DNA from: a virus
UHGV virus genome: UHGV-0098755
Length of the DNA stretch: 64,000 nt
Direction: 5' to 3' (one strand)
In this document: piece after piece, positions 1 through 64,000 of the stretch
Position numbering within the stretch: position 1 is the first letter of the stretch
Layout: the number at the start of each line of letters is the position of its first letter
The notes under the pieces: model-generated
What the model saw: the letters and a program-made list of their open reading frames with translations, nothing else
The model's database searches: none
What the model was told of the DNA's origin: nothing
Program-made: the position numbers and the translations under genes

Positions 1-2775
1 GATGGCGCAATGGTATTACGTCGTTCACTTGCTATTGGCACAATTACCGCCGACGAAAATACTAACAACTACGGTTCTCCTACTCCAATGGGAGAAAGAT
101 ATATTGCTTTGGGCGATGCTGCCACTGGTTTAAAATACATTAAGCAGGGTGTTTATGATTTAGTAGGTAATTGGAATTCTGTTGCTTCTATTACTCCTGA
201 CAGTTTCCGTAGTACTCGTAAAGGTATATTTGGTCGTTCCGAGGACCAAGGCGCAACTTGGATAATGCCTGGAACCAACGCCGCGCTTTTATCGGTTCAA
301 ACACAAGCTGATAATAACAATGCTGGAGACGGACAAACCCATATCGGGTACAATTCTGGCGGTAAAATGAACCACTATTTCCGTGGTACAGGTCAGATGA
401 ATATCAATACCCAACAAGGTATGGAAATTAACCCGGGTATTTTGAAATTGGTAACTGGCTCTAATAATGTACAGTTTTATGCTGATGGCACTATTTCTTC
501 TATCCAACCTGTTAAATTAGATAACGAATTATTTTTAAATAATTCTAATAATACCGCAGGCCTTAAATTTGGCGCCCCTAGCAAAGTTGATGGCTCGAGA
601 ACTATCCAGTGGAACGCCGGGACCCGCCCGGGTCAGAACAAAAACTATGTGACCATGAAAGCATGGGGTAACGCATTCGACTCCACTGCCGGTAATCGTG
701 AAACCGTATTTGAATTGTATGACGGCCAGGGCTATCATTTTTGTTCTCAACGTTTAGCACCGACGGGTTCTGAAACTGTTGGTGCTCTTCAATTCAGAAT
801 TTCCGGCGCTTTACGTGTGGGTGGTGGTATTATATCGGCTGGTTCTATTGCTACTGAATCAAGTTTAGTTGCTAATAATGGATTGTCTGTAAACGGACAA
901 GCCAAATTTGGCGGAACAGCAAATGCATTGAGAATTTGGAACGCCGAATATGGCGCTATTTTCCGTCGTTCAGAAACAGCATTGCACATTATTCCTACTC
1001 TTAAAGACCAAGGAGAAAATGGCGAAATAGGTAATCTTCGTCCATTGAGCATCGCACTTCATAACGGTATGGTACAAATGCGCCATTCTGTCACGTTAGG
1101 CGATGATGGCAGAGGTGGCAATATGATTACCGTGGACAATGACAGCAAACTTGTCGTGGTAACTTCTAATGCCAGATTAAGCCCTAATTTCCGCATGCAA
1201 ATAGGTCAGTCATCTTATATTGATGCTGAATGTACTGATGCTGTTCGCCCGGCAGGCGCGGGTTCATTTGCTTCTCAGAATAATGAAAATGTCCGTGCGC
1301 CGTTCTATATGAATATTAATCGCACAGATACAAGTACTTACGTTCCTATTTTAAAACAACGCTATGTTCAAGGAAATAGCTGTTATTCTTTAGGTACTTT
1401 AATAAATGGCGGTAACTTCAGAGTTCATTATCATGAAGGTGGTGATAATGGTTCAACTGGTCCTTTAATTAAAGACTTTGGATGGGAATTTACTCGTTCC
1501 GGTGATTTTATATCTCCTAAGCGTGTTTCTGCTGGTGGTTCAGTTTATTTAGGTACGGATGGTAATATCACTGGCGGTTCATTACCTAACTTTGCTAACC
1601 TGAACACAACTTTAGAACGTAGAGTTAAGGTCGGAACTTGGTCCGGTAGTTCAACTGCAGGATGGTATAAATTTGCTACTGTAACTATGCCACAATCAGT
1701 TTCTACCGTCCAATTTAAGATTATAGGTGGTAATGGATATAATGCCAATTCACCAGAACAGGCTACAATTACTGAAGTAGTTCTTCGTACCAGTAATAAC
1801 AATCCTAAAGGTATTAACGCCACTTTATGGGGGCGCACGGGTAATGGATTTACTAATATAGCAACAATTAATACCTCCGGTGATGATTATGACGTTTATC
1901 TGTATGCTGGGACTTATGCAGACAAACTTATAGTTGAATATGACGCCACAGAAAATACCCGTTATATTTCGGTAATTGGACTTAATGGTGGATATCAAAC
2001 ACCAGTAACAGAATTACCCGCTGGTCATCTGCGCGGTCAAGTGTATATGATGTACTCTGATGCTCAGATACCTTATCCGGTCGGTGCTCCGATTCCGTGG
2101 CCGAGTGATTCAGTTCCTGCTGGATTTGCTTTGATGGAAGGTCAGACCTTTGATAAGTCCGCATATCCAAAGTTAGCTGTTGCATATCCTAGCGGTGTTA
2201 TTCCAGATATGCGCGGGCAAACTATCAAGGGTAAACCAAGTGGTCGTGCTGTTTTGAGCGCTGAGGCAGATGGTGTTAAGGCTCATAGCCATAGTGCATC
2301 GGCTTCAAGTACTGACTTAGGTACTAAAACCACATCAAGTTTCGACTATGGTACTAAGACGACAAGTAGTTTCGACTATGGTACTAAGACCAGTAATAAT
2401 ACTGGTGCTCATACGCATAGTTTGAGCGGTTCCACAAACACCGCCGGTGCGCACAGCCACACAAGCGCTCTTTATGCGGGAAGTAACAACTCTCCTGGTA
2501 CTGGTGCTATAAGAGGATCCGCCGGTTCTGGTAATACGCTTGGAACTTCTTCTTCTGGGGCACATTCGCACTCTATATCTGGTACTGCTGCAAGCGCAGG
2601 CGCTCACGCACATACTGTTGGTATTGGTGCTCATACCCATACAGTTGGTATTGGTGCTCACACCCATTCAGTAGCAATTGGTTCACATGGGCATACAATA
2701 ACTGTAAATAGTACAGGTAATACAGAAAACACGGTTAAAAACATTGCTTTTAACTATATCGTTCGTTTAGCATAA
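1..2775 (+). CDS. 37: Long tail fibre distal subunit gp37, C-terminal ~920 aa; 5' end lies outside window
   Basis: Frame open to window edge; Gly/Ser/Thr/Asn-rich fibre sequence; C-terminal His-x-His repeats (GAHTHT, GAHSHS); followed by gp38 and holin as in T4. Confidence 0.85.
2320..2391 (+). repeat. In-frame 30-bp tandem repeat (about 2.4 copies) encoding [10 protein letters not shown] inside gene 37
   Basis: Copies at 2320-2349 and 2350-2379 plus partial third; copies differ at synonymous sites including TCA vs AGT serine codons. Confidence 0.8.
2611..2691 (+). repeat. In-frame 27-bp tandem repeat x3 encoding H-T-V-G-I-G-A-H-T, His-box repeats of fibre tip
   Basis: catactgttggtattggtgctcatacc / catacagttggtattggtgctcacacc / diverged third copy. 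Confidence 0.8.
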
Positions 2776-2778
2776 GGA

Positions 2779-2797
2779 GAGGGGCTTCGGCCCCTTC
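2779..2797 (+). promoter_or_regulatory. C(UUCG)G tetraloop hairpin between gene 38 Shine-Dalgarno and AUG
   Basis: GGGGC-TTCG-GCCCC at 2781-2794; SD GGAG at 2776-2779; ATG at 2803, i.e. 23 nt spacing unless hairpin loops out. Confidence 0.6.
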
Positions 2798-2802
2798 TAA
2801 AT

Positions 2803-3354
2803 ATGAAAATATATCATTATTATTTTGACACTAAAGAATTTTACAAAGAAGAAAATTACAAACCGGTTAAAGGTCTTGGTCTTCCCGCTCATTCAACAAT
2901 TAAAAAACCTTTAGAACCTAAAGAAGGATACGCAGTTGTATTTGATGAACGTATTCAGGATTGGATTTATGAAGAAGACCATCGCGGTAAACGGGCTTGG
3001 ACTTTTAATAAAGAAGAAATCTTAATAACTGACATAGGAAGCCCGGTTGGTATAACTTTTGATGAACCCGGCGAATTTGATATATGGACTGATGATGGTT
3101 GGAAAGAAGACGAAACATATAAACGCGTTTTAATTCGTAATAGAAAAATTGAAGAATTATATAAAGAATTCCAAGTATTGAATAATATGATCGAAGCTTC
3201 AGTTGCAAATAAAAAGGAAAAATTCTATTATCAAAACCTTAAACGGTTCTTTGCTCTTTTAGAAAAGCATGAGCATCTAGGTGGTGAATTTCCTAAATGG
3301 CCTGAAAAAGAACGGAAGCCTTGGTATAAGCGTTTATTCAGGAATTACGTATAA
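2803..3354 (+). CDS. 38: Tail fibre assembly chaperone gp38 (T4-type, 183 aa)
   Basis: 183-aa ORF directly after gene 37; N-terminus MKIYHYYFDTKEFYKEENYKPVKG as I recall for T4 gp38. Confidence 0.85.
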   Translation: MKIYHYYFDTKEFYKEENYKPVKGLGLPAHSTIKKPLEPKEGYAVVFDERIQDWIYEEDHRGKRAWTFNKEEILITDIGSPVGITFDEPGEFDIWTDDGWKEDETYKRVLIRNRKIEELYKEFQVLNNMIEASVANKKEKFYYQNLKRFFALLEKHEHLGGEFPKWPEKERKPWYKRLFRNYV

Positions 3355-3357
3355 ATA
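3350..3357 (+). promoter_or_regulatory. Late promoter TATAAATA for holin gene
   Basis: Exact TATAAATA 19 nt upstream of ATG with AAGGAGG SD at 3363-3369. Confidence 0.6.
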
Positions 3358-3375
3358 TCCTTAAAAGGAGGGTCT

Positions 3376-4032
3376 ATGGCAGCACCTAGAATATCATTTT
3401 CGCCCTCTGATATTCTGTTTGGTGTTCTAGATCGCTTGTTCAAAGATAACGCTACCGGGAAAGTTCTTGCTTCCCGGGTAGCTGTCGTAATTCTTTTGTT
3501 TATAATGGCGATTGTTTGGTATAGGGGAGATAGTTTCTTTGAGTACTATAAGCAATCAAAGTATGAAACATACAGTGAAATTATTGAAAAGGAAAGAACT
3601 GCACGCTTTGAATCTGTCGCCCTGGAACAACTCCAGATAGTTCATATATCATCTGAGGCAGACTTTAGTGCGGTGTATTCTTTCCGCCCTAAAAACTTAA
3701 ACTATTTTGTTGATATTATAGCATACGAAGGAAGATTACCTTCAACAATAACTGAAAAATCACTTGGAGGATATCCTGTTGATAAAACTATGGATGAATA
3801 TACAGTTCATTTAAATGGACGTCACTATTATTCCAATTCAAAATTTGCTTTTTTACCAACTAAAAAGCCTACTCCCGAAATAAATTACATGTATAGTTGT
3901 CCATATTTCAATTTGGATAATATCTATGCTGGAACGATAACCATGTACTGGTATAGAAATGATCATATAAGTAATGACCGCCTTGAATCAATATGTGCTC
4001 AGGCGGCCAGAATATTAGGAAGGGCTAAATAA
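3376..4032 (+). CDS. t: Holin (218 aa)
   Basis: 218 aa, N-terminal TM segment, large periplasmic domain; length and sequence as T4 holin. Confidence 0.9.
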   Translation: MAAPRISFSPSDILFGVLDRLFKDNATGKVLASRVAVVILLFIMAIVWYRGDSFFEYYKQSKYETYSEIIEKERTARFESVALEQLQIVHISSEADFSAVYSFRPKNLNYFVDIIAYEGRLPSTITEKSLGGYPVDKTMDEYTVHLNGRHYYSNSKFAFLPTKKPTPEINYMYSCPYFNLDNIYAGTITMYWYRNDHISNDRLESICAQAARILGRAK

Positions 4033-4305
4033 TTATTTGTTCGTATACATCTCTAGATATCGATATACACTCTCAAAACCCTCGTTGAATTCGTCGATGA
4101 GGGTTTTCTTATCTTCTTGGGTTAATTCAGAAACAATTTTACGGAATGAATTCTGATTTAACTTTCTACCTTCATGTGTTACTCCAATCTCATTCAGAAA
4201 TGCAATAAAATTAGCACGATTCTCAACAATATCTTCTCTGGAAAATTTAATCAAAATAGATGCAATAGTAATAATTTCACGAACTGTATCAATGTTTTTA
4301 TTCAT
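4033..4305 (-). CDS. asiA: Anti-sigma-70 factor AsiA (90 aa)
   Basis: 90 aa MNKNIDTVREII...; convergent with t, stop codons abut. Confidence 0.9.
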   Translation of the reverse strand: MNKNIDTVREIITIASILIKFSREDIVENRANFIAFLNEIGVTHEGRKLNQNSFRKIVSELTQEDKKTLIDEFNEGFESVYRYLEMYTNK

Positions 4306-4317
4306 TAACTATACCAC

Positions 4318-4470
4318 TCAATTAGTTGACTTTGTTATAATATCATCAGACACTTGATTTGTAAACTGGTCTGTGTTATTTTCTTCAAAAATTTTTTCTA
4401 CGAATTCCTTGAACGATTCACGTTCCTGAGCTACATTATGCTCGATTACCTTTTCAAGATTATGACTCAT
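4318..4470 (-). CDS. Small ORF (50 aa), start overlaps arn stop (ATGA)
   Basis: Hand-translated: MSHNLEKVIEHNVAQERESFKEF...; below ORF-track size cutoff. Confidence 0.4.
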   Translation of the reverse strand: MSHNLEKVIEHNVAQERESFKEFVEKIFEENNTDQFTNQVSDDIITKSTN

Positions 4471-4745
4471 TCGAAATAATCTTCAATTTCGTAATCATGG
4501 ACATAAATCATTATAGTTTTTAATACATCATCAATACTTTTTCCTGGAGCTGGAATTACGTAAAAATATCCCGCCTTTGAGTTATCTTTATAAGTTCCAA
4601 CCAAGAAATCATTATTTTCAAGATGTAGTTCTTCAACTAATTCATCGACAATTGAGTGGTATAAATTTGGTAGAAACTTATATAGCTTTTCTAGAATATC
4701 AATTTTGATTGTATATTGAACCACAGATTGAGAATCAATAATCAT
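4467..4745 (-). CDS. arn: Anti-restriction nuclease Arn (McrBC inhibitor), 92 aa
   Basis: 92 aa acidic protein at T4 arn position next to asiA. Confidence 0.75.
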   Translation of the reverse strand: MIIDSQSVVQYTIKIDILEKLYKFLPNLYHSIVDELVEELHLENNDFLVGTYKDNSKAGYFYVIPAPGKSIDDVLKTIMIYVHDYEIEDYFE

Positions 4746-4828
4746 AGACCTTCCCCTTATGTTTCTGTTTGCGATTAGATTCTTTAAACGCTTTCTTCTT
4801 ATCTTTATGAACAGAAGCTTTATTAAAA

Positions 4829-5047
4829 TTATGTTTTGCGACTAAATTGTTCATAGTGCTGAATCACCTCTCTCAAACATTTGCATGTGAATGAAAACTT
4901 TTTAGCTACACCACATTCAAATATATGTTCTCTTAAATCACGTGTGTCAGTATATCCCATCTCAACAATAAAATGCCGTATTAGATTTTTATCTTTATCA
5001 TTGAGAGAGTTAAAATAATCGGATTTTGAATTAATTTCCCTGGCCAA
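4829..5047 (-). CDS. Hypothetical protein (72 aa), arn.x block
   Basis: ORF in syntenic arn-motA interval. Confidence 0.45.
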   Translation of the reverse strand: MAREINSKSDYFNSLNDKDKNLIRHFIVEMGYTDTRDLREHIFECGVAKKFSFTCKCLREVIQHYEQFSRKT

Positions 5048-5327
5048 ATTGAATCACCTTCAGTTGACGTTTTAGTTCTTTTATCATCTCTTCGTTCATC
5101 GCAATATAAAGATCGCGTAAAGCAGGTTTTAGCATTCCATTTATTGGGGAACTAAATGGACATACATAATCTTTTCCTACGAGCTTTTTAGCGAATTCCA
5201 TATTACAGAACTGAAATGCCGGTTCATTGGCATAAATTCCCCATTTGGTTGACATCATTTTATTGGCATATTCCAATGCTTGAATTTGATTAGTAATTCC
5301 ATCAATTTGAAACTTTTTAATATTCAT
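5031..5327 (-). CDS. Hypothetical protein (98 aa)
   Basis: ORF, overlapping start/stop with neighbours. Confidence 0.5.
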   Translation of the reverse strand: MNIKKFQIDGITNQIQALEYANKMMSTKWGIYANEPAFQFCNMEFAKKLVGKDYVCPFSSPINGMLKPALRDLYIAMNEEMIKELKRQLKVIQFGQGN

Positions 5328-5788
5328 TAGTAAAGGTCCTCAGAGTAAAGTTCTTTTTCACTACCGCCGCGTTCAATACGTACTTGTCCAGCGTAAGTTG
5401 CAATAATCATTGCTTCTTCACGTGTCCAATAATTACTATATTGGTCAATAAACCCTTGGTCATCATCACAAACTTGTTGAGTAACTAATTGGGGTTTAAC
5501 TACATCTAAAACTTCGGCCATATCTTTAGAATAATGACGAGCACCCGGAATAATAAGAGTTCGTCCATCTTTTAATTTAAAACGGTTGGCTGCACAAACA
5601 ATTCGTCGTTGATACTTTTGGTTTTCATCCCAGTATGCAGACTGCCAACAGATTTCAGGAACTTCTTTTAGAATATCTTCTTCTGTGCATTTATAACCAT
5701 GTGCTTTAAATTTTTCAACAAGACTTTCTGGAGTTTCACGAGATAAAGGAACATTCAGCATTTTTAAACGATTAATAAATGGATTCAT
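5327..5788 (-). CDS. Hypothetical protein (153 aa)
   Basis: ORF; stop overlaps next start. Confidence 0.5.
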
Positions 5789-6114
5789 TTAAACCATCCT
5801 TTAATACGCTGCCACAAAGTTTTCTGTTGAGCTTTGTTAACACCAATTGAGCGAATAACTGGTTGAGATTCCTGGAATTCTTTATAATCAGCGAGGTAAA
5901 TTTCGTAAGCTGAATCCGTAAAGGAACTTATCGCTGCCATGAAATTGTTGCGAATACCTACTGGAGCATCTTTACTTTCACGAATAATCATGTATTTACC
6001 GGTCTTAATCTTTACGATAGTTCCAAGATAAGCTCCATGGTACCAGATATCCCACCCCTCTTGAGTGGGTTCTGCACAACGACGAAGTTCATTGATAATT
6101 TCTAACTTGTTCAT
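5785..6114 (-). CDS. Hypothetical protein (109 aa), motA.1 position
   Basis: ORF immediately upstream of motA. Confidence 0.5.
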
Positions 6115-6124
6115 TATTTATTCC

Positions 6125-6760
6125 TCACAGTTCAGATGCTACAGTAATTACAGCTTCAATGTTTTCTGCCGAGCGTTTAATGTCAAGATACACATTACCG
6201 TTTTTAGCGATTTTACATGACATTCCGATATCAGTAAATTTCTGAATATGATGTTCCATCATTTTGTATCCAAAAATTCGCATATTTCCATTGTTGTTAA
6301 TTTCAAAATTACGAATTCCGTGAGTGCGTTTTTCTAAAATAGCGAGATAGTTACTGCGATAAGTTTCAACCTTTTTAAGAACAAATCCATTTTCATCTAA
6401 AAGTTTTAACATGAAGTCTTTATCTTCTTCCATATCAGAAGTAATCTCACGAGCTTTACGAGTTGCTCGTTTTTTCAGCAGTTCTGGAGCATTTTCCTGC
6501 GCGTATAAAGTTGCTGCGTTTGAAATAATATCTTGAGCTTCACCTGTAATGATTAATCCATCACCAGATTTCTCCACCAGGCCTTTTTTAATCAATACCC
6601 CAATATTACTATTAACTACTGCATTACCTAAATCTGGATGCACCTCACGAACTTCTGCGGCTGTAATGAAATCTTTCTTAGCAATAGTAATTAAAATCGC
6701 AGCAGTTTTTTCATTCAGAACATCGTTAGAAGCTTTGATGATGTAAGTTACTTTAGACAT
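6125..6760 (-). CDS. motA: Middle-promoter transcription activator MotA (211 aa)
   Basis: 211 aa; position between arn block and gene 52. Confidence 0.85.
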   Translation of the reverse strand: MSKVTYIIKASNDVLNEKTAAILITIAKKDFITAAEVREVHPDLGNAVVNSNIGVLIKKGLVEKSGDGLIITGEAQDIISNAATLYAQENAPELLKKRATRKAREITSDMEEDKDFMLKLLDENGFVLKKVETYRSNYLAILEKRTHGIRNFEINNNGNMRIFGYKMMEHHIQKFTDIGMSCKIAKNGNVYLDIKRSAENIEAVITVASEL

Positions 6761-6794
6761 TTTCTAATCTCCGTAATTCTGTATCAGTAGTTGA

Positions 6795-6850
6795 TAGTTG
6801 TATAGTACCATAGAATGCTTTGGTTGTAAACCGTTTTGTGAAAAAATTTT
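6795..6850 (-). promoter_or_regulatory. Early promoter (GTTTAC -35, extended -10) for motA
   Basis: - strand reads AAAAATTTTTT..GTTTAC..N17..TGGTACTATACA; member of conserved repeat family. Confidence 0.55.
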
Positions 6851-6854
6851 TGAA

Positions 6855-6882
6855 ATAAAAAAGGGAGAGCCGAGGCTCTCCC
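6855..6882 (-). terminator. Rho-independent terminator (9-bp stem GGGAGAGCC/GGCTCTCCC plus U-tract)
   Basis: Perfect inverted repeat at 6863-6882 followed on - strand by UUUUUUAUUU. Confidence 0.6.
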
Positions 6883-6887
6883 TAAAA

Positions 6888-7037
6888 TTACTGCATGAAT
6901 GTGATAACTATCATGATAACACGTTGAATTCCGAACGCAAGAAGACCTCCTGCTACGGCTGGAACAACGCCTAAACCCGCCAGTAAAATGCTACCAGATA
7001 CTAATGCAGCGCTTGTAATACCTATGAATGGACTCAT
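6888..7037 (-). CDS. Hydrophobic micro-protein (49 aa), start overlaps gene 52 stop
   Basis: Hand-translated MSPFIGITSAALVSGSILLAGLGVVPAVAGGLLAFGIQRVIMIVITFMQ. Confidence 0.45.
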   Translation of the reverse strand: MSPFIGITSAALVSGSILLAGLGVVPAVAGGLLAFGIQRVIMIVITFMQ

Positions 7038-8362
7038 TTGATTTCCTCTAAATCTTTGGTGTATTCAGTAACTACATCAGTAGTTTTCCAATATTCGTTT
7101 TCTTCTTTTTTAGCTTTAGCTTCTTCAGCAAGTTTCTTCGCTTCATCGGAAGTCATATGAAAAATATTCATTCCAACTAGTTTATCAACATAAGAAGAAT
7201 ACATATCGATTTTCGAAAGTTCTTCGGTCAGTTCTTTACGAGTTTTACCTTGTACAACAATTTCACCTGAAATTACTTTCTTAATGAAATGTGCCTTGGC
7301 AAAGGCTAAACGAAATGCTGATTCAGTTTCTTTGATTTTGTTATCAATTCGTTTTTGGACATAAGTTTTACGAACTTCAACAAAGTCTTTAATTAAATCA
7401 ACTACGTTATCGTAAACTTGCAGCTTTCCTTTTTCATTAATGACGGTAATATTCTGGGAACGACGCTCAATCAACCCGAAGTCTTTCATGATTTTTGCAT
7501 GGCGTTCTTCTTCGTTATCGCTCAAAGAGTATTCTTTGCGGAATTTAATTTTAAAGCCAAAACCATGCTCACCACAAGCATCATCCCACGTAATGAAGCC
7601 TTTATCTTCAAGCGGGTCTAAGATTTTACTCACATAAGTTTCACGATCATACTTATACGGAATCTCAGTGATGTGCATTTGAGTTCGTGAAGTAAACTTA
7701 TATGTTCCACGAATTTCATATTGTCCATCAATTTCAACGACTTCACCACGAAATTCTGGGAATTCTACCTTCGGTTTAGTTACTTTCTTTCCTTGAAGAG
7801 CTTGCAGTACAGCTTTCTTAACAGAAGAAACGCTATGAGGAAGAATGTAAGTTGCATAACCAGTTGCAATACCGGAAACGCCATTAAGAAGAACAGTAGG
7901 AATAACAGGCAAATAGAAAGCAGGCGGAATGTGTTCTTTATCTTGATGTACCGGAGCATATTCAGTATCTTTATATACGTTATAGAAATTTTTACTTACA
8001 CGAGCAAAAATATAACGACTTGCTGCTGCTTTTTGAACGGTACGAGAACCAAAGTTTCCTTGACCATCTAATAGAGGAAAGTTATTATTCCAAGTATTAG
8101 CCATCAAAGCACCTGCGTCTTGCGCAGAGTTTTCACCATGATGATATCCAAGGTCCGCTACACCACCTGCAATAGAAGCGAGTTTGTGAAACTTATCTTT
8201 ATTTCCTCGTGCCAAATCAAGAGCTCGAGCAATAACAAATCGTTGAACTGGCTTAAATCCATCAATCATATTTGGAATGGCACGATTTTCAACCGTGTAC
8301 ATAGCATAAGCCAATGCTTCATTATCAATGATACTTTTTAAATCGCGATTATTCAGTTGCAT
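7034..8362 (-). CDS. 52: DNA topoisomerase II medium subunit gp52 (442 aa)
   Basis: 442 aa GyrA-like cleavage subunit; synteny. Confidence 0.9.
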   Translation of the reverse strand: MQLNNRDLKSIIDNEALAYAMYTVENRAIPNMIDGFKPVQRFVIARALDLARGNKDKFHKLASIAGGVADLGYHHGENSAQDAGALMANTWNNNFPLLDGQGNFGSRTVQKAAASRYIFARVSKNFYNVYKDTEYAPVHQDKEHIPPAFYLPVIPTVLLNGVSGIATGYATYILPHSVSSVKKAVLQALQGKKVTKPKVEFPEFRGEVVEIDGQYEIRGTYKFTSRTQMHITEIPYKYDRETYVSKILDPLEDKGFITWDDACGEHGFGFKIKFRKEYSLSDNEEERHAKIMKDFGLIERRSQNITVINEKGKLQVYDNVVDLIKDFVEVRKTYVQKRIDNKIKETESAFRLAFAKAHFIKKVISGEIVVQGKTRKELTEELSKIDMYSSYVDKLVGMNIFHMTSDEAKKLAEEAKAKKEENEYWKTTDVVTEYTKDLEEIK

Positions 8363-8366
8363 AAAT

Positions 8367-8507
8367 TTACCATACTAGTGAATGTAGTGCCATAATAACA
8401 TCAGAAATGAAAAGCACGACTTGAATTAATCCGAACATTACTCCATAATATAGTGCTACCAATAAAGCAGCAAGGGCTACTGAGTAGCCCAAGATTTTCT
8501 TAATCAT
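8367..8507 (-). CDS. Membrane micro-protein (46 aa), 52.1 position
   Basis: Hand-translated MIKKILGYSVALAALLVALYYGVMFGL... Confidence 0.4.
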   Translation of the reverse strand: MIKKILGYSVALAALLVALYYGVMFGLIQVVLFISDVIMALHSLVW

Positions 8508-8655
8508 TAGATAACAACGCAAATGTTAAATATGCACACATACCCTGAGCTAAAGCTTGCGAAAACACGCTGCTGACATCAATACAGATAGTTAAAACAC
8601 ATGCTACTATCCAACAAATAAATGAAATAACTCCTAATAATTTTGCGATATTCAT
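8500..8655 (-). CDS. ac: Ac-like membrane protein (51 aa)
   Basis: 51-codon hydrophobic ORF with GAGG SD, between stp and 52 as in T4. Confidence 0.5.
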   Translation of the reverse strand: MNIAKLLGVISFICWIVACVLTICIDVSSVFSQALAQGMCAYLTFALLSND

Positions 8656-8662
8656 ATTTTCC

Positions 8663-8743
8663 TCACTGGCGTCCGAAGACGCCTTTAGTTTTAAGATTAT
8701 TACGATAGAACTGCATCACGTGTTCGTTATGGAAATTACTCAT
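8663..8743 (-). CDS. stp: Stp peptide (26 aa), activator of the PrrC anticodon nuclease
   Basis: Hand-translated [26 protein letters not shown]; start overlaps ndd stop (UAAUG). Confidence 0.75.
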
Positions 8744-9201
8744 TAATATGCCTGCAAAACAAATTTAAAGTTATCAGCCAACATACGGTTCATTTCTTCA
8801 AGTGTTTGATACTCAGAATGATGATTACGAGTAAACGCCAAAGCTAACTGACCTTTACCAAATCCCGTCGTCAGAGGTTTCATCTTAGAAGCAGGCAGAT
8901 AAAACACTGTGTATGGAACATTGTTATTTGCAATAGTACGCGCAAGTTGAGACCGGCGTTGACGAATATGACTTAAAACCGCACTGAATCCTTGCTTAGA
9001 ACGCTGATTACCTACATAAAATCGCGCAGATACACACGGACTATCAAATGGACGACCATCTAATTTACTTACTAAAAAGTAAAATCCAGGTTTAGATAAA
9101 ATATCTTTATGTGGAACTCCCAAAAACCATTCACCGTTCTTGATTGTACCAATAACGGTAGCGCCTGCATTGTTCAGATCAGTAACAGTCATATATTTCA
9201 T
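8743..9201 (-). CDS. ndd: Nucleoid disruption protein Ndd (about 152 aa from Met17 of the 168-aa ORF)
   Basis: [18 protein letters not shown]...; ORF track extends to 9249. Confidence 0.8.
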
Positions 9202-9261
9202 ATTAATTTCCTCTAAATTATTTTCTACTCCAAGGCCGCATGAATACACACGGCCATTAAA

Positions 9262-9477
9262 TTAATCATCGCAGTCGACGCTTAATTCCCAGAACTCTTC
9301 TACAGTATAAGTTTCAGTATCATTTTCAATACAGAAACGTTCATTACTATTATTTGCTAAAGTAGCATTAACTGTCGGTTTCTCGCTAGTGCTCTTAAGA
9401 GGTGAAATACGAATTAACTGATCACCGTTATCTAAACAAAAAATTTCACCAACTTTTACATCTTTAAAACTTTTCAT
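9262..9477 (-). CDS. Hypothetical protein (71 aa), ndd.x
   Basis: ORF. Confidence 0.5.
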   Translation of the reverse strand: MKSFKDVKVGEIFCLDNGDQLIRISPLKSTSEKPTVNATLANNSNERFCIENDTETYTVEEFWELSVDCDD

Positions 9478-9592
9478 AATTCACCTCAGGGAGTATAAAA
9501 TCCAAATGCAGTTGTTGACCATCCCATCCAATATGGAAAATTTGCGCCAATGTAAAACATAAGAATATAAAACCAAATGTTTAGTAAATTCA

Positions 9593-9811
9593 TCATTTTA
9601 CACCATTCCAAATTGTTTCAACTACGGATTTTAAACCATTTTGATGAATATCAATTCCGACTACTGTCATCAAATAGATTCCAACCACAACTGAACCCAA
9701 GGCAAAAATCAGCATGAAAATGAATAAAGCTGGAAAAATATTATCGAAAAACCATTCCATAAATGTAAAAGCACTGCGTTTACGCTTCATATTTTCCTCA
9801 CATAAATCCAA
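9593..9811 (-). CDS. Small membrane protein (72 aa)
   Basis: Two hydrophobic segments. Confidence 0.45.
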   Translation of the reverse strand: MDLCEENMKRKRSAFTFMEWFFDNIFPALFIFMLIFALGSVVVGIYLMTVVGIDIHQNGLKSVVETIWNGVK

Positions 9812-9911
9812 AGTAAGCGTTTAATACATCAATCATTAAAACGATTGGGAATATACTCAAAACTACTAGTATTATAACTACATTCCATATAGCTTTAACA
9901 ATCTTTTTCAT
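9798..9911 (-). CDS. Membrane micro-protein (37 aa); ORF-track N-terminal extension is translated promoter
   Basis: MKKIVKAIWNVVIILVVLSIFPIVLMIDVLNAYFGFM with SD; promoter element immediately upstream. Confidence 0.4.
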   Translation of the reverse strand: MKKIVKAIWNVVIILVVLSIFPIVLMIDVLNAYFGFM

Positions 9912-10153
9912 TTCTGTTCCTCCGTAGTTGATAGGGTAATAATACCACAGAGGAACAGTCTTGTAAACAACTTTTTTAAAAATATTCGTAATAAATGTGA
10001 ATACCAACTACTACTGCTGAAACTTGTACAACCCACCATGCACAAGCAATAAGTACAGAATTCAAAATTTTCATAATAACCTCATCACAAAAGTAAATGT
10101 TAAACAAATTACTGGAATACTAATTAACCAAACAAAACACCACCATAATGAAC

Positions 10154-10426
10154 TCATAGTTCAATCTCAGCGATTTTCATTTCATTACTATTAATAGCCG
10201 CTTTAAGACTATCTGAAAGAATTACATTCCAGTGGTCATTCATATGACCATTGACTAAGCGTGTAATTTCTTCGGGAGTTGAAAAATAAGGCGTATCAGA
10301 CTCCCAGTGCGATAGTCCCAAGCGAGTATAAATCATACCTTCATCATCGCTAGAATATTCAACTGACACAAACTCATCAGTTATTTTATGTTTAGCGTAA
10401 TAAAATTTAAATTTCATTTTACTCAA
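10154..10426 (-). CDS. Hypothetical protein (90 aa)
   Basis: ORF. Confidence 0.5.
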   Translation of the reverse strand: MSKMKFKFYYAKHKITDEFVSVEYSSDDEGMIYTRLGLSHWESDTPYFSTPEEITRLVNGHMNDHWNVILSDSLKAAINSNEMKIAEIEL

Positions 10427-10629
10427 TAATCCGCTAAAAGATCGACGATTGCATCACGAAGACACTTATTCGCAATACGTTTAAGAGCAATTTCAGTTTC
10501 TGGGGCATTTTGAATAATCATTGAATTCAATTCAGCCTCAGCAAACTGAAGTTCTTTAACTAATTCAGCTTTATATTTTCCTTGTCCTTTCTTAGCTTTT
10601 GCTCGTTTTAGTTCAGCTGTAGTAAACAT
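10423..10629 (-). CDS. Hypothetical protein (68 aa from MFTTAELK)
   Basis: ORF-track 102-aa version reads through the promoter repeat. Confidence 0.5.
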   Translation of the reverse strand: MFTTAELKRAKAKKGQGKYKAELVKELQFAEAELNSMIIQNAPETEIALKRIANKCLRDAIVDLLADY

Positions 10630-10654
10630 TTTATTCTCCAAATCTGTATCAGTT

Positions 10655-10712
10655 GATAGTTGTATAGTACCACAGTCCTTGTGGTATGTAAACCGTTTTG
10701 TGAAAAATTTTT
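10655..10712 (-). promoter_or_regulatory. Early promoter, conserved repeat family
   Basis: GTTTAC at 10688-10693 (RC), spacer palindrome TACCACAGTCCTTGTGGTA. Confidence 0.55.
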
Positions 10713-11270
10713 TTAAATGGAAAGATACCATCCGTTGTAGTTGCTTTTTCTTACAACCTTACGAAGGTCTTCTCTATCACCGATGAACTTCGGAGTGTAC
10801 TGGATGACACCTGGATAAATTTCTTTAGTGTTGAATATAATTATACAGTCAGCGACTTGATGATTCAGAATGGGCCCTAGATTTATTCCAGAACCGTATG
10901 GATACTCTCCGCTGCATCCTGTTGTTACAGAAATCCAACGTGAGTCAGTTTGGTGTGTCTTAACTTCTACACGAAGCCCGCAGTATCTTGGATGCGCCAA
11001 TACATCCCATGCGTATGTATACGGGTCATTAACATCCTCTTGGCCTTTGTTAACATACCCGCTTAGCCAATCTGCTACAAAAAACTCTGCATACACAGCG
11101 ATACGGCATCTTTCGATGACTTCTGCTTTATCCTGATTTGGATTTTGTTTTAAAGAGTATCTTGCTGTATCAGCAATTTTGACCTTCATTTCACTAGTCA
11201 AGTCATTGTTCGACATGGTAAATGCCGGAATCTGAAACAGTCTCTGTAAACCCGGATTCGTTTTCTGCAT
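10713..11270 (-). CDS. denB: Endonuclease IV DenB (185 aa)
   Basis: 185 aa, position upstream of ndd block. Confidence 0.75.
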   Translation of the reverse strand: MQKTNPGLQRLFQIPAFTMSNNDLTSEMKVKIADTARYSLKQNPNQDKAEVIERCRIAVYAEFFVADWLSGYVNKGQEDVNDPYTYAWDVLAHPRYCGLRVEVKTHQTDSRWISVTTGCSGEYPYGSGINLGPILNHQVADCIIIFNTKEIYPGVIQYTPKFIGDREDLRKVVRKSNYNGWYLSI

Positions 11271-11328
11271 TGAACTTTCCTTTTACGTCGGAATCACTGA
11301 TATTCATACAATAAATCATAGTTTCCCT

Positions 11329-11352
11329 TAAAACAAAAGGGCCGAAGCCCTT
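11329..11352 (-). terminator. UUCG-tetraloop hairpin plus U-tract
   Basis: GGGC-TTCG-GCCC on - strand followed by UUUUGUUUU. Confidence 0.5.
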
Positions 11353-11355
11353 ATT

Positions 11356-11550
11356 TTATTTGAATTGCGCAATTCTTTTTTCTAAACAATCTGCGTAAGA
11401 TTTCATTGAGATGAACTGTGAAAGCAGTAATTCTTGTTCAACTTCATTAATCGTTAGAAACTTTGTGCTTTCTAAAAATTTGCTCAGTGCATTAATTTTG
11501 AGCATTAATTGATCGTATTCTTCTTTTACTCGTGCTTGATAACCTAACAT
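11356..11550 (-). CDS. Hypothetical protein (64 aa)
   Basis: ORF with SD. Confidence 0.5.
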   Translation of the reverse strand: MLGYQARVKEEYDQLMLKINALSKFLESTKFLTINEVEQELLLSQFISMKSYADCLEKRIAQFK

Positions 11551-11578
11551 AATTTTCCTTAGTTAAGGGCCGAAGCCC

Positions 11579-12517
11579 TTATTTAAATTGTTCAGTAACG
11601 TCTTCAACTACTTCGTATTGGCAGGTACGCATTTTAGCATCGTTGTAATCAATCGGAATTGATACTACATCACGCGGATGCACTTTAACTTTTACAACTC
11701 GACTGGTTGAACTGCCAAAGTGACGAATATAAGATTTAGAACACACATGCAGACCACGAGAACAAGTTTGTGTATCATCGTCATTCACACGAGTACGTGG
11801 CATTTTAACTACTTTACCCGGACTGTTATCAAAGGTGTTTGAGTGACAGTCAAAGTAGTTGTCACGAACTACTTTCCAAGCATAGAAGTAACCATCTTCG
11901 GTGATTTCAATATCGTTTGCTACCAAGAAATCAAAGAGTCGAGATACCGCTTTTTGGCTTGGGTTTTCCAACAGATTTTCCAAGAACGGAAAATAAAATT
12001 CAAAGTTTTCACCTTTTTCCATCGAATCGAGAATACGATCAACTAAACCAGACCGCAATTCAATATTTTGATAGAACAAGCTTCCACCTTCAATTCGAAC
12101 ATCACCAGAAATATATTTTTCAACAGCGCGACGAACATTAATTTTTTGCGCAGCTTCTTCCAACTTATCTGCTACAAGCAGATTAAGAATTTCCTGGAAG
12201 TTTGAATGAGTATTAGGAGTTGCGTTATAAGTTACACCGTCAACAGTAATTGAAATGAATTTTTTAGATGCATTCCAAATAATATCAGATTTAGCAACTG
12301 GAGCAATAACTGCATCGCTATTAACTTTAACTGTAATATCACCGCTAATAGTAACTTTGGAACGCTCAGCTTCTTCAGCATTTTTCAAAACACGACGGAT
12401 GGTGTCAACCGATACACCTTGCCAATCAGCCAATTCCTGCTGAGTATAATTACCACTTGAATACAGTTTAACAATTTCAGCTTGTTCGTTTTTGGTCAGG
12501 CATTTAATATTGTACAT
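11579..12517 (-). CDS. rIIB: rIIB protein (312 aa)
   Basis: 312 aa, downstream of rIIA. Confidence 0.9.
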   Translation of the reverse strand: MYNIKCLTKNEQAEIVKLYSSGNYTQQELADWQGVSVDTIRRVLKNAEEAERSKVTISGDITVKVNSDAVIAPVAKSDIIWNASKKFISITVDGVTYNATPNTHSNFQEILNLLVADKLEEAAQKINVRRAVEKYISGDVRIEGGSLFYQNIELRSGLVDRILDSMEKGENFEFYFPFLENLLENPSQKAVSRLFDFLVANDIEITEDGYFYAWKVVRDNYFDCHSNTFDNSPGKVVKMPRTRVNDDDTQTCSRGLHVCSKSYIRHFGSSTSRVVKVKVHPRDVVSIPIDYNDAKMRTCQYEVVEDVTEQFK

Positions 12518-12528
12518 AATTTTCCTTA

Positions 12529-14706
12529 TTAGGCCGCAAGGGCCTTCATAGTTTTAGCGATTTGAGAAACTTCATCATCACTTAAAGAGTTGCGATAACC
12601 GATGAAGTCGGAAACAATACGGAATTTCTTGGTAAACTCAGCAACCATTTTATCACTGTTTTTTGAAGCATTACGTGATAATTCATCAAAAAGATTAGTT
12701 ACTGTCCAGATGTCATGACCGATGGTACCTTTTCCACCGTTGAAATATATACCCTGCAATGAACTAACCATATTACCAAGGCGAGTATATTCTTCGGAAA
12801 CTTCATCTACACTGAAGTACTTCATCATAAAATCTAGTTCAGGATACTTAATAATTTTATCAATATATCGTTTAGCTGAACTTGAATAACCTACATACTT
12901 ATCATAATCTACATCATCAAAAGCATCTACATATAAATCACGCAAAGTTTCAAAAATACATTGGCACTGACCAAGTTCTTTTACCTTTTTCTGCAAAAGC
13001 GGACGAATAACATAAAATTCATTAATGCCAATAAGATTAGCCATACGAATCAAAATATTCGTAGATGGATGACAAAGCGATGTAGTGCCATCCATAGAGA
13101 AAATATCAGAACGATGCATGTATGCTACATAACCAGTAATTTCATCTGCTTCTGACGTAAGTGTAAACAGTTCCTCTTTTTCCCAGCGCCCGTCTTTAAT
13201 TTCAAACTTAAACGCAGTAGCAGCTTTAGGACGAGGAGCTTTACTTTTAACTGCCTTCGGAATATAACTTTTAACTAAAGCTTCAATTTCTGACAAATAA
13301 TGAATGTTAACTTCATCACTTTCAAACATTGCCATAATATCAGGGAGTAAATCAATCTGCGATTCTACTTCCGGATTAATAAACAGAAGACGCTCATTAT
13401 GATGAATATTCAAAGTGTTATTAAATTCACTATCATCTAACGCATGTGCTAATCCACGGACAATATTAACACGATTTTTAATATTATCAATAACGATATT
13501 AATTTTTGTTGTATTAATGCCAAACAGACGATAACTTGATGCAATGGCTGAAGTTTCATGGCTTTGCTTAATGCGTTTCAGTCGAGGGTCAAGATTTACT
13601 TCATACACAACCCCTGCATTACATAACTTACTGTCAGGTTCAAACATGCTCTGCATCTTCTTATATGACAGATTTTTAGTCGTGAATTTGACTGAATTGC
13701 TAATCATATAATCTCGAGCAGAATATCCCATCTTCATCAATTCACGGTATGTATGACGAGGAGATGTAGATTCTTTAAATCGTTTTACATCTTCATTAAA
13801 TGCTTTCTCACTGAGCTCTTTAACACGCTCAATAATATTTTTACGAGTACGATCATCTAATGAAAGAGCTTCGCGTGATGGAGCAATATCAAGTGAACCC
13901 ATTGGAAACTTAATGTAATTCACTTCATTGCGGATGCTTAACCAGTTACGATCTCTAATAACACCATCAATAGGATAAACAATGCCGCCATAGATAGCAT
14001 ACAATCCACCGCGATCAGGCCAGTATCTTTCTGGATTTACGCCGTAATAGTCATCAAAATCCGGAAAATAATCAATTTCGCGGTCAAGACCATTAATGAT
14101 AGCCAAATCTTTGAACGGTCGCATGATATAAGAAACTTCATAAGCAAAGTTTCTAAAGTCTTTTTCTTCAACTGGAACTACGATTTCAATACCAGTTTTA
14201 TCATCTGGACCCATTTCTTTTACGAATGTAGGTTTAATCTGCGGACCGTCACCATCCATGTAAGCTACATAACCACGAATTTCGCCTTTATGATATGAAG
14301 TAATACTAAATGTATCAGTATAACTAAACGGAGATTTAGAACCTAAACCAAATCCACCAATGAAATCGTTAGATTCAGCCTTGGATGAACTAAAGTATGA
14401 ATTATACAACCCAGGAGAATTATCATCACCCTGAATATCAAAATCGCTCATACCTGGACCAAAATCACGACAAACAAATCGCGGGTCTAATCGTCCGGGA
14501 ACTTGAATGATAAATTTTTCAGGATTTCCATTGAGAGCATGGGCATCAATCATATTAGTAATCAATTCACGGACTACTGCGCGAATCTTGTTTGTATACA
14601 AATCAGATGATAGAATTTTAAATACTTTAGGAGATGCTGTGATGCTAAATGCTTTTGATTTAGAACCATTACCAAGAATTGTTTCTTTTTCAGTGGTGAT
14701 AATCAT
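12529..14706 (-). CDS. rIIA: rIIA protein (725 aa)
   Basis: 725 aa, GHKL-like ATPase N-terminus. Confidence 0.9.
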
Positions 14707-14716
14707 AATTTCCTCA

Positions 14717-14920
14717 TTAATTCATATTGCGTTTAATAACTTCAGCAACTTCTAGTAGTTCATCTTTAGTTGCAGTGTCGGATTGAATTTTATCTCTAAT
14801 ATCCTTAAAGCGGTTTTTAAACTCTTCGGCTTCTCCCATATCGAAAAAGCGTTGAATGATTCTATATTCTCGATGAACTGCTTTATCAAAAAGTTCTAAA
14901 TTTACTCTATATGATTTCAT
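14717..14920 (-). CDS. Hypothetical protein rIIA.1 (67 aa)
   Basis: ORF between 39 and rIIA. Confidence 0.55.
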
Positions 14921-14939
14921 TTCAATATCCTCATTTGCC

Positions 14940-14980
14940 CAATTAATTATACCACATCCTTGTGGTAAAGTAAACTATTG
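14940..14980 (-). promoter_or_regulatory. Early promoter GTTTAC-N-TGTGGTATAAT with palindromic spacer
   Basis: RC reads GTTTACTTTACCACAAGGATGTGGTATAAT. Confidence 0.6.
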
Positions 14981-16795
14981 GCTCATCCATTCTTTACGAA
15001 GGTCAGCATTATCTCCCATGAGCATTTCAAAAAGTTCTTTCCAATTCTCAGGAAGTTTAACAACATCATATACTGGATTTTGAATCATCTCACGATATTC
15101 AGATTTTTCCAAAGAGCCAAGTCCCTTAATATAACGGATGTTATGTTTAGGTAGAGCATCTTTGGCACTCTCATATTCAGCGACTGTATAAAACCATTCT
15201 TGTTTTTTACCGACCTGAGCGATGATTACAGGAGTTTTGACAAAGCGAATTCTTCCTTGTTCAAACAGTTCTGGCCAATTACTGAAAAATCCGAGCAGAG
15301 AAGGATAAATGCTTCCTAGACCATCGTGGTCAGCGTCAGTCATAATAGCAATATTATGATAATTCAAGTTTTCGGCTTTTTCACCAAGAACTAATCCAGT
15401 GATTGCGCAAATATCAAACAGTTCTTTGTTTTTAAGCATATCAGCATATGACATACCCCAACTGTTGAGAACTTTACCACGTAATGGATAACCACCATGA
15501 AGTTCTTTATCACGAACATCAATAAGATATCCAATAGCAGAATCACCCTCAGTCAAGAAAAGAGTAGTATCAGCATCTTTACCACAAAGATTCGCTTTGA
15601 TATGTTTATGAACCTTAGCTTTAGAAGCCTTTTTAGCTGCTTTAGTTTCTGCTGCTTTTTCTGCCGCCAATTTACGAGCTAATGCTGCTTCAATAATCGG
15701 CATCAAAATCGCTTCATTATTCAAAATAGCACGTGAAATCTTTTTAGCATCAAGTTGAATATGACTACGGATTTCACCAAAAGGAGAAGTAAGTCGTTCT
15801 TTAGTTTGAGAATCAAATCGCATGTTTTTCATATCACGAACAAACATAACGATAGTCAAACATTCTTTAACGCGTGCTTTAGTTACATCAATTTTGAACT
15901 TGCGTTTGATTTGTGGAATAAGGTCTTCACAAATATCATCCATAACACAGTCAATGTGATGGCCACCATTCTTAGTATGAATGTTATTGACGTACGTCAA
16001 CTGACGAAAACCATCCGGTGAACGACCAACCGCAATAGAACAGTTTTCTTGTTCTTGAACGATAGCATGTTCATCATATTGGCGTGCATATTTCTTAAAA
16101 TTACCCTGAACCTTTTTACCATTAAAGGTAAATTGAATATCAGGATAAACTACTGCAAGTGTCTGGAGACGATCCAGTGTAATGTCAAGATAAACTTGGG
16201 ACAACTCATTAGTTTCAAATGACATAAAATCAGGAATGAAAGTAACACGAGTTCCTTTCCATTTTCCAGGAATATCTTCCCATGATTTATTTTCCATGCC
16301 ATTTGAACAACGAACTACAATATTATTTTGACCATCACCAGTTTCACCGACAAACATCACAGAAAAAATGTTTGTCAAACTAGAACCAACACCATTCATA
16401 CCGCCAGTGACGCGTTCTTTATCATCACCGAAGTTACCACCTGCTTTTGGAATAGTCCATGCAGCAACAGGACCAGGAATTTCTTCACCGGTAGGTGTTT
16501 TAACCATAGCCTGTGGAATACCGCGACCGTTATCTTCAACTGTTACTTGATTGTTTTTAATAGTAACATTAATTTTATTTGCGAATTTAAACTTAGTACG
16601 AATACCTTCATCTACTGAGTTATCGATAATTTCATCAATAAGCTTAACAAGACCAGGTACATACTGAACACTTTCCCATTTACCAAACAGAAAGCGCTCA
16701 TGCATTTCATTAGCTGAAGAGCCAATGTACATGCCGCTACGCTTTTTGATATGTTCAATATCGCTCAGAATTTTAATTTCATTCTTAATCATCAC
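14975..16795 (-). CDS. 39: DNA topoisomerase II large (ATPase) subunit, uninterrupted gene 39 (606 aa)
   Basis: GyrB-like GHKL ATPase plus TOPRIM in one ORF; no gene 60 split. Confidence 0.85.
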   Translation of the reverse strand: MMIKNEIKILSDIEHIKKRSGMYIGSSANEMHERFLFGKWESVQYVPGLVKLIDEIIDNSVDEGIRTKFKFANKINVTIKNNQVTVEDNGRGIPQAMVKTPTGEEIPGPVAAWTIPKAGGNFGDDKERVTGGMNGVGSSLTNIFSVMFVGETGDGQNNIVVRCSNGMENKSWEDIPGKWKGTRVTFIPDFMSFETNELSQVYLDITLDRLQTLAVVYPDIQFTFNGKKVQGNFKKYARQYDEHAIVQEQENCSIAVGRSPDGFRQLTYVNNIHTKNGGHHIDCVMDDICEDLIPQIKRKFKIDVTKARVKECLTIVMFVRDMKNMRFDSQTKERLTSPFGEIRSHIQLDAKKISRAILNNEAILMPIIEAALARKLAAEKAAETKAAKKASKAKVHKHIKANLCGKDADTTLFLTEGDSAIGYLIDVRDKELHGGYPLRGKVLNSWGMSYADMLKNKELFDICAITGLVLGEKAENLNYHNIAIMTDADHDGLGSIYPSLLGFFSNWPELFEQGRIRFVKTPVIIAQVGKKQEWFYTVAEYESAKDALPKHNIRYIKGLGSLEKSEYREMIQNPVYDVVKLPENWKELFEMLMGDNADLRKEWMSQ

Positions 16796-16814
16796 TTATC
16801 CTCGTTTGGTTTCG

Positions 16815-16846
16815 GGAATATTATACTCCAATAATCATAAAGCTAA
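16815..16846 (-). promoter_or_regulatory. Middle promoter (MotA box AGCTTTA, 12 bp, TATAAT) for gene 39
   Basis: RC: TTTAGCTTTATGATTATTGGAGTATAAT. Confidence 0.5.
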
Positions 16847-16861
16847 AGGCCCGAAGGCCTT

Positions 16862-17131
16862 TTATTTAAAACGAATAGTCGAATCCTTGAAGAATAGTCC
16901 AGAACATACTGTTCCTTCTACTTTCTGCCCAGTAGGTCCAATAGCACGAAATCCAGTATGCTGGAAATCATTTTCAGAGCAACCGAACCAATTATATCCA
17001 GTGATTTCAATATTAGTAAAACCACTTGAAGACAAAACTTTGGTTGCATTATCAGCATCAGTACATCCTATTAAAGACACTGCTAATACTAATGCTGCAA
17101 TAGAACGATTAATATATTTCATAATTTTCAC
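16862..17131 (-). CDS. Lipoprotein (89 aa), 39.1 position
   Basis: Signal peptide with lipobox LIGC. Confidence 0.6.
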   Translation of the reverse strand: MKIMKYINRSIAALVLAVSLIGCTDADNATKVLSSSGFTNIEITGYNWFGCSENDFQHTGFRAIGPTGQKVEGTVCSGLFFKDSTIRFK

Positions 17132-17499
17132 TTAAATTTAATGGCTTGAAGAAGACTAATAACTCTCAAGCGGCTTCTTTCATCTTTAACTGTAAAGGAA
17201 AGAGGGTCACCAGATTTCATAGTGATAGTGCATTCAAAATCAAAATTTTCGGGAACTTCTTCGAAGAAGTCAAATTCTTCAGCATAAATTAGAACATTAC
17301 TCTGAAAACTGTGAAGAATTTTTCCGTCATTTCCAGATGCTGTACTAATCATCGTAACATTATGACCTTTCATATCTTCAACGATAAATTCGCTTGTAGA
17401 TATTACAGCATTAATAGAACCATTCCTATAAATAGCAGACATTAGATATTTCTTTTCTTCGCCTTCGCGAATACGATATTTCTTACCGATTTTAAACAT
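17128..17499 (-). CDS. Hypothetical protein (about 123 aa from ATG at 17499)
   Basis: ORF; track start at 17505 is GTG. Confidence 0.5.
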   Translation of the reverse strand: MFKIGKKYRIREGEEKKYLMSAIYRNGSINAVISTSEFIVEDMKGHNVTMISTASGNDGKILHSFQSNVLIYAEEFDFFEEVPENFDFECTITMKSGDPLSFTVKDERSRLRVISLLQAIKFK

Positions 17500-17501
17500 A
17501 A

Positions 17502-17678
17502 TCACCCTTTAAGTAAGTCGTAAAATCCACCATTCACATGCTTAGGAGCGGAAACTAACCGAATAGCAATCCGATGACAATCAGGACATACATCAGTATC
17601 CCTTTCAGAAATTTTCTTGATTTTTTCGTATTCTTTTGCGCAGTCTTTGGATTGACATTTATAATCATAAAGAGGCAT
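17502..17678 (-). CDS. FmdB-like zinc-ribbon micro-protein (58 aa)
   Basis: Hand-translated MPLYDYKCQSKDCAKEYEK...CPDCHRIAIRLVSAP; two Cys pairs. Confidence 0.5.
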   Translation of the reverse strand: MPLYDYKCQSKDCAKEYEKIKKISERDTDVCPDCHRIAIRLVSAPKHVNGGFYDLLKG

Positions 17679-17680
17679 AA

Positions 17681-18100
17681 TTATTCCTTAAAGTGAGCTT
17701 TCAACATCTGATACAATGACCATGCCTGTTCATTATTTTCAATAGTAACTTTCATTACCGGGAATTCTGTGAAATCTTCTATTTGTTCTTGCTCTTCCTG
17801 CTCTTGTTCTTCAGCAGCCTGATATGGATTTTCAACTTCATCAAAGAACCCAGCTTCGTTAGTAGAGAGCCAGATAAAGTTTTCGTCAAGGATATCACCG
17901 CCGGCACAACGTTTGAGTACACCTATGGATGTCATAATTTTAGTAGGACGCCCAAGATAATCAGCATCTAAAATTTTAAAAGGCTCCATACCTAAACGTC
18001 GTGCATAGATTCCGTTATCAGTATGGTCTTTAATAAAATTTTCTTGAGCTTGTTTATTTTTAAATTGATACCATTTATTAACTTCAAATTTAATAGCCAT
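17681..18100 (-). CDS. Hypothetical acidic protein (139 aa), goF position
   Basis: ORF with [10 protein letters not shown] stretch. Confidence 0.45.
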
Positions 18101-18315
18101 TAATAAATTTCCTTCCAGTAAGTTGTGCCGTCTTCAGTAATTTCACGAAATACACCGTAAATTGGCTGTTTATCACCGACTTTCTCATACACATAAACCG
18201 AAGTCAAGTGAGTAAACTTGCTAGTGTGTTCCTTTTGAACTACTACCAAATTTGGATCAAATAATACATCTTCAAATTCGTCATTAGTGCAATTCTGAAC
18301 AATTTTACGTTTCAT
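18100..18315 (-). CDS. Hypothetical protein (71 aa), cef position
   Basis: ORF. Confidence 0.45.
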
Positions 18316-18328
18316 TACAATTTCCTCA

Positions 18329-18607
18329 TTAATTGAACAGTGGAGCGATACGTTTCAGAAGAGTAGCAGCACCTTTGGCGAATTTTACATCATGAAAAAC
18401 AGTTTCTTCTGTAACAACTCGAGCTTTAATATTTTCACAATCCCAATTTTTACGAACAATCTTCAAAAGCTGCAGTAAATCTTTACATTCAGCAATATCG
18501 ATAACACATCCACGAGAATCTTCCATTATCGCACGATAACCGTAAGCCATACCATAATCGTTGAAAGATTGCTCGATGATAATTAAGTTTTCCATTTTAT
18601 TCTCCAA
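18329..18607 (-). CDS. Hypothetical protein (92 aa)
   Basis: ORF. Confidence 0.5.
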   Translation of the reverse strand: MENKMENLIIIEQSFNDYGMAYGYRAIMEDSRGCVIDIAECKDLLQLLKIVRKNWDCENIKARVVTEETVFHDVKFAKGAATLLKRIAPLFN

Positions 18608-18692
18608 GTTATTTTCTGTATCAGTAGTTGATATTGATATAGTACCATAATCAACTACTGATGTATATAGTTTTATGAAAAAAATTTAAACT

Positions 18693-19181
18693 TTATGCAT
18701 AGAGAGCATTGCTATAGTGTTTAATCCAACTTTCAGGAATGACTTTGTATGTTCCTAAAAATACCACATTGTACAGCTTAACACCATCTTCTACCCATTG
18801 ATCGGTAATGTATCCACACATAGCACGAGTATAAACAACCCTTCCATCGTCTTTGATAAAGTTAAATTCACAAGGAGCAATGAACTTAATAGCTTGACCG
18901 AGTTTCCACTTAAAGTCTACACCTACATGCGAAGTATCAATCGTTTCAATTCCTTTAGCAGGAACAGCTTTCAAAAACGCAGATTCAAGAAATTTCGCAC
19001 GAACATAGCCAAACTGGGGTTTAGACTTTCCATCTTTAGGAATGATACGCACTTTTACTTCAGAATCTTCATCTTTAACACCGTGTTTAAGCTGAATGCT
19101 TACAATTTCGACCAATTTTCCTGCTGCTTTAGAACGGGATTTATCAGATACACGAGCTAATTCACCAATATTAATAATCAT
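18693..19181 (-). CDS. motB: MotB-like protein (162 aa)
   Basis: 162 aa at T4 motB position. Confidence 0.5.
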   Translation of the reverse strand: MIINIGELARVSDKSRSKAAGKLVEIVSIQLKHGVKDEDSEVKVRIIPKDGKSKPQFGYVRAKFLESAFLKAVPAKGIETIDTSHVGVDFKWKLGQAIKFIAPCEFNFIKDDGRVVYTRAMCGYITDQWVEDGVKLYNVVFLGTYKVIPESWIKHYSNALYA

Positions 19182-19257
19182 AGTTATCTCTCACTTGTTA
19201 AAAAGATTTTATACTTCACGGGACCATTATACTCTGGTCCCAAGAGTTTGTAAACTA

Positions 19258-19800
19258 TTAATTTAAAATAGCTACCACCGCACTACGAGGTACTACACTA
19301 AAATCACCTGCATGAACAACGTTCAGAAGTTCAACACCATCTTCAATCCATTGGTCTGTTACCCAACCACAGACCGAAATAAATGGAGTCTTGATAGCTA
19401 CTGCATGAGTCAAAAGGTCAGTAGGATCGCATTCTTGAAAGAGGATAAGCTCTGCTTCAAAGACTATAGTTTTAATTACTTCATCATTATCTAAGCGATG
19501 TGCTCGAATCACGTAAGCTTTATTCTTATCATACCAGTTACTTTTTGAAAAGCTTTTAACCACAAACTCGCCTTCACCAAAAGCATTAGTCAATGCTTTA
19601 TAACCCAAATTTAGTTCAGTAGTTTTAATTTCAGTTTCAACCAGTTTGTAGGTTTTGCCAATTTCGATGGTCCGAGCAGTCATAAATGTTTCCTTAATTT
19701 CTAATGGTTTAACAAGAGTGCCGTACATGCTTGCTATATCCATATCAAACGGTTTATCTACAGGATTCGGTGTGTATTCAGGATTATAATTAAATTTCAT
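19258..19800 (-). CDS. Paralogue of the adjacent MotB-like protein (180 aa)
   Basis: Shared C-terminal motif CGW(V/I)TDQW(I/V)EDGV.L.NVV. Confidence 0.5.
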   Translation of the reverse strand: MKFNYNPEYTPNPVDKPFDMDIASMYGTLVKPLEIKETFMTARTIEIGKTYKLVETEIKTTELNLGYKALTNAFGEGEFVVKSFSKSNWYDKNKAYVIRAHRLDNDEVIKTIVFEAELILFQECDPTDLLTHAVAIKTPFISVCGWVTDQWIEDGVELLNVVHAGDFSVVPRSAVVAILN

Positions 19801-19802
19801 AA

Positions 19803-20342
19803 TTATCTCATTTCAATAAAATCTACGAGTTCAGCATGCGATTTGCGGAACATTACTTGGTGCCCACCAATGATAACTTCATCTTCAGGAACTTCGTATA
19901 CAGCGAGATAAAATCCTTTAGAAGATAATTCTTCCCGTTCTTCTCGCGTGAACCATCTCATCATATCATATTCGCTAGCGAAAGCAAAATGATAAAGACC
20001 TATAAACCATCCTGGAATATGATATTCTACTCCAACATAATCTTTCTTGAACTTAGTATTAATTACTATATTAGCGTTTTTAACTAATAGTTTATCTTCG
20101 TGTGGTAAAGGAATTCTTTTATTATTATCGCTATGATGCATAAAATTAGGTCTGTCATAACCTACGTGTAATAGCCACTCTTCGCTCCATGAATCTATTA
20201 TACTCCTGTACGGCGTTATTTGAACACAAAGATTTCGACGTATTGTTATAGCATCTTCATAATCAAGAATACTAAACGATGATTCAACACGATAAATTTT
20301 CATTTTATTATCCTCAGTAGCTATGGTGTTATAATACCACAA
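19803..20342 (-). CDS. Hypothetical protein (179 aa)
   Basis: ORF. Confidence 0.5.
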   Translation of the reverse strand: MWYYNTIATEDNKMKIYRVESSFSILDYEDAITIRRNLCVQITPYRSIIDSWSEEWLLHVGYDRPNFMHHSDNNKRIPLPHEDKLLVKNANIVINTKFKKDYVGVEYHIPGWFIGLYHFAFASEYDMMRWFTREEREELSSKGFYLAVYEVPEDEVIIGGHQVMFRKSHAELVDFIEMR

Positions 20343-20366
20343 CTAACCGAGGAAGTAAACAACTTT

Positions 20367-21050
20367 TTATCGTTTTGTTGGAAGAGACAGAGGATCGCAT
20401 TCTTCCTCTGACGGAGCGTCTTCAAGACCCATAGCATATCGCAAAGCATACTTCATCATCAGGATGTCTTTCGCACAGTCATGAATAGAATCATGCGCAA
20501 CGAATCCATCTAAAGTTCCTTTTGGAAGAGGACACGTGGTCATATCACGAACAAGCAGAAGTGCTTCAATTCTGGTACGAATATCACGCTGATTCCAGAA
20601 TTTACATGGTTCTAACTTAAATGTGTCAAGTTCATTCTCGGAAACGCCGTTAAGACGTTGAATATCACGAATGAGATCGACTAAAATTGGAAAATCAAAC
20701 GACATTCCACGGCACCAGCCTTGAGATTTCCAAGGATCGATGTTATGTGCATTGATGTAATCATTAAATTTTGCAATACCATCGATAGTGCTTACATCTT
20801 CATCTGATGGCGCAATATTTTTTCGAGCTTCAGGAGACTGATTTTTCCACCATTCGATAGTGCTTTTAGTAAAAAGACGATGTCCTTTTTGACTTTTTAA
20901 ATCAAATTTGATTTTAATGCCGCGCGAAACTAATTCATCAAATGATTCAACCACTTCTGGGTTAGGGTCAAAGGCAATAACAGCCAAATCAATAACAGCT
21001 GCTTTTTCACCGCTTCCCATTGTTTCAAAATCTATAATAAAATCAAACAT
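20367..21050 (-). CDS. dexA: Exonuclease A DexA (227 aa)
   Basis: 227 aa DEDD-like exonuclease motifs; synteny. Confidence 0.7.
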   Translation of the reverse strand: MFDFIIDFETMGSGEKAAVIDLAVIAFDPNPEVVESFDELVSRGIKIKFDLKSQKGHRLFTKSTIEWWKNQSPEARKNIAPSDEDVSTIDGIAKFNDYINAHNIDPWKSQGWCRGMSFDFPILVDLIRDIQRLNGVSENELDTFKLEPCKFWNQRDIRTRIEALLLVRDMTTCPLPKGTLDGFVAHDSIHDCAKDILMMKYALRYAMGLEDAPSEEECDPLSLPTKR

Positions 21051-21292
21051 TAAATTTTCCTTGCTAAATCGCGAATTTGACCTACAGTATAATCTTGGAT
21101 ATAAACTTTATTAATGGGCTCATCAATAAATTTTGCCATAGATTCAATATCTTTTTGTATCTCTTCAAGACTGTATACTATCTTTGAAGCTTTTTCGCGA
21201 ATAGTAACATTATCAGGTCCTGGATTTTCCTCAATGACAGCTTTAACATTTGTCATAAGAGATTTAAACTGATGTAAACTTAATTCAATCAT
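21050..21292 (-). CDS. Hypothetical protein (80 aa)
   Basis: ORF. Confidence 0.5.
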   Translation of the reverse strand: MIELSLHQFKSLMTNVKAVIEENPGPDNVTIREKASKIVYSLEEIQKDIESMAKFIDEPINKVYIQDYTVGQIRDLARKI

Positions 21293-21545
21293 TAATAACC
21301 GCCTTATAAAGATGGCTAATTTCGCCTAAAATATAATCACTGATTGTAACAGTTTTCACTTCACCACAAAAGAATTCTAACGCAATCAAATCTCGTTCAA
21401 TTTCTTCCAATTGAAGCATTAACTTGCCTGATTCAATTTTTACATTTCTGCGATTTTTACTATAAGCTATTTCATATATTTCGCTCACTTTATCTTGAAG
21501 TAGATAAAACTGGTCTTTAGTTATTTCCACGAATAGCTTCCTCAA
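21285..21545 (-). CDS. Hypothetical protein (86 aa)
   Basis: ORF. Confidence 0.5.
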   Translation of the reverse strand: MRKLFVEITKDQFYLLQDKVSEIYEIAYSKNRRNVKIESGKLMLQLEEIERDLIALEFFCGEVKTVTISDYILGEISHLYKAVIND

Positions 21546-21551
21546 ATTTAA

Positions 21552-22871
21552 TCATACATAAAACACATCATAACGACCGCGTGTTACACCAACATAAAGA
21601 AGCTGTTGAGCCAATTCAGCGTCTGCATAATGAATACAGGGTGTATAGATGAAAGCACGGTCTACAGACATACCCTGTGCTTTATGGAATGTTGACGCAG
21701 GAAGTGCTTTCACTTTACTAAATTGTGATTTAGCATCCCAAAAATCACTCCATGGAGCCTTTCCGCCTTTATTCCAATTTTTGTAAGTTTCTGCCGTTTT
21801 ACCTAAAAATAAGTTAAACTTATACAGCTCTTCATCAGATGAAATTATTTTAATCTTTTCACGATAATATTCATCATCGCCGTAAGTTTCTACTGTTAAA
21901 TCCCAATGACGAATTAGATATTCTCCAGGAACACCACGAGCTTTAACAAATGTTGATGTATACTCTGCTTCTATAATACGAACTAATTGCCCGTTATTAA
22001 AAATAATTTCTGACACAGGCTTTCCATCAATTTTATATGTTTTAATTAATGGTTCCTGCATTACAATAATTTCACCGACAATAAAATCTTTATCAGTTTC
22101 AAAAATCTTTTTACGAATAATGCTATTTAACTTATCAACAGATTTATTCGTAAATGCCATTACACGATTTTCAAACAAATCATCTAGTGATTTGACGATT
22201 GAAAAATAATTTACCATAAAATCGCGTAAAGCGGTATCACCAGTAAATCCACGTACTCCATGCCCGTCAACAATTTTATCATAAATCCACTTACCGTTAC
22301 GAACATCAGTAGCTACATCAATAATAGGAGCATTACTGCGTTTAACTTCAGTGAGTTCACACTGATAAAAGTCTTTGTGTGTAAAGAATGGACTGATATA
22401 AGCAGTGTTTTCTCCTGGGTCAACAGGTCTAATTTGCTTATTATCACCTATTCCAATTATAGTACACCACGATGGAATAGTTGAAAGCAGAATTTTAAAT
22501 AGCTTTCTATCATACATTGACACTTCGTCGCAGATTAATACTCTGCATTTAGCCAAATCTGGTACTTCTTTTTGTTCAAAAAGAACGTTTTCTTCGTATG
22601 TTACTGGGTTAATTTTGAGAATACTGTGAATAGTACTCGCTTCTTTCCCTGATAGTTTTGAAAGAATCTTTTTAGCTGCATGTGTAGGAGCTGCTAAAAT
22701 AATGCCAGTTTCGCCTGTAGATATTAAAGCTTCAATGATGAACTTAGTAAGAGTAGTCTTACCAGTACCGGCAGGTCCATTAATAGTTACATGATGTTTC
22801 TTTTCTTTGATAGCCCTCATAACGATGTTAAAGGCATTTTTCTGGCCTTTTGTCAAATCATCAAATGTCAT
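21552..22871 (-). CDS. dda: Dda SF1B DNA helicase (439 aa)
   Basis: Walker A GPAGTGKT, 439 aa. Confidence 0.9.
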   Translation of the reverse strand: MTFDDLTKGQKNAFNIVMRAIKEKKHHVTINGPAGTGKTTLTKFIIEALISTGETGIILAAPTHAAKKILSKLSGKEASTIHSILKINPVTYEENVLFEQKEVPDLAKCRVLICDEVSMYDRKLFKILLSTIPSWCTIIGIGDNKQIRPVDPGENTAYISPFFTHKDFYQCELTEVKRSNAPIIDVATDVRNGKWIYDKIVDGHGVRGFTGDTALRDFMVNYFSIVKSLDDLFENRVMAFTNKSVDKLNSIIRKKIFETDKDFIVGEIIVMQEPLIKTYKIDGKPVSEIIFNNGQLVRIIEAEYTSTFVKARGVPGEYLIRHWDLTVETYGDDEYYREKIKIISSDEELYKFNLFLGKTAETYKNWNKGGKAPWSDFWDAKSQFSKVKALPASTFHKAQGMSVDRAFIYTPCIHYADAELAQQLLYVGVTRGRYDVFYV

Positions 22872-23179
22872 CGTAAATTCCCTGCAATTGGTATACTAAC
22901 AATACGCCCAGTATCTAAAATTCGCTGATATAATCTTTGTGTGTCTACATCAGGCTTAACATGTTTAACTTCTATTTTATTAAACCAAAACTTGCGTGGA
23001 GTCTCAACTAATCTCGGAATTCCCATACCTAAAGCTAGTTGATACTGCTCTTTAAGAGTAGTAAATACTTTATCAGCAATCTCCCTTTCAAAAAATACAG
23101 CAGGGCGATGTTCATCAAGAGGAACAGGCACCGCAAATCCATCTTTATCTCTATACACTATCGCATATACATAAAACAT
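22868..23179 (-). CDS. Hypothetical protein (103 aa)
   Basis: ORF. Confidence 0.5.
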   Translation of the reverse strand: MFYVYAIVYRDKDGFAVPVPLDEHRPAVFFEREIADKVFTTLKEQYQLALGMGIPRLVETPRKFWFNKIEVKHVKPDVDTQRLYQRILDTGRIVSIPIAGNLR

Positions 23180-23180
23180 A

Positions 23181-23927
23181 TTATCCTCGGATAAGTTTAA
23201 AAATTGAACAATTTAGCGGGTATCCTCTTTTCAGTTTAAGTTTATCAATAAAAGACAAATTTTGATACCGCTCTACACCTTGAATAATTTTATCACACAT
23301 ATCATATTGCATTTCTGCTTCTGACAACTTTTTCACAGTTTTCCAATCCGAGCCTTTAAGAAGAACGTTCAGTTTAACAACTTCAGCGCCTTCTGCTATA
23401 CGAGAACCATCAATACGAGCTTTGAGTGCTATAATCGTTAGCTTAACGTCAGAGGTTTGTTTTGATTTAGAAAGCTGGGAAATGTGCTCAATTCGGTTTT
23501 CGCGTTTTTTCTGTATAGCTTTAATTTGATTATAAGTCTTTTTGATTTTAGCCCATTTCTTTTCATCTAAATTTAGTTTATGAACTTTTTTCGCAGATGA
23601 ACGACCAATTCGCAAAGCAAATAAATCACGCTTTTCAATCAACTCTTCTAAAGTATAATCAGAACGAAACGTATTATACTTTTTCTTTACTGCAATAACA
23701 TTCCCTTTAATGTATCCAACGTTATTATCAAAACGTTCTAATGATAATTTCTCTCCTTCAATACGATTATCAAAAGGTTCTCCCGAGTAAGCACAAACTT
23801 TCTGATCTAAAATGTTCTTAATGTAATTGAAGTCTAAGTTAAAATCTTTAGAACGTCTTTTAGCAGATGCCTGAGTATGCTCTAGACGACGTTTAATTTT
23901 ACGAATTTGATTATTAGTCAGTTTCAT
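23181..23927 (-). CDS. srd: Basic protein (248 aa) at srd position
   Basis: Position between dda and modA; identity by synteny only. Confidence 0.4.
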   Translation of the reverse strand: MKLTNNQIRKIKRRLEHTQASAKRRSKDFNLDFNYIKNILDQKVCAYSGEPFDNRIEGEKLSLERFDNNVGYIKGNVIAVKKKYNTFRSDYTLEELIEKRDLFALRIGRSSAKKVHKLNLDEKKWAKIKKTYNQIKAIQKKRENRIEHISQLSKSKQTSDVKLTIIALKARIDGSRIAEGAEVVKLNVLLKGSDWKTVKKLSEAEMQYDMCDKIIQGVERYQNLSFIDKLKLKRGYPLNCSIFKLIRG

Positions 23928-24043
23928 ATTTTTCTCACGGACGGTTGACTACTTATACTATAACATTTTTACTTCAGGTTGTAAACAACTTTATGTAAAA
24001 ATGCTTTAAAAATTTCATGGTATAATGAATCTAAGTCCTTCCA

Positions 24044-24646
24044 TTATAGATTAAATCCTTCAAAATCAAGAGTATAGATAGTGTATGTTGAATACTTTTT
24101 GTACTCATATCTATCTGCAATTCTAAATACACTTCCAGCTGGTATCATTACTTCTTGTTCATCTGAAACTAATTCCATATTACGATAGCGATGGCTATCC
24201 GGAAACTTAAAACTTGGACTATATTCTTTACAACGTAGAGCTTTTATAGCATACTCCTGGAAATTAAATACCATAGGAGCTTTGAATTCAAAAATAACTT
24301 GTGTATTGTATTCTAATCCAGAAGCAAAATGTAGAGCTATATTTTTATCATATGAAGCTGATACTACTTTATCAAATGTAATAATATCAATTCCTTGATT
24401 TAACACCTGCTTAGTTTCAACTGGAACACCTCTCCAAAGAGGTTTATCGTTTGGAACCAAACGAGATTTGATTATTTCATTTAACCAAGAATGATCGTCT
24501 GGCTTATTAGTAATACAATGAATTAAAAGTTCAATTTCGGATAAATTAAACCCTTCAGAAAGTAATTCTTCACGAATAGAAGCACGCACCGATGCATCCA
24601 TTGATTTTATTTTAAAATCTTTTAGTTGCATTACTGAGTATTTCAT
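24044..24646 (-). CDS. modA: ADP-ribosyltransferase ModA (200 aa)
   Basis: 200 aa; tandem with 207-aa paralogue as in T4. Confidence 0.6.
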   Translation of the reverse strand: MKYSVMQLKDFKIKSMDASVRASIREELLSEGFNLSEIELLIHCITNKPDDHSWLNEIIKSRLVPNDKPLWRGVPVETKQVLNQGIDIITFDKVVSASYDKNIALHFASGLEYNTQVIFEFKAPMVFNFQEYAIKALRCKEYSPSFKFPDSHRYRNMELVSDEQEVMIPAGSVFRIADRYEYKKYSTYTIYTLDFEGFNL

Positions 24647-25266
24647 TCAACTACCTCAATATCATAAACTTTAAATGTTCCAAATGAATCGTGTAATTTT
24701 TCTTTTGAAATAGAAGTTATTCTATACTTTCCAATTGGAATCATCCATTCTTGTTCACGCACAATCATCATTAAGTTATCAGTACGCTCTGAATCTAGCC
24801 CATCAGTATCTTCATACGTGTACTTGAACTCAGTATTAGGAGAAGAAAGTATAATATCGCTGATATGGTCAGAATAATTAAAAGCTTTATCAGTTTTTAA
24901 GCGGAATATTATTTTAGTAAAATATTCAGCATAAGAAAAAGAACATGCTGTGAGTAAACTAGTAGTAAATGAATCTACCCTGTTCGTTGAAAACACTTCT
25001 CCAACTTGTAAATCTTTAATAAGTTCTTTTGTCGATTTTGATATACCACGATATAACTGATAAGGCGATTTAGTTAAATGCTTTTTAATGATTTTATTCA
25101 ACTGCCGATGAAGAGCTTCATTCTTTTTGGCTTCCATACATTGCCAAAGAACAGACTGCTCAAAGTCAGTAAATTTTTCACAGACCTTTTTATACATATC
25201 ATATTGAAAATCAACGCTTTCAGCTTTTATAGATAACTGTTCAACATCTGCAAGATTAATAATCAT
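24643..25266 (-). CDS. modB: ADP-ribosyltransferase ModB (207 aa)
   Basis: 207 aa, overlapping stop/start with modA. Confidence 0.6.
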   Translation of the reverse strand: MIINLADVEQLSIKAESVDFQYDMYKKVCEKFTDFEQSVLWQCMEAKKNEALHRQLNKIIKKHLTKSPYQLYRGISKSTKELIKDLQVGEVFSTNRVDSFTTSLLTACSFSYAEYFTKIIFRLKTDKAFNYSDHISDIILSSPNTEFKYTYEDTDGLDSERTDNLMMIVREQEWMIPIGKYRITSISKEKLHDSFGTFKVYDIEVVE

Positions 25267-25333
25267 GATAGCCTCCGTATACTTCAGAAGCTATCATATC
25301 ATCGTTAGAAAGGAAAGTAAACAACTTTTTGAA

Positions 25334-25516
25334 TTATTTTGCCCAGGGAGCCCAGGGCGGAGGGTCAAGATGGTATGAAGCTAGTTCTTCTAGAAGAGCA
25401 TCTGGGGCTTCAATTCCATAATTCTGTAATACTATACGGTACTCTTTCTTATAATCACTGGAATCATTCTGGATATTCGTAGAATGATTATCTTCTAACA
25501 TCTCAAATAAATCCAT
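25334..25516 (-). CDS. Hypothetical protein (60 aa)
   Basis: ORF. Confidence 0.4.
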   Translation of the reverse strand: MDLFEMLEDNHSTNIQNDSSDYKKEYRIVLQNYGIEAPDALLEELASYHLDPPPWAPWAK

Positions 25517-25524
25517 ATTAATTC

Positions 25525-25995
25525 CTAGCGATAAAAACCAAAATGACGATTAGCTTCAGCAATCTTTCTTTCTTCTTCGGACATTCTCCAGCGTAGTCCA
25601 ACATCAAAATGAGCCCAGACCATCCTAACAAATGCATTTATATCTTTAATATCTTCAATAATGAATGTTTTACTTTTAGAAGGTTGACTCGCTAATTTAA
25701 CTTTATCGTCTTCAAACAGGTCAAAAAGACCATATTCATGAGCTCTTTTATAGCCTTTAATAGTTAAAGCTTCAGAAGAAGAAAACGGTGAATCAGTATT
25801 CTGCAAAATATCTTCAGTATGCTTTATAATTAGAATAACATTTTCTGGATATTTTCTTTCTTTTATATCTTTAATTAAAATATCCGGATTTTCTGCTAAA
25901 GGAATAATTAATGAGCACTCTTTATCAAGTGTATTTACCGATTTACCTTCTTTAGACATAAATTCTATTGAATAATGTTTTGCTACTTCAATCAT
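25525..25995 (-). CDS. Hypothetical protein (156 aa)
   Basis: ORF. Confidence 0.5.
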
Positions 25996-26148
25996 GTGAT
26001 TTCCTCTTGCCTACTAATGGGCCGTCAGGAATTTTGTTTTCCTGGATATATTTCTCATTTTCTTCCATCATTTTACTGCCAATTTTAAGAAGCAAATCCA
26101 TTGCTTCATTTGCTTTAGCCTTGGCCTCTTCTAACGTCATGTTCTTGT

Positions 26149-26352
26149 TCATGATTTATCACCGTAAATATCTCTCATCAATTTAAGCGCTGAGCGTTCT
26201 AATTTCTTTTCTTTCTCGGCACTAATCATTGATTTCATCCATTCTTCTGATTCGTTCTGCATTTCTTTATTTGCCTGTTCAACCCAACCATCATCAATAT
26301 ACATTGAGTTTGGTCTATTGAACCATTCAAGCATCTTCTTCAGAACTTTCAT
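26149..26352 (-). CDS. Hypothetical protein (67 aa)
   Basis: ORF. Confidence 0.45.
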
Positions 26353-26824
26353 TTATTTTACCTAAAACAATAGTAGGAGCATAGTCAAATTTATGAATTT
26401 TTAGCAAATTTGGGTTTAAATTATTCCATAAAGAGGTAATAAAATATGATAACGCATTTTCTTCTGTAATTATAAATTTATTTCCCTTATCTATTTTCCA
26501 GTCATATATTGAATCATATGAATATAATGGCAACGGTTTATTGTTATAATATGCTTCGGCAACATCAATATAGTTAGATTTAGTAAATGCTTGAATTGAC
26601 ATAAATGGAGAATTTCGTACAGTTTCAATAATACCAATCTTTTTAAGTTTTATTTCAACATCTTCTGGAACTGGCATTGAAATAAAATCTTCTACTAGAT
26701 ACATGTTATTATCATATCTTTTATCAATCATTACTGCTACTGTAATTGGAATATCTTTAGCAAACGCCATGCTATCACTGCTAATATACATTTCAAACAA
26801 AATCGCTTCCATAATTTTCCTCAA
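26327..26824 (-). CDS. Hypothetical protein (165 aa)
   Basis: ORF. Confidence 0.5.
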
Positions 26825-27162
26825 TCACAAGATGTAGATGAACAACCAGAATCACAAGAACTTCCACATGAATCGCCCGTCCATACATGAACAGGAACAT
26901 TAGTATCATATAAATCAGAACTAGACTGTGTATTCTGCGTATTAGATGATGTAGTAGGTGTTGACCAGCGCCAAGGATTTTTATAATATTCTTGGGCTTC
27001 TTCATAAGTCATAGTAACTGCTTCTACTGTTCCATCTCCCATATAAACATATTCAACTACAGTTAAAGGAAGGTAGTCATTTGAAATAGGAACTACACCT
27101 TCCCCAGGAACTGTAGAGAAAAAATCCGTAAAGAAACTTTTAAACCAATTAAAGATAAACAT
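26821..27162 (-). CDS. Hypothetical protein (113 aa) with Cys/Ser-rich C-terminus
   Basis: C-terminus [18 protein letters not shown]. Confidence 0.5.
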
Positions 27163-27368
27163 TACAAAAAGCCTCTTTTGAATTCGACTTGCTTTTCACC
27201 ATAATCATATCGAATCTCTGCATTAAATTCGACAGAACCATCTGCGTACATCATAAATGAATGCACAACAACTTCTGTAGACCATGGTTGCAATTCATAT
27301 TTCTTCATTACATGCCGTGAAATGATAATATCTAAATCTTCATTTGGTTTAATCCAGCGATTTAACAT
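27162..27368 (-). CDS. Hypothetical protein (68 aa)
   Basis: ORF preceded by early promoter at about 27380-27425. Confidence 0.5.
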   Translation of the reverse strand: MLNRWIKPNEDLDIIISRHVMKKYELQPWSTEVVVHSFMMYADGSVEFNAEIRYDYGEKQVEFKRGFL

Positions 27369-27467
27369 AGTGCTCTCCTCTATAAGATAATTCTATTATA
27401 CCACACTCATTTTGATATGTAAACTGCAAAAACGAAAAAAGGAACCCCGAAGGATTCCTTAAATTAT

Positions 27468-27725
27468 TTAACCACCAATACCTGGAGTTGGCGTAACAGT
27501 CCAAAGACCTTCATTTGCAGTAATCCAATCAGCACGCTGATTTTCTTCATATACTGTTGAATATGCTGCTTTTTCTGAAGGAAATGTCTGATAATGAGCC
27601 CCAGAAATTTTGTGAACATCAGAATAAAGAGGGAAAGCTACAGAAATTTCTTTACCCTGAATTTTACCACCGTTAACTGCTTGGTCAAATGTTTTAATAT
27701 TAACATAACCGCGAGTACTAGCCAT
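27468..27725 (-). CDS. soc: Small outer capsid protein Soc (85 aa)
   Basis: MASTRGYVNIKTF...EISVAFPLYSDVHKISGAHYQTF; late-promoter driven. Confidence 0.8.
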   Translation of the reverse strand: MASTRGYVNIKTFDQAVNGGKIQGKEISVAFPLYSDVHKISGAHYQTFPSEKAAYSTVYEENQRADWITANEGLWTVTPTPGIGG

Positions 27726-27741
27726 GTAATTCTCCTTTTAT

Positions 27742-27951
27742 TTAAATTACATGACTATTTATAATAAATTCTCGCGGAACGTTAAAATATCCAATTTTAG
27801 TTAATATAACAACATCACCATTAATAATTACCGGAGAATAATCTTCTGGAGCATTAAATTTCCAATGGGCTCTAATATTATATCCATCAGAACCAAATGC
27901 TCGACTAGCCGGTCTCCCGGCTTTTTGCCATGCGTAGAAATCAAATTTCAT
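27742..27951 (-). CDS. Hypothetical protein (69 aa) in the soc-56 interval
   Basis: ORF. Confidence 0.5.
   Translation of the reverse strand: MKFDFYAWQKAGRPASRAFGSDGYNIRAHWKFNAPEDYSPVIINGDVVILTKIGYFNVPREFIINSHVI
27755..27762 (-). promoter_or_regulatory. Late promoter TATAAATA for soc
   Basis: RC TATAAATA about 30 nt upstream of soc ATG, SD AAGGAG. Confidence 0.55.
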
Positions 27952-28142
27952 TTTGAATGCTCTATAATTAATTTTAAAGCTTCTTCACTGACAAAAATTT
28001 CGTCAGGACCTTCTATAACTTCAACCATATGAAGTTGATTAGTTAAGAGCTCACACACGAGCTCTTTGTTATAATCTTTAAATAGCTGGTCAATACGTTT
28101 CTTATGGGCTTTCTTAAGCTGACGTTTATTTAAACGAGCCAT
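27948..28142 (-). CDS. Hypothetical protein (64 aa) in the soc-56 interval
   Basis: ORF. Confidence 0.5.
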   Translation of the reverse strand: MARLNKRQLKKAHKKRIDQLFKDYNKELVCELLTNQLHMVEVIEGPDEIFVSEEALKLIIEHSK

Positions 28143-28660
28143 TAATAGCCTCGGTCTTGACGAGCGAAATTTTCAGCATTTTTCAGATAATAAAGTTTAA
28201 AGATTTCTTCAGCTGACATTCCAAGAGCAATGAATTTATTCATGAAAAAGTGAAATTGGTCAATTAGTTCAAATTTAATTTCAAGTTGATCTTCAGGAGA
28301 TAAATCTTGAATTTTCTTGGATTGCATTTCAGAATAACGTTTCTTCCAAGGTTTCCATACAGCAGAAGCTTCTTTTTCGCCATTGCTCATACCACCAAGA
28401 GAAGTATATAGCTCGCGAGTTTCGTCTGCGATATAATCGTCTTGGTTTCGCAGCCAAGCAAGAACTTCTCCCGCAGTTTCAAGTGAATCGGGATGACGAT
28501 TTGTTTCTGGTTTATCGTTAGCCAAACGAATCTGTAAATGCCGCTGCATGTCAAGCATAACCTGCAATGGGTCAATACTGTGCATAATATACTCAGCATA
28601 TGCACGATTTGCTTTATCAACACCTTCGATCAAATGAGCACATTCATTAAAGTAAGCCAT
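28142..28660 (-). CDS. 56: dCTPase/dUTPase gp56 (about 171 aa from MAYFNE)
   Basis: MazG-like NTP pyrophosphatase sequence; ORF track extends to 28675. Confidence 0.8.
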   Translation of the reverse strand: MAYFNECAHLIEGVDKANRAYAEYIMHSIDPLQVMLDMQRHLQIRLANDKPETNRHPDSLETAGEVLAWLRNQDDYIADETRELYTSLGGMSNGEKEASAVWKPWKKRYSEMQSKKIQDLSPEDQLEIKFELIDQFHFFMNKFIALGMSAEEIFKLYYLKNAENFARQDRGY

Positions 28661-28724
28661 TATTTTTCCTTTCAATTCATCAATAAGTTAAATAATTATA
28701 TCATTTGAATATGTAAGCAATTAA

Positions 28725-29513
<789 letters not shown>

Positions 29514-29570
29514 TCATTTATTGCAGCAAAAACGAATTGTGATAAATATTATTTTTAAGGAGGACAGCGC

Positions 29571-29771
29571 ATGGTACAAAAATTAATGGCACTTGTTAAT
29601 GCCATCAAAGGTAATAAAAAACGTATAGCTTTTACTATTTCTGCTATGATAGGAATTTTACTTTGGAATTTTGTTTTATCGCCAGTTGCTATTGCTCATG
29701 GCGTTAGTATTCCAGTAGTTACTCTTGATACATTCGTAGATTTAGCATTTGCTTTAGTTGGGTTAATTTAA
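29571..29771 (+). CDS. Small membrane protein (66 aa), + strand within a - strand region
   Basis: Strong SD AAGGAGG; hydrophobic; late-promoter-like GATAAATA at 29541-29548. Confidence 0.5.
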   Translation: MVQKLMALVNAIKGNKKRIAFTISAMIGILLWNFVLSPVAIAHGVSIPVVTLDTFVDLAFALVGLI

Positions 29772-30796
29772 ATCTTAGCATATTTAGATAACCGCATTTT
29801 AGCCATTAACCCCTGGGCAATATTATTTTTCATATATTCCATAATTTGTTCAGGGGTTGCACCTTCCTTTCTAATCATATCATTAACATCTTTTGATTTC
29901 CAGGGAGATTTATCCCAAAACATAACCCTTTCTCCTGCATCAACTAATTTAGTCATTCGTTTAATAGTGTCAGGGTGACGAGGTTCATTATCTAAGACCC
30001 ACACTCGTCTATCTTTAAATGGAACAACTTCTAGGTCTAATTGACCACCCGTAATAGCTATACCATTTTCAATAAAAAGTGAATCTATAGGTCCTTCTAG
30101 AACATATACATCACCATCTTTAACCCGTTCGACTCCATAGATTTTTGTTGCCTCAGGATAAGCTTTGATGGTGATATATTTTTGAGGAGCATCTTTCTTT
30201 AATGCACGTCCTTGAAAAGACTCAGCTTTTCCATTAGCATTATAAATTGGAATAACAAGACGAGGCTCAGAAATTTCCTTTTTATATGTTCCCGGTGCTA
30301 TGCTATTAACTAATTTAGGCCATTCGGTTGTAAACCAAAGATATTTCCATTTATCCTTTGGAATACAACGAGCTTTTACATATTTTATAACTGGATGGTC
30401 TTCCACCAGTTTATCTAATCTAACGCATGACGGAAGAGATTTAATTATTTTCTTCTCAGGTTGTTTAGGAAGTTCTTTAGGTTTTTCTACTGGACGACTT
30501 TTACCTTTTTCTTTTCTTATTTCAAAGATATACTCACGATATAAATCAGGTTCAAACTCCTTTAAATATATTCCGATTGGTGCATGATAGTTACAGTTAT
30601 AGCAATGAATATTTCCTTCATTATTATCGCCATAATACCATCCACGGGCTTTATTTTGATCGGTTTTTGAATCTCCACAAACAGGGCATCTAAACCGTAA
30701 TTTAAAAGTTGAACTATTATTTACTTGTGTGAATTTAGGTAAATGAGCTAGCGCACGATATGCAAACTCATTATCAATCCAAGGTATTGATGACAT
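29768..30796 (-). CDS. 61: DNA primase gp61 (342 aa)
   Basis: N-terminal zinc ribbon CPVCGDS...CYNCNYH plus TOPRIM; 342 aa. Confidence 0.9.
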   Translation of the reverse strand: MSSIPWIDNEFAYRALAHLPKFTQVNNSSTFKLRFRCPVCGDSKTDQNKARGWYYGDNNEGNIHCYNCNYHAPIGIYLKEFEPDLYREYIFEIRKEKGKSRPVEKPKELPKQPEKKIIKSLPSCVRLDKLVEDHPVIKYVKARCIPKDKWKYLWFTTEWPKLVNSIAPGTYKKEISEPRLVIPIYNANGKAESFQGRALKKDAPQKYITIKAYPEATKIYGVERVKDGDVYVLEGPIDSLFIENGIAITGGQLDLEVVPFKDRRVWVLDNEPRHPDTIKRMTKLVDAGERVMFWDKSPWKSKDVNDMIRKEGATPEQIMEYMKNNIAQGLMAKMRLSKYAKI

Positions 30797-30799
30797 TTT

Positions 30800-30964
30800 T
30801 TACTCTTCTTTTTCTTTAGATTCCTCTTTTTTCTTTTTAGGAATCTGTTCAGGACCTTTATTTACTACAGCGCCTGACGTTGTTCCAGTAGAGATATTTT
30901 CAGGATTACCACCTGAATCTCCAGCGACCATATCTTCTTTGATAAATTCTTTAAACGTTTTCAT
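30800..30964 (-). CDS. Small hydrophilic protein (54 aa), 61.1 position
   Basis: Hand-translated MKTFKEFIKEDMVAGDSGGNPEN... Confidence 0.45.
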   Translation of the reverse strand: MKTFKEFIKEDMVAGDSGGNPENISTGTTSGAVVNKGPEQIPKKKKEESKEKEE

Positions 30965-30976
30965 ATTAGCCTCTAA

Positions 30977-31270
30977 TTATTCACCTACCACTTCAGCGAT
31001 GATATTTTTATTATTGAAGTTTTTATCACAATACAGAACGTAATTATACTGCATTACACCACCAGACTTAAGCTGTTTTTGTACTTCAGCTTTCATTTCA
31101 GGGTGATCACGCTCAACAATATTCATAATATCTGCTTCAATCTGAGTTTCAACCTCAGTCTGATCTGCAGTCATAGACCATTCGCACAAATCTTTATCAT
31201 AACCTGCCATAGCAGGCTGAGCAGCACAAGAAGCCAAAGCAAAAATTGCAGCAAAAACAAATTTTTTCAT
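30977..31270 (-). CDS. sp: Spackle, periplasmic gp5-lysozyme inhibitor (superinfection exclusion), 97 aa
   Basis: 97 aa with signal peptide MKKFVFAAIFALASCAAQPAMA; T4 61.3 position. Confidence 0.65.
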   Translation of the reverse strand: MKKFVFAAIFALASCAAQPAMAGYDKDLCEWSMTADQTEVETQIEADIMNIVERDHPEMKAEVQKQLKSGGVMQYNYVLYCDKNFNNKNIIAEVVGE

Positions 31271-31330
31271 GATAATCTCCTCAGTAGTTTATGTTTATAT
31301 AGTATCTCAATTTCCAACAAAAGTAAACAG

Positions 31331-31630
31331 TTATTTTAAAACTTCTGCGTAATCACATGTTACAAACTGTTTCTCTAGCTTAACGATCTTACGAAAATAC
31401 CTTTTACACTGACGAATCTGTCGCTTCGTAGGACGTACAGCAAACTTAATAAATTCCACTCGACCAAATGGAGGACTTTCTTCTGCTGGAATATCTAACA
31501 CCAATTCCCACGTATCTGCAATAAGTGCTTTAAATTGTGTATTTTTCCTGACGTTATACGGAGTAGGTTTAAATAAAACAATATGCATATTATCCTCGGC
31601 AATCCACTTCACATACTTTCTTGTCATCAA
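31331..31630 (-). CDS. Basic small protein (85-99 aa), T4 61.4 position; candidate anti-toxin-antitoxin factor
   Basis: ORF adjacent to dmd; probable start at Met15 (about 31588). Confidence 0.5.
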   Translation of the reverse strand: MMTRKYVKWIAEDNMHIVLFKPTPYNVRKNTQFKALIADTWELVLDIPAEESPPFGRVEFIKFAVRPTKRQIRQCKRYFRKIVKLEKQFVTCDYAEVLK

Positions 31631-31772
31631 TGAAAGCTTTAACTAATGCTTTATTAACTTCAGCATACTGAGTAGTAGCCCATTGAACGTCATCTTTCAT
31701 CATTGTGGTTTCTTTAGTAAACATGCTTTCGTTCTTAAACCACCCCATAAAAACTACCTTTACCAATTCCAT
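31590..31772 (-). CDS. dmd: Dmd antitoxin against RnlA/LsoA (60 aa)
   Basis: 60 aa MELVKVVFMGWFKNESMFTKE...; T4 61.5 position. Confidence 0.7.
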   Translation of the reverse strand: MELVKVVFMGWFKNESMFTKETTMMKDDVQWATTQYAEVNKALVKAFIDDKKVCEVDCRG

Positions 31773-31830
31773 AACAATCTCCTCATTTAACCAACAAGAC
31801 TACTATACCATAGTCTCGTCAGCTTGTAAA

Positions 31831-33258
31831 CTAAAATTTTAATTCATTCGCCAAAGCATCTAACTGAGCTCGAGTGGATTCATTTCTTTGATAGCGGTTC
31901 TGTTCAGCCTGAATTTGTTGTGAACCTGCTACTTCACTCACTTCAGTTGGAGTAGAATCTTGTTCAATTTCTACCCATTTCTGATTTCCTTTTTGAACAC
32001 CCATCAAAAACTTATTCCATTTATTCTTATCACCATATCGTGATTTGATTTGCTTAATGAGTTGTTGTTCAGCAGCTGCTAACTCCTCAGTTTCAATGAC
32101 CGCAAGCATAAAATCAGCTGTGGCTGGAAGACCAGCAGATTCTGCAATATCGCTCATGTTAACATCAGAAGAATCCCAAGCTTGCTTACCAACCTGTGCT
32201 GCAGTCCAAAGAACAGTTTCGGTTTCAACAGCCAGAGCACGCAATTCTTCTGCGATGGCTTTAACAGTTGTGTAACTATTTTCTGAGTAAACTCTGATGC
32301 GGCAAGATTTACAAATACCTAGATAGTCGACAATAATGATCGTTGGAACAAAATTCTTCTTGAGCTTCAATTCGTTTAAAAGCGATCGAAATGTATTAGC
32401 GTCTGCTCCACCAGTAGGATATTGCTTAACGATTAAACGACCGAGAGTAGATTTCTCACGCCATTTTTCCATTTTTCCTTTATATTCAGCGTAAGAAATA
32501 TGCCCATCATCAATGTCATCAAGAGAAACATCGAGCATATTAGCGTCAATACGTTTAGCACAGACTTCTTCTGCCATTTCCATTGAAATGTAAAGAACAT
32601 TATGACCGAGCTGTAAATAATCTGCTGCCAATGAACACAATCCTAATGACTTACCAACGTTAACACCAGCCATTAAAACGTTCAGTGTTCCAGTCTCAGC
32701 TCCGCCTTTAGTAATTTTATTTAGAATTTTGAGTTTAAATGGAACCTTACGAGCTTTATTCATATAAGATAGCCAACGTGCTTCATAGTCATCCATCCAA
32801 TCATGACCAACGTAGCTATCAAATGAAATTGATAATGCTTGGCGCATGATGTCAGGAATAGCACCTACATCTGGCATTTTCTTATTTCGTTTTTCCGGAG
32901 GAAGCTCAGCATTAGTTTGAATTTCGATTATTTTAGACGTAGCATTAAACATCGCCCTTTGCTGAACATATTTTTCTGTTTCTTTTACTAACCAGCTGTG
33001 GTCTTCCGGAGAATCAGCCAGTTTTGAAATAAGTGTTTTTACACCAGAATATTCTGTTTCAGTAAATGAACTATTTTCTAATGCAACATTTAACGCATTA
33101 ATAGATGGAACGCTATGATACTCATTGACATGAGATTTAATTAATTTGAATGTATTTTTAGCTGGACCACTTTCAAAATATTCTGAATCCATATATGGCC
33201 AAACTTTTGAAAAATAAGCTTGATCAAATATGAGATGAGAAAGAATAATTTCTACCAC
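31831..33258 (-). CDS. 41: Replicative helicase gp41 (475 aa)
   Basis: DnaB-like, Walker A GVNVGKS. Confidence 0.9.
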   Translation of the reverse strand: MVEIILSHLIFDQAYFSKVWPYMDSEYFESGPAKNTFKLIKSHVNEYHSVPSINALNVALENSSFTETEYSGVKTLISKLADSPEDHSWLVKETEKYVQQRAMFNATSKIIEIQTNAELPPEKRNKKMPDVGAIPDIMRQALSISFDSYVGHDWMDDYEARWLSYMNKARKVPFKLKILNKITKGGAETGTLNVLMAGVNVGKSLGLCSLAADYLQLGHNVLYISMEMAEEVCAKRIDANMLDVSLDDIDDGHISYAEYKGKMEKWREKSTLGRLIVKQYPTGGADANTFRSLLNELKLKKNFVPTIIIVDYLGICKSCRIRVYSENSYTTVKAIAEELRALAVETETVLWTAAQVGKQAWDSSDVNMSDIAESAGLPATADFMLAVIETEELAAAEQQLIKQIKSRYGDKNKWNKFLMGVQKGNQKWVEIEQDSTPTEVSEVAGSQQIQAEQNRYQRNESTRAQLDALANELKF

Positions 33259-33267
33259 ACTTACTCC

Positions 33268-33630
33268 TTAAAAGAATTTAAATTTTTTCTTTGACCTTTT
33301 ATTAAATGCATCTTGTAGTTGCATTGTAATACATTTTTCTACATGAGGAGCTAACTCAGCTTTTCTTTCTTGGTCAAGAACAGCAAAGTCCATTACAACC
33401 TTTCCATCAACCCAATCCAGTTTAGTTACATACACTATATGTGTAGAACCATCTTCTAGTTTAATGACAATCTCCTGGATAACATTTTCCATGGCAGATT
33501 TAATTATCTTAAGAGATTCATTAAAAAGACGTTCTTTTCTTTCTTCTTCCCCCTCCGAAGAGGGGGATTCATCGATAATTTCTAGATCTAAATCTAAATC
33601 ATCTTTACTCATTAAATTCTTCCATATCAC
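33268..33630 (-). CDS. 40: gp40-like protein (120 aa)
   Basis: Position between 41 and uvsX. Confidence 0.5.
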   Translation of the reverse strand: MIWKNLMSKDDLDLDLEIIDESPSSEGEEERKERLFNESLKIIKSAMENVIQEIVIKLEDGSTHIVYVTKLDWVDGKVVMDFAVLDQERKAELAPHVEKCITMQLQDAFNKRSKKKFKFF

Positions 33631-34786
33631 TTAACTGCTCGAGGTCAGTTTCTAAATCAGCTGCTGATTTACTTTTACTTTCTGGAGATTTAAATTTTTC
33701 AACCTTTGAGTTAATCAATTCATCAACTTCAGCTTCAACAATTTCATTACTATCAATAGCACCTAACTGATAAGCACGTTTAATAGCATCTCGGAATGGT
33801 TGATGCTTAAATAAAGGACCCCAGAATGTAGTGCAGTTGGTATCTTTTGCACGCCAAGATTTTTCTTCGCGAATCATCTCGCCGGTTTCTTCATCAAGAA
33901 ATTCACGAGCATACCAGCCATTTTTAGGTTTTACCACGAATCCTAATTCTAGAGCCATATCTAACAATCCAGAATAAGGATCGATACCACCGTCAAATTT
34001 AACATCAATAAAGAATTTACTTTTTTCTTTAACAGTACGAGATTTTTCTACATTTAGAACAAATTGATACCCCTGAAGATCAGAACCATCTTTAATCTGA
34101 CGCTTACCGATAATGAATACAGTATCAGCCGAATACATTACGCCTGTACCACCTGTCATCACGGTTTTACTAAACATTTCAATTGTTTCAATTGTATGGT
34201 TAACCGCAACACATGGAATATTTTTAATGCTAAAGTAAGGAGTAACAATACGGAATAATGACTTCAGTGATTTAGCACGAGTCATATCTGCCACAGATTT
34301 TTCATTCAAGGCATCTTCCGTTTCTTTCTTAGAAGCCATATTACCGATTGAGTCGATGAATACAATAACTTTTTCACCGCGCTCAATAGCTTCAAGCTGA
34401 TTCACCATATCAATTTTCAGCTGTTCAACTGACTGGATTGGCGTATGAATTACTCGTTCCGGGTCAACCCCCATGGATCGCAAATAAGCTGGAGTAATAC
34501 CAAATTCACTATCATAGAATAGACAAACCGCGTCAGGATATTTGTTCAAATATGCCGCAACCATAGTCAAAGACATATTTGATTTAAAGTGTTTAGAAGG
34601 CCCTGCGAAAATAGTTAAACCAGACTGCATACCGCCATCAATCGCACCAGAAATAGCAATATTAAGCATTGGAATTTTTGTACGAATTACATCCTTTTCA
34701 TTAAAGAATTTAGATGTAGTCAGTTCAGCAGTCATTTTAGAAGTGGAAGCTTTAATCAAACGGGATTTTAAATCTGCAATAGACAT
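33605..34786 (-). CDS. uvsX: UvsX recombinase (393 aa)
   Basis: RecA-fold, 393 aa. Confidence 0.9.
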   Translation of the reverse strand: MSIADLKSRLIKASTSKMTAELTTSKFFNEKDVIRTKIPMLNIAISGAIDGGMQSGLTIFAGPSKHFKSNMSLTMVAAYLNKYPDAVCLFYDSEFGITPAYLRSMGVDPERVIHTPIQSVEQLKIDMVNQLEAIERGEKVIVFIDSIGNMASKKETEDALNEKSVADMTRAKSLKSLFRIVTPYFSIKNIPCVAVNHTIETIEMFSKTVMTGGTGVMYSADTVFIIGKRQIKDGSDLQGYQFVLNVEKSRTVKEKSKFFIDVKFDGGIDPYSGLLDMALELGFVVKPKNGWYAREFLDEETGEMIREEKSWRAKDTNCTTFWGPLFKHQPFRDAIKRAYQLGAIDSNEIVEAEVDELINSKVEKFKSPESKSKSAADLETDLEQLSDMEEFNE

Positions 34787-34863
34787 TCATTTTTTCCATA
34801 GGCATCATTATATTTTCCTCACTGGTTAAAGATAGGGTAATTATAACACAATAAATTTAGGCA

Positions 34864-35712
34864 TTAATCAACTGCTATTGGATGAATAGCATTAAACTTA
34901 TGAAATGCTTCTGATTTTTCTTTACGCGAAACACACATGCGAAGAACCTTTAATGGCTCGTCTTCTTCACCCAACGATTTTCGTTTTTCAATATTAGAAG
35001 TTTTCCAACGAGCTTGCTCTGGAAACTCTCTATTGATTTGCTCAAGCGCTCTATTATGTTTAGAATTACTACGAATTGAACTACACCCGCCAGGAGCTTG
35101 TGCTTTTCCAGATACAACCAGATATTTGAACAAGGCCAAATGCGGATAACCTTGATTAATTAAATTGAGAAATGCATACATATCTTCGCATAAATCAATT
35201 TTTCCATACCCAATTTGTTCTGTCGTAAGTTTTCCAAGGTCATACCATGTATTCGTGAATCCATATGAATTTTCACGATAATTACCCCAAGATGAAGTAA
35301 TTTTAAAAATAGGTAGACGAGCATGGCCATGATAATACCCGCAATCCATGGCATCTTCAACGTATTGAATCAATTCATAGAACTGTTCACGAGTTAATTG
35401 ATTAATTTTATCTACGCAGCGACGATCATCTTTCTTTCGCATTGAACTCATACGAATAGTAGTATCATCATCAATCATCCAAATTCGTTGACCTGCATAC
35501 ATATCAGTAATTGCTTTACGAGTACCAGCAATTCCGTTAACATCATCAGGAATAGTTATAATTTTAGCTCTAGACCCATAAGCGTCATAATAAGCTTTTT
35601 CTTCGTGTTCACGTACTACAATATGAGGTTCATAATCAGTCGGAAACATATCAAGGGCAGAAACTGCCCCTACGCGTTGATAGCTTGGAATTACGAATTG
35701 AATCATTTCCAC
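34864..35712 (-). CDS. DXD-motif glycosyltransferase (282 aa) occupying the T4 beta-gt locus; possibly T2/T6-type beta-glucosyl-HMC-alpha-glucosyltransferase
   Basis: Motif QRIWMIDDDTTI; located between uvsX and 42; does not resemble the 351-aa T4 beta-gt as I recall it. Confidence 0.5.
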   Translation of the reverse strand: MEMIQFVIPSYQRVGAVSALDMFPTDYEPHIVVREHEEKAYYDAYGSRAKIITIPDDVNGIAGTRKAITDMYAGQRIWMIDDDTTIRMSSMRKKDDRRCVDKINQLTREQFYELIQYVEDAMDCGYYHGHARLPIFKITSSWGNYRENSYGFTNTWYDLGKLTTEQIGYGKIDLCEDMYAFLNLINQGYPHLALFKYLVVSGKAQAPGGCSSIRSNSKHNRALEQINREFPEQARWKTSNIEKRKSLGEEDEPLKVLRMCVSRKEKSEAFHKFNAIHPIAVD

Positions 35713-36443
35713 TCACCGTTATAATCTTTTTTCGCAATATGAGTTTCGCCAGTTTTCCACCAATGGTCAACCAAATAAAAATGGCGGGAATACACATGAA
35801 GGCTCCCGACATTCCATATAATGGAACCTGCTTTATACTGACGAGTTGAATCACCTGCATTCAAATCAGATACTAATTTATCTAGTACGTATTTTTGCCA
35901 TGCATAATCATTACGGAATCCGAAGACTACGTCATTTGAACGCATGCTTACTACTGCATTGACTTTCTTATCACGAATCAGGTACTGTACTGTATTCGTA
36001 CACATGAAATCTGACATACCATCTTTATTGTAGTCAAACTGCATGGATGGACGAGTATAAATCATGATACCACGCCGAGAATCAGGATTTTGACCAAGTT
36101 CAGCTAAACACATATCATATTGGGCATAGTTATCTTCTGACCAGATGGCCCAACCATAATTCGAGTTAATTTCGCCTTTAGAAGATGCTACCTGCTGCCA
36201 AATCTTTGGTATTTCACCTGGAATATCTTTAACAAACAGACTTTGAGACTTATACCATTCAAGTTCACGTTGAATGTATTCATCATTAAGAGCGCCAAAA
36301 ATAAAAGGTTCATCTGCTACAAATGATGCACCAATAATTTCAATAGTTTTAACACCGGTTTTATCAATTACGAAATCTTTTTCCTTTAATGCAATTCCTA
36401 AATGAAGACGGATTTCTTCAACTGTCATAGAGTCATTAATCAT
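35703..36443 (-). CDS. 42: dCMP hydroxymethylase gp42 (246 aa)
   Basis: Thymidylate-synthase-like, 246 aa. Confidence 0.9.
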   Translation of the reverse strand: MINDSMTVEEIRLHLGIALKEKDFVIDKTGVKTIEIIGASFVADEPFIFGALNDEYIQRELEWYKSQSLFVKDIPGEIPKIWQQVASSKGEINSNYGWAIWSEDNYAQYDMCLAELGQNPDSRRGIMIYTRPSMQFDYNKDGMSDFMCTNTVQYLIRDKKVNAVVSMRSNDVVFGFRNDYAWQKYVLDKLVSDLNAGDSTRQYKAGSIIWNVGSLHVYSRHFYLVDHWWKTGETHIAKKDYNGEWK

Positions 36444-36596
36444 TTAAACCTCAATTGATACATTCATATTTAACTTGTAACAGTAATAAACTCCACCCTA
36501 TAATAAGCGTTGGAATCATACAAGGAACTGCTACGCTATAGTATATACTTATTATAACCATCAAGATTAAAAGCAATGCTGTTATAATTTTGCTTT

Positions 36597-36848
36597 TCAT
36601 TCCTTCTCTCTGATGATAATTACTTGATTTTGCTGTACAGATTTTTTAGTTTCACCTGCAATTGACCAAATAAATGTAATAAACCAACCAATAATTGACC
36701 AGTTAAACAGTAAAGATGTGAAAAAGATTCCTACTGTCGATTTTGACCCACGCATCAAGGCGATGAACCATGGAAGCATGTATATAATAATAGCCAACAC
36801 ACCTGAAACTAAAACCATAAAAATTGAACCTGCTACTAAAGTTTCCAT
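36597..36848 (-). CDS. imm: Superinfection immunity protein Imm (83 aa)
   Basis: 83 aa, two TM segments. Confidence 0.75.
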   Translation of the reverse strand: METLVAGSIFMVLVSGVLAIIIYMLPWFIALMRGSKSTVGIFFTSLLFNWSIIGWFITFIWSIAGETKKSVQQNQVIIIREKE

Positions 36849-36855
36849 GTTTTCC

Positions 36856-37236
36856 TCACTTAGTCAAATTTTTTACACATGAATTATAAGAATTTACTAC
36901 ATACTCCATCGGAGCATTTTTACCAGTACGCCATTGGTAATTATTAGCCCAATTTGCCCAAAGCTCAGCGCAGTAGTTTTCAATTTTTTCTTCGCGTGTA
37001 ATTACATCCGAATTACGATATGCTTGAGCAGATTCATCTGGGCGAATAGCTTCGTCAAAATTCGCCTGCATCTGTTCTACTGTCTGTTTTGGAGCTTCTT
37101 TATAACACTTGACGTTAGGATTATAAAATTTGCTTGAACAGTTTACAATTTTTCCTACATCAGACTGATTTACTACCGGTCCTTGAGCTACACAACCAGT
37201 AAGACCTAATGCAATAACCAAAATAGCGATTTTCAT
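36856..37236 (-). CDS. Lipoprotein (about 126 aa from MKIAILV)
   Basis: Lipobox LTGC; ORF-track N-terminal 37 aa is translated promoter repeat. Confidence 0.5.
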   Translation of the reverse strand: MKIAILVIALGLTGCVAQGPVVNQSDVGKIVNCSSKFYNPNVKCYKEAPKQTVEQMQANFDEAIRPDESAQAYRNSDVITREEKIENYCAELWANWANNYQWRTGKNAPMEYVVNSYNSCVKNLTK

Positions 37237-37250
37237 TTCATTCTCCAAAT

Positions 37251-37320
37251 CCGTATCAGTTGATAGTTGTATAGTACCACAAAGGAACAGGGATGTAAAC
37301 AGTTTTGTGAAAAAAATTTT
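37251..37320 (-). promoter_or_regulatory. Early promoter, conserved repeat family
   Basis: Near-identical to elements at 6781-6850, 10643-10712, 63651-63720. Confidence 0.55.
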
Positions 37321-37382
37321 TAGGGAATCCAAAGGGTCCAGAATCATCTCTTTTTCATAAGTATAGATTTATATTACTTGTA

Positions 37383-37407
37383 TGAAAAAGGGACCTGGAG
37401 GTCCCTA
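37383..37407 (-). terminator. Rho-independent terminator after gene 43
   Basis: GGGACC-UCCA-GGUCCC followed by UUUUU on - strand. Confidence 0.65.
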
Positions 37408-37418
37408 GATTTATTCTA

Positions 37419-40115
37419 TCAGCCAAACAGGAAGTCTAACGAAGCTTTTTCTTCATAGTCCATGCCAGCCGATTCACACATACCCGCAAGCGGTTTAACA
37501 AACGATTTTTGGAACAAAGTTGAGTGGTCAATCCAAGATAGTACATCAGAACGAATTTCTTTTGGAAGTTCTGTACCCGACGGCCAAGCAATGCACTTGT
37601 CACCAAATGGATTTCCTTCACGTAATGGAAGAACCATTACCTTATTTCCATCCAAAATTGGAGCTACACCTAGACCACTAACAGCTCGACGATAAGTTAG
37701 CACCCCACGAATGTGGAACGGGCATTTAAATCCTGGCCAACCTTTATCGTCATATTTCGCTATATCGTTCGCGGTTTTTACTTCAGCAATAACTTTATAG
37801 TCAAGTTGACGATATTCTTTCTCGAAGTTCTTGTAGTATTCTTGGACAGACTCTTCACCTTCCTGAAGAATACGACGAATACTTTCTTCGAGAGCTTCTT
37901 GTACTGCTTTTGGTGTTGAACTCTGCTGAGTTTCCATACCCATGATTTTTAGATGTGGTTCAGCAAATCGCTTATCTTCCATATCATAAACGTTCAGAGC
38001 ATAACGTTTTTTCGCTTTCCAAAATCCACCGACACCCTTTGAACCAAGCGGAGGACAAGAAATAGCTTCACGGTCCATATGCATCAGATGCTCGCGGTTA
38101 TTCATATAATCACATAACTCACGATATGCAACATCAATCATAGGTTCCATCTTTTTCTTACCAAACTGATTCATGAATTCAACTAAATCATTTTGTTCTT
38201 TAAAGCGGTCAAGACCTACTTTTTCAATAACTTTATCTACACAGACATATACCGAATCAGTATCACCTGCTGCGATGAAATCTTCACCACCAGTTCCACA
38301 TACTTTATTCAGGTATTCATTAATTTTACGAGCAATCCACTGAATACCGACTTGACCAAAAATTGTGATAGCAGTAGCATTTCGCAAATCATAGTAACGG
38401 AAATGAATATTACCAAGAGCACCATAAAGACTGTTGATAAGAATTTTACGGTTTAGCTGATTTGTGTTAGCAAGTGTAGCTGCTTTTTCACATTCTTCAA
38501 TCAGACTATTGAGAACGGATTCGGTGTAATTCGATAGTTCATTTAAGAAATCATCACTGAACTTAACATATCGTTCAACTTCTGGTTTAGTTGAGCAAGA
38601 CCCTGCACCTTTCATAATAATCTTTTTAATAGCTTCGGCATTCATTTCTTCAGCGAACATTTTCTTTTTCCAATCTTTACGTTGGAAAAATACTTTAGCG
38701 ATTTCCTTTGGAATGATACCTTCTTGATGCTTATCATACATCCATCCATTCGGAGAACAAGAATATTCATCACTCGGTTTAGGAGCTGTTCCTGCAATAT
38801 ATTCATGAATTGGATGAACTTTAAACTGCCCACGAATAGTCTCAGGACTAATGTTAACCTGACGAATAATGCTAGGATACAGAGACGTCAAGTCAAAACT
38901 CATAATATATCGACGAGCAATTGGTTTAGGTTCAAACACAAATGCACCCGGAAAACTCTGTTTAACGTGCGAACCTTGTTGAGGAATAACCTTATGTTCA
39001 CCTTTCAATGAGTTAAAAATAATAGCATCCCAAGTTTTAATAGGACTCATTACACCGGAAAAAGGCATTTTAGCATAATAAGACATACTTAAAACTAGAT
39101 CGATAAACCCGCGAATTTTATCAATTGCTTGAACTGATTCTACGTCAATGATGTTATAACTAATGTATCGTTGATGATTAGTTTCACGAAGTTTATTAAT
39201 AGGACCGTCGTATGGTAATTTACCTTTTTTGGTTTCATGTTGAGCAACTGATTCCAAAGAGAATGACGGCAAATTAGTAAATGCGAATTTCTTATACAAA
39301 TCTAAATAATCAAGAATAGATACGCCATCAATAGAATAAATTTCTTTGCTACCGTACACATTTTGAATTAGTTTAGATTTTACTCGACCGATTGGAGAGA
39401 AGCGTTTCATACTACGTTCACCGAGAACCATTTTAACGCGATTCATGATATACGGAACGTCAAATCCCTCAATATTCCAACCAGTAAAAATAGCAGGTCG
39501 TTTCTGTTCCCAGAGATTGATATATTCCATGAGCATATCACGCTCATTATCGAATGGCATATAAATTACTCGGTCAAGAATTTCTTGAGGAACTTCATCA
39601 CCACCTTCACAGTCAAGCTTAGCAGCTAACTTTGCATCCCATTTTGATACTGAACCATACATTGAATTCAAAAGGTCGAAAACATAAAAACGATCGTCAA
39701 TTGAATCGTAATGAGTGATAGCATCAATTTCATATTCTGCTTTCATTGGGTCAGGAAATTTATCACCAGTAACCTCAATGTCACAGTTAGCTACACGAAC
39801 AAATTTTCGGTCATAAACAATTTCTGAACCGTATGTATCACTGATATAAGCGAGTTTAAAATCGTTCATACCGAGAGCTTCGAGACCGATGTCTTCCATT
39901 CGTTTCATCCAATCTCGAGCATCTTTCATTGATGGAAATTTTTGAGGAGCACAGTTTTTACCATAGATGTCTTTGTATTTTGACTCTTCCTTACAATGCC
40001 TAAACATAGTCGGAAGATATTCTACTTCACGAGTACGTTCCTTTCCGTTTTCATCAATATAACGTTCAACAATGTTATTTCCGACTGTTTCAATAGAGAT
40101 ATAAAATTCTTTCAT
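37419..40115 (-). CDS. 43: DNA polymerase gp43 (898 aa)
   Basis: Family B polymerase, exo motif FDIE, pol motif DTDS; 898 aa. Confidence 0.95.
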   Translation of the reverse strand: MKEFYISIETVGNNIVERYIDENGKERTREVEYLPTMFRHCKEESKYKDIYGKNCAPQKFPSMKDARDWMKRMEDIGLEALGMNDFKLAYISDTYGSEIVYDRKFVRVANCDIEVTGDKFPDPMKAEYEIDAITHYDSIDDRFYVFDLLNSMYGSVSKWDAKLAAKLDCEGGDEVPQEILDRVIYMPFDNERDMLMEYINLWEQKRPAIFTGWNIEGFDVPYIMNRVKMVLGERSMKRFSPIGRVKSKLIQNVYGSKEIYSIDGVSILDYLDLYKKFAFTNLPSFSLESVAQHETKKGKLPYDGPINKLRETNHQRYISYNIIDVESVQAIDKIRGFIDLVLSMSYYAKMPFSGVMSPIKTWDAIIFNSLKGEHKVIPQQGSHVKQSFPGAFVFEPKPIARRYIMSFDLTSLYPSIIRQVNISPETIRGQFKVHPIHEYIAGTAPKPSDEYSCSPNGWMYDKHQEGIIPKEIAKVFFQRKDWKKKMFAEEMNAEAIKKIIMKGAGSCSTKPEVERYVKFSDDFLNELSNYTESVLNSLIEECEKAATLANTNQLNRKILINSLYGALGNIHFRYYDLRNATAITIFGQVGIQWIARKINEYLNKVCGTGGEDFIAAGDTDSVYVCVDKVIEKVGLDRFKEQNDLVEFMNQFGKKKMEPMIDVAYRELCDYMNNREHLMHMDREAISCPPLGSKGVGGFWKAKKRYALNVYDMEDKRFAEPHLKIMGMETQQSSTPKAVQEALEESIRRILQEGEESVQEYYKNFEKEYRQLDYKVIAEVKTANDIAKYDDKGWPGFKCPFHIRGVLTYRRAVSGLGVAPILDGNKVMVLPLREGNPFGDKCIAWPSGTELPKEIRSDVLSWIDHSTLFQKSFVKPLAGMCESAGMDYEEKASLDFLFG

Positions 40116-40133
40116 AGATATTCCTTAGTTTAT

Positions 40134-40151
40134 AGCCCGAGTTATTAGGCT
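40134..40151 (-). promoter_or_regulatory. Gene 43 translational operator hairpin (loop AAUAACUC)
   Basis: - strand RNA AGCCU-AAUAACUC-GGGCU just 5' of SD AAGGAA. Confidence 0.6.
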
Positions 40152-40193
40152 CTTGATATATTATACTCCAAATAAGGGGCCGAAGCCCCTTGC

Positions 40194-40562
40194 TTAATTA
40201 CCAATCGTATATTTAGGAACGAGTTTCCATTCATGTTTTTGTTTAAAAGAAATAACTCGGAAGTTATTAGTTAAATCTTTCATAAAAGTTCTTTGACCGG
40301 GAGCGATTTCGATCAGTCCCCAATCTTCTAACAACCACGCAATCGAATCACGACGAACTTCATCTTCTTCTGTCATTTCAACCTGACGGCCATCCATACG
40401 AAGCATTTCTTTAAAATGAACGATATAGTATAGCCCTTTTTTCTGGAGAATGTGGCAGGATTGATACAGAACTTTATCTTTATTATTAGCAATTCCCATA
40501 CGAGTCAAAGTTTCTTTAACTTTCAGAAAATCTTCAGGTTTTTTAAGAGTAATTTCAATCAT
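40194..40562 (-). CDS. regA: Translational repressor RegA (122 aa)
   Basis: 122 aa, end of the 45-44-62 operon. Confidence 0.85.
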   Translation of the reverse strand: MIEITLKKPEDFLKVKETLTRMGIANNKDKVLYQSCHILQKKGLYYIVHFKEMLRMDGRQVEMTEEDEVRRDSIAWLLEDWGLIEIAPGQRTFMKDLTNNFRVISFKQKHEWKLVPKYTIGN

Positions 40563-40563
40563 T

Positions 40564-41127
40564 TTACCATTCCAATGCTAGTTTTTTGAGTTGTTTCTGT
40601 TCTTTTACATTCTTAGTCACTTCTTTCAAAAAATCATCCGTGACTAAACCTTTTAGTTCTTTTAATACTAAAGGAAGTTTTCCATTTTTAGTAAGAATTG
40701 ATTTATAGTTAATTGCATCATTTGTATTAACTTGATACCGCTTAGCAAGTAACTTAATAATCAATACTTCGGTAGAATCTTCAACCAGTTTTGCCCATTT
40801 ACCATATCTTTTACCCCGAGGAACAGCAGCCATCAGATAATTAAAATGGGCTTCATCGCTTAAACCCGATCCAATTAAATTCATAGCATATACAGCTGGC
40901 ATGCACTCCGGAAATTGCGATAATGCATTCTCAACCATGTATTTTGAATAATCTTTTTGAGCAATAGAGCATTTAGTTTTATTATTAATAGCTCCAATTA
41001 TTTCAAAAAACTCATTTTCAGCTTTTTCTTTAAAAGAATCAGCAGCAGATTGGACAGCTGTCCAATCTTTTGAATACCAAGCAACTTGATGCTCGTTTAA
41101 TTGAATATCATCTTCAAATAAGCTCAT
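40564..41127 (-). CDS. 62: Clamp loader small subunit gp62 (about 187 aa from MSLFEDD)
   Basis: Synteny and length. Confidence 0.8.
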
Positions 41128-41128
41128 A

Positions 41129-42088
41129 TCACTTCCACTGCATTTCACATGCCAATTGAATGAAAAGATATGCTAAATGTAATTCAGTATTAGCCGCAAT
41201 TCCATGGTACTGGTTATTTTCACCAACAATTTCATACATACGAATAATACTTTGCGGAGTTACGCGTGTATAGATTTCTTCAGCAAGTTTACCAACGAAC
41301 CACGAATAATCAGCCGCATATTTTGGTGCTAAAGCTCTGAGTTGTTTAACATCTTTATTTTTGAGAGACTCAAGAACATCATCAATAGCACCACGATCGT
41401 TAGTAACCAGTGATAAAATACCAGCATCCAAAACACCTTTAGATGAATAACTATCGAGCTCGCCAATAGTTTTACGAAAATCAGGAAAATTCTTTTTAAC
41501 CAAAGCTGCTACAACTTTCATATCAGCTATAGCAATTCCTTCACGCTTGCAGATTTCAGTCAATCGACGAATCATCTGCTTCATCATTTCAATTTTATCT
41601 TCATCGGTTGGTTGACCGAATGTAATAACTCGGCAGCGTGACTGAAGCGGTTTAATAATACCATCAATATTGTTAGCAGTAATAATAATACTACAGTTTG
41701 AACTATAAGCTTCCATAAAGGAACGAAGATGTCGCTGAGACTCTGCTAGCCCTGAGCGGTCAAATTCATCAATAACAATTACTTTTTGACGACCATCAAA
41801 TGAAGCTGCACTAGCAAAATTAGTCAAAGGACCACGAACGAAATCAATTTTACAATCTGACCCATTCACAAACATCATATCAGCATTTACATCATGACAC
41901 AATGCTTTTGCTACGGTTGTTTTACCTGTTCCTGGAGAAGGAGAATGAAGAATAATATGTGGAATCTTACCTTTACTTGTAATAGATTTAAAGGTTTCTT
42001 TATCAAAGGCGGGAAGAATACATTCATCGATAGTAGATGGACGATATTTCTGTTCAAGAATGTGTTCTTTTTCATTTACAGTAATCAT
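41129..42088 (-). CDS. 44: Clamp loader ATPase gp44 (about 319 aa)
   Basis: AAA+ Walker A GTGKTT. Confidence 0.85.
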
Positions 42089-42139
42089 AATTTCCTCATT
42101 CAAGTTTTAGTGTAAATTATAAAGGGCCGAAGCCCTCTA

Positions 42140-42826
42140 TTAAAAATCGTGGGTAGAATCAGCTTCAAGAGCTACTACATAATTCGCGTGTTCACCTTCA
42201 AATTTAGCAGCACCTTGTTTACCTTTTGCCCAGAGCAGAAGTTTATAATTTCCTGGTTGCATTTTCATATTTGCCATATTGATAATGAAATTAAATGTAT
42301 TTTCACCATCATAATCACCAAGAGTCAAAGAATATTTAACACGGGTTAAAGCAGAATCTTCTACTTTATTAAAACCGTTAATTACGATTTTACCTTCTTT
42401 TACTGTGATAGCAATTGTATCAATCTGCAGACCGCGAGATACACGCAACAGTTGTTGAAGGTCTTCAGCTTTAATTTCAGTAACAACAGATGCTACCGGG
42501 AATGGAATTGGTTTATTAGGAGCAACGACTGTACTCGGATCAGCTGCCGGCCAAAAAATTGTTGAACGGGCATCAGCAATTTTAATATTACCATCTTCTG
42601 ACTGGGAAATTTCTGCATCATCATTAACTAGAGACAGAATACCGAGAAAACCGTTCAAATCGTAAATCGCTACATCAAAATCAATAGTGTCAGAAATATT
42701 TGCTTCCGCATAAGTTGTACCATTAACCGCGCGAGTCATAATAAATTGACCGGATTTAAGCATAATACCGGAGTTAATAGTAGCGAAATTTTTAAGCAGA
42801 GCAGTAGTATCTTTAGACAGTTTCAT
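42140..42826 (-). CDS. 45: Sliding clamp gp45 (228 aa)
   Basis: 228 aa; synteny. Confidence 0.9.
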   Translation of the reverse strand: MKLSKDTTALLKNFATINSGIMLKSGQFIMTRAVNGTTYAEANISDTIDFDVAIYDLNGFLGILSLVNDDAEISQSEDGNIKIADARSTIFWPAADPSTVVAPNKPIPFPVASVVTEIKAEDLQQLLRVSRGLQIDTIAITVKEGKIVINGFNKVEDSALTRVKYSLTLGDYDGENTFNFIINMANMKMQPGNYKLLLWAKGKQGAAKFEGEHANYVVALEADSTHDF

Positions 42827-42856
42827 GTAATTTCCTTCAATTCAAATGAGATTTAA

Positions 42857-42880
42857 TTTTATAACTAATTTAATAAAGCA
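42857..42880 (-). promoter_or_regulatory. Middle promoter (MotA box TTGCTTTA) for gene 45
   Basis: RC: AATTGCTTTATTAAATTAGTTATAAA. Confidence 0.45.
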
Positions 42881-42881
42881 A

Positions 42882-43271
42882 TTAACGATTAAAATCAGCA
42901 GCAATTGTTTCAGCAACAATTTGAGCAGCAATAATTAGACGTTCATCTGCATTACCGCAATAATCATCTTCAAGGCGTTCACCACATGAAGTCATAATAA
43001 ATTTAGCACCAGCATTTAGAGATTCTGTCGTATGTTTGCGCATTAGTTCAATCCATTTATCACTTACTTCACGATCGATGGCTTCATAATATGCATGACG
43101 AGCAGGTGCAGATTTAATTTTGTTCTGAATAACTTCCATTGCGTTATCAGAAAGAGACAAAACCCATGCTCGACGAATTTTATTTTGGTTTTGTGGATTT
43201 GATTCAGAACGCACGTATTTTGGCTGAATATCTTTTACATCAACAGTATAATTCACAGTAATTTTAGTCAT
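42882..43271 (-). CDS. rpbA: RNA polymerase binding protein RpbA (129 aa)
   Basis: 129 aa between 45 and 46. Confidence 0.6.
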
Positions 43272-43280
43272 AATACACCT

Positions 43281-43469
43281 TTAGTCATAATAATCAGTAA
43301 CAGTCCAAGCTTCATTTCTATTGGACATTATTTTCGTATATTCTGATTTAAATGCATTCTTAAGCATAGATTCAGTAACTATATGCTCTTCATTAGAAAA
43401 ATTATTTCTCAGAATATATCGTTTTATTTCAGGAATAGTTAATAGATGCTGTCCAGTTGAATATTCCAT
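43281..43469 (-). CDS. Hypothetical protein (62 aa)
   Basis: ORF. Confidence 0.5.
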   Translation of the reverse strand: MEYSTGQHLLTIPEIKRYILRNNFSNEEHIVTESMLKNAFKSEYTKIMSNRNEAWTVTDYYD

Positions 43470-43486
43470 GTTTTTCCTCCATAGAG

Positions 43487-43510
43487 ATTATACTCTAATA
43501 AATTAAAGCA
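43487..43510 (-). promoter_or_regulatory. Middle promoter (MotA box TTATGCTTTA, 11 bp, TATAAT)
   Basis: RC: TATGCTTTAATTTATTAGAGTATAAT. Confidence 0.55.
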
Positions 43511-43524
43511 TAATCTCTTATAAA

Positions 43525-45207
43525 TTAAACCATTACAGTAAATCGACCAACTTTCTTCATTTGAAGATGCTGACCATATTCTTGCGGGTCATGGTCTTTA
43601 TGCGAAATTATAAAAACATTAGTGTTTTTCATTGAATTTATAATATTAGCTACACCTTTAATACCTTCGGCATCAAATGACCCATCAAACACTTCATCGA
43701 GTATTAATGTACTAATACTAACACCAGATACAATAGAAGCAATATCACGCCAAGTAAATAAAAGAGCAATATCGATTCGTGCTTTTTCACCTTCACTAAA
43801 TGAAGCATAACTAAAATCTTCACGACCACGGGATTTAATTGTCTCATTAAATTCTTCATCTAATGTAAACACATAATCCGCTTCCATTATTTTAAGATAA
43901 TGGTTAATCTGCTTATTAAATAATGGAATGTACTTTTTAATAATAGCACCTTTAATACCAGAATCTTTGAGCATATCAGTCAAAATTCCTCGGTGGTATT
44001 TTTCCATTACTAAATTAGTTTTTGTCTTAACAATTTTATCAAGTTCTTCTTGAAGCAGTGCTATTTCATCAGCATGGTCAATAAACTCAGATGATGCTTT
44101 TTCTATAGCCGCTTTAACTTTTTTAGCTTTATCTACTGCTGCGATCAGAGATTGCTTTTTATTGCGAATATCATTTGCCAACGACTGCTGAGTTTTAATA
44201 TTATCTCGGTATTCATCAACAAGAACTTTTAAATTATCACGATGTGTTGAAAGCTGTTCAAACGAATGCGTACATTCAGAAACTTTATCTTTAATTTTAG
44301 AAACAACTTTATCACCGGAACTCAATTGTGACAAACAGGTTGGACATAATCCGCCTTCGTGATACATATTAATGACTTTATTATACGAGTCAATTTTTGA
44401 TTTAATTAAAAATGCTTCTTGACCGATTTTATTAAACGCATCAGTTGGGTCTTCGTCTAAAACAATATTAACTAATCTTTCATTAGCTTCTTCTATTTCC
44501 GATTTTAGCGTTCTAGCTTCTTTTGCCAAATCATCATACATATTTTGTAGACGAGTAAGGTTGTCACCCGTTAATTTTTTCTGGCGTTCAACGTTATCAT
44601 TATATATTTTAATTTGCTGGATAATACTATCTTTTTTAACATCAAGCACTTGGTTTTGTGAATTTAATTCACGTATTAGTGCTTTATTAAGCTTATCCAT
44701 TTCAGCTAATGTTCCTACCTCAAGCAGGTCTTCCACAAGCTTTCTTCGCGCAGGGGTCGACAAACCCATGAAAGGGGTATACCCTGCTGTACCAAGGACA
44801 ACAATCTGCTTGAAACTGGCATATGACATTCCGATAAGCTGTTCAAATTCTGCTTGGAAATCTTTACTGCTGGCAGATTCATTAAGACGTGTACCGTTAA
44901 CGGTGATTTCGAAAACGTTTGGTTTTTGTCCTCTTTTGATATAGTACTTTTTCTCATCATATTCCATCCACAGTTCAACTAAAAGTTCTTTCTTATTTGT
45001 GCTGTTTATTAATTGACCTTTCTTTACATCACGAAATGGCTTGCCAAAAAGCCCAAATGTGATGGCTTCTAACATAGTAGACTTACCACCGCCATTTCGT
45101 CCAGTAATAAGAGTTTTTTGAACCTTATCTAGTTGAATGTCAATAGGATTTCCACCTACTGACATTATATTTTGATACCTAACTCGGTTTAGTTTAAAAT
45201 TCTTCAC
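43525..45207 (-). CDS. 46: Recombination nuclease subunit gp46 (Rad50/SbcC-like, 560 aa)
   Basis: Walker A GRNGGGKST, coiled coil, 560 aa. Confidence 0.9.
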   Translation of the reverse strand: MKNFKLNRVRYQNIMSVGGNPIDIQLDKVQKTLITGRNGGGKSTMLEAITFGLFGKPFRDVKKGQLINSTNKKELLVELWMEYDEKKYYIKRGQKPNVFEITVNGTRLNESASSKDFQAEFEQLIGMSYASFKQIVVLGTAGYTPFMGLSTPARRKLVEDLLEVGTLAEMDKLNKALIRELNSQNQVLDVKKDSIIQQIKIYNDNVERQKKLTGDNLTRLQNMYDDLAKEARTLKSEIEEANERLVNIVLDEDPTDAFNKIGQEAFLIKSKIDSYNKVINMYHEGGLCPTCLSQLSSGDKVVSKIKDKVSECTHSFEQLSTHRDNLKVLVDEYRDNIKTQQSLANDIRNKKQSLIAAVDKAKKVKAAIEKASSEFIDHADEIALLQEELDKIVKTKTNLVMEKYHRGILTDMLKDSGIKGAIIKKYIPLFNKQINHYLKIMEADYVFTLDEEFNETIKSRGREDFSYASFSEGEKARIDIALLFTWRDIASIVSGVSISTLILDEVFDGSFDAEGIKGVANIINSMKNTNVFIISHKDHDPQEYGQHLQMKKVGRFTVMV

Positions 45208-45467
45208 AAAAGATTCCTTTTAATGTATCTTTTAGACCATTCTATCATATCATCATAATCTAAAAAGTATTCATCAAATTCAGCCATGCAAACAACACCT
45301 TGCGCTGCTTTTGATGTGATATAAATTATTCCAACATATCTAGAATCTTCTTCGGTGTAATCAATATTTGCTATGAATTCATCATTAATGTCAAATGTCG
45401 AAAACTTCACAGTATGCATCCTTAATACAAGATACAGCCATATCTTGTAATGATTTAGGTGTGTCAT
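45204..45467 (-). CDS. Hypothetical protein (46.1/46.2 block)
   Basis: ORF; overlaps neighbour. Confidence 0.45.
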   Translation of the reverse strand: MTHLNHYKIWLYLVLRMHTVKFSTFDINDEFIANIDYTEEDSRYVGIIYITSKAAQGVVCMAEFDEYFLDYDDMIEWSKRYIKRNLL

Positions 45468-45654
45468 TATCTAAAATGTTGAAGTTAAAAGATACAGCCC
45501 AGTCAGTGCAGACCGTAACCTTTTTAATACAATTATCTTCAACTTCTAGGGGTTCAAACCAATATTCAATAATTTCTTTATGCCCAATATCATCTTTTAC
45601 TTCGCATTCAAAATGCTGACACATCATAACATTTTTAAATTCATCAAAAGTCAT
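45391..45654 (-). CDS. Hypothetical protein (87 aa)
   Basis: ORF. Confidence 0.45.
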   Translation of the reverse strand: MTFDEFKNVMMCQHFECEVKDDIGHKEIIEYWFEPLEVEDNCIKKVTVCTDWAVSFNFNILDNDTPKSLQDMAVSCIKDAYCEVFDI

Positions 45655-46670
45655 TGTGTTGCCTCTACATATAACTGATTTGCATATTGAATAAGTGCTT
45701 CACGGTCAGAATCAGTGATGTCTGGAATTGCATTAATGTATTCTTCCATCAATGTCTGAAGAGATTGAACTTCAACTTCTTCACTATCATCTGACTCGAC
45801 AGAGTTATCAATCTTTGACACAACTCGTAATGAATGCACAACTTTTTCTAGTTCAGATTCGAACTTCGTTAGATTTTTGTCTACCTCAGTTACTATAACA
45901 CGCACTGATAGATTTGTAAAATCTTTATAGTCAATTTTTCCTTTAAATGGATACTGAATTCGACGATGCCAGGTAGTGTTGTTTGGAATAAATTCCATTC
46001 GTTCTGTTTCTGTATCAAACATCCAGAACCCACGAGGGTCATTCTCGTCACCCGCAGTTAGTGTCCATGGTGTCCCAATATATCTGACGTTAGCAGCCTC
46101 AGAGATAGTATGGAAGTGACCAGACCACACTTCTTTATAAGTCTTAAGGAAATCAGGTTCAAGACCGTGAGATTTCATTCCTTTATAAAAATAAAATCCA
46201 TTCAGTTCCCAGTGACCAACACAAAAAGAAGCAGATGAAGTTTTGATGTGTTCAAGAATTTCACCAGTATTTTCTTCGCACATCCAAGGAATTAAATCAA
46301 TCAAACATCCGTCAAAATCTACTGTAGTAGGCTTATCATATACTTTAACATTAGGGTATTTAGCCAAAAGCTCAGTAGAAGCATTTGGAGTTAAAGTATT
46401 TTTAAAGTGCATATCATGGTTTCCTACAACAGTATGTAGGGTAATACCAGCATCATCAAGCATTTGAACTATTTCACGGGCAAACTCCATAGTTTTATGC
46501 GTGATTGCTTTTCGCACATCAAAAATATCACCGTATTGAATCCATGTAGTAATTCCGTTTTTCTTAGAATATTCTATCGCTTGCTTAATTCCATCCAGCT
46601 GAATAGATTGAACCCACTCATCATCAGCTTTAACGCCTAAATGCCAATCACCTAAATTTAAAATTTTCAT
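45651..46670 (-). CDS. 47: Recombination nuclease subunit gp47 (Mre11/SbcD-like, 339 aa)
   Basis: Calcineurin-like phosphoesterase motifs DWHLG, GNHD. Confidence 0.9.
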   Translation of the reverse strand: MKILNLGDWHLGVKADDEWVQSIQLDGIKQAIEYSKKNGITTWIQYGDIFDVRKAITHKTMEFAREIVQMLDDAGITLHTVVGNHDMHFKNTLTPNASTELLAKYPNVKVYDKPTTVDFDGCLIDLIPWMCEENTGEILEHIKTSSASFCVGHWELNGFYFYKGMKSHGLEPDFLKTYKEVWSGHFHTISEAANVRYIGTPWTLTAGDENDPRGFWMFDTETERMEFIPNNTTWHRRIQYPFKGKIDYKDFTNLSVRVIVTEVDKNLTKFESELEKVVHSLRVVSKIDNSVESDDSEEVEVQSLQTLMEEYINAIPDITDSDREALIQYANQLYVEATQ

Positions 46671-46846
46671 ATATCAAGAACCGTCATTGAAATGCAAAAT
46701 AAAATTATTGAAATAAATCCATCTGGAGTACTAAAGAACCCAATCCAACACGCTCTGGTGAATAGATAAAATGCAAGAAAAAGTATCACATATCCAAGAA
46801 ATATCATTATATCAAACTCCGTATAAAGCTAAAGGGCCGAAGCCCT

Positions 46847-48049
46847 TTATTTTGTAATAATGTCAAACTGCTCTTTAAAGCAGAAGCTTGAATCTTGGTG
46901 CTGATACAAAAATTCATAAGCTTTTTCACGTTCACGGTCATAAAGAGCTCGGTCAGATGACAGTTCTTTAATACGTTCAAATGTTGATTCCATGTCATTT
47001 TCATCAAACCAAACGATACCGCTATCGTGTGAAATTAATGGAGTATTATCAACACGGAATTTTAAATTTTCGCCAGTAGATTTCCAAAATACTGGAATTG
47101 TTCCACATGCACCAAGCTCGAGATGAGTGTATTCTAAAGAACGCTGTAGATATTTTTTATCTAATTTACTCAGCTGATAACCAAATCCGGATTTACTCAT
47201 GCGTTCAAGCATTTCGCTATTTACATAACGGTCAAGAATTTGCGTTGGCAAATTAGGAGCAATTTTAATTTGGTCTACTTGATGAAGACGATAATACTCG
47301 TATGGAATTCCTTTTTCTTTAATAGGAATGAACGCTGGAGAACGTTCCAGACCTTCCATAATAGTACTTAGTCCTGCAGGTTTAAGATGTTTTTCATGAA
47401 AATCAAACATCTGATAAAAGCCTTTCCATGTAGTAGTACGACCAATCCAACGGTTGATATTCATGTTAATTTCAGAAACATCTTTCCAGTAGGTTGATCG
47501 AACCTTCGCAATATCCATAGGAGGCTGAAAGTTATATACGGTCGGTGCTTCTTCAATATCATCAAACAAAGAAACAGTTTCCGGATACCATTCTTTCATT
47601 AAAACTTTATTAAAATCACCATTATCAGAATGGCTAAAAATAACATCAGCTCGACGAACAGTTTCTTCTAATCCCAAATTTCGACGCAAAGAAAGAGAAG
47701 AATGGTCATGCTGATAAACTACAACACGAACCGAAGGTTTAATGTTATCAATAATTTTTTTATAGTTATTAATCGTGTCTTCTTCAACTGAAGTAGCAGG
47801 AACTGAATTGATAACTAGAATATCACAATCATTTACCAGCTTAAGTGTTTTATCGTATTCTTTTGCCAATAAAACTGGAATTGAAAATGACTTATAATCA
47901 TGCGCACAATTACGAGTAAATGATTTATCTTTAGCATAAACCAAAGTTACTTCATGACCATTTTTAATAAACCAATCACGCTGCTCAAGAGAAAATTTAG
48001 TTACACCGCAACCTTCAAGACCTCGAGCCATAAAAATACATACTTTCAT
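46847..48049 (-). CDS. a-gt: Alpha-glucosyltransferase (400 aa)
   Basis: 400 aa at T4 a-gt position. Confidence 0.75.
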   Translation of the reverse strand: MKVCIFMARGLEGCGVTKFSLEQRDWFIKNGHEVTLVYAKDKSFTRNCAHDYKSFSIPVLLAKEYDKTLKLVNDCDILVINSVPATSVEEDTINNYKKIIDNIKPSVRVVVYQHDHSSLSLRRNLGLEETVRRADVIFSHSDNGDFNKVLMKEWYPETVSLFDDIEEAPTVYNFQPPMDIAKVRSTYWKDVSEINMNINRWIGRTTTWKGFYQMFDFHEKHLKPAGLSTIMEGLERSPAFIPIKEKGIPYEYYRLHQVDQIKIAPNLPTQILDRYVNSEMLERMSKSGFGYQLSKLDKKYLQRSLEYTHLELGACGTIPVFWKSTGENLKFRVDNTPLISHDSGIVWFDENDMESTFERIKELSSDRALYDREREKAYEFLYQHQDSSFCFKEQFDIITK

Positions 48050-48292
48050 TTAATGTCCTCATTGTTTTGGTTTATTTTACCAAAAATTTATAAAGCAATA
48101 TAGGAGCCGAGGCTCCTATCCACATAATACACCATACAGAGGCTCATTAGAGCTTCTAAATTTTATGCGCTTATATGTTATAGTTCCTTCTGCTTTAGCT
48201 TTATCATGAGACTCTTTAAAGCGTCTCATCATTTCTACTTTAGAGGAACGAATTTTATTATAATCTATTTCAGAAGTCTGGGTGTTCATCTT

Positions 48293-48499
48293 TCACAGTT
48301 GCCACCATTTTTTGACTTGATAAGAATCAACCCACACTTTCATATTAGGGTCTGCTCTTACAATAGGAGGATTAACTTCTTTAATTGAACTATCATGGTA
48401 TTCTTTTTCAGAAATTTTCACACAAAGATGACCATTCAAAGATTCAGTAAATCCTGCATTAATTTTAAGACGCTTGAATTTTACGTGTGTAAGCATCAA
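48293..48499 (-). CDS. Hypothetical protein (68 aa)
   Basis: ORF. Confidence 0.45.
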   Translation of the reverse strand: MMLTHVKFKRLKINAGFTESLNGHLCVKISEKEYHDSSIKEVNPPIVRADPNMKVWVDSYQVKKWWQL

Positions 48500-48782
48500 T
48501 CATATCCTCAATCTGTGATCTAGTAGTCTTCCAAAGAATACTAATGAGTTCATCATTATATGGCTGTTTTAGAATATCCCGACTTTTCTTGATAGCATAT
48601 TCGTATTGAGCAAAATTATTGTTTTCAGCTGCAATCTGAGCGTGTTTATAAAGACGGTTCAGTTCGCGTTTGTTTTTAGACAATAACTTATTTGCTTTTC
48701 TTTCTGCTTCAAGACGGTTCTTTTCTTCAATAGAAGAAATAAGCTTTTCCACTTCATCATTAATTTCGGGTTTATCAGTCAT
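48465..48782 (-). CDS. Hypothetical protein (105 aa)
   Basis: ORF. Confidence 0.5.
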   Translation of the reverse strand: MTDKPEINDEVEKLISSIEEKNRLEAERKANKLLSKNKRELNRLYKHAQIAAENNNFAQYEYAIKKSRDILKQPYNDELISILWKTTRSQIEDMIDAYTRKIQAS

Positions 48783-48783
48783 A

Positions 48784-49002
48784 TTATTTCTCTAATATAA
48801 AATAAAAATCATCATCTGTTAAATGATACCGATAGTTTAATTCTACACCATTAGATTTAAAAGCGGTATCATACGGATTTTCTGGATCAATATCAATGTC
48901 AAGAGCTAAAACTTCCCTGAGATACATTTTAAGTAAATAGGGAATAGCTTCAACTTCAGGTATTTCTTCCAAGAATCCGGAGAGGTTAATCGTTAGCCTC
49001 AT
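48784..49002 (-). CDS. Hypothetical protein (72 aa)
   Basis: ORF. Confidence 0.5.
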
Positions 49003-49543
49003 ATAAAAAATCCAAACTAGGAGAATCGTCTACAACACTTTTCTTTTCAGCCCCCGGTGTTCTATAGGTTGATTCTTCGTAATGCGTCATTTTATCGTAG
49101 ATGTCTTGAATAAAAGTTTCATCTACTAACGCAACCATATCGTCGTCACGACTGTCATAGACATTGTGAACGAAGTAACTATATTTCTTTGCAACTTCCT
49201 TACGTTCTTTTTTAATACGTTGGACGAATGCATTAAAACAAGCTTGAGTTATATATGCATGTGGGTTTTTATATTTCGTTTCATCAAAATTATGAAGCCC
49301 CTTAATAGAAGCTTCTATACCATCTGCAATCATTTCTTGTTTCCAAGACTGGGTGTATCCTGAAAAGTTGAAACGTTTAGATAAGCCTTCTGCAATAAGC
49401 ATAATGGCTAATCCGATAGTATCATTCTGACGAACTACTTTATTTGGGTCTTTATTATTTGCTAATTCTGTTTTCCAATCAATAATAGCTTGTAAAAGCT
49501 CTTTATTGTTTACGTAATTATATTTAGGCTTAGTTTCTGACAT
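48986..49543 (-). CDS. 55: Late-transcription sigma factor gp55 (185 aa from MSETKPKY)
   Basis: 185 aa. Confidence 0.85.
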
Positions 49544-49625
49544 TTTCACCTCTTAGCTCAATTCATAGATCTATTATATCATAATATTTGAAGATCTATC
49601 TTAAAGCATAGAGGATGAATCAATT

Positions 49626-49841
49626 TTACGTATTCATTAAGTTAGCCGCTTCGAGAGCTGCATCTAGTGAATCAAATTGATCGACATATTCAATTAATTC
49701 GCCATAATTAGCATATAACCACCATTGGCTAAATTCATACTCAAGGATGAATCCATTTCCTTCAATTTGAGTTAAACCATTGCCGTTTGTATTTACTTCA
49801 TATCCGGCAAGACGCAAATCGTTAATAAGAGCTTCGTTCAT
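49626..49841 (-). CDS. Hypothetical protein (71 aa)
   Basis: ORF. Confidence 0.5.
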   Translation of the reverse strand: MNEALINDLRLAGYEVNTNGNGLTQIEGNGFILEYEFSQWWLYANYGELIEYVDQFDSLDAALEAANLMNT

Positions 49842-49843
49842 AA

Positions 49844-50170
49844 TTATACCTTAGTAATTTTCAGGTCTGCAAATTTTTTCTTGCGTTGATTTTTCATGCG
49901 ACGAATAGTTTTATCGGAAATTTCATGTTTTTGATAAGCTTTAGATTCTACGCCAAAAGCTTTAACATCAAATTCTGACAAGATATATTGAACTAACAAT
50001 TCACGGACAGTATTGCGTCCAATCTTCTGATCATTCTGTTTCATCGTCTGATGAAGCTCTTTTTCCCATTTATCCAAAATTTGAGGAGTTACAATATCGC
50101 CTTTTTCTAGCAGAGAAACTACTTTATCATATGCGTAAGAATTGATGGCGTTTTTAATTTGAATAGTCAT
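49844..50170 (-). CDS. Hypothetical protein (108 aa)
   Basis: ORF. Confidence 0.5.
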   Translation of the reverse strand: MTIQIKNAINSYAYDKVVSLLEKGDIVTPQILDKWEKELHQTMKQNDQKIGRNTVRELLVQYILSEFDVKAFGVESKAYQKHEISDKTIRRMKNQRKKKFADLKITKV

Positions 50171-50222
50171 ACATTATCCTCAATTACGTTAAAATTTTAT
50201 TATCCAAAAAGGGCCGAAGCCC

Positions 50223-50423
50223 TTAGCTAAACTGTTTGGCACCCTTCCAGCCTTCGTACATCATTGCGGCTGATATTAATATTGCTCCTGAGCAACTCGA
50301 ATATTTGTGATTCCAAAACCAGTTTAGAAAAACTTCATCATCAATACCTTGGGCTATCATATTTTCAAAGAACTGACGACGAGATTCGGCAATTCGTTGT
50401 GATAATTTAGATTCAGGATTCAT
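50223..50423 (-). CDS. Hypothetical protein (66 aa)
   Basis: ORF. Confidence 0.5.
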   Translation of the reverse strand: MNPESKLSQRIAESRRQFFENMIAQGIDDEVFLNWFWNHKYSSCSGAILISAAMMYEGWKGAKQFS

Positions 50424-50639
50424 TTAAATTTTCCAGTTACCGTTTTCATCAATAAATTTAATCCAGTCATTTACTGACCACTTAGTTGTATCACCTTTTG
50501 GAGTAACATTTAAAGTGTATAATCCTTGTTTAAAAAGCATACGTTTGATATTCATATTTTCCTCAGCTGTAACGATAGCACTCGTTTGATTTACGTTTAG
50601 CAACTCGTTGAGAAGTATTATAATCAAAATCATCATCAA
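50424..50639 (-). CDS. Hypothetical protein (71 aa)
   Basis: ORF. Confidence 0.4.
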   Translation of the reverse strand: MMMILIIILLNELLNVNQTSAIVTAEENMNIKRMLFKQGLYTLNVTPKGDTTKWSVNDWIKFIDENGNWKI

Positions 50640-50895
50640 TGTAAACTGATTTTTTCAACTTTCTTACTTCACTACGTAATTGACGATTTAGCTCATCTTT
50701 AACTTCTGAATCAATGCCTTTCATTCTACGCCATTTATCTGAGCGAAAAATGTTTTCAACCATATCTTTATGACTTACCCCATCAGGAGCTTTACGCTTT
50801 CCGAAATAGTCATAATCACGCACTTTTAAGTCTTTACGACGATACGTTTTACCCATGGAGTTTAATTTCCTTAGCAATTGAACTAAATGCAGCAC
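50563..50895 (-). CDS. Hypothetical basic protein (110 aa)
   Basis: ORF; overlaps neighbour by 77 nt so start uncertain. Confidence 0.4.
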   Translation of the reverse strand: MLHLVQLLRKLNSMGKTYRRKDLKVRDYDYFGKRKAPDGVSHKDMVENIFRSDKWRRMKGIDSEVKDELNRQLRSEVRKLKKSVYIDDDFDYNTSQRVAKRKSNECYRYS

Positions 50896-51031
50896 GATCG
50901 CAAATCATGCGTTTATGTAACTTGAGTATAATATAGCAAACTTCAAAACTATTTACATGAGTAACACGAACAGCATTACCATTCACGAGATAATACTGTC
51001 CCTTTTTAATTTCTTTATCAACCACAACCAT
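50849..51031 (-). CDS. Hypothetical protein (60 aa)
   Basis: ORF. Confidence 0.4.
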   Translation of the reverse strand: MVVVDKEIKKGQYYLVNGNAVRVTHVNSFEVCYIILKLHKRMICDRAAFSSIAKEIKLHG

Positions 51032-51189
51032 ATCAATTCCTCAAAGGTAATTCATATGTTAATAATACCACAGTTTGAACTTGTTGTAAACAACTTTGTG
51101 AAAATTATTTTAGGGAATGATAAGAAAGGAACGATAGCTTAGAATGGTAATATACAGAATGTGAGAAAGAAAGGCCCAGAGGGCCCGTC

Positions 51190-51498
51190 TTAATCTTCTA
51201 TGATATCTCTATCATATCCAAGTGAAATGAGAGTTTCTTTGAAGTGTTTAATGTTCTTTTGTCTAGAATCATTAATGAAAATGACTGGATAACGAATGTT
51301 AAGAGATGTGAATCCAGCGCGTTTAGCAAGAGATACAATCAGTGGACGATCATACTCAATCTTACCATTATTTGTAAGAACTTTATAGAAAGTAAAAGGA
51401 GCATTGAGCTCCTTTAGAAGTTTTGTAACTGATTGACATCCAGGACAACGACCTACTTCATCTGGAATTCCATAGACTTCAATCTTATTTTGTTTCAC
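51190..51498 (-). CDS. nrdH: Glutaredoxin-like NrdH (102 aa)
   Basis: CPGC redox motif. Confidence 0.7.
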   Translation of the reverse strand: MKQNKIEVYGIPDEVGRCPGCQSVTKLLKELNAPFTFYKVLTNNGKIEYDRPLIVSLAKRAGFTSLNIRYPVIFINDSRQKNIKHFKETLISLGYDRDIIED

Positions 51499-51500
51499 AA

Positions 51501-51713
51501 CTATTCCTTACTAAGAGCAGCATTCAGCTTGTTAGTAATTTTATCCAGACGCTCACTGAACTCACTGGAAGATAAGCCTTTTTCTGGAGAAATTAAACTA
51601 ATCACGAAAAATATAGCAATAAAAGGAATAAGGAAAATAGCTCCAACTGCCATAAACAGAAAGAATGTTACAGTTGTAAGAAAATCAGCTAAACCTTTAC
51701 GAAATTTATACAT
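51501..51713 (-). CDS. Small membrane protein (70 aa)
   Basis: Two hydrophobic segments. Confidence 0.5.
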   Translation of the reverse strand: MYKFRKGLADFLTTVTFFLFMAVGAIFLIPFIAIFFVISLISPEKGLSSSEFSERLDKITNKLNAALSKE

Positions 51714-51828
51714 ATTTTACCCTTAATTGATTAACCAAGCATTGATAAGCACTAAACTATATTGGGAATAAAATTCTGGACCAAAATGAAAAATCATATC
51801 ATTTATAGTATCCATAATGTAATTCAAT

Positions 51829-52299
51829 TTAATCATGTTTCCACACCCCATCGGTATTTGACCAAAGCCGCTGATTATCTGATCCTCGCCACAGCTTTTT
51901 GGTCGGAAGATTTTTCTCATACTTCCCATCAATAATAACATCAACATATTTAAGCATTTCTAGTTGTTTAATATCTTCAAACTTGTATCCTGTCCACAAC
52001 CAAATGCTTTTATTCGGATAAAGATTTTTTACCGTTTGAACAATGCAATGAACAACATCTCGGTTATCAGGATAAAGAGGGTCTCCTCCAGTTATAGTTA
52101 ATCCTTCTATATAATCATTATTCAAACATTCAATTAATTGTTCTAGTGTTTCACCAGTGAATGGAATACCATTTCTAGCATTCCATGTTGATTTATTATA
52201 ACACCCTTCGCATTTATGCAAACAACCTGTAACGAAAAGAACAACCCTGCAACCAGGGCCATTCACAAAATCGCAAGGATAAAATCTATCATAATTCAT
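51829..52299 (-). CDS. nrdG: Anaerobic ribonucleotide reductase activase NrdG (156 aa)
   Basis: Radical-SAM CLHKCEGC. Confidence 0.85.
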   Translation of the reverse strand: MNYDRFYPCDFVNGPGCRVVLFVTGCLHKCEGCYNKSTWNARNGIPFTGETLEQLIECLNNDYIEGLTITGGDPLYPDNRDVVHCIVQTVKNLYPNKSIWLWTGYKFEDIKQLEMLKYVDVIIDGKYEKNLPTKKLWRGSDNQRLWSNTDGVWKHD

Positions 52300-54113
52300 T
52301 GGTGTTTAACCCTATGCATGATTTCTTTATTTTTACCGAGATTAAATCCGCGTTCGTTCGGGTTTCCAAGATATCCGCATGTTCTTCTTATTGTGTTCAT
52401 CTTTTTAGGATCAGTTTCTCCACAAATAGAACAAACAAATCCGTTTTCAGTAGGAGTCATTTCATGGGTACTTCCGCATGTAAAACATTTATCTACTGGC
52501 ATATTAACACCAAAATAATCTAAATGTTGTGCAGCATAATCCCATACAGCCTCAAGACCTTTTAGGTTATTTTTCATATCAGGAAGTTCAACATAAGAAA
52601 TGTGACCACCTGTCGCAATGAAATGATATGGGGCTTCTCGAGAAATCTTTTCAAACGGAGTGATATTTTCTTCTACTGAAACGTGGAAACTATTAGTGTA
52701 CCATCCTTTATCAGTAACATCCTTTACACTTCCATATTTCTCGGTATCAAGTTTACAGAAGCGATAGCACAGGTTTTCAGCAGGAGTAGAATACAAGCTA
52801 AAAGCAAAACCGGTTCTTTCAGTCCACTGCTTAAGATGTGCATTCATTTTAGTTAAAATTTCCTGTCCAATATCACGACCGACAAGAATATTCAATTCGT
52901 GAATACCGATGTATCCTAGGGACACTGAACTTCTACCGTTTTTAAATAACTCAATTATGTCGTCATCAGGTTTAAGACGAACCCCGAATGCACCTTCTTG
53001 GTAAAGAATAGGAGCAACAGTCGCTTTAACTCCTTTTAAGGAACTAATTCTACACATCAATGCTTCAAAACATAAATCCATTCGTTCATTGAACAATTCG
53101 ATAAATTTCTGTTCATTGAATTGTGTTCCAATATAAGAATCTAACGCGATGCGAGGAAGATTCAATGTTACAACGCCAAGATTATTACGTCCATCAAGAA
53201 TTTCATTACCAGTGGAATCTTTCCATACGCCCAAGAAACTACGACAACCCATTGGAGAAACAGGAATAGATGAACCTGTGATAGCTTTATTATTCTTAAC
53301 TGAAATAATATCAGGATACATTCTTTTACTTGCACACTCTAGGGCAAGTTGCTTAATATCATAGTTCGGATCGTCTTTATAAAGATTAACACCTTCTTCA
53401 ACGAACATAACAAGCTTAGGGAAAATAGGAGTTATCCCGTCACGACCGAGACCTTTAATGCGATTTTTCAGAATTGCTTTCTGAATCATTCGTTCAGTCC
53501 AGTCAGTTCCCGTACCAAATGTAATTGTTACAAAAGGCGTTTGTCCGTTTGAACTAAAGAGAGTATTTACTTCATATTCGTAAGCTTGGAATGCATCGTA
53601 TACGTCTTTTTCTGTTTTAGATTGGGCATAATTCAATGCATCTGCGATTTGCCATTTTTCTGCATCCTCAATATGTTTTGCATAGGTGCGTTTAACATAA
53701 GGAGAAAGTACTTTATCTACATTCGCAAAAGTCGTTCCGCCATATTGATGGGAAGCAACCTGTGCAGTAATTTGTGCCATAATTGCAGTAGCAACACCGA
53801 TTGATTTAGGAGTTTCAATCTGCGCATTACCGAGCTTAAATCCGTTCTCAAGCATTCCTTTTAAATCTACTAAACAGCAATTAGTAAATGGAAGAGCAGG
53901 GGAATAATCAATATCATGGAAATGAATAATTCCGCTTTCATGCGCTTTCATAATAAAAGACGGGACCATATTTTTGGCAATGTGTTTAGACACAATACCA
54001 GCCATAAGGTCCCGTTGAGTTGGAAAAACACGAGAATCTTTATTAGCATTCTCGTTTAAAAGGTCTTTATTAGTTTTATGAATCAATCCTTCAATTTCTT
54101 TTTCAATTGTCAT
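52296..54113 (-). CDS. nrdD: Anaerobic ribonucleotide reductase NrdD (605 aa), uninterrupted
   Basis: Glycyl-radical motif RRTCGYLG near C-terminus; single ORF. Confidence 0.9.
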   Translation of the reverse strand: MTIEKEIEGLIHKTNKDLLNENANKDSRVFPTQRDLMAGIVSKHIAKNMVPSFIMKAHESGIIHFHDIDYSPALPFTNCCLVDLKGMLENGFKLGNAQIETPKSIGVATAIMAQITAQVASHQYGGTTFANVDKVLSPYVKRTYAKHIEDAEKWQIADALNYAQSKTEKDVYDAFQAYEYEVNTLFSSNGQTPFVTITFGTGTDWTERMIQKAILKNRIKGLGRDGITPIFPKLVMFVEEGVNLYKDDPNYDIKQLALECASKRMYPDIISVKNNKAITGSSIPVSPMGCRSFLGVWKDSTGNEILDGRNNLGVVTLNLPRIALDSYIGTQFNEQKFIELFNERMDLCFEALMCRISSLKGVKATVAPILYQEGAFGVRLKPDDDIIELFKNGRSSVSLGYIGIHELNILVGRDIGQEILTKMNAHLKQWTERTGFAFSLYSTPAENLCYRFCKLDTEKYGSVKDVTDKGWYTNSFHVSVEENITPFEKISREAPYHFIATGGHISYVELPDMKNNLKGLEAVWDYAAQHLDYFGVNMPVDKCFTCGSTHEMTPTENGFVCSICGETDPKKMNTIRRTCGYLGNPNERGFNLGKNKEIMHRVKHQ

Positions 54114-54583
54114 TTTAAACTCTTTCTAAGCTGCTTCTTGAATGAAGCTATTAATTGTGTTTTGGTGTCAGATTCATTATATTCAAATCCTCTTTGAAGC
54201 ATCTCAGCCATCATTTCCTCTTTTCCTAAACGAGAAAATTCCTTTGATTTATCTCCAACGAAGTTAGGGTGAATATTATTTTGGGTGTAATCGGATTTTA
54301 AATAAGTAAGTAAATTTTCTAACCATTCAAGATAATCAACACCTTGTCCCTTTAAGCCAGAACGATTAAATTTATGCTTCATTTGACCTTCTGCGGCATT
54401 GCAGAGATTACAAAGCAATCCACGTACCTTTCCTGCTTTTGGTCCATTTAATTCATGGTCATGGTCGAGGTGATTAGCTTGAACATCAGGATTTAGTTCT
54501 CGTTGGCAAATTAAGCATTTACCGTTTTGTGCATCATAAAATTTCTGTTTTTCTTCTTTATATAATTTGCCAGTCAATAACAT
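54110..54583 (-). CDS. 49: Endonuclease VII gp49 (157 aa)
   Basis: Zn-binding Cys cluster and HLDHDH motif. Confidence 0.85.
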   Translation of the reverse strand: MLLTGKLYKEEKQKFYDAQNGKCLICQRELNPDVQANHLDHDHELNGPKAGKVRGLLCNLCNAAEGQMKHKFNRSGLKGQGVDYLEWLENLLTYLKSDYTQNNIHPNFVGDKSKEFSRLGKEEMMAEMLQRGFEYNESDTKTQLIASFKKQLRKSLK

Positions 54584-54625
54584 AATAAAACCCTTACCTT
54601 AAATAGATAAGGGTATTTATTATTT

Positions 54626-55129
54626 TCAAGTATTGTAAAACATTTGATTCAATCGCTTATATTGCCGAATCTTTTGGTCAGAAAAAGAAATTTGGGTTTC
54701 AAGCCATTCAATATATTCTGCCGCAGCTTGCATCAGGTTACCTTCATAGCCATCGTTATTTTCTTGTGCAGCTAATTTAGCTAATGCGTATGAAATACGT
54801 TCACCTTGAAAATCGGCTTTAGGTATTTGAACATCTTGACTAGTTCTCTCTACAACTTCTTCAATTTCGCCATTTTCAACGGATTCAGTATTCCATAAGC
54901 ACCAATACGTAATTGGCTTATCGTAGATGTTAATAATCTTTCCATCAGAAAGTTCAATTTCAATAATTCCAGTATCAGGTTCTATATCATCTTCGCATTC
55001 TTTTGCAAGTTCACGAACTTTAAAGACAGTACCTGCACTAAGTTCCGGCCAGTAATTACATAGCCCTCTATCAGCACGATTAATTCTAAACCACTTATCT
55101 ACTGTAATCATGTCCCATCTCCATATCAA
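54626..55129 (-). CDS. Hypothetical protein (167 aa), pin position
   Basis: ORF; synteny only. Confidence 0.4.
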   Translation of the reverse strand: MIWRWDMITVDKWFRINRADRGLCNYWPELSAGTVFKVRELAKECEDDIEPDTGIIEIELSDGKIINIYDKPITYWCLWNTESVENGEIEEVVERTSQDVQIPKADFQGERISYALAKLAAQENNDGYEGNLMQAAAEYIEWLETQISFSDQKIRQYKRLNQMFYNT

Positions 55130-55234
55130 TTAAGTCATTTATCGTTGGTTCATTATATACTGTTTCTTCATCAGTGTAAACCGGTTCTTCCGGCTCTGGC
55201 TCTACAGTTTCCCATCTAGCCGCCCACCAAGGTT

Positions 55235-55555
55235 TTATAGCGTAATCCATTCTCGTACTGTCTGAGTTACTACACGTTCTCGAAGCTCAACCAGTTCAAC
55301 AGTAGGAACTGCATAATACCAGTCAGAATGGTAAGAACCTGAGCGAGATTCATTTACGGAAACATATACGTAGTGTTTTGGGCTAAAGTAAATTACTCGA
55401 CGATATTGGCATTTGCCTTGTTGAGTCCATTCTTCGGATTCAATCTGAATAAGATAGTCGGAAAAATCGAAATCATAGTTTTCCGAAAATGCATCATGGT
55501 CTTCGATGATTTCGCTCAGAACTGCATCAACATCTAATTTATTTTCAATAGTCAT
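55235..55555 (-). CDS. Hypothetical protein (106 aa)
   Basis: ORF. Confidence 0.5.
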   Translation of the reverse strand: MTIENKLDVDAVLSEIIEDHDAFSENYDFDFSDYLIQIESEEWTQQGKCQYRRVIYFSPKHYVYVSVNESRSGSYHSDWYYAVPTVELVELRERVVTQTVREWITL

Positions 55556-55566
55556 TTTTTCACCAA

Positions 55567-55776
55567 TTAATTTCGCAATTTATTAAGTTCTTCATAATCA
55601 ATCCAGGATTCTAATCCTGATGGCAAATCAGATTCAATTTCACAAAGAAGCTCTTCAATTTTCTGAAGACGATCTAATTCTTCAGCTGGAATAGTAACCA
55701 TTGACGGAGTTCTTGATACACTAATATCGTAAATCATATTTACCCCAGTTTGACCATACAATCGCCATATTTCCAT
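55567..55776 (-). CDS. Hypothetical protein (69 aa)
   Basis: ORF. Confidence 0.5.
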   Translation of the reverse strand: MEIWRLYGQTGVNMIYDISVSRTPSMVTIPAEELDRLQKIEELLCEIESDLPSGLESWIDYEELNKLRN

Positions 55777-55955
55777 TTAGAAATAGACTTTTCGCCGTTA
55801 GAATAATAAACTTCGAGTTTAGCGCGGCCATTTTTAATTTGAATAACCTTGGCTGTCATCAAAGTTCCATACCCATAGTAAACTGCAACTTCATCACCTA
55901 CATATACCGCGCTTCCGCGGTAATCATGGATATAATCAGTTCCTTCTAGCATCAT
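55740..55955 (-). CDS. Hypothetical protein (71 aa)
   Basis: ORF. Confidence 0.5.
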   Translation of the reverse strand: MMLEGTDYIHDYRGSAVYVGDEVAVYYGYGTLMTAKVIQIKNGRAKLEVYYSNGEKSISKWKYGDCMVKLG

Positions 55956-56215
55956 TTAAAGTATTCCCGCAATTGGTCAAATCCACCAATATGACTTCCA
56001 TCAGGAGCAAATACCTGAGGCATTGTCAAGCCGATTTGAGTATCACGACCTAGTTTAGTCAGAAGCTCAGCAATTTTCTCATCATCAAAAACACCTTTTT
56101 CCGGCATAATGTTGATAAATTCAAACGGCTGTTTCTTCACGGTCAAAAGACGTTTTGCATTATCGCAATACACACATTTGTGGATGTTGCTATCATAACC
56201 ATATACTTTAAACAT
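55952..56215 (-). CDS. nrdC: Thioredoxin/glutaredoxin NrdC (87 aa)
   Basis: CVYC redox motif. Confidence 0.8.
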   Translation of the reverse strand: MFKVYGYDSNIHKCVYCDNAKRLLTVKKQPFEFINIMPEKGVFDDEKIAELLTKLGRDTQIGLTMPQVFAPDGSHIGGFDQLREYFK

Positions 56216-56216
56216 A

Positions 56217-56474
56217 TTATTCCTTAATTCCTAGTACTTGTTTAAAAGTCTCGTCGTAATCAAGACTTTGGCCCGTTTGTTCTTTATGTTTGTATATAAT
56301 ATCACTTACTTCTGATAGCATATTTTTATATGAACGAGTTAAAGCAGATTTAAGCACGCTGTATCTATCAGGAAATTTACCATGTTCATTATAATACGCT
56401 ATTGCTAATTCACGGACTGCCTTTTCAGCAGTCTCCATATATTCTTTACGCTTGGTCATTTTCTTCTCGGTCAA
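56217..56474 (-). CDS. Hypothetical protein (85 aa), nrdC.1
   Basis: ORF. Confidence 0.5.
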
Positions 56475-56760
56475 ATCGGTGTTTACAATGGCGACATTTA
56501 TAACGAAGATTACTAGTCTGCCAATGAACTAATTGTACCTGTTCAGTACCGCATTCAGGACAATTAGGAACGTTTTTAGAAGCCCTTTCGCGACGTTTAA
56601 CCATGACCATTACAGAATCCCAATTAACAGGAGGGCTATAATCATCACAACCATGAATCTTTCCACGCATTTCCAAATCGTCTTCTTCACCGGCCATAAT
56701 AATTTTAATTAAACTGGAATTACTTGAAGCTGCAATGTCTTCTAATAGACGCTTTTTCAT
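56446..56760 (-). CDS. Zinc-ribbon protein (104 aa), nrdC.2
   Basis: CPECGTE...CRHCKH. Confidence 0.5.
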
Positions 56761-57686
56761 TTCAATACCTCAATAGCATTACGTAAACCATTTGCTTTTG
56801 CATTAAGAGCTTTTAACAATTTGGTGTGTTCTGCAATTTGGGCTTCAACTTCAATCAAACGGGCATTGAGATATTCACGTTCTTCACTCAGATTATCAAC
56901 CTTTTCTGCTTTAGGTTCTTTTACAACTTGCTTATATGTATTAGGGTTCTTCAGTTTAATTAGAATGCGTGAACTGTACAGCATTGAACCATTATCTTCG
57001 GTTTCGTCATACATTTCCACTACGTCCATCATCTCCACCATCGTGCAGAGTTTATAAGACAACGAACGAATAATTTTGTTGTGCTTATTAATTTCTCTAG
57101 CTGTCATGGTGCCGAGATTACGTGAGTAATAATAAGGAACCTGGATATTAATTAATACTGATGAACCACCTGGCTTGTGTGTTACTTCATCAGCAATAAC
57201 CCAATCCTTAACATGAACTGTATTTGTACGGTCATCGCCCGCGGTAAATAGTTTACGAGCATGCTTAAAAAGCATATTCACTTGGTCATTGAATTGACAA
57301 GCGAATTTATCAGCAAATTTAGTTTCGGGAATGGTAGATAACCAATCAGCCAAATGGGTCTTTTTAACATCGTTAACAATAGTAAATTCAACCAAATCGG
57401 TTATAGATGTCTCAGATTTAATGAAGCTCGGCTTCATAAAGTTTTTAATGTTATCACTAGCTACAGTAGAAGATAACAGACGAGAACGTTTAAACCATTC
57501 AAGCAAATTACCTAACGAATGAGAATAAGCGTTTTGAGTATCTTTACAGATATGATTTTCCTGGCCAACATATTGAAGGAAATCACGAAGAATATTATTG
57601 ATTACTGCCCTGTGTCCTATCTGATAATTACGATGTTTAGTAATAAGACTGTCAAAATAATCAATATAATGTTTACGAGTTTTCAT
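56757..57686 (-). CDS. Paralogue-family protein with C-terminal coiled coil (309 aa), nrdC.3
   Basis: N-terminus MKTRKHYIDYFDSLI; heptad-like C-terminus. Confidence 0.55.
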   Translation of the reverse strand: MKTRKHYIDYFDSLITKHRNYQIGHRAVINNILRDFLQYVGQENHICKDTQNAYSHSLGNLLEWFKRSRLLSSTVASDNIKNFMKPSFIKSETSITDLVEFTIVNDVKKTHLADWLSTIPETKFADKFACQFNDQVNMLFKHARKLFTAGDDRTNTVHVKDWVIADEVTHKPGGSSVLINIQVPYYYSRNLGTMTAREINKHNKIIRSLSYKLCTMVEMMDVVEMYDETEDNGSMLYSSRILIKLKNPNTYKQVVKEPKAEKVDNLSEEREYLNARLIEVEAQIAEHTKLLKALNAKANGLRNAIEVLK

Positions 57687-57738
57687 GTTCTTCTCACTTT
57701 GTTAATGATTTATACTCCGAGCCATCCTTGGCTTTAAA

Positions 57739-58740
57739 TTACTTAATTAACTGTAAAGCTTGTTCCAGACGATCAAGACGATTAACGGATTCTTCCCAAA
57801 TCTTTTTAGCCTGCTCATATTCTTTCTGCGCTTTATTAGAAATTTCTAGAACTTCTTTATAAGCTTTTTCTAGTGCAATAACTTCTGGACGAATTTCTAC
57901 CGGTTCAGGTGAATCATCAAGATTATCCATTAGTTCCTCAAGGGTAGTTTCTTCTTTAGGAGTATTCACAACTTCATCACATTTTTGTTGGTAAATTTCT
58001 TTATCAGTCGGTGAGTACGCGCACTTTACTTCACGAAGGCTAATTACGAGTTTATATCCTTCCCAACCGCATATATTCTTAAAAGGATATGTATGAATAT
58101 TTTCTACTGTTTCCATACAAAGTAATGCGGTCTCTAATTGACGAGTTATAGTACTAGCAATTGAGAAAAATTTATTAATATTCTTTTGGTTAGTTTCTGG
58201 TGTAAAAAATCCATAATTCACAAAAATAGATACTTTATTTTTATCAAGTTCATATTCTTTTATGATAATCATATCAGAAGCCAAAGGATGAATTTGACGA
58301 TAATCGCCATAACATAATTTAGAAGCTGATTTTAGAATCTGTCCTTTGAAAAGTCTGAAATTACTAATCCAACGACGAGTAAAAATATTCTCAGGGTCTT
58401 CTTTATTATTAAGATGATAAGAATTAACATCACCAAACCAATTATATCCTACTACATCTTTGGTTCGTTTAATTTCTTTCCCAAAATTACCAAGAATATC
58501 CCGATTAACCAAATATGAAAGAAGACGAGACTCTTTAAAGGTTTTCTTGATAAGATCTTTATCTACACGGCTAGAAATTTTACGAATTTCATGAATAAAT
58601 TTAGTAGAAGAAACAATACTTGCATCAACACTATTGAGCCATTGATTGATAATAGAAAGAACGATATTTTGACCAAACATCGGTATAGCTTTATCATCAA
58701 TAACGCTATTGAATGATTTGATATATTCGTTACGAGTCAT
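57739..58740 (-). CDS. Paralogue-family protein with C-terminal coiled coil (about 333 aa from MTRNEY), nrdC.4
   Basis: SD GAGGAG before Met11; ORF track starts at 58770 inside the promoter -10. Confidence 0.55.
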   Translation of the reverse strand: MTRNEYIKSFNSVIDDKAIPMFGQNIVLSIINQWLNSVDASIVSSTKFIHEIRKISSRVDKDLIKKTFKESRLLSYLVNRDILGNFGKEIKRTKDVVGYNWFGDVNSYHLNNKEDPENIFTRRWISNFRLFKGQILKSASKLCYGDYRQIHPLASDMIIIKEYELDKNKVSIFVNYGFFTPETNQKNINKFFSIASTITRQLETALLCMETVENIHTYPFKNICGWEGYKLVISLREVKCAYSPTDKEIYQQKCDEVVNTPKEETTLEELMDNLDDSPEPVEIRPEVIALEKAYKEVLEISNKAQKEYEQAKKIWEESVNRLDRLEQALQLIK

Positions 58741-58797
58741 ATTAATCTCCTCAGTAGAAAGTAAGAACATTATACCACATCCTTGTGACGAAGTAAA

Positions 58798-59823
58798 CTA
58801 GTTTAGTGCATTTAGTGCATTGTTCAGTTTAGAACGCTGCTTTGTCAGATTTTGAACCCTTGACTGAGCTTGTTCTAACACCTTTTCAGCTTCTAGCACT
58901 TCATTGGTCGCTTTAACGAGTTCATCATCTACTGCCTTAAGAGACTTCTCAATCGCGTCAGCGTGCCATTTTTCAACAGGTTTAAGACTCGGATTTTCAA
59001 TAGGAAGAAAATTCACTTTATTGAATTTCCATGCATCCTTATTACCTGAACTATACATCCAAAATTTAGGATCGTTTGATAAGTAATTGGATAAATTTAA
59101 ATTTAAGTTATCTTGTACTTCTTGCTTTTTCTCTTGTGTAACTTCGTCCTTTCTCAAAAAATCATATTTAAATGAAACGATCATATCAAGTTCATATGTT
59201 GTCGTATCTAACTTAAATCGTTCAAAACGAGGTAAAATCTTAGATTGAACAGCAGAAACAACATCCATATACTTAAATGCTTCTGTCAACTGTGATTTAA
59301 GGCATTCACAAATTGAAAGAGAATTTTTAGTATTAGGCTTAAAGCTAATTCGTGCAGTTCTATTATTTTCTTTTAATGGTCTTACTTCCATTTGAAGAGT
59401 ATAACCATCAAATTTCAGATTCTTTAAGTTAATATCAGAACCTTTTAATCGACTAGCAGTAGACAAAATTTGTTTTAATTGTCTACGGAACAGAGCAATA
59501 AATCTCCATTCAAGACGATAATGATTTGGATTAAAAAATCCTGTTGATAAATCGACCTTACTTTGACCAACGCCTTGAACAAATAGAGGATTTTTATAAT
59601 CAACAGTTTTACAGAAATCGGTGAGCTGCTCACGAGCAGTCATTTGAGTAATATACCCCGCTTTACTAAAATGACGTAACCATTCACTGCTATTCATATA
59701 CTTAAAGTGAATATCACGATTAACTTTATCAGGGTCTAAATTATTTTGGCACAAAAATGTCATAACATCACGAGTATAACTGGCATTACGAACCATATCT
59801 TCAATTTGAGAACGAGTTTTCAT
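58798..59823 (-). CDS. Paralogue-family protein with C-terminal coiled coil (341 aa), nrdC.5
   Basis: N-terminus MKTRSQIEDMV. Confidence 0.55.
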   Translation of the reverse strand: MKTRSQIEDMVRNASYTRDVMTFLCQNNLDPDKVNRDIHFKYMNSSEWLRHFSKAGYITQMTAREQLTDFCKTVDYKNPLFVQGVGQSKVDLSTGFFNPNHYRLEWRFIALFRRQLKQILSTASRLKGSDINLKNLKFDGYTLQMEVRPLKENNRTARISFKPNTKNSLSICECLKSQLTEAFKYMDVVSAVQSKILPRFERFKLDTTTYELDMIVSFKYDFLRKDEVTQEKKQEVQDNLNLNLSNYLSNDPKFWMYSSGNKDAWKFNKVNFLPIENPSLKPVEKWHADAIEKSLKAVDDELVKATNEVLEAEKVLEQAQSRVQNLTKQRSKLNNALNALN

Positions 59824-59831
59824 GGTGTTCC

Positions 59832-60743
59832 TTAAGATTTAAGTAAATCAACAATTTTAATTAATTTTTCACGCTCAGATTTAGCTTTACTACTCAATCC
59901 AGATAGTCTGAAAATTTCATCGTCATATTGTTGAATAGAAATATTCAGCTCTTCAATTTGCTTATTAAAATAATCAATTTGTTCAGAATGTTTTTCGTTA
60001 CTACGAACTGGTGCAGGTTTTGTAGGCAATTTAGTTGAACTGGATTCATCCGGGCGATAAATTAAAATACAACTTGAACCAATCGGACATTTAGCACCAG
60101 ACACATATTCTAATGTTCCAGCTTCTTTTAAAATTTCAAAAGCTAAACAGAGATGATGCCCCATATTAACATAATCTGTAGAGTGAGCTCTGACGTAATA
60201 ATCATCTCCACGAGTGCTAAATTTAAAGCATTTAAGGTCTTCTGTATTATTAGTTTTAAAAATCATTTGTTTATCTAGACCTTTAGCCAATCGAGCGCCT
60301 AATGCTAATAATCGTCGTTGATTTTCCCACAAATCTGCGATCATTTGGTCAAATGATAATTTCGGCATTAGTCGACCATAAAGGTCATATCCTTTATTAT
60401 AATTACGAAGGATTTCACTCGCGTTAATACGAGACAATGCTCCAATTTTATTAAGGGCTTTCATAATGCGATTAGATAAACCCATTCCAGACCCGTTTGT
60501 TCGCTGTAAATGTTTTTCTAATCCAAATCCAATATCAACTTTAAATTTATCTAAAATTTCAGCATGAACATCTCTGTCAATAACATTCAAATCCAAAGTT
60601 GGGTTAAATCTATGAAAAAATTTATCTGGCTCTCCACGACGAAGTACAGTCCATTCATTCATCATTTTTTTATTAACTAAAGATTTAATTACTGCATTGA
60701 CATTATTAATTACTACTGACATATTTTCCTCACTCAATTTCAA
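59832..60743 (-). CDS. Protein with C-terminal coiled coil (303 aa), nrdC.6
   Basis: ORF; coiled-coil tail. Confidence 0.5.
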   Translation of the reverse strand: MKLSEENMSVVINNVNAVIKSLVNKKMMNEWTVLRRGEPDKFFHRFNPTLDLNVIDRDVHAEILDKFKVDIGFGLEKHLQRTNGSGMGLSNRIMKALNKIGALSRINASEILRNYNKGYDLYGRLMPKLSFDQMIADLWENQRRLLALGARLAKGLDKQMIFKTNNTEDLKCFKFSTRGDDYYVRAHSTDYVNMGHHLCLAFEILKEAGTLEYVSGAKCPIGSSCILIYRPDESSSTKLPTKPAPVRSNEKHSEQIDYFNKQIEELNISIQQYDDEIFRLSGLSSKAKSEREKLIKIVDLLKS

Positions 60744-61137
60744 TTTTACTAAATATACAGAATAAAATGGAACAGACTATATAAGCACCACACACAGATT
60801 GAACTAATACCATTCCAAAGAACCAAACAATATTATCAAACAATGTCTGTTTTACGTCGAAAGGACGTAAACTTACAGTAATATTATCACCTTTTTCTAT
60901 TGAAGAATACATCTCTGGTGAAATATATTCGCTAAATCTATAACCGTCTTTGAGTTCATATACAGCAATAAACGATAAACTAGACCCCTTTCCTTGAGTT
61001 CCTGTAAGGGTATTAACTACAGTAACATCATAATCTTTATAATGCATATAATCATTAATAGCATAATAACCATATGCAATTACTATACATAAACAACATA
61101 TCAATAAATTCAATCTTTTAATTATCAACTGTTTCAT
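60730..61137 (-). CDS. Membrane protein (135 aa), nrdC.7
   Basis: N- and C-terminal hydrophobic segments. Confidence 0.5.
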   Translation of the reverse strand: MKQLIIKRLNLLICCLCIVIAYGYYAINDYMHYKDYDVTVVNTLTGTQGKGSSLSFIAVYELKDGYRFSEYISPEMYSSIEKGDNITVSLRPFDVKQTLFDNIVWFFGMVLVQSVCGAYIVCSILFCIFSKIEIE

Positions 61138-61192
61138 AATAATCTCAATTAAAAGGGCTTAGAACCATTATACCATCCTTGGTATAAAGCGG

Positions 61193-61720
61193 TTATGCGA
61201 GTACCGTCTTTAACCGTTCTTCAAACTTCCGAAGAGTATTTTGGCGTTCAGCTCTTTGCTTTTTGTAAGTTTCAATACGCTCTGAAATGAGAGTGTATCG
61301 TTCATTTACTGATTCTTTCATAAAATCAGGAATTTCACGAGAAGCTTTAATCTCGTCAAATTTATCAATAACAGCTTGCTCTTCAGCAATTAAGTTATCA
61401 TACATCAAAATATCTTTCTTGATGAACTCAATATCTTCTTGAGTTACACGAGATAATTTAGATGCTTTATCCTTTTTGTACTGTTCGTTAGTATCACGAG
61501 ACCAGTGTAATGTACGATTTTTATTCGTATTCTTGTAAATTTCTACAATACCAATCTCATCAATAATAACGATCCAATTCCAGCGGGATTTGTAAATTTG
61601 TCCTCCATCAACAGTGATTTCACCTCCGATTGAGATGTCGTTAAAGAACTTGCTTTGTGCTTCAGATTTAAATTTACCATCGTTGTAATTTACCAAGTTG
61701 AAAATATCTTTAGCGTTCAT
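61193..61720 (-). CDS. Hypothetical protein (175 aa), nrdC.8
   Basis: ORF preceded by promoter repeat at 61731-61790. Confidence 0.5.
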   Translation of the reverse strand: MNAKDIFNLVNYNDGKFKSEAQSKFFNDISIGGEITVDGGQIYKSRWNWIVIIDEIGIVEIYKNTNKNRTLHWSRDTNEQYKKDKASKLSRVTQEDIEFIKKDILMYDNLIAEEQAVIDKFDEIKASREIPDFMKESVNERYTLISERIETYKKQRAERQNTLRKFEERLKTVLA

Positions 61721-61780
61721 TTTCTGTTCCTCCGTAGTTGATAGTTGTATAGTACCACAGAGGAACAGTCTTGTAAACCA

Positions 61781-62095
61781 CTAAAAGAAACTTCTTTCAC
61801 AATTTTTTCCACTGAACCAAGCGCTCACTGCTTTCTTAGTCTCAGGAGCAGTGTTATCCATAAACCATTCAAAGGCAGCCTTTTTATGATTCTGGAGGGC
61901 TTCTCGGGCTTTAATCTGCTCACGGTCTATTAACACTAACATATGAGCCTTTCTTGTCACCATGGGCTTCTTATGATTTTTTGAATACTCCCAGTCATTT
62001 GTCCATCGCATTGTCGTTGCGAATTGAAATACAGCTTCTTTAATCTTAGTTTCGTAAATTTCACGAGCCTTTGAGTATAACATCACTACCTCCAT
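61781..62095 (-). CDS. Hypothetical protein (104 aa), nrdC.9
   Basis: ORF. Confidence 0.5.
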   Translation of the reverse strand: MEVVMLYSKAREIYETKIKEAVFQFATTMRWTNDWEYSKNHKKPMVTRKAHMLVLIDREQIKAREALQNHKKAAFEWFMDNTAPETKKAVSAWFSGKNCERSFF

Positions 62096-62184
62096 TTACC
62101 AGTTTAATTCTAATCATCTTTTTGATGGCAGTCCATATAATCTATTTCTGAACTGCCTTTTTGTCATAGAAGTCCTCTTATGAA

Positions 62185-63165
62185 TTATTTTAGAAGAGTA
62201 ACCTCAGCAATTTCTTCCCAACCATTTTTGTCGGTCATAATAAAGTCAGCAAGATAAAGAGCAGTACGCAGTGAAACATTGCGTAAACGATTAACATTAA
62301 CTTTCATCCATGATAATGCTTTATAAGTTTCTTCATCAGAAAGACCGCGCTTTTGCATCATGTCAGTTGAAAGAATAACATCTTCAACCCTGACCATAAT
62401 TTCTTCATTAGTGTGAACACCCAAATCTAAATAAACCGAGCGGGACACTAATGCTTGTAAGTGTGGAGCAAGTTTAGTACCACGGTCTAATTCGCGGTCA
62501 ATGTCAACGTTTGTGATAAAAACAATCGTTCCTTTAAATTCAAACTCACGGTCAATGCCTTTTTCTTCTAAGTAAGAAGATGCAGTGCTCCAGCAGACTT
62601 TACGGGTCTCTCCAGTGTCCAGAGCAGCTTTTAGAAGATTAAGAATGTCCATATCAGAGAAAACATCCACATCATCAATCAAAAGGACAGAATTCTCTTC
62701 ACGATTATTCCAAAGCTGTTCATAAAGACCAATACCAGAGATTTTACCATTAATGCTTTTATATTCAATGTATCCATTATCATTTGCTTTATTTAAAGCT
62801 TTATCTAAAGAATACGTTTTACCAATACCTGCTGCGCCAGAGATAATTAATGAACGAATATTTCCATTAATAATACCATTCGTCATCATTCCCATAACAT
62901 TAAATCTTTTATTAATGCGGGTTTTCATATCTTCATACGATTCTTTAACTTCTTCAACTTTTACACCATCATATGAAATATCTGATTTGTAAACCCAAAC
63001 ACCGCGACGTTTACCGTCAATTTCAACAAAAACTTTACCATCTCCTTGTGCATCTACCGGAGCATTATCTGGGAACCATTCGCCTAAGAGCTCAAAAGTT
63101 CCAGAGATTTCTTTACCGAAGTAGATACCCTTATTGATAGTTACAGTTTTCATTTTATTCTCCAA
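62185..63165 (-). CDS. P-loop NTPase (326 aa), nrdC.10
   Basis: Walker A GAAGIGKT, Walker B LLIDDVD. Confidence 0.6.
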   Translation of the reverse strand: MENKMKTVTINKGIYFGKEISGTFELLGEWFPDNAPVDAQGDGKVFVEIDGKRRGVWVYKSDISYDGVKVEEVKESYEDMKTRINKRFNVMGMMTNGIINGNIRSLIISGAAGIGKTYSLDKALNKANDNGYIEYKSINGKISGIGLYEQLWNNREENSVLLIDDVDVFSDMDILNLLKAALDTGETRKVCWSTASSYLEEKGIDREFEFKGTIVFITNVDIDRELDRGTKLAPHLQALVSRSVYLDLGVHTNEEIMVRVEDVILSTDMMQKRGLSDEETYKALSWMKVNVNRLRNVSLRTALYLADFIMTDKNGWEEIAEVTLLK

Positions 63166-63222
63166 TTTTACATTTGTTTTGATAGGGTAATAGTATCACA
63201 CTACTACCCTGCTGTAAACAAT

Positions 63223-63486
63223 TTATTTTAATGTTTGCCAAATTTTTACTGCTTCGCGACGAGATACTTCTACGGCGCCAAGTTCTATAGCTTTTTGGCG
63301 TCGCCGAGCGTGTAAGTCATAATGTTTAATGCGTTTATCTTGAAACCAAGAACGTTTCATTCCTATTGCTTCTGCCATTTCGTGAAGCTCTTCAATATCT
63401 CCATCAGTGAACATATGACAATTTTTAGTTGGATGACCGCGAAGTTTCCATCCATGATTCATTAAAACATCTACGTAAACTGTCAT
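63223..63486 (-). CDS. Hypothetical basic protein (87 aa), nrdC.11
   Basis: ORF. Confidence 0.5.
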   Translation of the reverse strand: MTVYVDVLMNHGWKLRGHPTKNCHMFTDGDIEELHEMAEAIGMKRSWFQDKRIKHYDLHARRRQKAIELGAVEVSRREAVKIWQTLK

Positions 63487-63650
63487 TGATTCTTCTCCAA
63501 ATAAGTTTCGATAATTTTCTGGGCGAGATAAACCGCGTTATCTTCAGTTGCGTCTTCTAAGAAACTTTCAAAACACTCTGAAATTTCTTCTGTATCAATC
63601 AACTTTTTTACTTCAATTGGTGTAATTTTCATTTTGTTTTCCGTTTAAGT

Positions 63651-63720
63651 GTTTGTTTTGATAGTTGTATAGTACCATAAAGCTTTATGCTTGTAAACCA
63701 CTTTGTGAAAAATTTTTGAA
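63651..63720 (-). promoter_or_regulatory. Early promoter with 14-bp palindrome CATAAAGCTTTATG in spacer
   Basis: Conserved repeat family; GTTTAC (RC) at 63692-63697. Confidence 0.5.
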
Positions 63721-63721
63721 A

Positions 63722-63750
63722 TAAAAAAGGGGACCTCTAGGGCCCCTTTG
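63722..63750 (-). terminator. Rho-independent terminator (GGGGACC/GGGCCCC stem, U-tract)
   Basis: Hairpin at 63729-63746 with T/A runs on both sides; may act bidirectionally. Confidence 0.55.
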
Positions 63751-63757
63751 TGTTGAT

Positions 63758-63994
63758 TTATTCCATTTCTACTATATGCATGTTCTTTTTGCTATCAAAA
63801 TATATGTTTTTAACTATTAACTCAGAATTAATTGGCAGTAAAAACTCTCTTTCATAATCTACCATACAAAGATTATCATAAAGCTTGTTAAGCTTATCAT
63901 CGTCAGTTTGGCCAGATTCTTCAATTGCGATTAAATTTTCTAAAATGTCAATCATAGCAGTCGAATAGTCGAAAACGTTTGCATTTTTTAACAC
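63758..63994 (-). CDS. Hypothetical acidic protein (78 aa)
   Basis: ORF near window end. Confidence 0.45.
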   Translation of the reverse strand: MLKNANVFDYSTAMIDILENLIAIEESGQTDDDKLNKLYDNLCMVDYEREFLLPINSELIVKNIYFDSKKNMHIVEME

Positions 63995-64000
63995 TACTAA

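Follow-up and report, generated by a model that had tools for sequence, protein, structure and literature searches.

What are two short tandem repeats doing near the 3' end of a phage tail-fibre gene, and does their copy number bear on host range? The window analysed here is a stretch of 64,000 nucleotides from the virus genome UHGV-0098755, and all features described below lie on its + strand. The repeats fall within the 3' part of gene 37, the long-tail-fibre distal subunit (1..2775), whose reading frame is already open at base 1, so that the start of the gene lies upstream of the window, and which ends in a stop at 2773-2775. The tip of the encoded protein matched the solved T4 gp37 tip (PDB 2XGF) at a phmmer E-value of 1.3e-91, with query residues 44-291 aligned to chain residues 14-242. 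The ORF also matched the Pfam families Collar (PF07484) and Phage_fiber (PF03335), as well as the tail fiber family phrog_295 (E 7e-114). Directly downstream is a gp38-type chaperone gene, gene 38 (2803..3354), a T4-type tail-fibre assembly chaperone with 96% identity to T4 gp38 and a match to phrog_105, tail fiber assembly, at E 1.2e-43; this ORF had no Pfam family match, and its identity comes from PHROGs and the direct T4 comparison. In T4, gp38 serves as the chaperone for folding the gp37 tip (PMC9603124). The T holin gene follows gene 38, which gives the same 37-38-t gene order as in T4. Taken together, the 2XGF match, gp38 and the T holin bear out the initial assignment of this gene as a T4-type gene 37.

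Both repeats were recovered by TRF, which reported a 30-bp period at 2320-2392 (2.4 copies, 86% matches, score 111) and a 27-bp period at 2602-2682 (2.6-3.0 copies, 83-86% matches, scores 100 and 85), each in frame within the gene 37 ORF. Using TRF together with the codons and a DNA alignment to T4, we delimited a 30-bp array at 2320..2409, made up of U1 (2320-2349), U2 (2350-2379) and a degenerate U3 (2380-2409), and a 27-bp array at 2602..2709. The latter comprises D1 (AHAHTVGIG, 2602-2628), D2 (AHTHTVGIG, 2629-2655), D3 (AHTHSVAIG, 2656-2682) and a fourth, more diverged unit, D4 (SHGHTITVN, 2683-2709), with one HxH motif in each and a consensus of xHxHTVxIG in 3-4 copies. U1 reads GGT ACT AAA ACC ACA TCA AGT TTC GAC TAT and U2 reads GGT ACT AAG ACG ACA AGT AGT TTC GAC TAT; they encode an identical decapeptide, and the 5 nucleotides in 3 codons at which they differ are all synonymous, TCA versus AGT included. 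The repeats exceed chance expectation, with no array scoring at least 85 in 200 codon-shuffled versions of gene 37 (maximum 53). No other tandem array anywhere in the 64-kb window scored above 56. TRF and the codons confirm the two in-frame repeats that a sequence-only reading had placed near the 3' end of gene 37. Its extent for the 27-bp repeat also holds, given that the third copy does end at 2691 in the HTVGIGAHT register, and the synonymous copy differences that it described, with the TCA/AGT switch, can be seen codon by codon.

Domain limits in the window are the T4 limits of PMC9603124, carried over through the 2XGF alignment. In T4 gp37, the stem comprises residues 882-931 and 960-1009 and the tip residues 932-959 (PMC9603124), and residues 932-959 are those that contact the receptor (PMC6957217). 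On this basis, the collar ('knob') domain of the window is formed by a first part at 2068..2280 (T4 811-881; Pfam PF07484, E 6.6e-11, ORF residues 692-739) and a second part at 2722-2772 (T4 1010-1026). Between them lie the ascending arm of the needle stem at 2281..2460 (ORF residues 758-817; 60 aa versus 50 in T4), the head ('tip') subdomain at 2461..2544, and the descending arm at 2545..2721 (ORF residues 846-904; 59 aa versus 50 in T4). The head, which is predicted to contact the receptor from the 2XGF alignment and head clusters, corresponds to ORF residues 818-845 and T4 932-959; the T4 length is kept and the sequence has diverged. Eight HxH motifs run through the tip with a spacing of 42,14,37,14,9,9,9: the ascending arm has motifs 1-3 (nt 2284, 2410 and 2452) and the descending arm has motifs 4-8 (nt 2563, 2605, 2632, 2659 and 2686). 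A 14-residue His-box unit with an HxH spacing of 14 is found in the ascending arm at 2407..2448 (PF03335, ORF residues 796-809, 28.4 bits versus a cutoff of 20), and its partner, also with an HxH spacing of 14, in the descending arm at 2560..2601. PF03335, 'Phage tail fibre repeat', matches such 14-residue His-box units of the upper stem, and the 10- and 9-residue units are unit types distinct from it; the single PF03335 stretch in the ORF lies outside D1-D4 and overlaps only the degenerate third decapeptide. The ascending arm holds the 30-bp array, whose units are His-free decapeptides, the descending arm holds the 27-bp array, and the head separates the two. The repeats had been thought to lie in the receptor-binding, host-range-determining region; by the limits of PMC9603124 and the contacts of PMC6957217, they instead flank the head and belong to the stem arms.

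The comparison with T4 makes the relation between the arrays explicit. The T4 gp37 tip is homologous over collar, stem and head, with the same collar, the same C-terminal 29 residues, the same 14-9-9 HxH spacing and the same head length (a 37-residue HxH-to-HxH gap). T4 has two repeat units per arm (n = 2) and seven HxH motifs spaced 32,14,37,14,9,9, whereas the window has n = 3 and eight. The stem arms differ from those of 2XGF only by insertions, of 10 residues in the ascending arm and of 9 in the descending arm. The head sequence is strongly diverged and is flanked at either end by a 3-residue indel. In the DNA, the arm insertions appear as separate 30-nt and 27-nt gaps in T4, about 250 bp apart. 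The T4 needle holds seven irons by its seven HxH motifs, with six histidines in octahedral arrangement per layer (PMC6957217), and the number of HxH motifs has been suggested to scale with needle length (PMC12609058). In the antiparallel T4 arms (i+j about 1891), the equivalent of U1 (895-904) is opposite the H989/H991 unit, and the reported contact between G964 and H929 (PMC6957217) agrees with this register within 2 residues. Judged from the sequence, the two arrays provide corresponding units, one array for each of the antiparallel arms in the iron-stapled needle stem of a T4-type tip.

This matching extends well beyond the window. We searched for gp37/Stf tips, taking the best 120 of 2807 matches at E <= 1e-10, and drew on two protein databases for a comparison of 152 complete tips, all distinct. 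Across the 152 distinct tips, the first HxH-to-HxH spacing was 12+10n and the number of C-terminal 9-residue HxH steps was n, with n = 1, 2, 3, 4, 5, 6. The number of 14-residue steps (m, which was 0, 1 or 2) was equal on the two arms in 151 of the 152, and the exception had lost an HxH motif with its length unchanged. Three apparent exceptions to the co-variation were found, all of them a lost or gained HxH motif with unchanged length. Another 43 or so distinct tips from IMG/VR kept to the 10:9 rule as well, as did 13 phage loci. Among about 200 distinct homologous tips, which are phylogenetically related, have moved as a cassette and represent at least 5 independent coupled changes of n, far fewer than the number of sequences, none had length-mismatched arms. 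Linkage alone would maintain the coupling of the arms once it had been established. The deposited gene 37 of phage N2 has a frameshift in the head, yet both arms have n = 2, which rules it out as an exception to the pairing. The two arrays had initially been taken as independent repeats; with matched n on both arms, they are in fact one coupled structural module.

The reading that we favour, with a probability of roughly 80%, is that the two arrays are the two halves of one module that forms the lower stem of the trimeric gp37 needle. Each chain would run up the stem, form the small receptor-touching head and run back down. In the descending arm, each x-H-x-H-T-V-x-I-G nonapeptide would supply one HxH motif; in T4, one HxH motif from each of three chains coordinates one axial iron ion (PMC6957217). 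Each His-free decapeptide would stand beside one nonapeptide, such that a 10-mer and a 9-mer together make one stem layer. This face-to-face register is suggested by the published domain limits, the one reported contact and the co-variation. The window would accordingly have one layer more than T4 and, from conservation of the motif, 8 predicted metal sites rather than 7, with a stem perhaps 3 nm longer than that of T4 if the ~150-A needle and 50-residue arms are used as a scale. Copy number would change only in matched pairs (30 bp plus 27 bp) because the arms must stay in register. An AF2 monomer of the tip, built from a 20-sequence alignment, was unreliable (pLDDT 46, pTM 0.19), as would be expected of an interwoven, metal-dependent trimer. 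Its low-confidence hairpin paired residues 128-146 with 171-189, the register predicted from T4 (i+j = 1663).

The matched-arm constraint would result in purifying selection on the peptide and drift at synonymous sites, and the age of the copies fits this. Across 13 phages, orthologous copies differed at 3.8-4.7 positions per 30 bp, compared with 6.5 for paralogous copies, and the split between TCN in U1 and AGT in U2 was observed in 10 of the 13, a siphovirus among them. Both results support the earlier view that the repeats are old and selected rather than the product of a recent slip. Short in-frame tandem units, and the two identical 27-bp units of AV122, would be compatible with recent slippage during replication, with a hypervariable contingency repeat or with an artefact of assembly. 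However, the copies are only 83-86% identical, phages sequenced independently since 1990 (TuIb, X55191) carry the same copies and share their distinguishing substitutions, and copy number was constant among the 12 close relatives examined, which leaves such an origin with next to no probability. A hypervariable tandem repeat would have near-identical copies and a varying copy number, and we observed neither.

The same stem architecture, [42,14,head,14,9,9,9], was identical in TuIb (X55191, 1990), F2, AV117, ECO07P2, GiZh, PNJ-9, AV116, TH57, AV122, JK36 and teqhad. F2 and AV117 have 94-95% DNA identity to the window across the tip, and no deposited phage was identical. The head type of the window is common to F2, AV117, ECO07P2, GiZh and PNJ-9, whereas different heads, of 35-56 aa, are found in TuIb, TH57, AV122 and AV116. 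Stf-type side tail fibres of lambdoid and other enterobacterial prophages, Nonagvirus and Felixounavirus carry the same collar-stem-head-stem module and follow the same repeat rule, with n between 1 and 6 and m between 0 and 2, although their N-terminal shafts and virion contexts differ. A Shigella sonnei prophage protein (P0001) was 84% identical, and the siphophage PD328 (Nonagvirus) has nearly the same cassette.

The window itself is a mosaic, 100% T4-like at 2123-2301 (collar) and 95-100% F2-like at 2363-2658 (stem and head), which places a recombination joint inside the 30-bp array. Its U1 also carries the AGT TTC of U2, unlike U1 of other phages. Such observations raise the possibility that the repeats matter mainly as DNA, with the conserved 27-bp His-box and 30-bp units serving as recombination substrates for exchange of the head cassette, or of the entire tip, between phage genomes and the repetition being a by-product. 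The joint within the array, the AGT TTC in U1, the nearly shared Nonagvirus cassette, and the occurrence of the same stem with different heads and of the same head with different stems are all in its favour, and recombination in conserved adhesin motifs has been proposed (Tetart 1996, 1998 as summarised in PMC3157838). Yet it would leave unexplained the conservation of the peptide with diverging synonymous sites, the constant matching of the array numbers and the HxH motif in every 9-mer, which together indicate a constraint at the protein level. We consider this a doubtful account of why the repeats exist; a recombination role is compatible with the stem module as a secondary role, not as a replacement for it. 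Under the stem-module reading, receptor specificity would reside in the head between the arrays, and the head would be exchanged as a cassette through recombination within the stem and collar, where the sequence is conserved.

The sequence-only reading had further suggested that the number of repeats in the tip could modulate receptor specificity; if the effect were direct, variants with different counts would differ in host range. Residues 907-996 of T4 gp37, the 'receptor-recognizing area' of classical genetics (Montag 1990, cited in PMC9659904), do overlap part of both arrays, n varies from 1 to 6 in the wider family, and gene 37 duplications are reported to have broadened the T4 host range to Yersinia (Tetart 1996, cited in PMC7002106). 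However, the repeats are in the stem, and the LPS/OmpC-binding residues found by mutagenesis are in the head at 932-959 (PMC6957217, PMC9603124). Although the 12 relatives were isolated on different hosts and have heads of six lengths (35-56 aa), all had n = 3, so that an identical count regardless of host range, the outcome that would speak against the proposal, is largely what was observed. Phages with n = 3 came alike from K-12, O157, O111 and ESBL strains, E. fergusonii and Citrobacter. Conversely, one head type was found with n = 2, 3 and 5, with both arms changed each time, and AV122 (n = 3) and N2 (n = 2) share a head type; head clustering thus rules out that head type dictates copy number. 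A three-unit ascending array is present in at least 43 phage records, and with the arrangement found in dozens of sequenced relatives, the feature is an ordinary one. Direct control of receptor choice by copy number is therefore improbable.

The T4 mutants of Tetart et al. 1996 (J Mol Biol 258:726), as described in PMC3157838 and PMC7002106, have in-frame C-terminal gene 37 duplications with conserved His-containing motifs. A host-range duplication of that type does not describe the window, which has a single head between the arrays, with n unrelated to head type or isolation host. The duplications in those mutants are said to be laboratory-selected and to include the specificity-determining segment itself. 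In the window, by comparison, natural matched stem units flank the single head and show no host association.

An indirect effect on host range was also evaluated, in which the stem acts as a spacer and extra layers help the head to reach receptors through thicker O-antigen or capsule. Stem length is quantised over a broad range (n = 1-6, m = 0-2), which spans some 15 nm or more if each residue adds about 3 A, a value inferred from the ~150-A needle (PMC3004832) and 50-residue arms (PMC9603124), and a link between needle length and HxH number has been the subject of speculation (PMC12609058). No association with host type was seen, though: n = 3 phages came from rough K-12 as well as O157 and O111 strains, and n = 2 was found in T4 (E. 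coli B), in phages of clinical or farm strains and in a Salmonella phage. One layer is also only ~2% of the 145-nm fibre (PMC9603124). We regard a spacer function as an unlikely explanation for the repeats, and stem length may have a secondary effect on host range.

The fold and the motif are already known, and the arrangement already existed in the 1990 sequence of TuIb. We did not find the 10:9 pairing stated in its strict form in the literature searched, which did not extend to the primary 2XGF structure paper, and it is a small refinement of what is known. The window itself has little import, showing the normal architecture of a well-studied and structurally solved tip. For annotation and engineering, the host-specificity determinant is the ~28-residue head (2461-2544) and not the repeats. 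Because no unmatched arms were found among about 200 natural tips, changes in repeat number should alter both arms together. With the pairing rule, the sequence alone also suffices for a quick reading of stem length and of how many metal sites are predicted. More tentatively, the gp37/Stf needle could be a quantised ruler set by matched 10-mer/9-mer pairs and paired 14-mers, in which stem length might tune reach through O-antigen or capsule apart from the specificity of the head. If true, a change in length would call for a coordinated pair of in-frame indels separated by about 250 bp, and tips of a chosen length could be engineered by an explicit rule.

Tandem Repeats Finder recovered both of the in-frame arrays that had been proposed from the sequence alone: a 30-bp period array at 2320-2392 (2.4 copies, 86% matches, score 111) and a 27-bp period array at 2602-2682 (2.6-3.0 copies, scores 100 and 85). 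They were the only arrays scoring above 56 in the 64-kb window, and when the gene was codon-shuffled 200 times, no array reached a score of 85. A weak tandem repeat of 22-bp period was also observed at 58816-58857 (1.9 copies, 80% matches, score 56). The 30-bp and 27-bp arrays are read in frame in a long ORF, which is already open at base 1 and has its stop at 2773-2775. The two complete 30-bp copies, U1 and U2, encode an identical decapeptide; the five nucleotides at which they differ fall in three codons and are all synonymous changes, among them the serine switch between TCA and AGT, also noted earlier. The degenerate third copy, U3, encodes a further decapeptide. The 27-bp units translate as AHAHTVGIG, AHTHTVGIG, and AHTHSVAIG, with SHGHTITVN as a more diverged fourth.

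The last 248 residues of the ORF match the receptor-binding tip of T4 gp37 (PDB 2XGF, E 1.3e-91), and in Pfam the ORF has hits to the tail collar domain and to the phage tail fibre repeat, a 14-residue unit. Downstream come a gp38 chaperone ORF, 96% identical to that of T4 and matching phrog_105, and then the T holin, in the same order as in T4. The genome is that of a Tequatrovirus, with core genes ~97% identical to those of phages such as N2; none of the deposited phages was identical across the tip, the best being F2 at 95.2%. Ahead of gene 38, a Shine-Dalgarno-like AAGGAG (2774-2779) and the ATG (2803) lie 23 nt apart, with a GGGGC-UUCG-GCCCC hairpin (2781-2794) between them. For the 45 nt around the hairpin (2768-2812), the folding energy is -15.6 kcal/mol, with z = -2.9 relative to shuffled sequences. 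The arrangement at 2774-2805 resembles the classic "split" ribosome-binding site of T4 gene 38 and the C(UUCG)G hairpins originally described in T4 mRNAs.

To place the arrays, the limits of the T4 parts were carried over through the alignment to 2XGF. A review quoting the crystal structure (PMC9603124) gives the knob as 811-881 and 1010-1026, the stem as 882-931 and 960-1009, and the tip as 932-959, with the chain running up the stem, making the tip, and then returning. In the window, the ascending arm is then 2281-2460, the head (the subdomain between the arms, predicted to contact the receptor) 2461-2544, and the descending arm 2545-2721. The 30-bp array falls wholly within the ascending arm and the 27-bp array wholly within the descending arm. 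The T4 residues that bind LPS and OmpC were located in the tip by alanine scanning, and seven iron ions are held in the T4 needle by His-x-His (HxH) motifs (PMC6957217). Each 27-bp unit carries one such motif. The window shares its collar, gp38, and gene order with T4 but has one more decapeptide going up and one more nonapeptide coming down, seen in the DNA as separate 30-nt and 27-nt gaps, and therefore has eight HxH motifs compared to seven. The assignment of the repeats to the gene 37 tip thus held, but not to the part that meets the receptor: they are a structural repeat of the ordinary kind in a known protein, and they lie in its stem and not in the receptor-binding head.

We measured the spacing from each HxH motif to the next in 152 distinct complete tips from two protein collections. 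The first spacing was 12+10n, and the number of 9-residue steps at the C-terminus was n, for n = 1, 2, 3, 4, 5, and 6, while 14-residue steps were equally numerous on both arms (0, 1, or 2). The ascending arm is laid out as an HxH, nine residues, and n decapeptides, and the descending arm as n+1 nonapeptides of xHxHTVxIG type. Three apparent exceptions had lost or gained an HxH with length unchanged. The rule was also kept in 13 phage loci and ~43 further distinct IMG/VR tips, and no length-mismatched arms were seen in any of these sets. Judged from these sequences, the two arrays appear to be one module. The antiparallel register (i+j) is ~1891 from the published limits and 1893 from a reported G964-H929 contact, which would set T4 decapeptide 895-904 opposite the nonapeptide with H989 and H991. 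Read most simply, a decapeptide and a nonapeptide would form one stem layer round one metal site, in the register we infer. An AF2 monomer of the tip was too poor for use (pLDDT 46), and its sole hairpin was in the predicted register. Some homologous tip proteins have unusual stems: P0171 has five paired layers; P0210 has six, and its ascending units are irregular (73 residues in place of 72); and P0205 has an extra HxH (NHDH) within an ascending decapeptide.

The fold, the iron-binding HxH motifs, and the 14-residue Pfam repeat are already established, as is the fact that prophage side tail fibres are homologous to T4 gp37 tips, and a 2025 cryo-EM paper notes that HxH number may scale with needle length (PMC12609058). 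No statement of a strict pairing of His-free decapeptides with HxH nonapeptides for n = 1-6 was found in the literature covered, in which the 2XGF structure figures through citing papers, and we do not claim the rule as novel.

Across 13 phages, orthologous 30-bp copies differed at 3.8-4.7 positions per 30 bp compared to 6.5 for paralogous copies, and the 27-bp copies at 2.7-5.3 compared to 4.9-8.0 per 27 bp. A TCN serine in U1 and AGT in U2 were common to 10 of the 13, including TuIb (a 1990 sequence) and a Nonagvirus siphophage. These results support the earlier view that the repeats are old and selected, with purifying selection acting on their peptide. AV122 (OR352952.1) has 0 differences between its first two 27-bp units, a pair that differs by 3-8 nt in the other phages; recent gene conversion or re-duplication may be the cause.

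Gene 37 is mosaic, being 100% identical to T4 at 2123-2301 and 95-100% identical to F2 at 2363-2658, with the joint of the T4-like collar and F2-like tip inside the 30-bp array. U1 of the window ends AGT TTC, as U2 does, while U1 in the other 12 phages ends AGC/AGT TTT. Together these suggest that the array has undergone recombination or gene conversion. A secondary, DNA-level role of the repeats in cassette exchange is plausible from the joint and the U2-like ending of U1, and fits the published proposal that conserved adhesin motifs mediate such exchange (PMC3157838); it leaves unexplained both the conservation of the peptide and the matched numbers of the two arrays. Escherichia phage vB_EcoM_PD328 (Nonagvirus, Queuovirinae, 59 kb; ON922918.1 1756-2918) carries nearly the same stem-plus-head cassette, with a near-identical head, which indicates that the tip cassette has moved between unrelated phage families. 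The deposited gene 37 of Escherichia phage N2 (ON645936.1 158852-160360), the closest core-genome relative of the window, has an AV122-type head, carries only a misc_feature annotation, and has a frameshift in the head region; a sequencing error or pseudogene formation may account for this.

The sequence-only reading had also held that repeat copy number could modulate receptor specificity, and this was not borne out. All 12 relatives fetched (TuIb, F2, AV117, ECO07P2, GiZh, PNJ-9, AV116, TH57, AV122, JK36, teqhad, and siphophage PD328) have the window's architecture, [42,14,head,14,9,9,9], with n = 3, yet their heads are 35, 37, 38, 48, 55, or 56 residues long and their isolation hosts vary; this comes close to an identical count in all relatives whatever the host range, which that reading had named as evidence against itself. 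Conversely, prophage fibres with one head type have n = 2, 3, or 5, and among T-even phages a head type is common to AV122, where n = 3, and N2, where both arms have n = 2. Copy number therefore does not track the specificity determinant. It is unlikely that stem length serves as a spacer, for which we found no support, as n = 3 phages come from rough K-12 and also from O157, O111, and clinical strains. A 1996 study reportedly described gene 37 duplications extending T4 host range; these are said to include the specificity segment, whereas the window has matched stem units. Three-unit ascending arrays were found in 43 phage-collection records (covering at least 80% of the query), compared to 28 with the T4-type two-unit array, ~21 of which are T4 itself or laboratory derivatives. 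The repeat copy number of the window is thus common to many relatives, and its arrangement is the common natural one.

Follow-up and report, generated by a model that had tools for sequence, protein, structure and literature searches.

Predicted T4-type immediate-early promoter cassettes in a T4-like phage segment, with signs of local exchange among relatives

The early promoters of bacteriophage T4 (Pe) were reportedly worked out by Liebig & Rueger and by Wilkens & Rueger. They belong to the UP/-35/TGn/-10 type and have further conserved positions (review, PMC2988021), and T4 early-transcript starts include 27,044 (Pe26.4), 35,662 (Pe35.3), 41,225 (Pe40.4) and 57,954 (Pe57954) (PMC6024815). 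T4-like phages are known to carry promoter-early stem-loop (PeSL) cassettes (Arbiol et al. 2010, PMC2839356; Comeau et al. 2014, PMC4122927), for which the same papers give a PST/T4 consensus, TTTACW-N17-TAYWAT, and count the ndd region among their worked examples. Experiments on RB49/phi1 demonstrated PeSL mini-circles whose crossovers lie between the -10 and the ATG, and one PeSL stem-loop reduced lacZ expression downstream to the same extent as rrnB T1 (Arbiol et al., PMC2839356).

The strong sites of the phage endonuclease RegB follow the consensus GGAGRAYARAA (PMC3014915). The T4 genes e, soc, 49 and I-TevI have hairpins that sequester the RBS and contain an embedded late promoter, and their expression is delayed (PMC3014915); because the 5' arm lies upstream of the embedded promoter's start, only transcripts from that promoter are translatable. 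CT-rich translational insulators within sigma-54 promoters have been shown with synthetic libraries (bioRxiv 10.1101/086108).

Here, we compare these systems with the repeated modules of a window, by which we mean the whole 64,000-nucleotide stretch of virus genome UHGV-0098755. The window comes from a T4-like phage of the genus Tequatrovirus and runs collinearly with T4 from 157 kb through 168.9/0 to 55 kb at 93-96% identity. Its repeats are best explained, with a probability of roughly 0.93, as T4-type immediate-early promoters arranged as compact cassettes, with a putatively RegB-sensitive GGAG Shine-Dalgarno (SD) sequence and local PeSL exchange.

Predicted early promoter cassettes on the - strand

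The motif GTTTAC-N15-TGnTAnnnT, searched as GTTTAC-N15-TGNTANNNT, occurs 16 times in the window, always on the - strand, where shuffled windows would give 0.03 occurrences. Three further sites, at 18668, 19255 and 31328, have one relaxed element each, while TGGTACTATACAACTATCAA is present in five exact copies and one with three mismatches (0.02 expected). A weight matrix search returned 19 strong sites at 24 bits or more, compared to 0.06 per shuffle, and no site of even 10 bits on the + strand of the window. Two weaker sites, 45921 and 50646, are the orthologues of T4 Pe35.3 and Pe40.4. Motif statistics and strand bias are thus established in the window itself, and an SD and ATG follow all 19 strong sites, the ATG lying 19-38 nt past the predicted transcription start, as the sequence-only reading had proposed in placing its elements just upstream of - strand start codons.

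Every copy given by that reading is present at the position named, with an A/T-rich tract, GTTTAC, 15 nt and TG(G)TAyTAT on the - strand; the reading's list was incomplete, having missed 4337-4366 (asiA), 23957-23986 (srd), 25293-25322 (modB), 31299-31328 (sp), 51062-51091 (55.6) and 63190-63219 (nrdC.10), along with the two weaker sites. Some cassettes begin with an upstream terminator hairpin; in all, the general layout runs from an UP tract rich in A/T to the -35 GTTTAC(A) and, 17 bp further on, the extended -10 (TGn and TAyTAT), followed by the conserved start region CTATCAA, a leader of 19-38 nt, the SD, usually GGAG, and the ATG. In the core group the UP element is an A-tract/T-tract, AAAAATTTTTCACAAA, and in other copies it is A/T-rich, with a low information content of 0.3-1.0 bit per position. 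The cassettes, all on the - strand, mark out some 21 predicted early transcription units:

4305-4410, - strand: asiA cassette, -35 G at 4366, ATG at 4305; T4 orthologue at 161211.
6760-6883, - strand: motA cassette, terminator at 6862-6883, UP tract, -35 at 6831, GGAG SD, ATG at 6760.
9911-10010, - strand: ndd.4 cassette, -35 at 9968; SD CGGAGGAACAG paired by spacer CTGTTCCTCTG, z -5.4.
10627-10735, - strand: orthologue of the T4 ndd.6 promoter, -35 at 10693, ATG at 10629.
14920-15010, - strand: rIIA.1 promoter, -35 at 14975, within the 3' end of gene 39.
18595-18705, - strand: degenerate promoter, ATATAC -35 at 18668; 13-bp spacer/leader inverted repeat, z -5.1.
19181-19290, - strand: motB promoter, -35 at 19255, without TG; hairpin across the -10; 'predicted early promoter' in fPS-65.
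20303-20400, - strand: motB.2 promoter, -35 at 20360; SD ..CTGAGGA paired by spacer anti-SD TTCCTCGG, z -6.4.
23927-24030, - strand: srd promoter, -35 at 23986; motif match and T4 orthology.
25266-25365, - strand: modB promoter, -35 at 25322; SD and AUG paired by the -10 region, z -3.7.
27368-27470, - strand: mrh.2 promoter, -35 at 27424; C(UUCG)G terminator upstream.
31270-31370, - strand: sp promoter, -35 at 31328; -10 is AGATACTAT.
31772-31875, - strand: dmd promoter, -35 at 31831; hairpin across the -10, z -3.9.
37234-37345, - strand: imm.1 promoter, -35 at 37300; T4 Pe26.4 orthologue.
45885-45925, - strand: weak promoter within gene 47, TTTTAC -35 at 45921; T4 Pe35.3 orthologue.
50610-50650, - strand: promoter without TGn, -35 at 50646; T4 Pe40.4 orthologue.
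51031-51135, - strand: 55.6 promoter, -35 at 51091; motif match and T4 orthology.
58740-58840, - strand: nrdC.4 promoter, -35 at 58798; motif match and T4 orthology.
61720-61820, - strand: nrdC.8 promoter, -35 at 61778; spacer:SD hairpin of a design identical to that at 9968, z -6.6.
63153-63260, - strand: nrdC.10 promoter, -35 at 63219; downstream edge of a two-ORF cassette.
63632-63745, - strand: promoter and upstream terminator, -35 at 63698; upstream edge of the two-ORF cassette at nrdC.10.

Orthology to T4 early promoters, as judged by motif and position, is likewise established in the window, with positional orthologues of the T4 Pe of asiA, motA, ndd.4, ndd.6, rIIA.1, motB, motB.2, srd, modB, mrh.2, sp, dmd, imm.1, 47 (internal), 55.5 (internal), 55.6, nrdC.4, nrdC.8 and nrdC.10. 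When the transcription start is predicted as the -35 G minus 36, the T4 modules at 27080, 35698, 41261 and 57990 give 27,044, 35,662, 41,225 and 57,954, in exact agreement with the T4 coordinates in PMC6024815, and the record of phage fPS-65 labels orthologous sites 'predicted early promoter'. The earlier likening to T4 early promoters is borne out by architecture, position and start sites alike. The T4 orthologues fire as soon as infection begins and need no synthesis of phage proteins (PMC2988021, PMC6024815); by analogy, the cassettes of the window would also be active promoters, which host sigma-70 RNA polymerase would use in the first minutes of infection with no need for phage factors.

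The cassettes also allow gene starts to be corrected. The mechanical ORFs 10423-10731 and 36856-37347 both run through promoters and share the peptide CGTIQLSTDTDLEN, rightly called spurious before; each truly begins at an ATG, at 10629 and 37236 respectively. Two additional small ORFs, 10423-10629 and 10154-10417, would be driven by promoter 10693.

Likeness between copies and possible exchange among relatives

The copies fall into several repeat families: ten copies of 53 nt; six copies of 76 nt with 62-80% identity to the reference; 9911-9972 and 61721-61782, which are 90% identical; and 10627-10674 and 37234-37281, 96% identical with RBS and ATG included. The core group shows an ungapped identity of 0.61-0.81 over -30 to +42, but the median pairwise identity of all 19 copies is 0.47 and perfect homology between copies spans only 20-29 bp, 29 bp being the longest exact match for any pair, so that the original description of the modules as near-identical was overstated. 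Two causes would produce the resemblance, namely functional constraint on many positions and shared ancestry with cassette exchange.

We compared the window with four relatives, T4, T2, ECO07P2 and PYps55T. The comparison yielded about 24 indels, of which seven touch a module and three are bracketed by two modules (6788-6811, 31323-31329 and 63163-63629); these junctions are established in the window. Compared to other gene junctions, modules are modestly enriched in indels (7/24, p = 0.10), the figure reaching 7/17 (p = 0.016) once homing-endonuclease and intron events, classes assigned by the analyst's own judgement, are removed. At the motA locus, PYps55T has a 321-bp ORF cassette within the promoter module, and at the sp locus ECO07P2 has a 600-bp cassette whose insertion point is exactly GTTTAC; both are bracketed by two modules. 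Relatives have an additional ORF between imm.1 and its promoter, and in T2 the same module of about 60 nt drives a different ORF at this locus. The nrdC.10 locus exists in three states: T4 and T2 lack the cassette, the window phage has two ORFs there and PYps55T a different one. About 480 bp are missing there in many relatives, 479 bp being the spacing of the two modules at this locus, and the homology of many relatives stops at 63731-63733.

The suggestion that the copies serve as recombination substrates is partly supported. Its local part is upheld by the three two-module indels and fits the published PeSL model, in which recombination in or beside cassettes would insert, delete or swap small ORFs between related phages; the mechanism itself would be that known from the T4 literature. 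Its long-range part is not: the four relatives are collinear over 64 kb and hence show neither loss nor amplification of the DNA that separates distant copies (tens of kb), and such events would probably take out essential genes.

It could be argued that no exchange is needed, each promoter having been optimised independently for host RNA polymerase, and for RegB, with indels surviving wherever no gene is broken. Conservation does centre on the -35 and TGn/-10 elements, on the start region and on the SD, and the low all-copy identity and the weak enrichment against a gene-junction null point the same way. So do the many ORF-precise indels that have no promoter at the junction (such as 17124-17497, 30975, 40195 and 49615); as several module-linked junctions also fall on RBS/ATG microhomology outside the promoter proper, selection for intact ORFs together with microhomology could account for much of the pattern. 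However, convergence would not readily explain why the otherwise unconstrained 15-nt spacer is identical at 9968 and 61778, why two copies 27 kb apart match exactly over 29 bp through the leader, why a whole module precedes different ORFs in different phages, or why, in three indels, the two ends fall in register within two modules; the RB49/phi1 mini-circles (PMC2839356) also speak for exchange. We consider convergence alone improbable.

A mobile, MITE-like repeat family, or a set of binding sites for a phage regulator, would fit the dispersal of about 20 copies per 60 kb and the inverted repeats seen in many of them. Terminal inverted repeats and target duplications are absent, however, and the inverted repeats vary from copy to copy and so cannot be one protein's site. 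Every copy lies in a single orientation directly before an SD and ATG, and the T4 orthologues are mapped transcription starts; strand, position and T4 start-site agreement effectively refute this idea. T4-type promoter cassettes with local exchange, our preferred explanation, make a real but ordinary finding, since early promoters are already known as spots where related phages swap small genes. The window supports published PeSL shuffling and adds clean promoter-bounded ORF cassettes with three alternative states at one locus, but ORF-precise indels are not confined to promoters.

GGAG sequences and predicted promoter-embedded hairpins

GGAG lies in the SD of 11 of the 19 cassette genes compared to 7 of 93 other genes (Fisher p = 3e-6), and is absent from seven or eight cassettes. 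The SD of several copies contains GGAGAATAAAA in full, and TTGGAGAATAAAATG agrees with GGAGRAYARAA; the full RegB consensus is found at 10693, 18668 and 63219, with a near-match at 37300. These predicted sites resemble the RegB/S1 sites of early T4 mRNAs, which have GGAG within the SD (PMC3014915). By the same analogy, such an SD would make the early message a substrate of the phage RegB/S1 endonuclease, helping to end expression.

Structure in the modules is uneven. The core fold is at or below the 5th percentile in 8 of 19 copies (binomial 3e-6), three copies have upstream terminators, classical ones with U tracts at modules 6831, 27424 and 63698, and about eight have no significant structure. 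In 4 of the 19 modules (9968, 61778, 20360 and 25322; z -3.7 to -6.6) the promoter has, in its spacer or -10 region, a complement of the SD further downstream, and for three of these four the predicted probability that the SD is unpaired is 0.19-0.29 in read-through RNA and 0.62-0.66 in the proximal transcript. The most occluded SD in the window by this score is that of the gene 49 start (0.06). The spacer:SD hairpin is retained, though built from other arm sequences, at the orthologous promoters of motB.2 and nrdC.8 in Dhakavirus. Spacer:SD pairing is also seen in 3 of 13 promoters of VR5 (permuted pairs, 4.5%) and in 5 of 90 unrelated GTTTAC-N15-TGGTATAAT promoters of environmental phage contigs (permuted pairs, 0.6%; p = 1.7e-4).

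Folding predictions tentatively suggest that, in this subset of early promoters, an anti-SD placed 5' of the start may confine translation to the time when the early promoter fires: the SD would be hidden in read-through RNA because the spacer or -10 region pairs with it, and transcripts from the promoter itself would be translatable because they lack the upstream 5' arm. The PeSL authors instead read such stem-loops as acting on transcripts that arrive from upstream, by termination, attenuation or an effect on RNA stability, a serious contender that we place, like the anti-SD reading, below even odds. The lacZ effect equal to that of rrnB T1 (PMC2839356) and the three U-tract terminators agree with it, but A-rich sequence, not a U tract, comes after the hairpins at 9968, 61778, 20360 and 25322, and their 3' arm is specifically the SD, reached through several unrelated sequence solutions. 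In the literature searched, which left older T4 work outside its scope, we found no description of an anti-SD hairpin in early promoters; this lead, the sole element of possible new value here, may be new.

Comparison with known systems

The promoters of the window do not differ in kind from T4 early promoters, with which they share the GTTTAC(A) -35, 17-bp spacing, TGn and TAnnnT, as well as an UP tract rich in A/T, further conserved positions around +1 and a counter-clockwise orientation; the differences are that 63698 heads a two-ORF cassette and 10693 drives two ORFs that are missing from T4. Like PeSL cassettes, in which a stable stem-loop lies upstream of the promoter boxes, between them or across them, the copies combine an AT-rich tract, a sigma-70-type promoter that fits TTTACW-N17-TAYWAT, an SD and an ATG, adjoin small ORFs of unknown function and occur at indel junctions; only about 11 of 19 have a significant stem-loop, however, and indel enrichment is modest.

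The anti-SD modules are predicted, by analogy, to act like the e/soc/49/I-TevI family, their 5' arm preceding the start site and their 3' arm spanning the SD/AUG, yet they are not members of it: their embedded promoters do not match the T4 late promoter TATAAATA and are of the early type, and the expected effect is a mirror image, with translation limited to the immediate-early period. Sigma-54 insulators belong to another promoter class and other organisms, but they too have a promoter-internal anti-SD that silences read-through translation, as it would in the window. If confirmed, a spacer anti-SD would offer a simple, portable means of linking translation to a single promoter.

Early-promoter modules on the minus strand

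Every repeated element listed by the sequence-only reading was found in place and, read on the minus strand, each consists of an A/T-rich tract, GTTTAC, 15 nt and TG(G)TAyTAT. A repeat search grouped the elements into families D1–D4, of which the D3 copies (9911–9972 and 61721–61782) match at 90% over 62 nt, and the D4 copies (10627–10674 and 37234–37281, including the RBS and ATG) at 96% over 48 nt. The pattern GTTTAC-N15-TGNTANNNT matched 16 times in the window, on the minus strand only, against 0.03 expected, and the block TGGTACTATACAACTATCAA has five exact copies against 0.02 expected. A weight matrix spanning −25 to +31 gave 19 sites of at least 24 bits and one weak site of 13 bits (45921; we name modules by the window position of their −35 G), compared to 0.06 hits per shuffle, and no site of at least 10 bits on the plus strand of the window. 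The repeat family is genuine and far from random. Scanning with a generic sigma-70 consensus gave 76 sites against 80.7 expected, failing to discriminate in DNA this rich in A/T (34.8% G+C), where only the T4-specific pattern does so. An ATG follows each of the 19 strong sites, with predicted leaders of 19–38 nt.

All copies in the original list exist, but six good and two weak ones had been missed, and their description as near-identical was too strong: no two copies match exactly over more than 29 bp, and identity over 72 nt is 61–81% in the core group, with a median of 47% across all copies. The shared peptide CGTIQLSTDTDLEN does occur, as a product of two mechanical ORFs that run through the promoter in frame.

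The promoter interpretation was also correct, the elements being T4 early promoters. The same modules are present in T4 at orthologous positions; with the transcription start set 36 nt downstream of the −35 G, i.e. 7 nt past the −10, the T4 modules 27080, 35698, 41261 and 57990 yield predicted starts at 27,044, 35,662, 41,225 and 57,954, exactly the map units given to the Pe26.4, Pe35.3, Pe40.4 and Pe57954 transcripts in a study of T4 by primer extension and RNA-seq (PMC6024815). The imm.1 module 37300, together with 45921 and 50646, which lie within coding sequence and match the motif weakly, are therefore orthologues of published T4 early promoters, bringing the window total to 21. The T4 GenBank and RefSeq records hold no promoter features, so this orthology is tied to the coordinates quoted in that study. 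In the public record of Yersinia phage fPS-65, the orthologous motB and motB.2 sites are annotated 'predicted early promoter'. The architecture fits the description of T4 early promoters as UP/−35/TGn/−10 promoters with additional conserved positions (PMC2988021), and alignment of the copies shows extra conservation at CTATCAA, around the predicted start.

In IMG/VR, only 26 matches to the exact 20-mer TGGTACTATACAACTATCAA were obtained, in 24 stretches from few T4-like contigs, a number too small for statistics. GTTTAC-N15-TGGTATAAT, matched exactly, was present in more than 120 stretches (loci L035–L154) from diverse environmental phage contigs of 29–53% G+C, mostly with A-tracts upstream and SD and ATG downstream, and frequently with two to four on the same strand of a contig. 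Promoters of this kind thus appear to be widespread outside the coliphages, even if some matches must be chance.

Genomic setting, ancestry and exchange

Several hundred Tequatrovirus genomes match bases 6000–12000 at ~96% identity, covering motA, 52, ndd, denB and rIIB. T4 is collinear with the whole window, from ~157.4 kb through the map origin to ~55.3 kb, at 93–96% identity except in the divergent gene 37 region at the window start. From 4033 onward, where the minus strand holds essentially all genes, the window is the T4 early/middle region.

Several features lie beside the modules. Gene 37 (plus strand) carries at 2599–2679 three 27-nt tandem repeats encoding G-A-H-x-H-T/S-V-G/A-I, probably corresponding to the His-rich repeats at the tip of the long tail fibre, and the part around them (1028–2632) is the stretch most divergent from T4. 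Gene 39 (14975–16795) is a single continuous ORF of 605–606 codons, missing the T4 insertion (mobA, 60.1 and the gene 60 translational-bypass segment; a 64-bp gap in the window vs 1117 bp in T4). The T4 homing-endonuclease genes mobB, mobC, segF and segA and the nrdD intron with I-TevII are also missing, and the T4 beta-glucosyltransferase is replaced at 34864–35712 by an ORF of 280–282 codons, whose counterpart in the T2 record is annotated beta-glucosyl-HMC-alpha-glucosyltransferase. The true N-terminus of imm.1 (36856–37236), MKIAILVIALGLTGC, resembles a lipoprotein signal peptide with a lipobox. Intergenic GGGC-TTCG-GCCC hairpins, grouped as repeat families D5 and D10, are the C(UUCG)G tetraloop hairpins long familiar from the intercistronic regions of T4, where Tuerk et al. 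reportedly described them in 1988.

Sites of the missing T4 endonucleases and intron and of the beta-glucosyltransferase replacement
48040–48065
52279–52299
53575–53578
27763–28142
34774–35721

GGGC-TTCG-GCCC hairpins
11337–11352, minus strand
11565–11581, minus strand
16846–16859, minus strand
42122–42137, minus strand
46832–46847, minus strand
50209–50224, minus strand
~40178–40191, minus strand

Functional constraint accounts for the conserved boxes, but not for all resemblance between copies. Modules 9968 (ndd.4) and 61778 (nrdC.8) have an identical 15-nt spacer; 10693 (ndd.6 orthologue) and 37300, 27 kb apart, have in common a 29-bp exact block reaching into the leader; and at the T2 imm.1 locus an ORF missing from the window is driven by a 61778-type module that keeps the spacer and leader and differs by a single base, where the SD arm ends. 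Together these sequence comparisons argue that shared ancestry and exchange are involved as well.

Recombination between copies tens of kilobases apart, deleting or amplifying the intervening genes, had been proposed. We chained the window against T4, ECO07P2, T2 and PYps55T, all of which are collinear with it, so that no deletion or amplification between distant copies was found in these four relatives. The early region contains ~24 distinct local indels, ~7 of which are homing-endonuclease or intron events (mobA/60, mobB, mobC, I-TevII, segA, segF and one in T2). Seven of the ~24 touch a module, and three of these have a module on either side. T4 and T2 have a single standard module at nrdC.10, while two modules enclose two small ORFs in the window and a different ORF in PYps55T; many other relatives are without ~480 bp here, corresponding to the 479-bp spacing of both copies. 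At motA, PYps55T carries a 321-bp ORF cassette between two modules with a common 23-nt leader; at sp, ECO07P2 has a 600-bp cassette with its junction exactly at GTTTAC. The ndd.6 and imm.1 loci have their junctions at AAAATG|AAA start-codon microhomology, immediately below the promoter. The variable ORFs fall into phage families of unknown function.

Equally ORF-precise indels without a promoter occur at 17124–17497, 30962–30976, 40193–40197, 49615 and 21552; their junctions lie at stop-codon or RBS-ATG microhomology (e.g. TTATG|AAA, TAA|), so cassette exchange is not confined to promoters. The enrichment of indels at modules is modest relative to a null that places them at any gene junction (7/24, p = 0.10; 7/17 without endonuclease events, p = 0.016). 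The 197-bp difference at cef, beside the degenerate module 18668, was rejected as module-mediated, being an in-frame deletion within the ORF in T4. The recombination proposal thus holds for local indels at modules, but neither across tens of kilobases nor exclusively at promoters. This phenomenon has been published as modular shuffling mediated by promoter-early stem-loops (PeSL), with a PST/T4 consensus TTTACW-N17-TAYWAT and an ndd-region example (PMC2839356, PMC4122927); both the promoter and the recombination interpretations have been established for T4-like phages for years.

Leaders and putative RegB sites

The repeated unit includes the leader and RBS. Among the 19 cassette genes, 11 have GGAG in the SD window, compared with 7 among 93 other genes (Fisher p = 3e-6), and nrdC.4 becomes a twelfth with GAGGAG after correction of its start to 58740. 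The RBS TTGGAGAATAAAATG, common to four copies, fits the strong-site consensus of the T4 RegB/S1 endonuclease, GG*AGRAYARAA (PMC3014915), and leaders with GGAGAATAAAA are putative RegB sites. The cassette would then carry both a very strong start signal and its own signal for shut-off, RegB cleavage being suggested by the literature on this consensus.

Predicted anti-SD hairpins encoded in the spacer or −10 region

Classical upstream terminators are present in three modules (6831, motA; 27424, mrh.2; 63698, upstream of the nrdC.10 cassette). In 8 of 19 modules the −35 to +30 fold ranks within about the lowest 5% of window controls (binomial p = 3e-6). Of the 12 modules folded for a z value, 7 have z ≤ −3.4; the 'classic' copies 6831, 10693, 37300 and 63698 have no internal structure. 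A common protein-binding site as the source of the palindromes was rejected, as the arms differ in every copy. In modules 9968, 61778, 20360 (motB.2) and 25322 (modB), the 5' arm of the hairpin lies in the spacer/−10, upstream of the start, and the 3' arm is the SD.

Pairing regions of the four hairpins
9939–9968 with 9914–9928, minus strand, module 9968
61749–61778 with 61724–61738, minus strand, module 61778
20331–20360 with 20306–20326, minus strand, module 20360
25286–25300 with 25264–25280, minus strand, module 25322

In this arrangement the SD would be masked only in read-through transcripts, by the complementary spacer/−10 region. The predicted unpaired probability from SD to AUG rises from 0.19–0.29 in read-through RNA to 0.62–0.66 in the promoter-proximal transcript in three of the four modules, with a smaller rise, 0.24 to 0.36, at 61778. 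As a positive control, the gene 49 start (54583, minus strand) had the most occluded SD/AUG of the 112 starts predicted (unpaired probability 0.06), in keeping with the inhibitory hairpin known from this start in T4. Taken together, cassette genes were not more occluded in read-through RNA than others (0.45 vs 0.46, p = 0.41), limiting the effect to a subset. The SDs of the gene 62 start (41127) and the start at 10417 are also strongly occluded in read-through context (0.11 and 0.24), which may result from translational coupling to the gene before them.

The hairpins could instead act in attenuation or RNA stabilisation; stem-loops between or overlapping promoter boxes have been described by Arbiol et al., who took them as terminators or attenuators (PMC2839356). 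None of the four hairpins is followed by a U tract. As for masking of the SD by the spacer, the pairing is kept in Dhakavirus orthologues with different stem sequences, the arms being TTCTCCTCATG and CATGAGGAGAA at the motB.2 promoter and CTCCAGTAG and CTACTGGAG at nrdC.8. In VR5, 3 of 13 promoters fold at −12 kcal/mol or below vs 4.5% of permuted spacer/SD pairs; the corresponding figures for the environmental GTTTAC-N15-TGGTATAAT promoters are 5 of 90 unique promoters and 0.6% (p = 1.7e-4), and a permutation test on the mean of these 90, from diverse phage contigs, gave p = 0.003.

The spacer-encoded anti-SD hairpin is the sole part of this analysis that might repay experiment; no description of one in early promoters was found in the literature searched, which did not extend to older T4 papers. 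Its T4 analogues at e, soc, 49 and I-TevI all embed a late promoter (PMC3014915), whereas the promoter embedded in the window modules is early, and the same principle underlies the sigma-54 promoter 'insulator' (bioRxiv 10.1101/086108).

Follow-up and report, generated by a model that had tools for sequence, protein, structure and literature searches.

The stp–ac–52.1 micro-gene block of a T4-like phage and a UUCG hairpin within the stp coding tail

UHGV virus genome UHGV-0098755 was analysed over one stretch of 64,000 nucleotides, referred to here as the window. Its minus strand at 7034–9201 almost certainly holds the stp–ac–52.1 micro-gene block, running from ndd to gene 52 in an early polycistronic unit of a T4-like Tequatrovirus that is not T4 itself. 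The order of the genes (Table 1), their spacing, their junctions and the UAAUG overlap of ndd and stp are those of the T4 reference NC_000866, where ndd, stp, ac and 52.1 encode 151, 26, 51 and 46 residues and are followed by 52. The four protein genes have all been described previously, as has this class of hairpin, and the stp copy is essentially the T4 allele. The orientation of the T4 map is confirmed by the surrounding genes, namely T holin, AsiA, MotA and gp52, and ORFs of 312 and 725 aa located where rIIB and rIIA map. The 1-kb region finds matches in 548 phage records, nearly all of them Tequatrovirus and relatives, the best full-length matches having ~97% identity.

Table 1. Positions of genes and RNA features in the micro-gene block, and of Stp-family ORFs in other phages (positions with an L prefix refer to loci outside the window).
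Feature	Position	Strand	Description
ndd (nucleoid disruption protein)	8743–9201	−	152 aa, ATG at 9201; PF06591 Phage_T4_Ndd, 5.6e-94, 312.6 bits, full length
stp	8663–8743	−	26 codons + UGA; PF08133, phrog_6763
C(UUCG)G hairpin GGCGUC-UUCG-GACGCC	8668–8683	−	stp codons 21–26; 3′ end 2 nt before stp stop
GAGG Shine–Dalgarno of ac	8661–8664	−	overlaps stp UGA stop (UGAGGAAAAUAUG); 5 nt before ac ATG
ac (acridine sensitivity/resistance locus)	8500–8655	−	51-aa hydrophobic protein; phrog_2501
52.1	8367–8507	−	46-aa predicted membrane protein; PF24129/DUF7396
gene 52, topoisomerase II medium subunit	7034–8362	−	442 aa; PF00521 DNA_topoisoIV, 7.4e-77; downstream large gene, same transcription unit
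Stp-family ORF, Tunavirus SA30RD	L008:2001–2081
Stp-family ORF, Klebsiella phage YX3973	L009:2001–2081
Stp-family ORF, Raoultella phage RP180 (Kagunavirus)	L021:1501–1578
Stp-family ORF, 46,219-bp IMG/VR contig	L030:1483–1575		MKQYP N-terminal extension
Stp-family ORF, 37-aa form	L072:1471–1584
Further Stp-family micro-ORFs	L031–L071

Differences from T4 were noted in gene 39 and in ndd. Gene 39 (topoisomerase large subunit; 14975–16795, minus strand) is one continuous ORF of 606 aa, TOPRIM_C part included, whereas in T4 it is split into 39 and 60; the phage is therefore not T4 itself, and the gene-60 translational bypass element is consequently absent. The 5′ third of ndd (9040–9201, minus strand) departs markedly further from its T4 counterpart than other parts of the block do, with several substitutions and one extra codon in a stretch whose T4 counterpart reads KLGGPFSNPCV. 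Because the 3′ two-thirds of ndd, together with stp, are nearly identical to T4, this pattern suggests a recombination boundary inside ndd.

The small ORFs were found with an ORF listing at a 20-aa minimum. At 26, 51 and 46 aa, stp, ac and 52.1 are all too short for a 60-aa ORF cutoff, as the first-pass annotation had pointed out. For 52.1 the listing gives a 51-aa frame from a TTG (8367–8522), and the T4-equivalent ATG at 8507 gives the 46-aa protein; the GTG-extended, 168-aa start of ndd is likewise not T4-equivalent. The 51-aa Ac-like and 46-aa membrane ORFs expected downstream of stp are present, and both are strongly hydrophobic. The same annotation erred in describing stp as flanked by the two membrane micro-proteins: both lie 3′ of stp, and its 5′ neighbour is ndd.

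The assignment of the 26-aa ORF to Stp holds over its whole length. It aligns to T4 Stp (NP_049878) with 26 of 26 residues and 80 of 81 nucleotides identical, the sole nucleotide difference being synonymous, and the N-terminal 18-residue core is accordingly that of T4. It scores 2e-21 (75.3 bits, cutoff 25, residues 1–26 of 26) against PF08133, the ‘Anticodon nuclease activator family’ (Nuclease_act), and 4.4e-21 against phrog_6763; by tblastn, the identical 26-aa peptide occurs in 423 phage records. The peptide is hydrophilic (GRAVY −1.03). The proposed overlap of its AUG with the ndd stop codon is also borne out, the ATG at 8743–8741 and the TAA at 8745–8743 having one base in common.

PrrC is a latent anticodon nuclease that the type IC enzyme EcoprrI keeps masked. 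T4 Stp inhibits EcoprrI and so unmasks PrrC; in prr+ hosts the unmasked PrrC cuts tRNA-Lys, and the cut is repaired by T4 Pnk and Rnl1 (RNA ligase 1) (PMC3014915, PMC12707154). The N-terminal 18 residues of T4 Stp are essential and nearly invariant among T4 relatives; loss of the last eight codons lowers both Stp activities only moderately, and the tail is polymorphic (PMC3014915, PMC12707154). From its 100% identity to the T4 peptide, Stp of this phage is expected to inhibit type IC restriction (EcoprrI, EcoR124I) and to activate PrrC.

The two hydrophobic ORFs are equally close to their T4 counterparts. The 51-aa ORF is T4 Ac (NP_049877) with two substitutions, A27V and V46A (49 of 51 residues, 96%; 8 nucleotide differences); it matches phrog_2501 at 4e-24, matched no Pfam family in a Pfam profile scan, and has a GRAVY of +1.46 with a best 19-aa window of 2.74. 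The 46-aa ORF is T4 gp52.1 (NP_049876) with the single substitution L10V (45 of 46 residues, 98%; 3 nucleotide differences); it matches PF24129/DUF7396 at 1.6e-22 (79.8 bits, cutoff 27, residues 1–46 of 46), has a GRAVY of +1.74 and is a predicted, conserved membrane micro-protein. Lengths, overlaps and hydrophobic character equal those of the T4 proteins, and the substitutions have no known consequence. Ac is a small membrane protein that renders T4 infection acriflavine-sensitive, and it has been proposed in a 2025 preprint to insert in the membrane and interfere with AcrAB-TolC efflux (bioRxiv 10.1101/2025.06.30.662393). By homology, Ac of this phage would have the same role in acriflavine sensitivity.

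A second hairpin lies inside 52.1. Its sequence is GGGCUAC-UCA-GUAGCCC (8474–8490, minus strand), and it is followed by TGCTTTA (8469–8463) and, after 12 nt, by TATTAT (8450–8445). The arrangement at 8445–8490 looks like a candidate middle promoter of the MotA type, set within 52.1, that would serve gene 52. In the record of phage Lutter, the corresponding part of 52.1 bears terminator and promoter annotations. A strict MotA-box pattern gave no match, only the core TGCTTTA being present inside 52.1, and the T4 counterpart of the hairpin differs in having a U-U mismatch as its top stem pair.

The genes of the block are packed with little or no space between them. The UGA stop of stp occupies 8665–8663, the gap between stp and ac is 7 nt, ac and 52.1 overlap by 8 nt (ATGATTAA), and 4 nt separate the end of 52.1 from the gene 52 ATG; a GAGGAAA motif like that before ac also precedes ndd. 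With the UAAUG of ndd and stp and a Shine–Dalgarno site placed on the stp stop, such packing would favour coupled translation. The T4 stp, ac and 52.1 transcripts are classed as ‘early’; the T4 proteome table gives the protein class ‘none’ for Stp, Ac and gp52.1, with peptide-level detection unrecorded (PMC9697503, supplement 4).

The 3′ end of stp encodes a C(UUCG)G hairpin. It is read in codons GGC GUC UUC GGA CGC C(AG), that is, Gly-Val-Phe-Gly-Arg plus the first base of codon 26, and therefore lies wholly within the last eight codons, the tail that is dispensable in T4, where the hairpin sequence is identical. Alone it folds at −10.0 kcal/mol. The stem and loop named in the first-pass annotation are real, and the interval it gave, 8667–8684, is one base too wide at each end, the extra pair being an A-A mismatch. 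Over 131 nt around the hairpin, the fold is no more stable than that of shuffled sequence (z = −0.33).

Hairpins of this kind are strongly over-represented in the window. UUCG-loop hairpins with at least six Watson–Crick pairs, at least five of them G-C, occur four times, as against none in 200 dinucleotide-preserving shuffles. For any stem of at least six pairs there are nine (0.25 ± 0.49 in shuffles), and for stems of at least five pairs with G-U allowed there are 15 (4.2 ± 2.2 in shuffles). The strong hairpins stand mostly at gene ends, and among the minus-strand UUCG-loop hairpins with stems of at least five pairs, eight of 11 are at or directly after stop codons. Only three of the 11 are entirely contained in an open frame, namely the stp hairpin, one at 33548–33567, and a weak, A/U-rich five-pair stem at 41298–41311. 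Rfam covariance models gave no match at gathering score across the whole window.

The hairpin at 33548–33567 (minus strand) has the sequence UCCCCCUC-UUCG-GAGGGGGA, with eight pairs, and is the sole other strong UUCG hairpin wholly inside an ORF; it is near the 5′ end of a gene-40-like ORF (33268–33630; PF11113 head assembly). Hairpins of the type (A)AGGGC-UUCG-GCCCUU are found at or overlapping minus-strand stops at 11337–11352, 11564–11581, 16845–16862, 27439–27460, 40174–40191, 42119–42140, 46830–46849 and 50209–50224. Some of these are followed by U-tracts, and others by Shine–Dalgarno or promoter-like TATAAT sequences.

C(UUCG)G hairpins in T4 mRNAs were first described in 1988 as ‘extraordinarily stable’ (summarised in PMC4371310). 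The stp hairpin resembles them in the UUCG loop, the closing C-G, the G+C-rich stem and the orientation with the transcribed strand. Most examples of the class in the window are of the form (A)AGGGC-UUCG-GCCCUU(U) after a stop codon, whereas the stp hairpin has a GGCGUC stem inside coding sequence: it stands at the stp/ac boundary, yet within the last six codons of stp. It has the look of a regular T4 gene-end hairpin that, for want of space in the 7-nt stp–ac gap, is displaced into coding sequence.

Conservation of the stem extends over Tequatrovirus, Gaprivervirus (with a UUUG loop and a GRP tail), Dhakavirus and 25-aa forms that end GVFGR*. In the 25-aa forms, which come from IMG/VR contigs of ~155–172 kb, codon 26 is UAA and the closing G-C becomes G·U; in one Dhakavirus first stp copy, a C-G pair of the stem becomes U·G. 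Stem changes among the relatives are thus only wobble-preserving (C-G to U·G, G-C to G·U) or confined to the loop (UUCG to UUUG). Codon 26 may specify Gln, Pro or stop, and its first base pairs every time. In Kagunavirus a ...KTKGVFGK tail is coded by GGA/GGG GUG UUU GGA AAA, with which no hairpin is possible. The GVFG tail can thus be encoded without pairing, and the peptide sequence does not by itself dictate the hairpin. Judged from these codon comparisons, conservation of the peptide tail is independent of the hairpin, which is an extra, codon-level feature of Straboviridae.

Tandem duplication of the stp–ac module was observed in two Dhakavirus sequences, phage NC-G (L007:434–1080) and a JS98-like contig (L023:1203–1880). 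The order is ndd, stp#1, ac-like#1, a 5′ fragment of 52.1 joined to stp#2, ac-like#2 and 52.1. In stp#2 the start codon is replaced by CGG and core residues are altered (F4S; V9A and N15I); the NC-G copy may be read as a 35-aa fusion, and the copy in the JS98-like contig has no start left. Between the two genomes, 43 nt of stp#2 are identical, from codon 17 through the hairpin and the Shine–Dalgarno site to the next ATG.

A Tequatrovirus sub-lineage represented by fHoEco02 (L005:701–787) and SHFML-26 (L006:701–787) has a 28-aa Stp with a replaced tail (…KNFGILGSKNS or …GFKNS). The G+C-rich hairpin is missing, and the Shine–Dalgarno site of ac is GGAG. GGAG is the motif cut by T4 RegB. These variants provide a natural control for hairpin function.

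The most likely role of the stp hairpin, advanced here tentatively, is to punctuate or stabilise the RNA where stp meets ac. It would form a barrier there to exonucleolytic or 5′-end-dependent decay, and would be coded in the functionally less important tail of stp because there is no intergenic room. A role as an insulator of the ac ribosome-binding site was also considered and is unsupported, the shifts in accessibility on synonymous disruption of the hairpin being small and inconsistent in silico: the unpaired probability from the ac Shine–Dalgarno to the AUG (GAGGAAAAUAUG) was 0.37 for wild type, and 0.31 and 0.21 for two synonymous mutants.

Rather doubtful, though by some way the best of the rivals, is the reading in which codon choice produced the stp hairpin incidentally, without function, and common descent passed it on within Straboviridae. 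In an alignment of 18 stp regions the stem hardly varies and shows no compensatory double changes, the apparent both-side changes coming from misaligned hairpin-less variants. Third-codon positions are variable at one of four sites in the stem against 12 of 19 in the N-terminal part, and the stem is not significantly more conserved (p = 0.28). Both results, the small in-silico effect at the ribosome site, and the persistence of stp and ac in fHoEco02 and SHFML-26 after loss of the hairpin, are consistent with a by-product. Against it stand the absence from all 200 shuffles of UUCG-looped stems with at least six pairs and at least five G-C, the strong enrichment of the class and its placement at gene ends. 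The stem is, moreover, kept across four genera in which codon 26 changes meaning while pairing stays, and the hairpin is unchanged in the decayed stp copies of Dhakavirus.

Intrinsic termination or attenuation at the hairpin, on the sense strand between stp and ac, is improbable, even though existing records label it a terminator: in MK327936.1, from whose annotation the stp gene is absent, the exact 16-nt hairpin (L074:461–476) appears on the gene strand as a ‘putative transcriptional terminator, -10.30’, and several other records place a ‘terminator’ feature under stp. The sequence after the minus-strand stem is AGUGAGGAAAAUAUG (tail AGUGAGGAAAAU). Termination in the sense direction is disfavoured because no U-tract exists on the gene strand, and a terminator scan made no call there. 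Furthermore, ac, 52.1 and 52, which come directly after the hairpin, rely at least in part on read-through, and in T4 stp, ac and 52.1 share one ‘early’ RNA class (PMC9697503).

Still less probable is an action of the palindrome on the plus strand, terminating antisense or late transcription that enters the early region. The plus-strand stem is followed by T-rich TTTAGTTTTA, and the terminator scan called it terminator-like; however, the loop on that strand is CGAA rather than the stable UUCG, and the remaining strong UUCG hairpins have the orientation of the minus-strand genes. The T4 late-promoter motif TATAAATA is found on neither strand within 3500–9500, and the nearest plus-strand genes end at 4032.

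Scarcely credible is the view that the three small ORFs are untranslated chance ORFs or relics: the T4 orthologues have no listed proteomic detection (PMC9697503) and only a weak AGG precedes the stp start, but T4 genetics and peptide biochemistry for Stp (PMC3014915), genetic and expression evidence for Ac (bioRxiv 10.1101/2025.06.30.662393), curated family profiles for Stp and gp52.1, junction overlaps of the coupling type, and nucleotide differences from T4 that seldom change a residue (1 with 0 aa changed in stp, 8 with 2 aa in ac, 3 with 1 aa in 52.1) all argue for translation.

Peptides of the Stp family also occur outside Straboviridae. A tblastn search and a scan of IMG/VR recovered them from Drexlerviridae, Kagunavirus and other siphoviruses, as micro-ORFs of 25–37 aa with the core xSN[FW]HNEH[VI]MQ[FW]YR..[LI]K, set in tightly coupled early-gene arrays and mostly unannotated (Table 1); OQ469755.1 already bears the family name. 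Carriers include Tls and the ~47-kb Salmonella and Klebsiella siphoviruses YX3973, seszw and VSt472; for Sf12 there is a weak tblastn match only (E = 0.8). All eight representative peptides, four of them siphoviral, score above the PF08133 cutoff at 35–70 bits, a set to which the 37-aa form does not belong. The T4-type and Kagunavirus stp genes are identical at 64 of 75 nucleotides (85%). In one Kagunavirus-like IMG/VR contig (L022:226–447), the Stp ORF continues into the downstream ORF to give a 73-aa product, the result of a frameshift fusion or else of a sequencing error.

In the siphovirus SA30RD, the gene that precedes stp (SA30RD_62) had no Pfam match and belongs to a PHROG family other than that of Ndd, and is therefore not shown to be Ndd-like. 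Stp-like peptides were also sought in 185,579 bacterial and archaeal genomes, with one weak 13-residue match as the only result; such peptides appear to be absent from the scanned genomes and their prophages. None of the papers searched links Stp with these siphoviral groups.

Two linked readings may be drawn from these comparisons, and as a pair they are speculative and on balance unlikely: that the hairpin is a selected RNA element which shaped the Stp C-terminus in Straboviridae, and that Stp is a family shared with virulent siphoviruses rather than a peculiarity of T4. The first would require Arg25 to be coded as CGC and the first base of codon 26 to pair, and in the Dhakavirus duplicates the element outlives stp; if true, an RNA structure is written into the tail of a micro-protein and constrains it. 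If the second is true, PrrC-type guards would be predicted to sense many phage families. The DNA of the siphoviruses that carry Stp-family peptides is not known to have T4-type hypermodification. If it is indeed not hypermodified, the distribution would speak for countering type IC restriction as the primary role of Stp. The siphoviral peptides, the hairpin-less variants and the duplicated modules could give cheap tests of type IC blocking and of PrrC-like guards against non-T4 phages.

The window itself offers the re-identification of three annotated T4 genes and of a hairpin class known since 1988, and in that respect matters little. Its practical value is for annotation: the 81-nt stp lacks a name in most of the T4-like GenBank records listed, being named in only ~6 of 30.

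The closest known system is T4 Stp, which the gene matches in sequence, position, one-base overlap with ndd, 3′ hairpin and downstream Shine–Dalgarno site. Beyond the single synonymous nucleotide, no difference lies within the gene, and the phage differs elsewhere, in an ndd that is one codon longer with a divergent N-terminal third and in the unsplit gene 39. The mode by which Stp inhibits EcoprrI has been described as still unknown (PMC12707154). Stp is like T7 Ocr, the ArdA DNA mimics and ArdB in being an early phage product that blocks type I restriction without blocking modification (PMC3014915, PMC12707154). Unlike Ocr, ArdA and ArdB, Stp is a 26-residue basic or neutral peptide that is specific for type IC enzymes, and is not an acidic DNA mimic.

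What the first reader, a model, noticed from the sequence alone, without database searches (positions are those of the whole stretch)
9262..10150. Cluster of tandem hydrophobic micro-ORFs (about 30-70 aa) between ndd and denB
At least five short, strongly hydrophobic ORFs lie head-to-tail on the - strand: 9593-9811, 9798-9911, a roughly 36-aa ORF ending near 9594 (MMNLLNIWFYILMFYIGANFPYW...), and two of about 30 aa between 10010 and 10150 (MKILNSVLIACAWWVVQVSAVVVGIHIYYEYF; MSSLWWCFVWLISIPVICLTF...). Several have their own SD and an early promoter. Most fall below the ORF-track cutoff. Small membrane peptides made immediately after infection are candidates for targeting membrane defence or exclusion systems.
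Basis: seen in the sequence. Interest (0 to 1): 0.5.

Follow-up and report, generated by a model that had tools for sequence, protein, structure and literature searches.

The report
T4 ndd.2–ndd.6 membrane micro-gene cluster
The five tiny hydrophobic reading frames are real, conserved, early-transcribed phage genes, but they are the already annotated T4 genes ndd.2 to ndd.6, whose function is still unknown and which T4 can lose without harm on laboratory hosts.

Summary
The window is a T4-like phage (Tequatrovirus, at most 96.6% identical to any record). The finding is the T4 interval ndd.1–ndd.6.

Five hydrophobic ORFs of 28–65 aa tile the minus strand from 9486 to 10157. They use SD sites or ATGA stop/start overlaps, and a conserved T4-type early promoter lies inside the cluster. 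The tiling is not chance: 0 of 2000 shuffles reach the observed coverage. In 18 Tequatrovirus sequences the frames are intact, with pN/pS of 0.1–0.2 in the annotated frame for four of the five (ndd.4 hardly varies) and about 1 in most off-frame comparisons. Homologues recur between denB and ndd in six other Tevenvirinae genera, in different combinations.

Each ORF already has its own PHROG of unknown function, and the 65-aa one is Pfam DUF7248. Published T4 data class the transcripts as early, do not detect the peptides by mass spectrometry, and find every gene dispensable. No defence screen names them.

The likeliest role is accessory single-pass inner-membrane microproteins acting on the host envelope. 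The target is unknown. The anti-defence idea is neither supported nor excluded.

By-products: the T4 reference genes ndd.3 and ndd.2a are a one-base artefact splitting one 65-aa gene, and the annotated ndd.4 start is probably wrong.

Verdict: already known, low-to-moderate interest.

The parts
10664..10692 (-). Early-type promoter-like site (TTTACA-17-TACTAT with upstream TG) ahead of the first gene of the transcription unit
   Evidence: sequence read. Same GTTTACA...TGGTA architecture as the promoter at 9939-9967.
10423..10629 (-). X2: 68-aa hydrophilic gene (phrog_4535). Absent from T4 and variably present in Tequatrovirus.
   Evidence: Present in RB32, RB3 and T2; absent from most other genomes sampled.
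10154..10417 (-). X1: 87-aa hydrophilic gene (phrog_2390). Absent from T4. Its stop overlaps the ndd.6 start (ATGA).
   Evidence: Homologues precede Ndd.6 in Dhakavirus and Mosigvirus; VR7 has X1 but no Ndd.6 was found there.
10071..10157 (-). ndd.6: 28-aa hydrophobic microprotein (phrog_8851)
   Evidence: The WC..W...IP(V/M)IC core is conserved in Dhakavirus and Mosigvirus.
9976..10074 (-). ndd.5: 32-aa hydrophobic microprotein (phrog_5011), found only in Tequatrovirus
   Evidence: pN/pS 0.12; 491 records, all at least 90% identical.
9939..9967 (-). Conserved T4-type early promoter (GTTTACA-17-TGGTATTAT) driving ndd.4 and the genes after it
   Evidence: -35, -10 and the GGAGG SD conserved in 18 genomes. 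The same segment matches other places in T4-like genomes.
9798..9911 (-). ndd.4: 37-aa single-TM microprotein (phrog_3098), the most widely conserved member
   Evidence: (601 records). Invariant KAIW juxtamembrane motif.
9593..9790 (-). 65-aa gene, Pfam DUF7248 / phrog_2401. It corresponds to T4 'ndd.3' plus 'ndd.2a' merged. Basic N-terminus, one TM segment, conserved C-terminal GLKSVVxxIWxG helix.
   Evidence: pN/pS 0.13; 69.7 bits; one helix, residues 4-64, pLDDT 90.
9486..9596 (-). ndd.2: 36-aa aromatic-rich hydrophobic microprotein (phrog_4135). Its ATG overlaps the stop of the 65-aa gene.
   Evidence: (pN/pS 0.20).
9262..9477 (-). ndd.1: 71-aa soluble protein (phrog_2183, PF26909).
   Evidence: (pN/pS 0.09). 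Detected as an early protein in T4. AF2 model is all-beta but low confidence.
9234..9255 (-). Conserved GC-rich hairpin (GGCCGUGUG-UAUU-CAUGCGGCC) between ndd.1 and ndd, with no U-run
   Evidence: z = -2.5. Stem changes in other genomes mostly keep pairing.

Best explanation
The cluster is the Tequatrovirus gene set ndd.6, ndd.5, ndd.4, ndd.2a/3 (one 65-aa gene) and ndd.2.

Shown:
- The genes are transcribed on the minus strand as part of two early transcription units.
- They are translated through their own SD sites or by ATGA stop/start coupling.
- They encode 28-65-aa peptides under purifying selection.

Inferred:
- Each peptide inserts into the host inner membrane as a single helix.
- For Ndd.4 and the DUF7248 protein, the basic N-terminus probably faces the cytoplasm and the C-terminus the periplasm.
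- They have no room for catalysis. Their invariant residues sit in short juxtamembrane amphipathic motifs (KAIW in Ndd.4, GLKSVVxxIWxG in DUF7248).
- They therefore most likely work by binding host inner-membrane proteins or lipids soon after infection, in the way bacterial small membrane proteins modulate larger partners.
- They are accessory: useful in some hosts or conditions, dispensable in the laboratory.

Candidate phenotypes:
- The only unassigned phenotypes mapped to this interval in T4 are membrane ones. Loss of the post-infection stimulation of phospholipid, especially phosphatidylglycerol, synthesis is one. Acridine hypersensitivity of the sa deletions is the other.
- Those deletions remove about 14 genes, so the link to these particular peptides is a hypothesis.
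For: Identity with T4 ndd.1-ndd.6:
- Synteny and sequence match the T4 annotation.
- Every ORF hits its own PHROG at E 2e-17 to 6e-29.
- The 65-aa ORF scores 69.7 bits against DUF7248, whose cut-off is 27.

The ORFs are real coding sequence:
- The tiling exceeds all 2000 shuffles.
- Frames are intact in nearly all of 18 Tequatrovirus sequences.
- pN/pS is 0.09-0.22 in frame for five of the six ORFs and about 1 or more in most off-frame comparisons.
- Conserved homologues occur in Dhaka-, Gapriver-, Kanagawa-, Karam-, Jiaoda- and Mosigvirus.

Membrane character:
- The best 19-aa Kyte-Doolittle windows score 2.3-3.05 for four of the five.
- AlphaFold2 predicts one continuous helix for the 65-aa protein, pLDDT 90.
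- Basic residues cluster at the N-terminus in all homologues read.

Early expression:
- The promoter and SD are conserved.
- T4 RNA-seq classes ndd.2-ndd.6 as early (PMC9697503).

Accessory status:
- CRISPRi-ART scores them 'Not Fit' (PMC11879866).
- Transposon insertions are tolerated (10.1101/2025.11.20.689424).
- T2 carries a natural nonsense codon in the 65-aa gene.

Membrane phenotypes of the interval:
- The sa-delta-9 deletion (52.1 through denB) abolishes phospholipid stimulation. The phage still yields about 50% of wild-type burst (PMC6071114).
Against: - No peptide of ndd.2-ndd.6 was detected in the T4 time-course proteome (class NA). Tiny hydrophobic peptides are expected to escape tryptic mass spectrometry, so this is weak evidence.
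- Membrane insertion and topology are inferred from sequence only.
- Ndd.2 is only moderately hydrophobic (best window 1.29) and carries no charges to orient it.
- No host partner is known.
- The lipid and acridine phenotypes have never been mapped below a 3.4-kb deletion that also removes ac, 52.1, stp, ndd and denB.
- ndd.4 shows too little variation for a pN/pS estimate.
Confidence: 0.55

Rival explanations
1. Counter-defence. One or more of the peptides neutralise a membrane-associated abortive-infection, exclusion or sensor system of particular hosts by binding its membrane component.
For: - They sit in a hyperplastic accessory region flanked by known host-interaction genes: rIIA/B against RexAB, and stp acting on PrrC.
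- They are early and dispensable on K-12.
- Gene content differs between genera in a mix-and-match way, and Ndd.5 is genus-specific.
- PeSL-mediated exchange has been described at exactly ndd.4/ndd.5 (PMC4122927).
Against: - T4 transposon screens against RexAB, RnlAB, CBASS, DarTG1 and DarTG2, and on uropathogenic isolates, name other genes and no ndd.x gene.
- One conditional table read in the supplement shows adjusted P = 1.0 for all of them.
- Sequences are strongly conserved rather than diversifying.
- The only defence-library match (Ndd.4 to KwaA, E 0.0085) is not reproduced by six homologues.
- Only a handful of defence systems have been tested.
Confidence: 0.25
2. Superinfection-exclusion or lysis-timing accessories. 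The peptides act like T4 Imm/Sp or the RI/RIII/holin network, altering DNA entry of secondary phages or the timing of lysis.
For: They have the same general form as Imm: small, early, inner-membrane (own knowledge of T4 biology). Membrane character is shown and early class.
Against: - There is no sequence relation to Imm, Sp, RI or holin families. Pfam and PHROG searches return only the ORFs' own families.
- By established T4 genetics, exclusion and lysis-inhibition phenotypes are accounted for by imm, sp, rI, rIII and t.
- No plaque-morphology phenotype is reported for deletions of this interval.
Confidence: 0.07
3. Membrane tether for Ndd. A conserved neighbour such as Ndd.4 anchors the nucleoid-disruption protein, and thus host DNA, at the inner membrane.
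For: - Ndd.4 or another TM microprotein lies within about 1 kb upstream of ndd in every genus examined.
- Nuclear disruption moves host DNA to the cell periphery (T4 annotation note).
- Because ndd is itself non-essential, the lack of a fitness phenotype says nothing against this.
Against: - Ndd is detectable in 1080 phage records against 601 for Ndd.4, although the search for a 37-aa query is much less sensitive.
- Mosigvirus Mizar has ndd but no Ndd.4.
- From memory of the literature (Bouet et al. 1998), cloned ndd alone disrupts the nucleoid.
- General T4-like synteny makes neighbourhood weak evidence.
Confidence: 0.05
4. Translation matters, the peptides do not. The ORFs serve only as coupled leader ORFs that deliver ribosomes to, or stabilise the mRNA of, ndd.1 and ndd. 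Alternatively, they are chance ORFs in T-rich DNA.
For: - ATGA overlaps and stop codons embedded in the next gene's SD show tight translational coupling.
- The coding strand is 41% T, which favours hydrophobic codons.
Against: - Amino-acid sequences are under purifying selection in frame, but not in most off-frame comparisons.
- Specific residues and motifs are kept at 40-60% identity across genera.
- The tiling exceeds all shuffles that preserve composition.
- No Rfam family and no unusually stable RNA fold was found.
Confidence: 0.04

Closest known systems
Bacteriophage T4 genes ndd.2, ndd.2a/ndd.3, ndd.4, ndd.5, ndd.6 (NC_000866 166325-166996)
   Same: Same position, order, strand, promoter and about 92-100% identical peptides. 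They fall in the same PHROGs. These are orthologues.
   Different: - Here the 65-aa gene is intact, whereas the T4 reference splits it into ndd.3 and ndd.2a (a one-base error).
- This phage has two extra genes (X1, X2) between ndd.6 and denB that T4 lacks.
Pfam DUF7248 (PF23906)
   Same: The 65-aa protein matches almost end to end (residues 5-63) at 69.7 bits against a cut-off of 27.
   Different: The family has no known function. It is narrow: 7 hits at E up to 1e-3 among 1.84 billion representatives, of which about four look like true family members.
T4 Ac and gp52.1 (neighbouring small membrane proteins) and Stp (26-aa peptide)
   Same: - They are small early peptides in the same deletable 52-rIIB interval.
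- Homologues lie at window 8500-8655, 8367-8522 and 8663-8743.
- Ac and Stp act by perturbing host components rather than by catalysis (annotation notes).
   Different: There is no sequence similarity. Ac and Stp have genetic phenotypes, while ndd.2-ndd.6 have none.
T4 Imm (superinfection immunity membrane protein)
   Same: A small early inner-membrane protein of the same phage (own knowledge).
   Different: No similarity was detected. Imm is longer with two TM segments and has a defined exclusion phenotype.
Bacterial small membrane-protein regulators (e.g. AcrZ, MgrB, MgtS; own knowledge)
   Same: They are under about 50 aa with a single TM helix, have no enzymatic potential, and act by binding a larger membrane protein. 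This is the working model adopted here.
   Different: This is only a functional analogy. There is no homology, and no partner is known for the phage peptides.
PeSL (promoter-early stem-loop) shuffling cassettes of T4-like hyperplastic regions (PMC4122927)
   Same: - The cluster lies in such a region.
- The paper illustrates an exchange at ndd.4/ndd.5 between T4 and PST.
- The promoter segment recurs elsewhere in T4-like genomes.
   Different: PeSLs explain how the genes move, not what they do. No stem-loop adjoining the 9939-9967 promoter was seen here.

Membership tests
T4 ndd.2-ndd.6 orthologue set (PHROGs 4135, 2401, 3098, 5011, 8851) | Significant full-length match of each ORF to the family profile | tested here: met
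   E = 6.2e-24, 6.1e-29, 3.1e-21, 1.6e-25 and 1.6e-17, each covering the whole peptide.
T4 ndd.2-ndd.6 orthologue set (PHROGs 4135, 2401, 3098, 5011, 8851) | Same order and strand between ndd and denB as in T4 | tested here: met
   The order ndd.6-ndd.5-promoter-ndd.4-65aa-ndd.2-ndd.1-ndd is identical.
T4 ndd.2-ndd.6 orthologue set (PHROGs 4135, 2401, 3098, 5011, 8851) | Reading frames maintained by selection in relatives | tested here: met
   Frames are intact in nearly all 18 sequences. pN/pS is 0.12-0.22 for four of the five; ndd.4 is too invariant to estimate.
Pfam DUF7248 (PF23906) | Score at or above the curated gathering threshold (27 bits) | tested here: met
   69.7 bits, E 2.1e-19, residues 5-63 on profile positions 3-57 of 58.
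Single-pass inner-membrane microproteins (functional class) | One hydrophobic stretch long enough to span the bilayer in a peptide of 65 aa or fewer | tested here: met
   the best 19-aa Kyte-Doolittle windows are 2.29-3.05 for four peptides; Ndd.2 is borderline at 1.29; a single helix is predicted for the 65-aa protein.
Single-pass inner-membrane microproteins (functional class) | Demonstrated membrane insertion and topology | not testable with these tools
   Only the positive-inside rule could be applied to the sequences.
Single-pass inner-membrane microproteins (functional class) | Binds and modulates a larger membrane protein | not testable with these tools
   No interaction data exist and no multimer prediction was available.
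Phage anti-defence proteins | Loss of the gene sensitises the phage to a defined defence system | not testable with these tools
   Published T4 screens name no ndd.x gene, but few systems were tested.
Phage anti-defence proteins | Homology to a characterised anti-defence family | not tested
   No anti-defence profile library was available. Pfam, PHROGs and NCBIfam gave only families of unknown function.
T4 Imm / Sp / RI / holin membrane proteins | Sequence similarity to those families | tested here: not met
   no match to any such family at E up to 0.01 (PHROGs) or 1 (Pfam).
Kiwa KwaA (PADLOC PDLC00208) | Reproducible profile match across the Ndd.4 family | tested here: not met
   the window Ndd.4 gives 13.8 bits, E 0.0085, over a TM segment. 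T4 Ndd.4 and five homologues from other genera give no match.
Bacterial lipoprotein signal peptide (considered for Ndd.5, which GenBank records label 'outer membrane protein') | Lipobox preceded by a basic n-region and an adequate h-region | tested here: inconclusive
   Sequence read. L-I-A-C is present at residues 8-11, but only 10 residues precede the Cys, and the remaining 21 residues are themselves hydrophobic. No predictor was available. A plain TM helix is the simpler reading.

The most novel reading that the evidence does not exclude
The denB-ndd interval of Tevenvirinae is a mix-and-match cassette of inner-membrane microproteins. The families are Ndd.4, DUF7248, Ndd.6, Ndd.2 and Ndd.5. 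Their conserved juxtamembrane amphipathic motifs (KAIW and GLKSVVxxIWxG) would dock onto host inner-membrane enzymes or transporters. On this reading they are the long-missing genes behind two unassigned T4 phenotypes. One is the stimulation of phosphatidylglycerol synthesis after infection. The other is the acridine hypersensitivity of the sa deletions.
Probability: 0.15. Interest if true: 0.55.

Novelty: already known. Interest (0 to 1): 0.25.

Why it matters
These peptides belong to the large set of T4 early genes with no known function. They are conserved across at least seven genera of T4-like phages, yet no function, partner or phenotype has been assigned to any of them.

If one of them explained how T4 reprograms host phospholipid synthesis or membrane permeability, a question open since the late 1960s would become testable with single-gene deletions. 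If one disarmed a membrane-bound defence, it would add a new type of inhibitor.

As it stands, the finding rediscovers annotated hypothetical genes. The practical gains are:
- Corrected gene models: one 65-aa gene instead of ndd.3 plus ndd.2a, and a 37-aa ndd.4.
- Evidence that the frames are under selection.
- A map of which families occur in which genera.

Tried and rejected
- **KwaA match.** Ndd.4 matched Kiwa KwaA in PADLOC (E 0.0085). I rejected it because T4 Ndd.4 and five homologues give nothing. It is a TM-composition match.
- **RNA element instead of genes.** No Rfam family reaches threshold in the whole window. The ndd.4 mRNA folds no better than shuffles (z -0.73).
- **Deep homology for the 65-aa protein.** The word-indexed search found only close relatives. 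Exhaustive phmmer over 1.84 billion representatives found 7 hits. One is a tape-measure-like protein whose repeats resemble the C-terminal motif; I treated this as convergent amphipathic-helix similarity.
- **Other libraries.** NCBIfam, PDB sequences and Pfam gave nothing informative for the other peptides.
- **Structure of Ndd.1.** The model has pLDDT 61, too low for a fold search, so none was run.
- **IMG/VR loci.** Only 5 came back, so comparative work used GenBank phage records.
- **Literature.** Searches on the gene names mostly hit 'NDD' neurodevelopmental papers. The Miller 2003 T4 genome review is not held. A non-T4 anti-defence screen and a phiKZ transposon paper were irrelevant.
- **Lipoprotein reading of Ndd.5.** Considered and left inconclusive.
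- **Internal MotA middle promoter in ndd.4.** By eye, only a 5/6 box with no usable -10. Dropped.
Full report
**What the window is.** A 2.6-kb stretch around the finding matches 525 phage records, nearly all T4-like (Tequatrovirus). The best is 96.6% identical. Against the T4 reference annotation, the finding is the interval ndd.1–ndd.6 between ndd and denB. It lies in the deletable region between gene 52 and rIIB.

**Observation check.** On the minus strand I find the following:

| Gene | Coordinates | Length | Note |
|---|---|---|---|
| ndd.6 | 10071-10157 | 28 aa | |
| ndd.5 | 9976-10074 | 32 aa | |
| ndd.4 | 9798-9911 | 37 aa | |
| 65-aa ORF | 9593-9790 | 65 aa | ATG start |
| ndd.2 | 9486-9596 | 36 aa | |
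| ndd.1 | 9262-9477 | 71 aa | hydrophilic |

- Four of the five small peptides have a 19-residue Kyte-Doolittle window of 2.3–3.05. Ndd.2 is weaker at 1.29.
- GGAGG or GAGG precedes ndd.4, ndd.5, the 65-aa ORF and ndd.1.
- ndd.6, ndd.5 and ndd.2 start on ATGA overlaps with the preceding stop codon.
- Two promoter-like sites with the T4 early architecture lie at 9939-9967 and 10664-10692. In the first, the -35, the extended -10 and the SD are conserved in 18 genomes.
- ATG-started ORFs of at least 25 aa (six, one of them probably spurious) cover 99% of the 672-nt stretch, against 31% on average in dinucleotide-preserving shuffles. None of 2000 shuffles reach this.
- With strict criteria, the 64-kb window holds ten SD-preceded hydrophobic micro-ORFs. 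Three of them fall within this half kilobase.

**Conservation within the genus.** I aligned the window with 17 other Tequatrovirus sequences.
- All six frames are intact in almost every genome.
- Counting distinct variants, pN/pS in the annotated frame is 0.22 (ndd.6), 0.12 (ndd.5), 0.13 (65-aa), 0.20 (ndd.2) and 0.09 (ndd.1). The two shifted frames mostly give about 1 or more.
- ndd.4 is almost invariant even at synonymous sites. It has one synonymous variant where about 13 are expected (P about 3e-5), and its nucleotide diversity is 0.016 against 0.029–0.064 for its neighbours. I cannot explain this. There is no unusual RNA fold.
- The exceptions confirm that the genes can be lost. T2 has a nonsense codon at position 45 of the 65-aa gene in two independent records. 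One genome has a split ndd.1.

**Conservation beyond the genus.** Reading the same interval in other genera shows a mix-and-match set of membrane micro-genes.

| Genus (example) | Content between denB and ndd |
|---|---|
| Dhakavirus (JS10, MX01) | Ndd.6 and Ndd.4 |
| Gaprivervirus (VR7) | Ndd.4 and a DUF7248 protein |
| Kanagawavirus (Kosakonia phage 305) | Ndd.4 and a probable Ndd.2 |
| Karamvirus (EnA02) and Jiaodavirus (JD18) | Ndd.4-like and DUF7248 |
| Mosigvirus (Mizar) | unannotated Ndd.6 plus an unrelated 36-aa TM ORF, no Ndd.4 |

The tblastn counts in 50,697 phage records are below. Each family is single copy.

| Family | Records |
|---|---|
| Ndd.4 | 601 |
| Ndd.6 | 648 |
| DUF7248 | 645 |
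| Ndd.2 | 519 |
| Ndd.5 | 491, all at least 90% identical, so genus-specific |

The matches below 60% identity have weak E-values. For Ndd.6, synteny in JS10, MX01 and Mizar supports them. The distant Ndd.2 hits were not checked. Alignments show that the invariant residues are not the TM cores but the short flanking motifs. These are K-x-x-x-KAIW at the N-terminal edge of Ndd.4 and GLKSV..(I/L)W.G at the C-terminus of DUF7248.

**Database status.** Each ORF has its own PHROG, all of unknown function or carrying only localisation labels such as 'periplasmic protein' and 'outer membrane protein'. The 65-aa protein is Pfam DUF7248, and Ndd.1 carries PF26909. NCBIfam, PDB and PADLOC give nothing meaningful. 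An exhaustive profile-free search of 1.84 billion representatives finds only seven hits for the 65-aa protein, so the family is narrow.

**What is known experimentally in T4.**
- RNA-seq classes ndd.2–ndd.6 as early. The proteome detects Ndd.1 early but none of the micro-peptides (PMC9697503 supplement).
- CRISPRi-ART knock-down scores every ndd.x gene as 'Not Fit' (PMC11879866 supplement).
- Saturating transposon mutagenesis scores them non-essential. The defence, medium and clinical-isolate screens in that study name other genes (10.1101/2025.11.20.689424).
- The sa-delta-9 deletion removes 52.1, ac, stp, ndd, ndd.1–6 and denB. It abolishes the post-infection stimulation of phospholipid synthesis yet gives about half the normal yield. 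The authors state that the products of ndd.1–ndd.6 are unknown and that several are thought to be membrane proteins (PMC6071114).
- The region is a recognised hyperplastic region, and an exchange at ndd.4/ndd.5 has been attributed to promoter-stem-loop recombination (PMC4122927).

**How it most likely works.**
- Shown: these are selected, early-transcribed coding sequences for very small hydrophobic peptides.
- Inferred: each forms one inner-membrane helix. Basic residues cluster at the N-termini of Ndd.4 and DUF7248 in every homologue read, and their C-terminal flanks are neutral or acidic. By the positive-inside rule this gives N-in/C-out. AlphaFold2 predicts one uninterrupted helix for the 65-aa protein.
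- A natural in-frame fusion exists in Shigella phage Sf25. It joins the Ndd.4 N-terminus and TM to the DUF7248 C-terminal half. This is at least compatible with the two sharing a topology.
- Peptides this small cannot be enzymes, and their most conserved parts are interfacial amphipathic segments. I therefore favour binding and modulation of host inner-membrane proteins or lipids.
- The unassigned membrane phenotypes of the sa deletions are the obvious candidates, but this link is a hypothesis.
- The GenBank labels 'outer membrane protein' and 'periplasmic protein' are old localisation predictions. The recurring label 'naphthalene 1,2-dioxygenase' is a propagated error.

**Rivals.**
- Counter-defence remains plausible on context alone, but nothing tested supports it.
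- Superinfection exclusion or lysis control, and a role as a membrane tether for Ndd, are possible but weaker.
- A purely regulatory or chance origin is contradicted by frame-specific selection and cross-genus motif conservation.

**Novelty and verdict.** The feature is real and correctly seen, but it is already annotated in T4 and in hundreds of relatives. It is also already known to be early and dispensable, and its function is an acknowledged unknown. I rate it 'already known', interest 0.25.

**Corrections that fall out of the analysis.**
- The T4 reference (NC_000866) lacks one G in codon 2 of the 65-aa gene compared with two independently sequenced T4 genomes. 'ndd.3' and 'ndd.2a' are therefore an artefactual split of one gene.
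- The annotated 42-aa start of T4 ndd.4 lies in what is really the GGAGG SD. The upstream ATG is ACG in 17 of the 18 genomes.
- T4 has lost two genes (X1, X2) that this phage keeps between ndd.6 and denB. Other Tequatroviruses keep one or the other.

Noticed in passing
window 9593-9790; L002 4433-4629 (NC_000866 166432-166628): The T4 reference splits this 65-aa gene into 'ndd.3' and 'ndd.2a' because it lacks one G in codon 2. Two independently sequenced T4 genomes (OZ209057, OL964735) have the intact 198-nt ORF, so the reference gene models are an artefact.
   Followed up: yes
window 9911-9930; L002 4751-4765: The annotated T4 ndd.4 start (42 aa, MEEQKMKK...) uses an ATG that is ACG in 17 of 18 Tequatrovirus sequences and overlaps the conserved GGAGG SD. 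The 37-aa start is almost certainly the real one.
   Followed up: yes
window 10154-10629: Two hydrophilic genes (X1, 87 aa; X2, 68 aa) sit between ndd.6 and denB and are absent from T4. T4 shows a clean junction (…ENKM|KIAEIEL). Most relatives keep only X1; RB32, RB3 and T2 keep only X2; this phage and ECO07P2 keep both. X1 is conserved into Dhaka-, Gapriver- and Mosigvirus.
   Followed up: partly
window 9798-9911: ndd.4 has a marked deficit of synonymous variation among 18 Tequatroviruses: 1 variant against about 13 expected, with the lowest nucleotide diversity in the interval. No stable RNA fold explains it. Homogenising recombination next to the promoter is one possibility.
   Followed up: partly
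P0006 (Shigella phage Sf25 gp120): This is a natural in-frame fusion of the Ndd.4 N-terminus and TM with the C-terminal half of the DUF7248 protein. It carries both PF26889 and PF23906.
   Followed up: partly
L011 and L026 (phage T2, two records): T2 carries a TGA at codon 45 of the 65-aa gene. This removes the conserved C-terminal motif and amounts to a natural knockout in a classical laboratory phage.
   Followed up: yes
window 9234-9255: A conserved GC-rich hairpin sits between ndd.1 and ndd and has no U-run (z -2.5). Stem changes in other genomes mostly preserve pairing. It may be a processing or stabilising element rather than a terminator.
   Followed up: partly
P0045 (820-aa metagenomic protein); window 9593-9640: The C-terminal motif LKSVVETIWNGVK resembles the roughly 11-residue repeats (…KSVVSTVWNGIK…) of a tape-measure-like protein. 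The N-terminus of Ndd.4 (KAIWN) is similar. This is probably a convergent amphipathic helix.
   Followed up: no
window 9907-9972; L021 2501-2555: The early-promoter segment upstream of ndd.4 matches second and third places in the same T4-like genomes. It also matches an intergenic site in Klebsiella phage PKO111, consistent with the repeated promoter elements (PeSLs) proposed to drive cassette shuffling.
   Followed up: partly
window 8367-8743: Downstream of ndd lie three more micro-genes: stp (8663-8743, 26 aa), ac (8500-8655, 51 aa, TM) and a 52.1-like ORF (8367-8522, TM). One or two small TM ORFs follow ndd in every other genus read as well.
   Followed up: partly
GenBank records: Ndd.1 and other genes of this interval are labelled 'naphthalene 1,2-dioxygenase' in many phage and even E. 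coli records. The micro-peptides are labelled 'outer membrane protein'. Both look like propagated misannotations.
   Followed up: no
L027 1526-1612 (Escherichia phage Mizar): An unannotated 28-aa Ndd.6 homologue (MSSKMWIGIWLLSIPMICIIFSIVLRYL) is ATGA-coupled to the X1 homologue. This shows that these micro-genes are often missed by annotation pipelines.
   Followed up: yes
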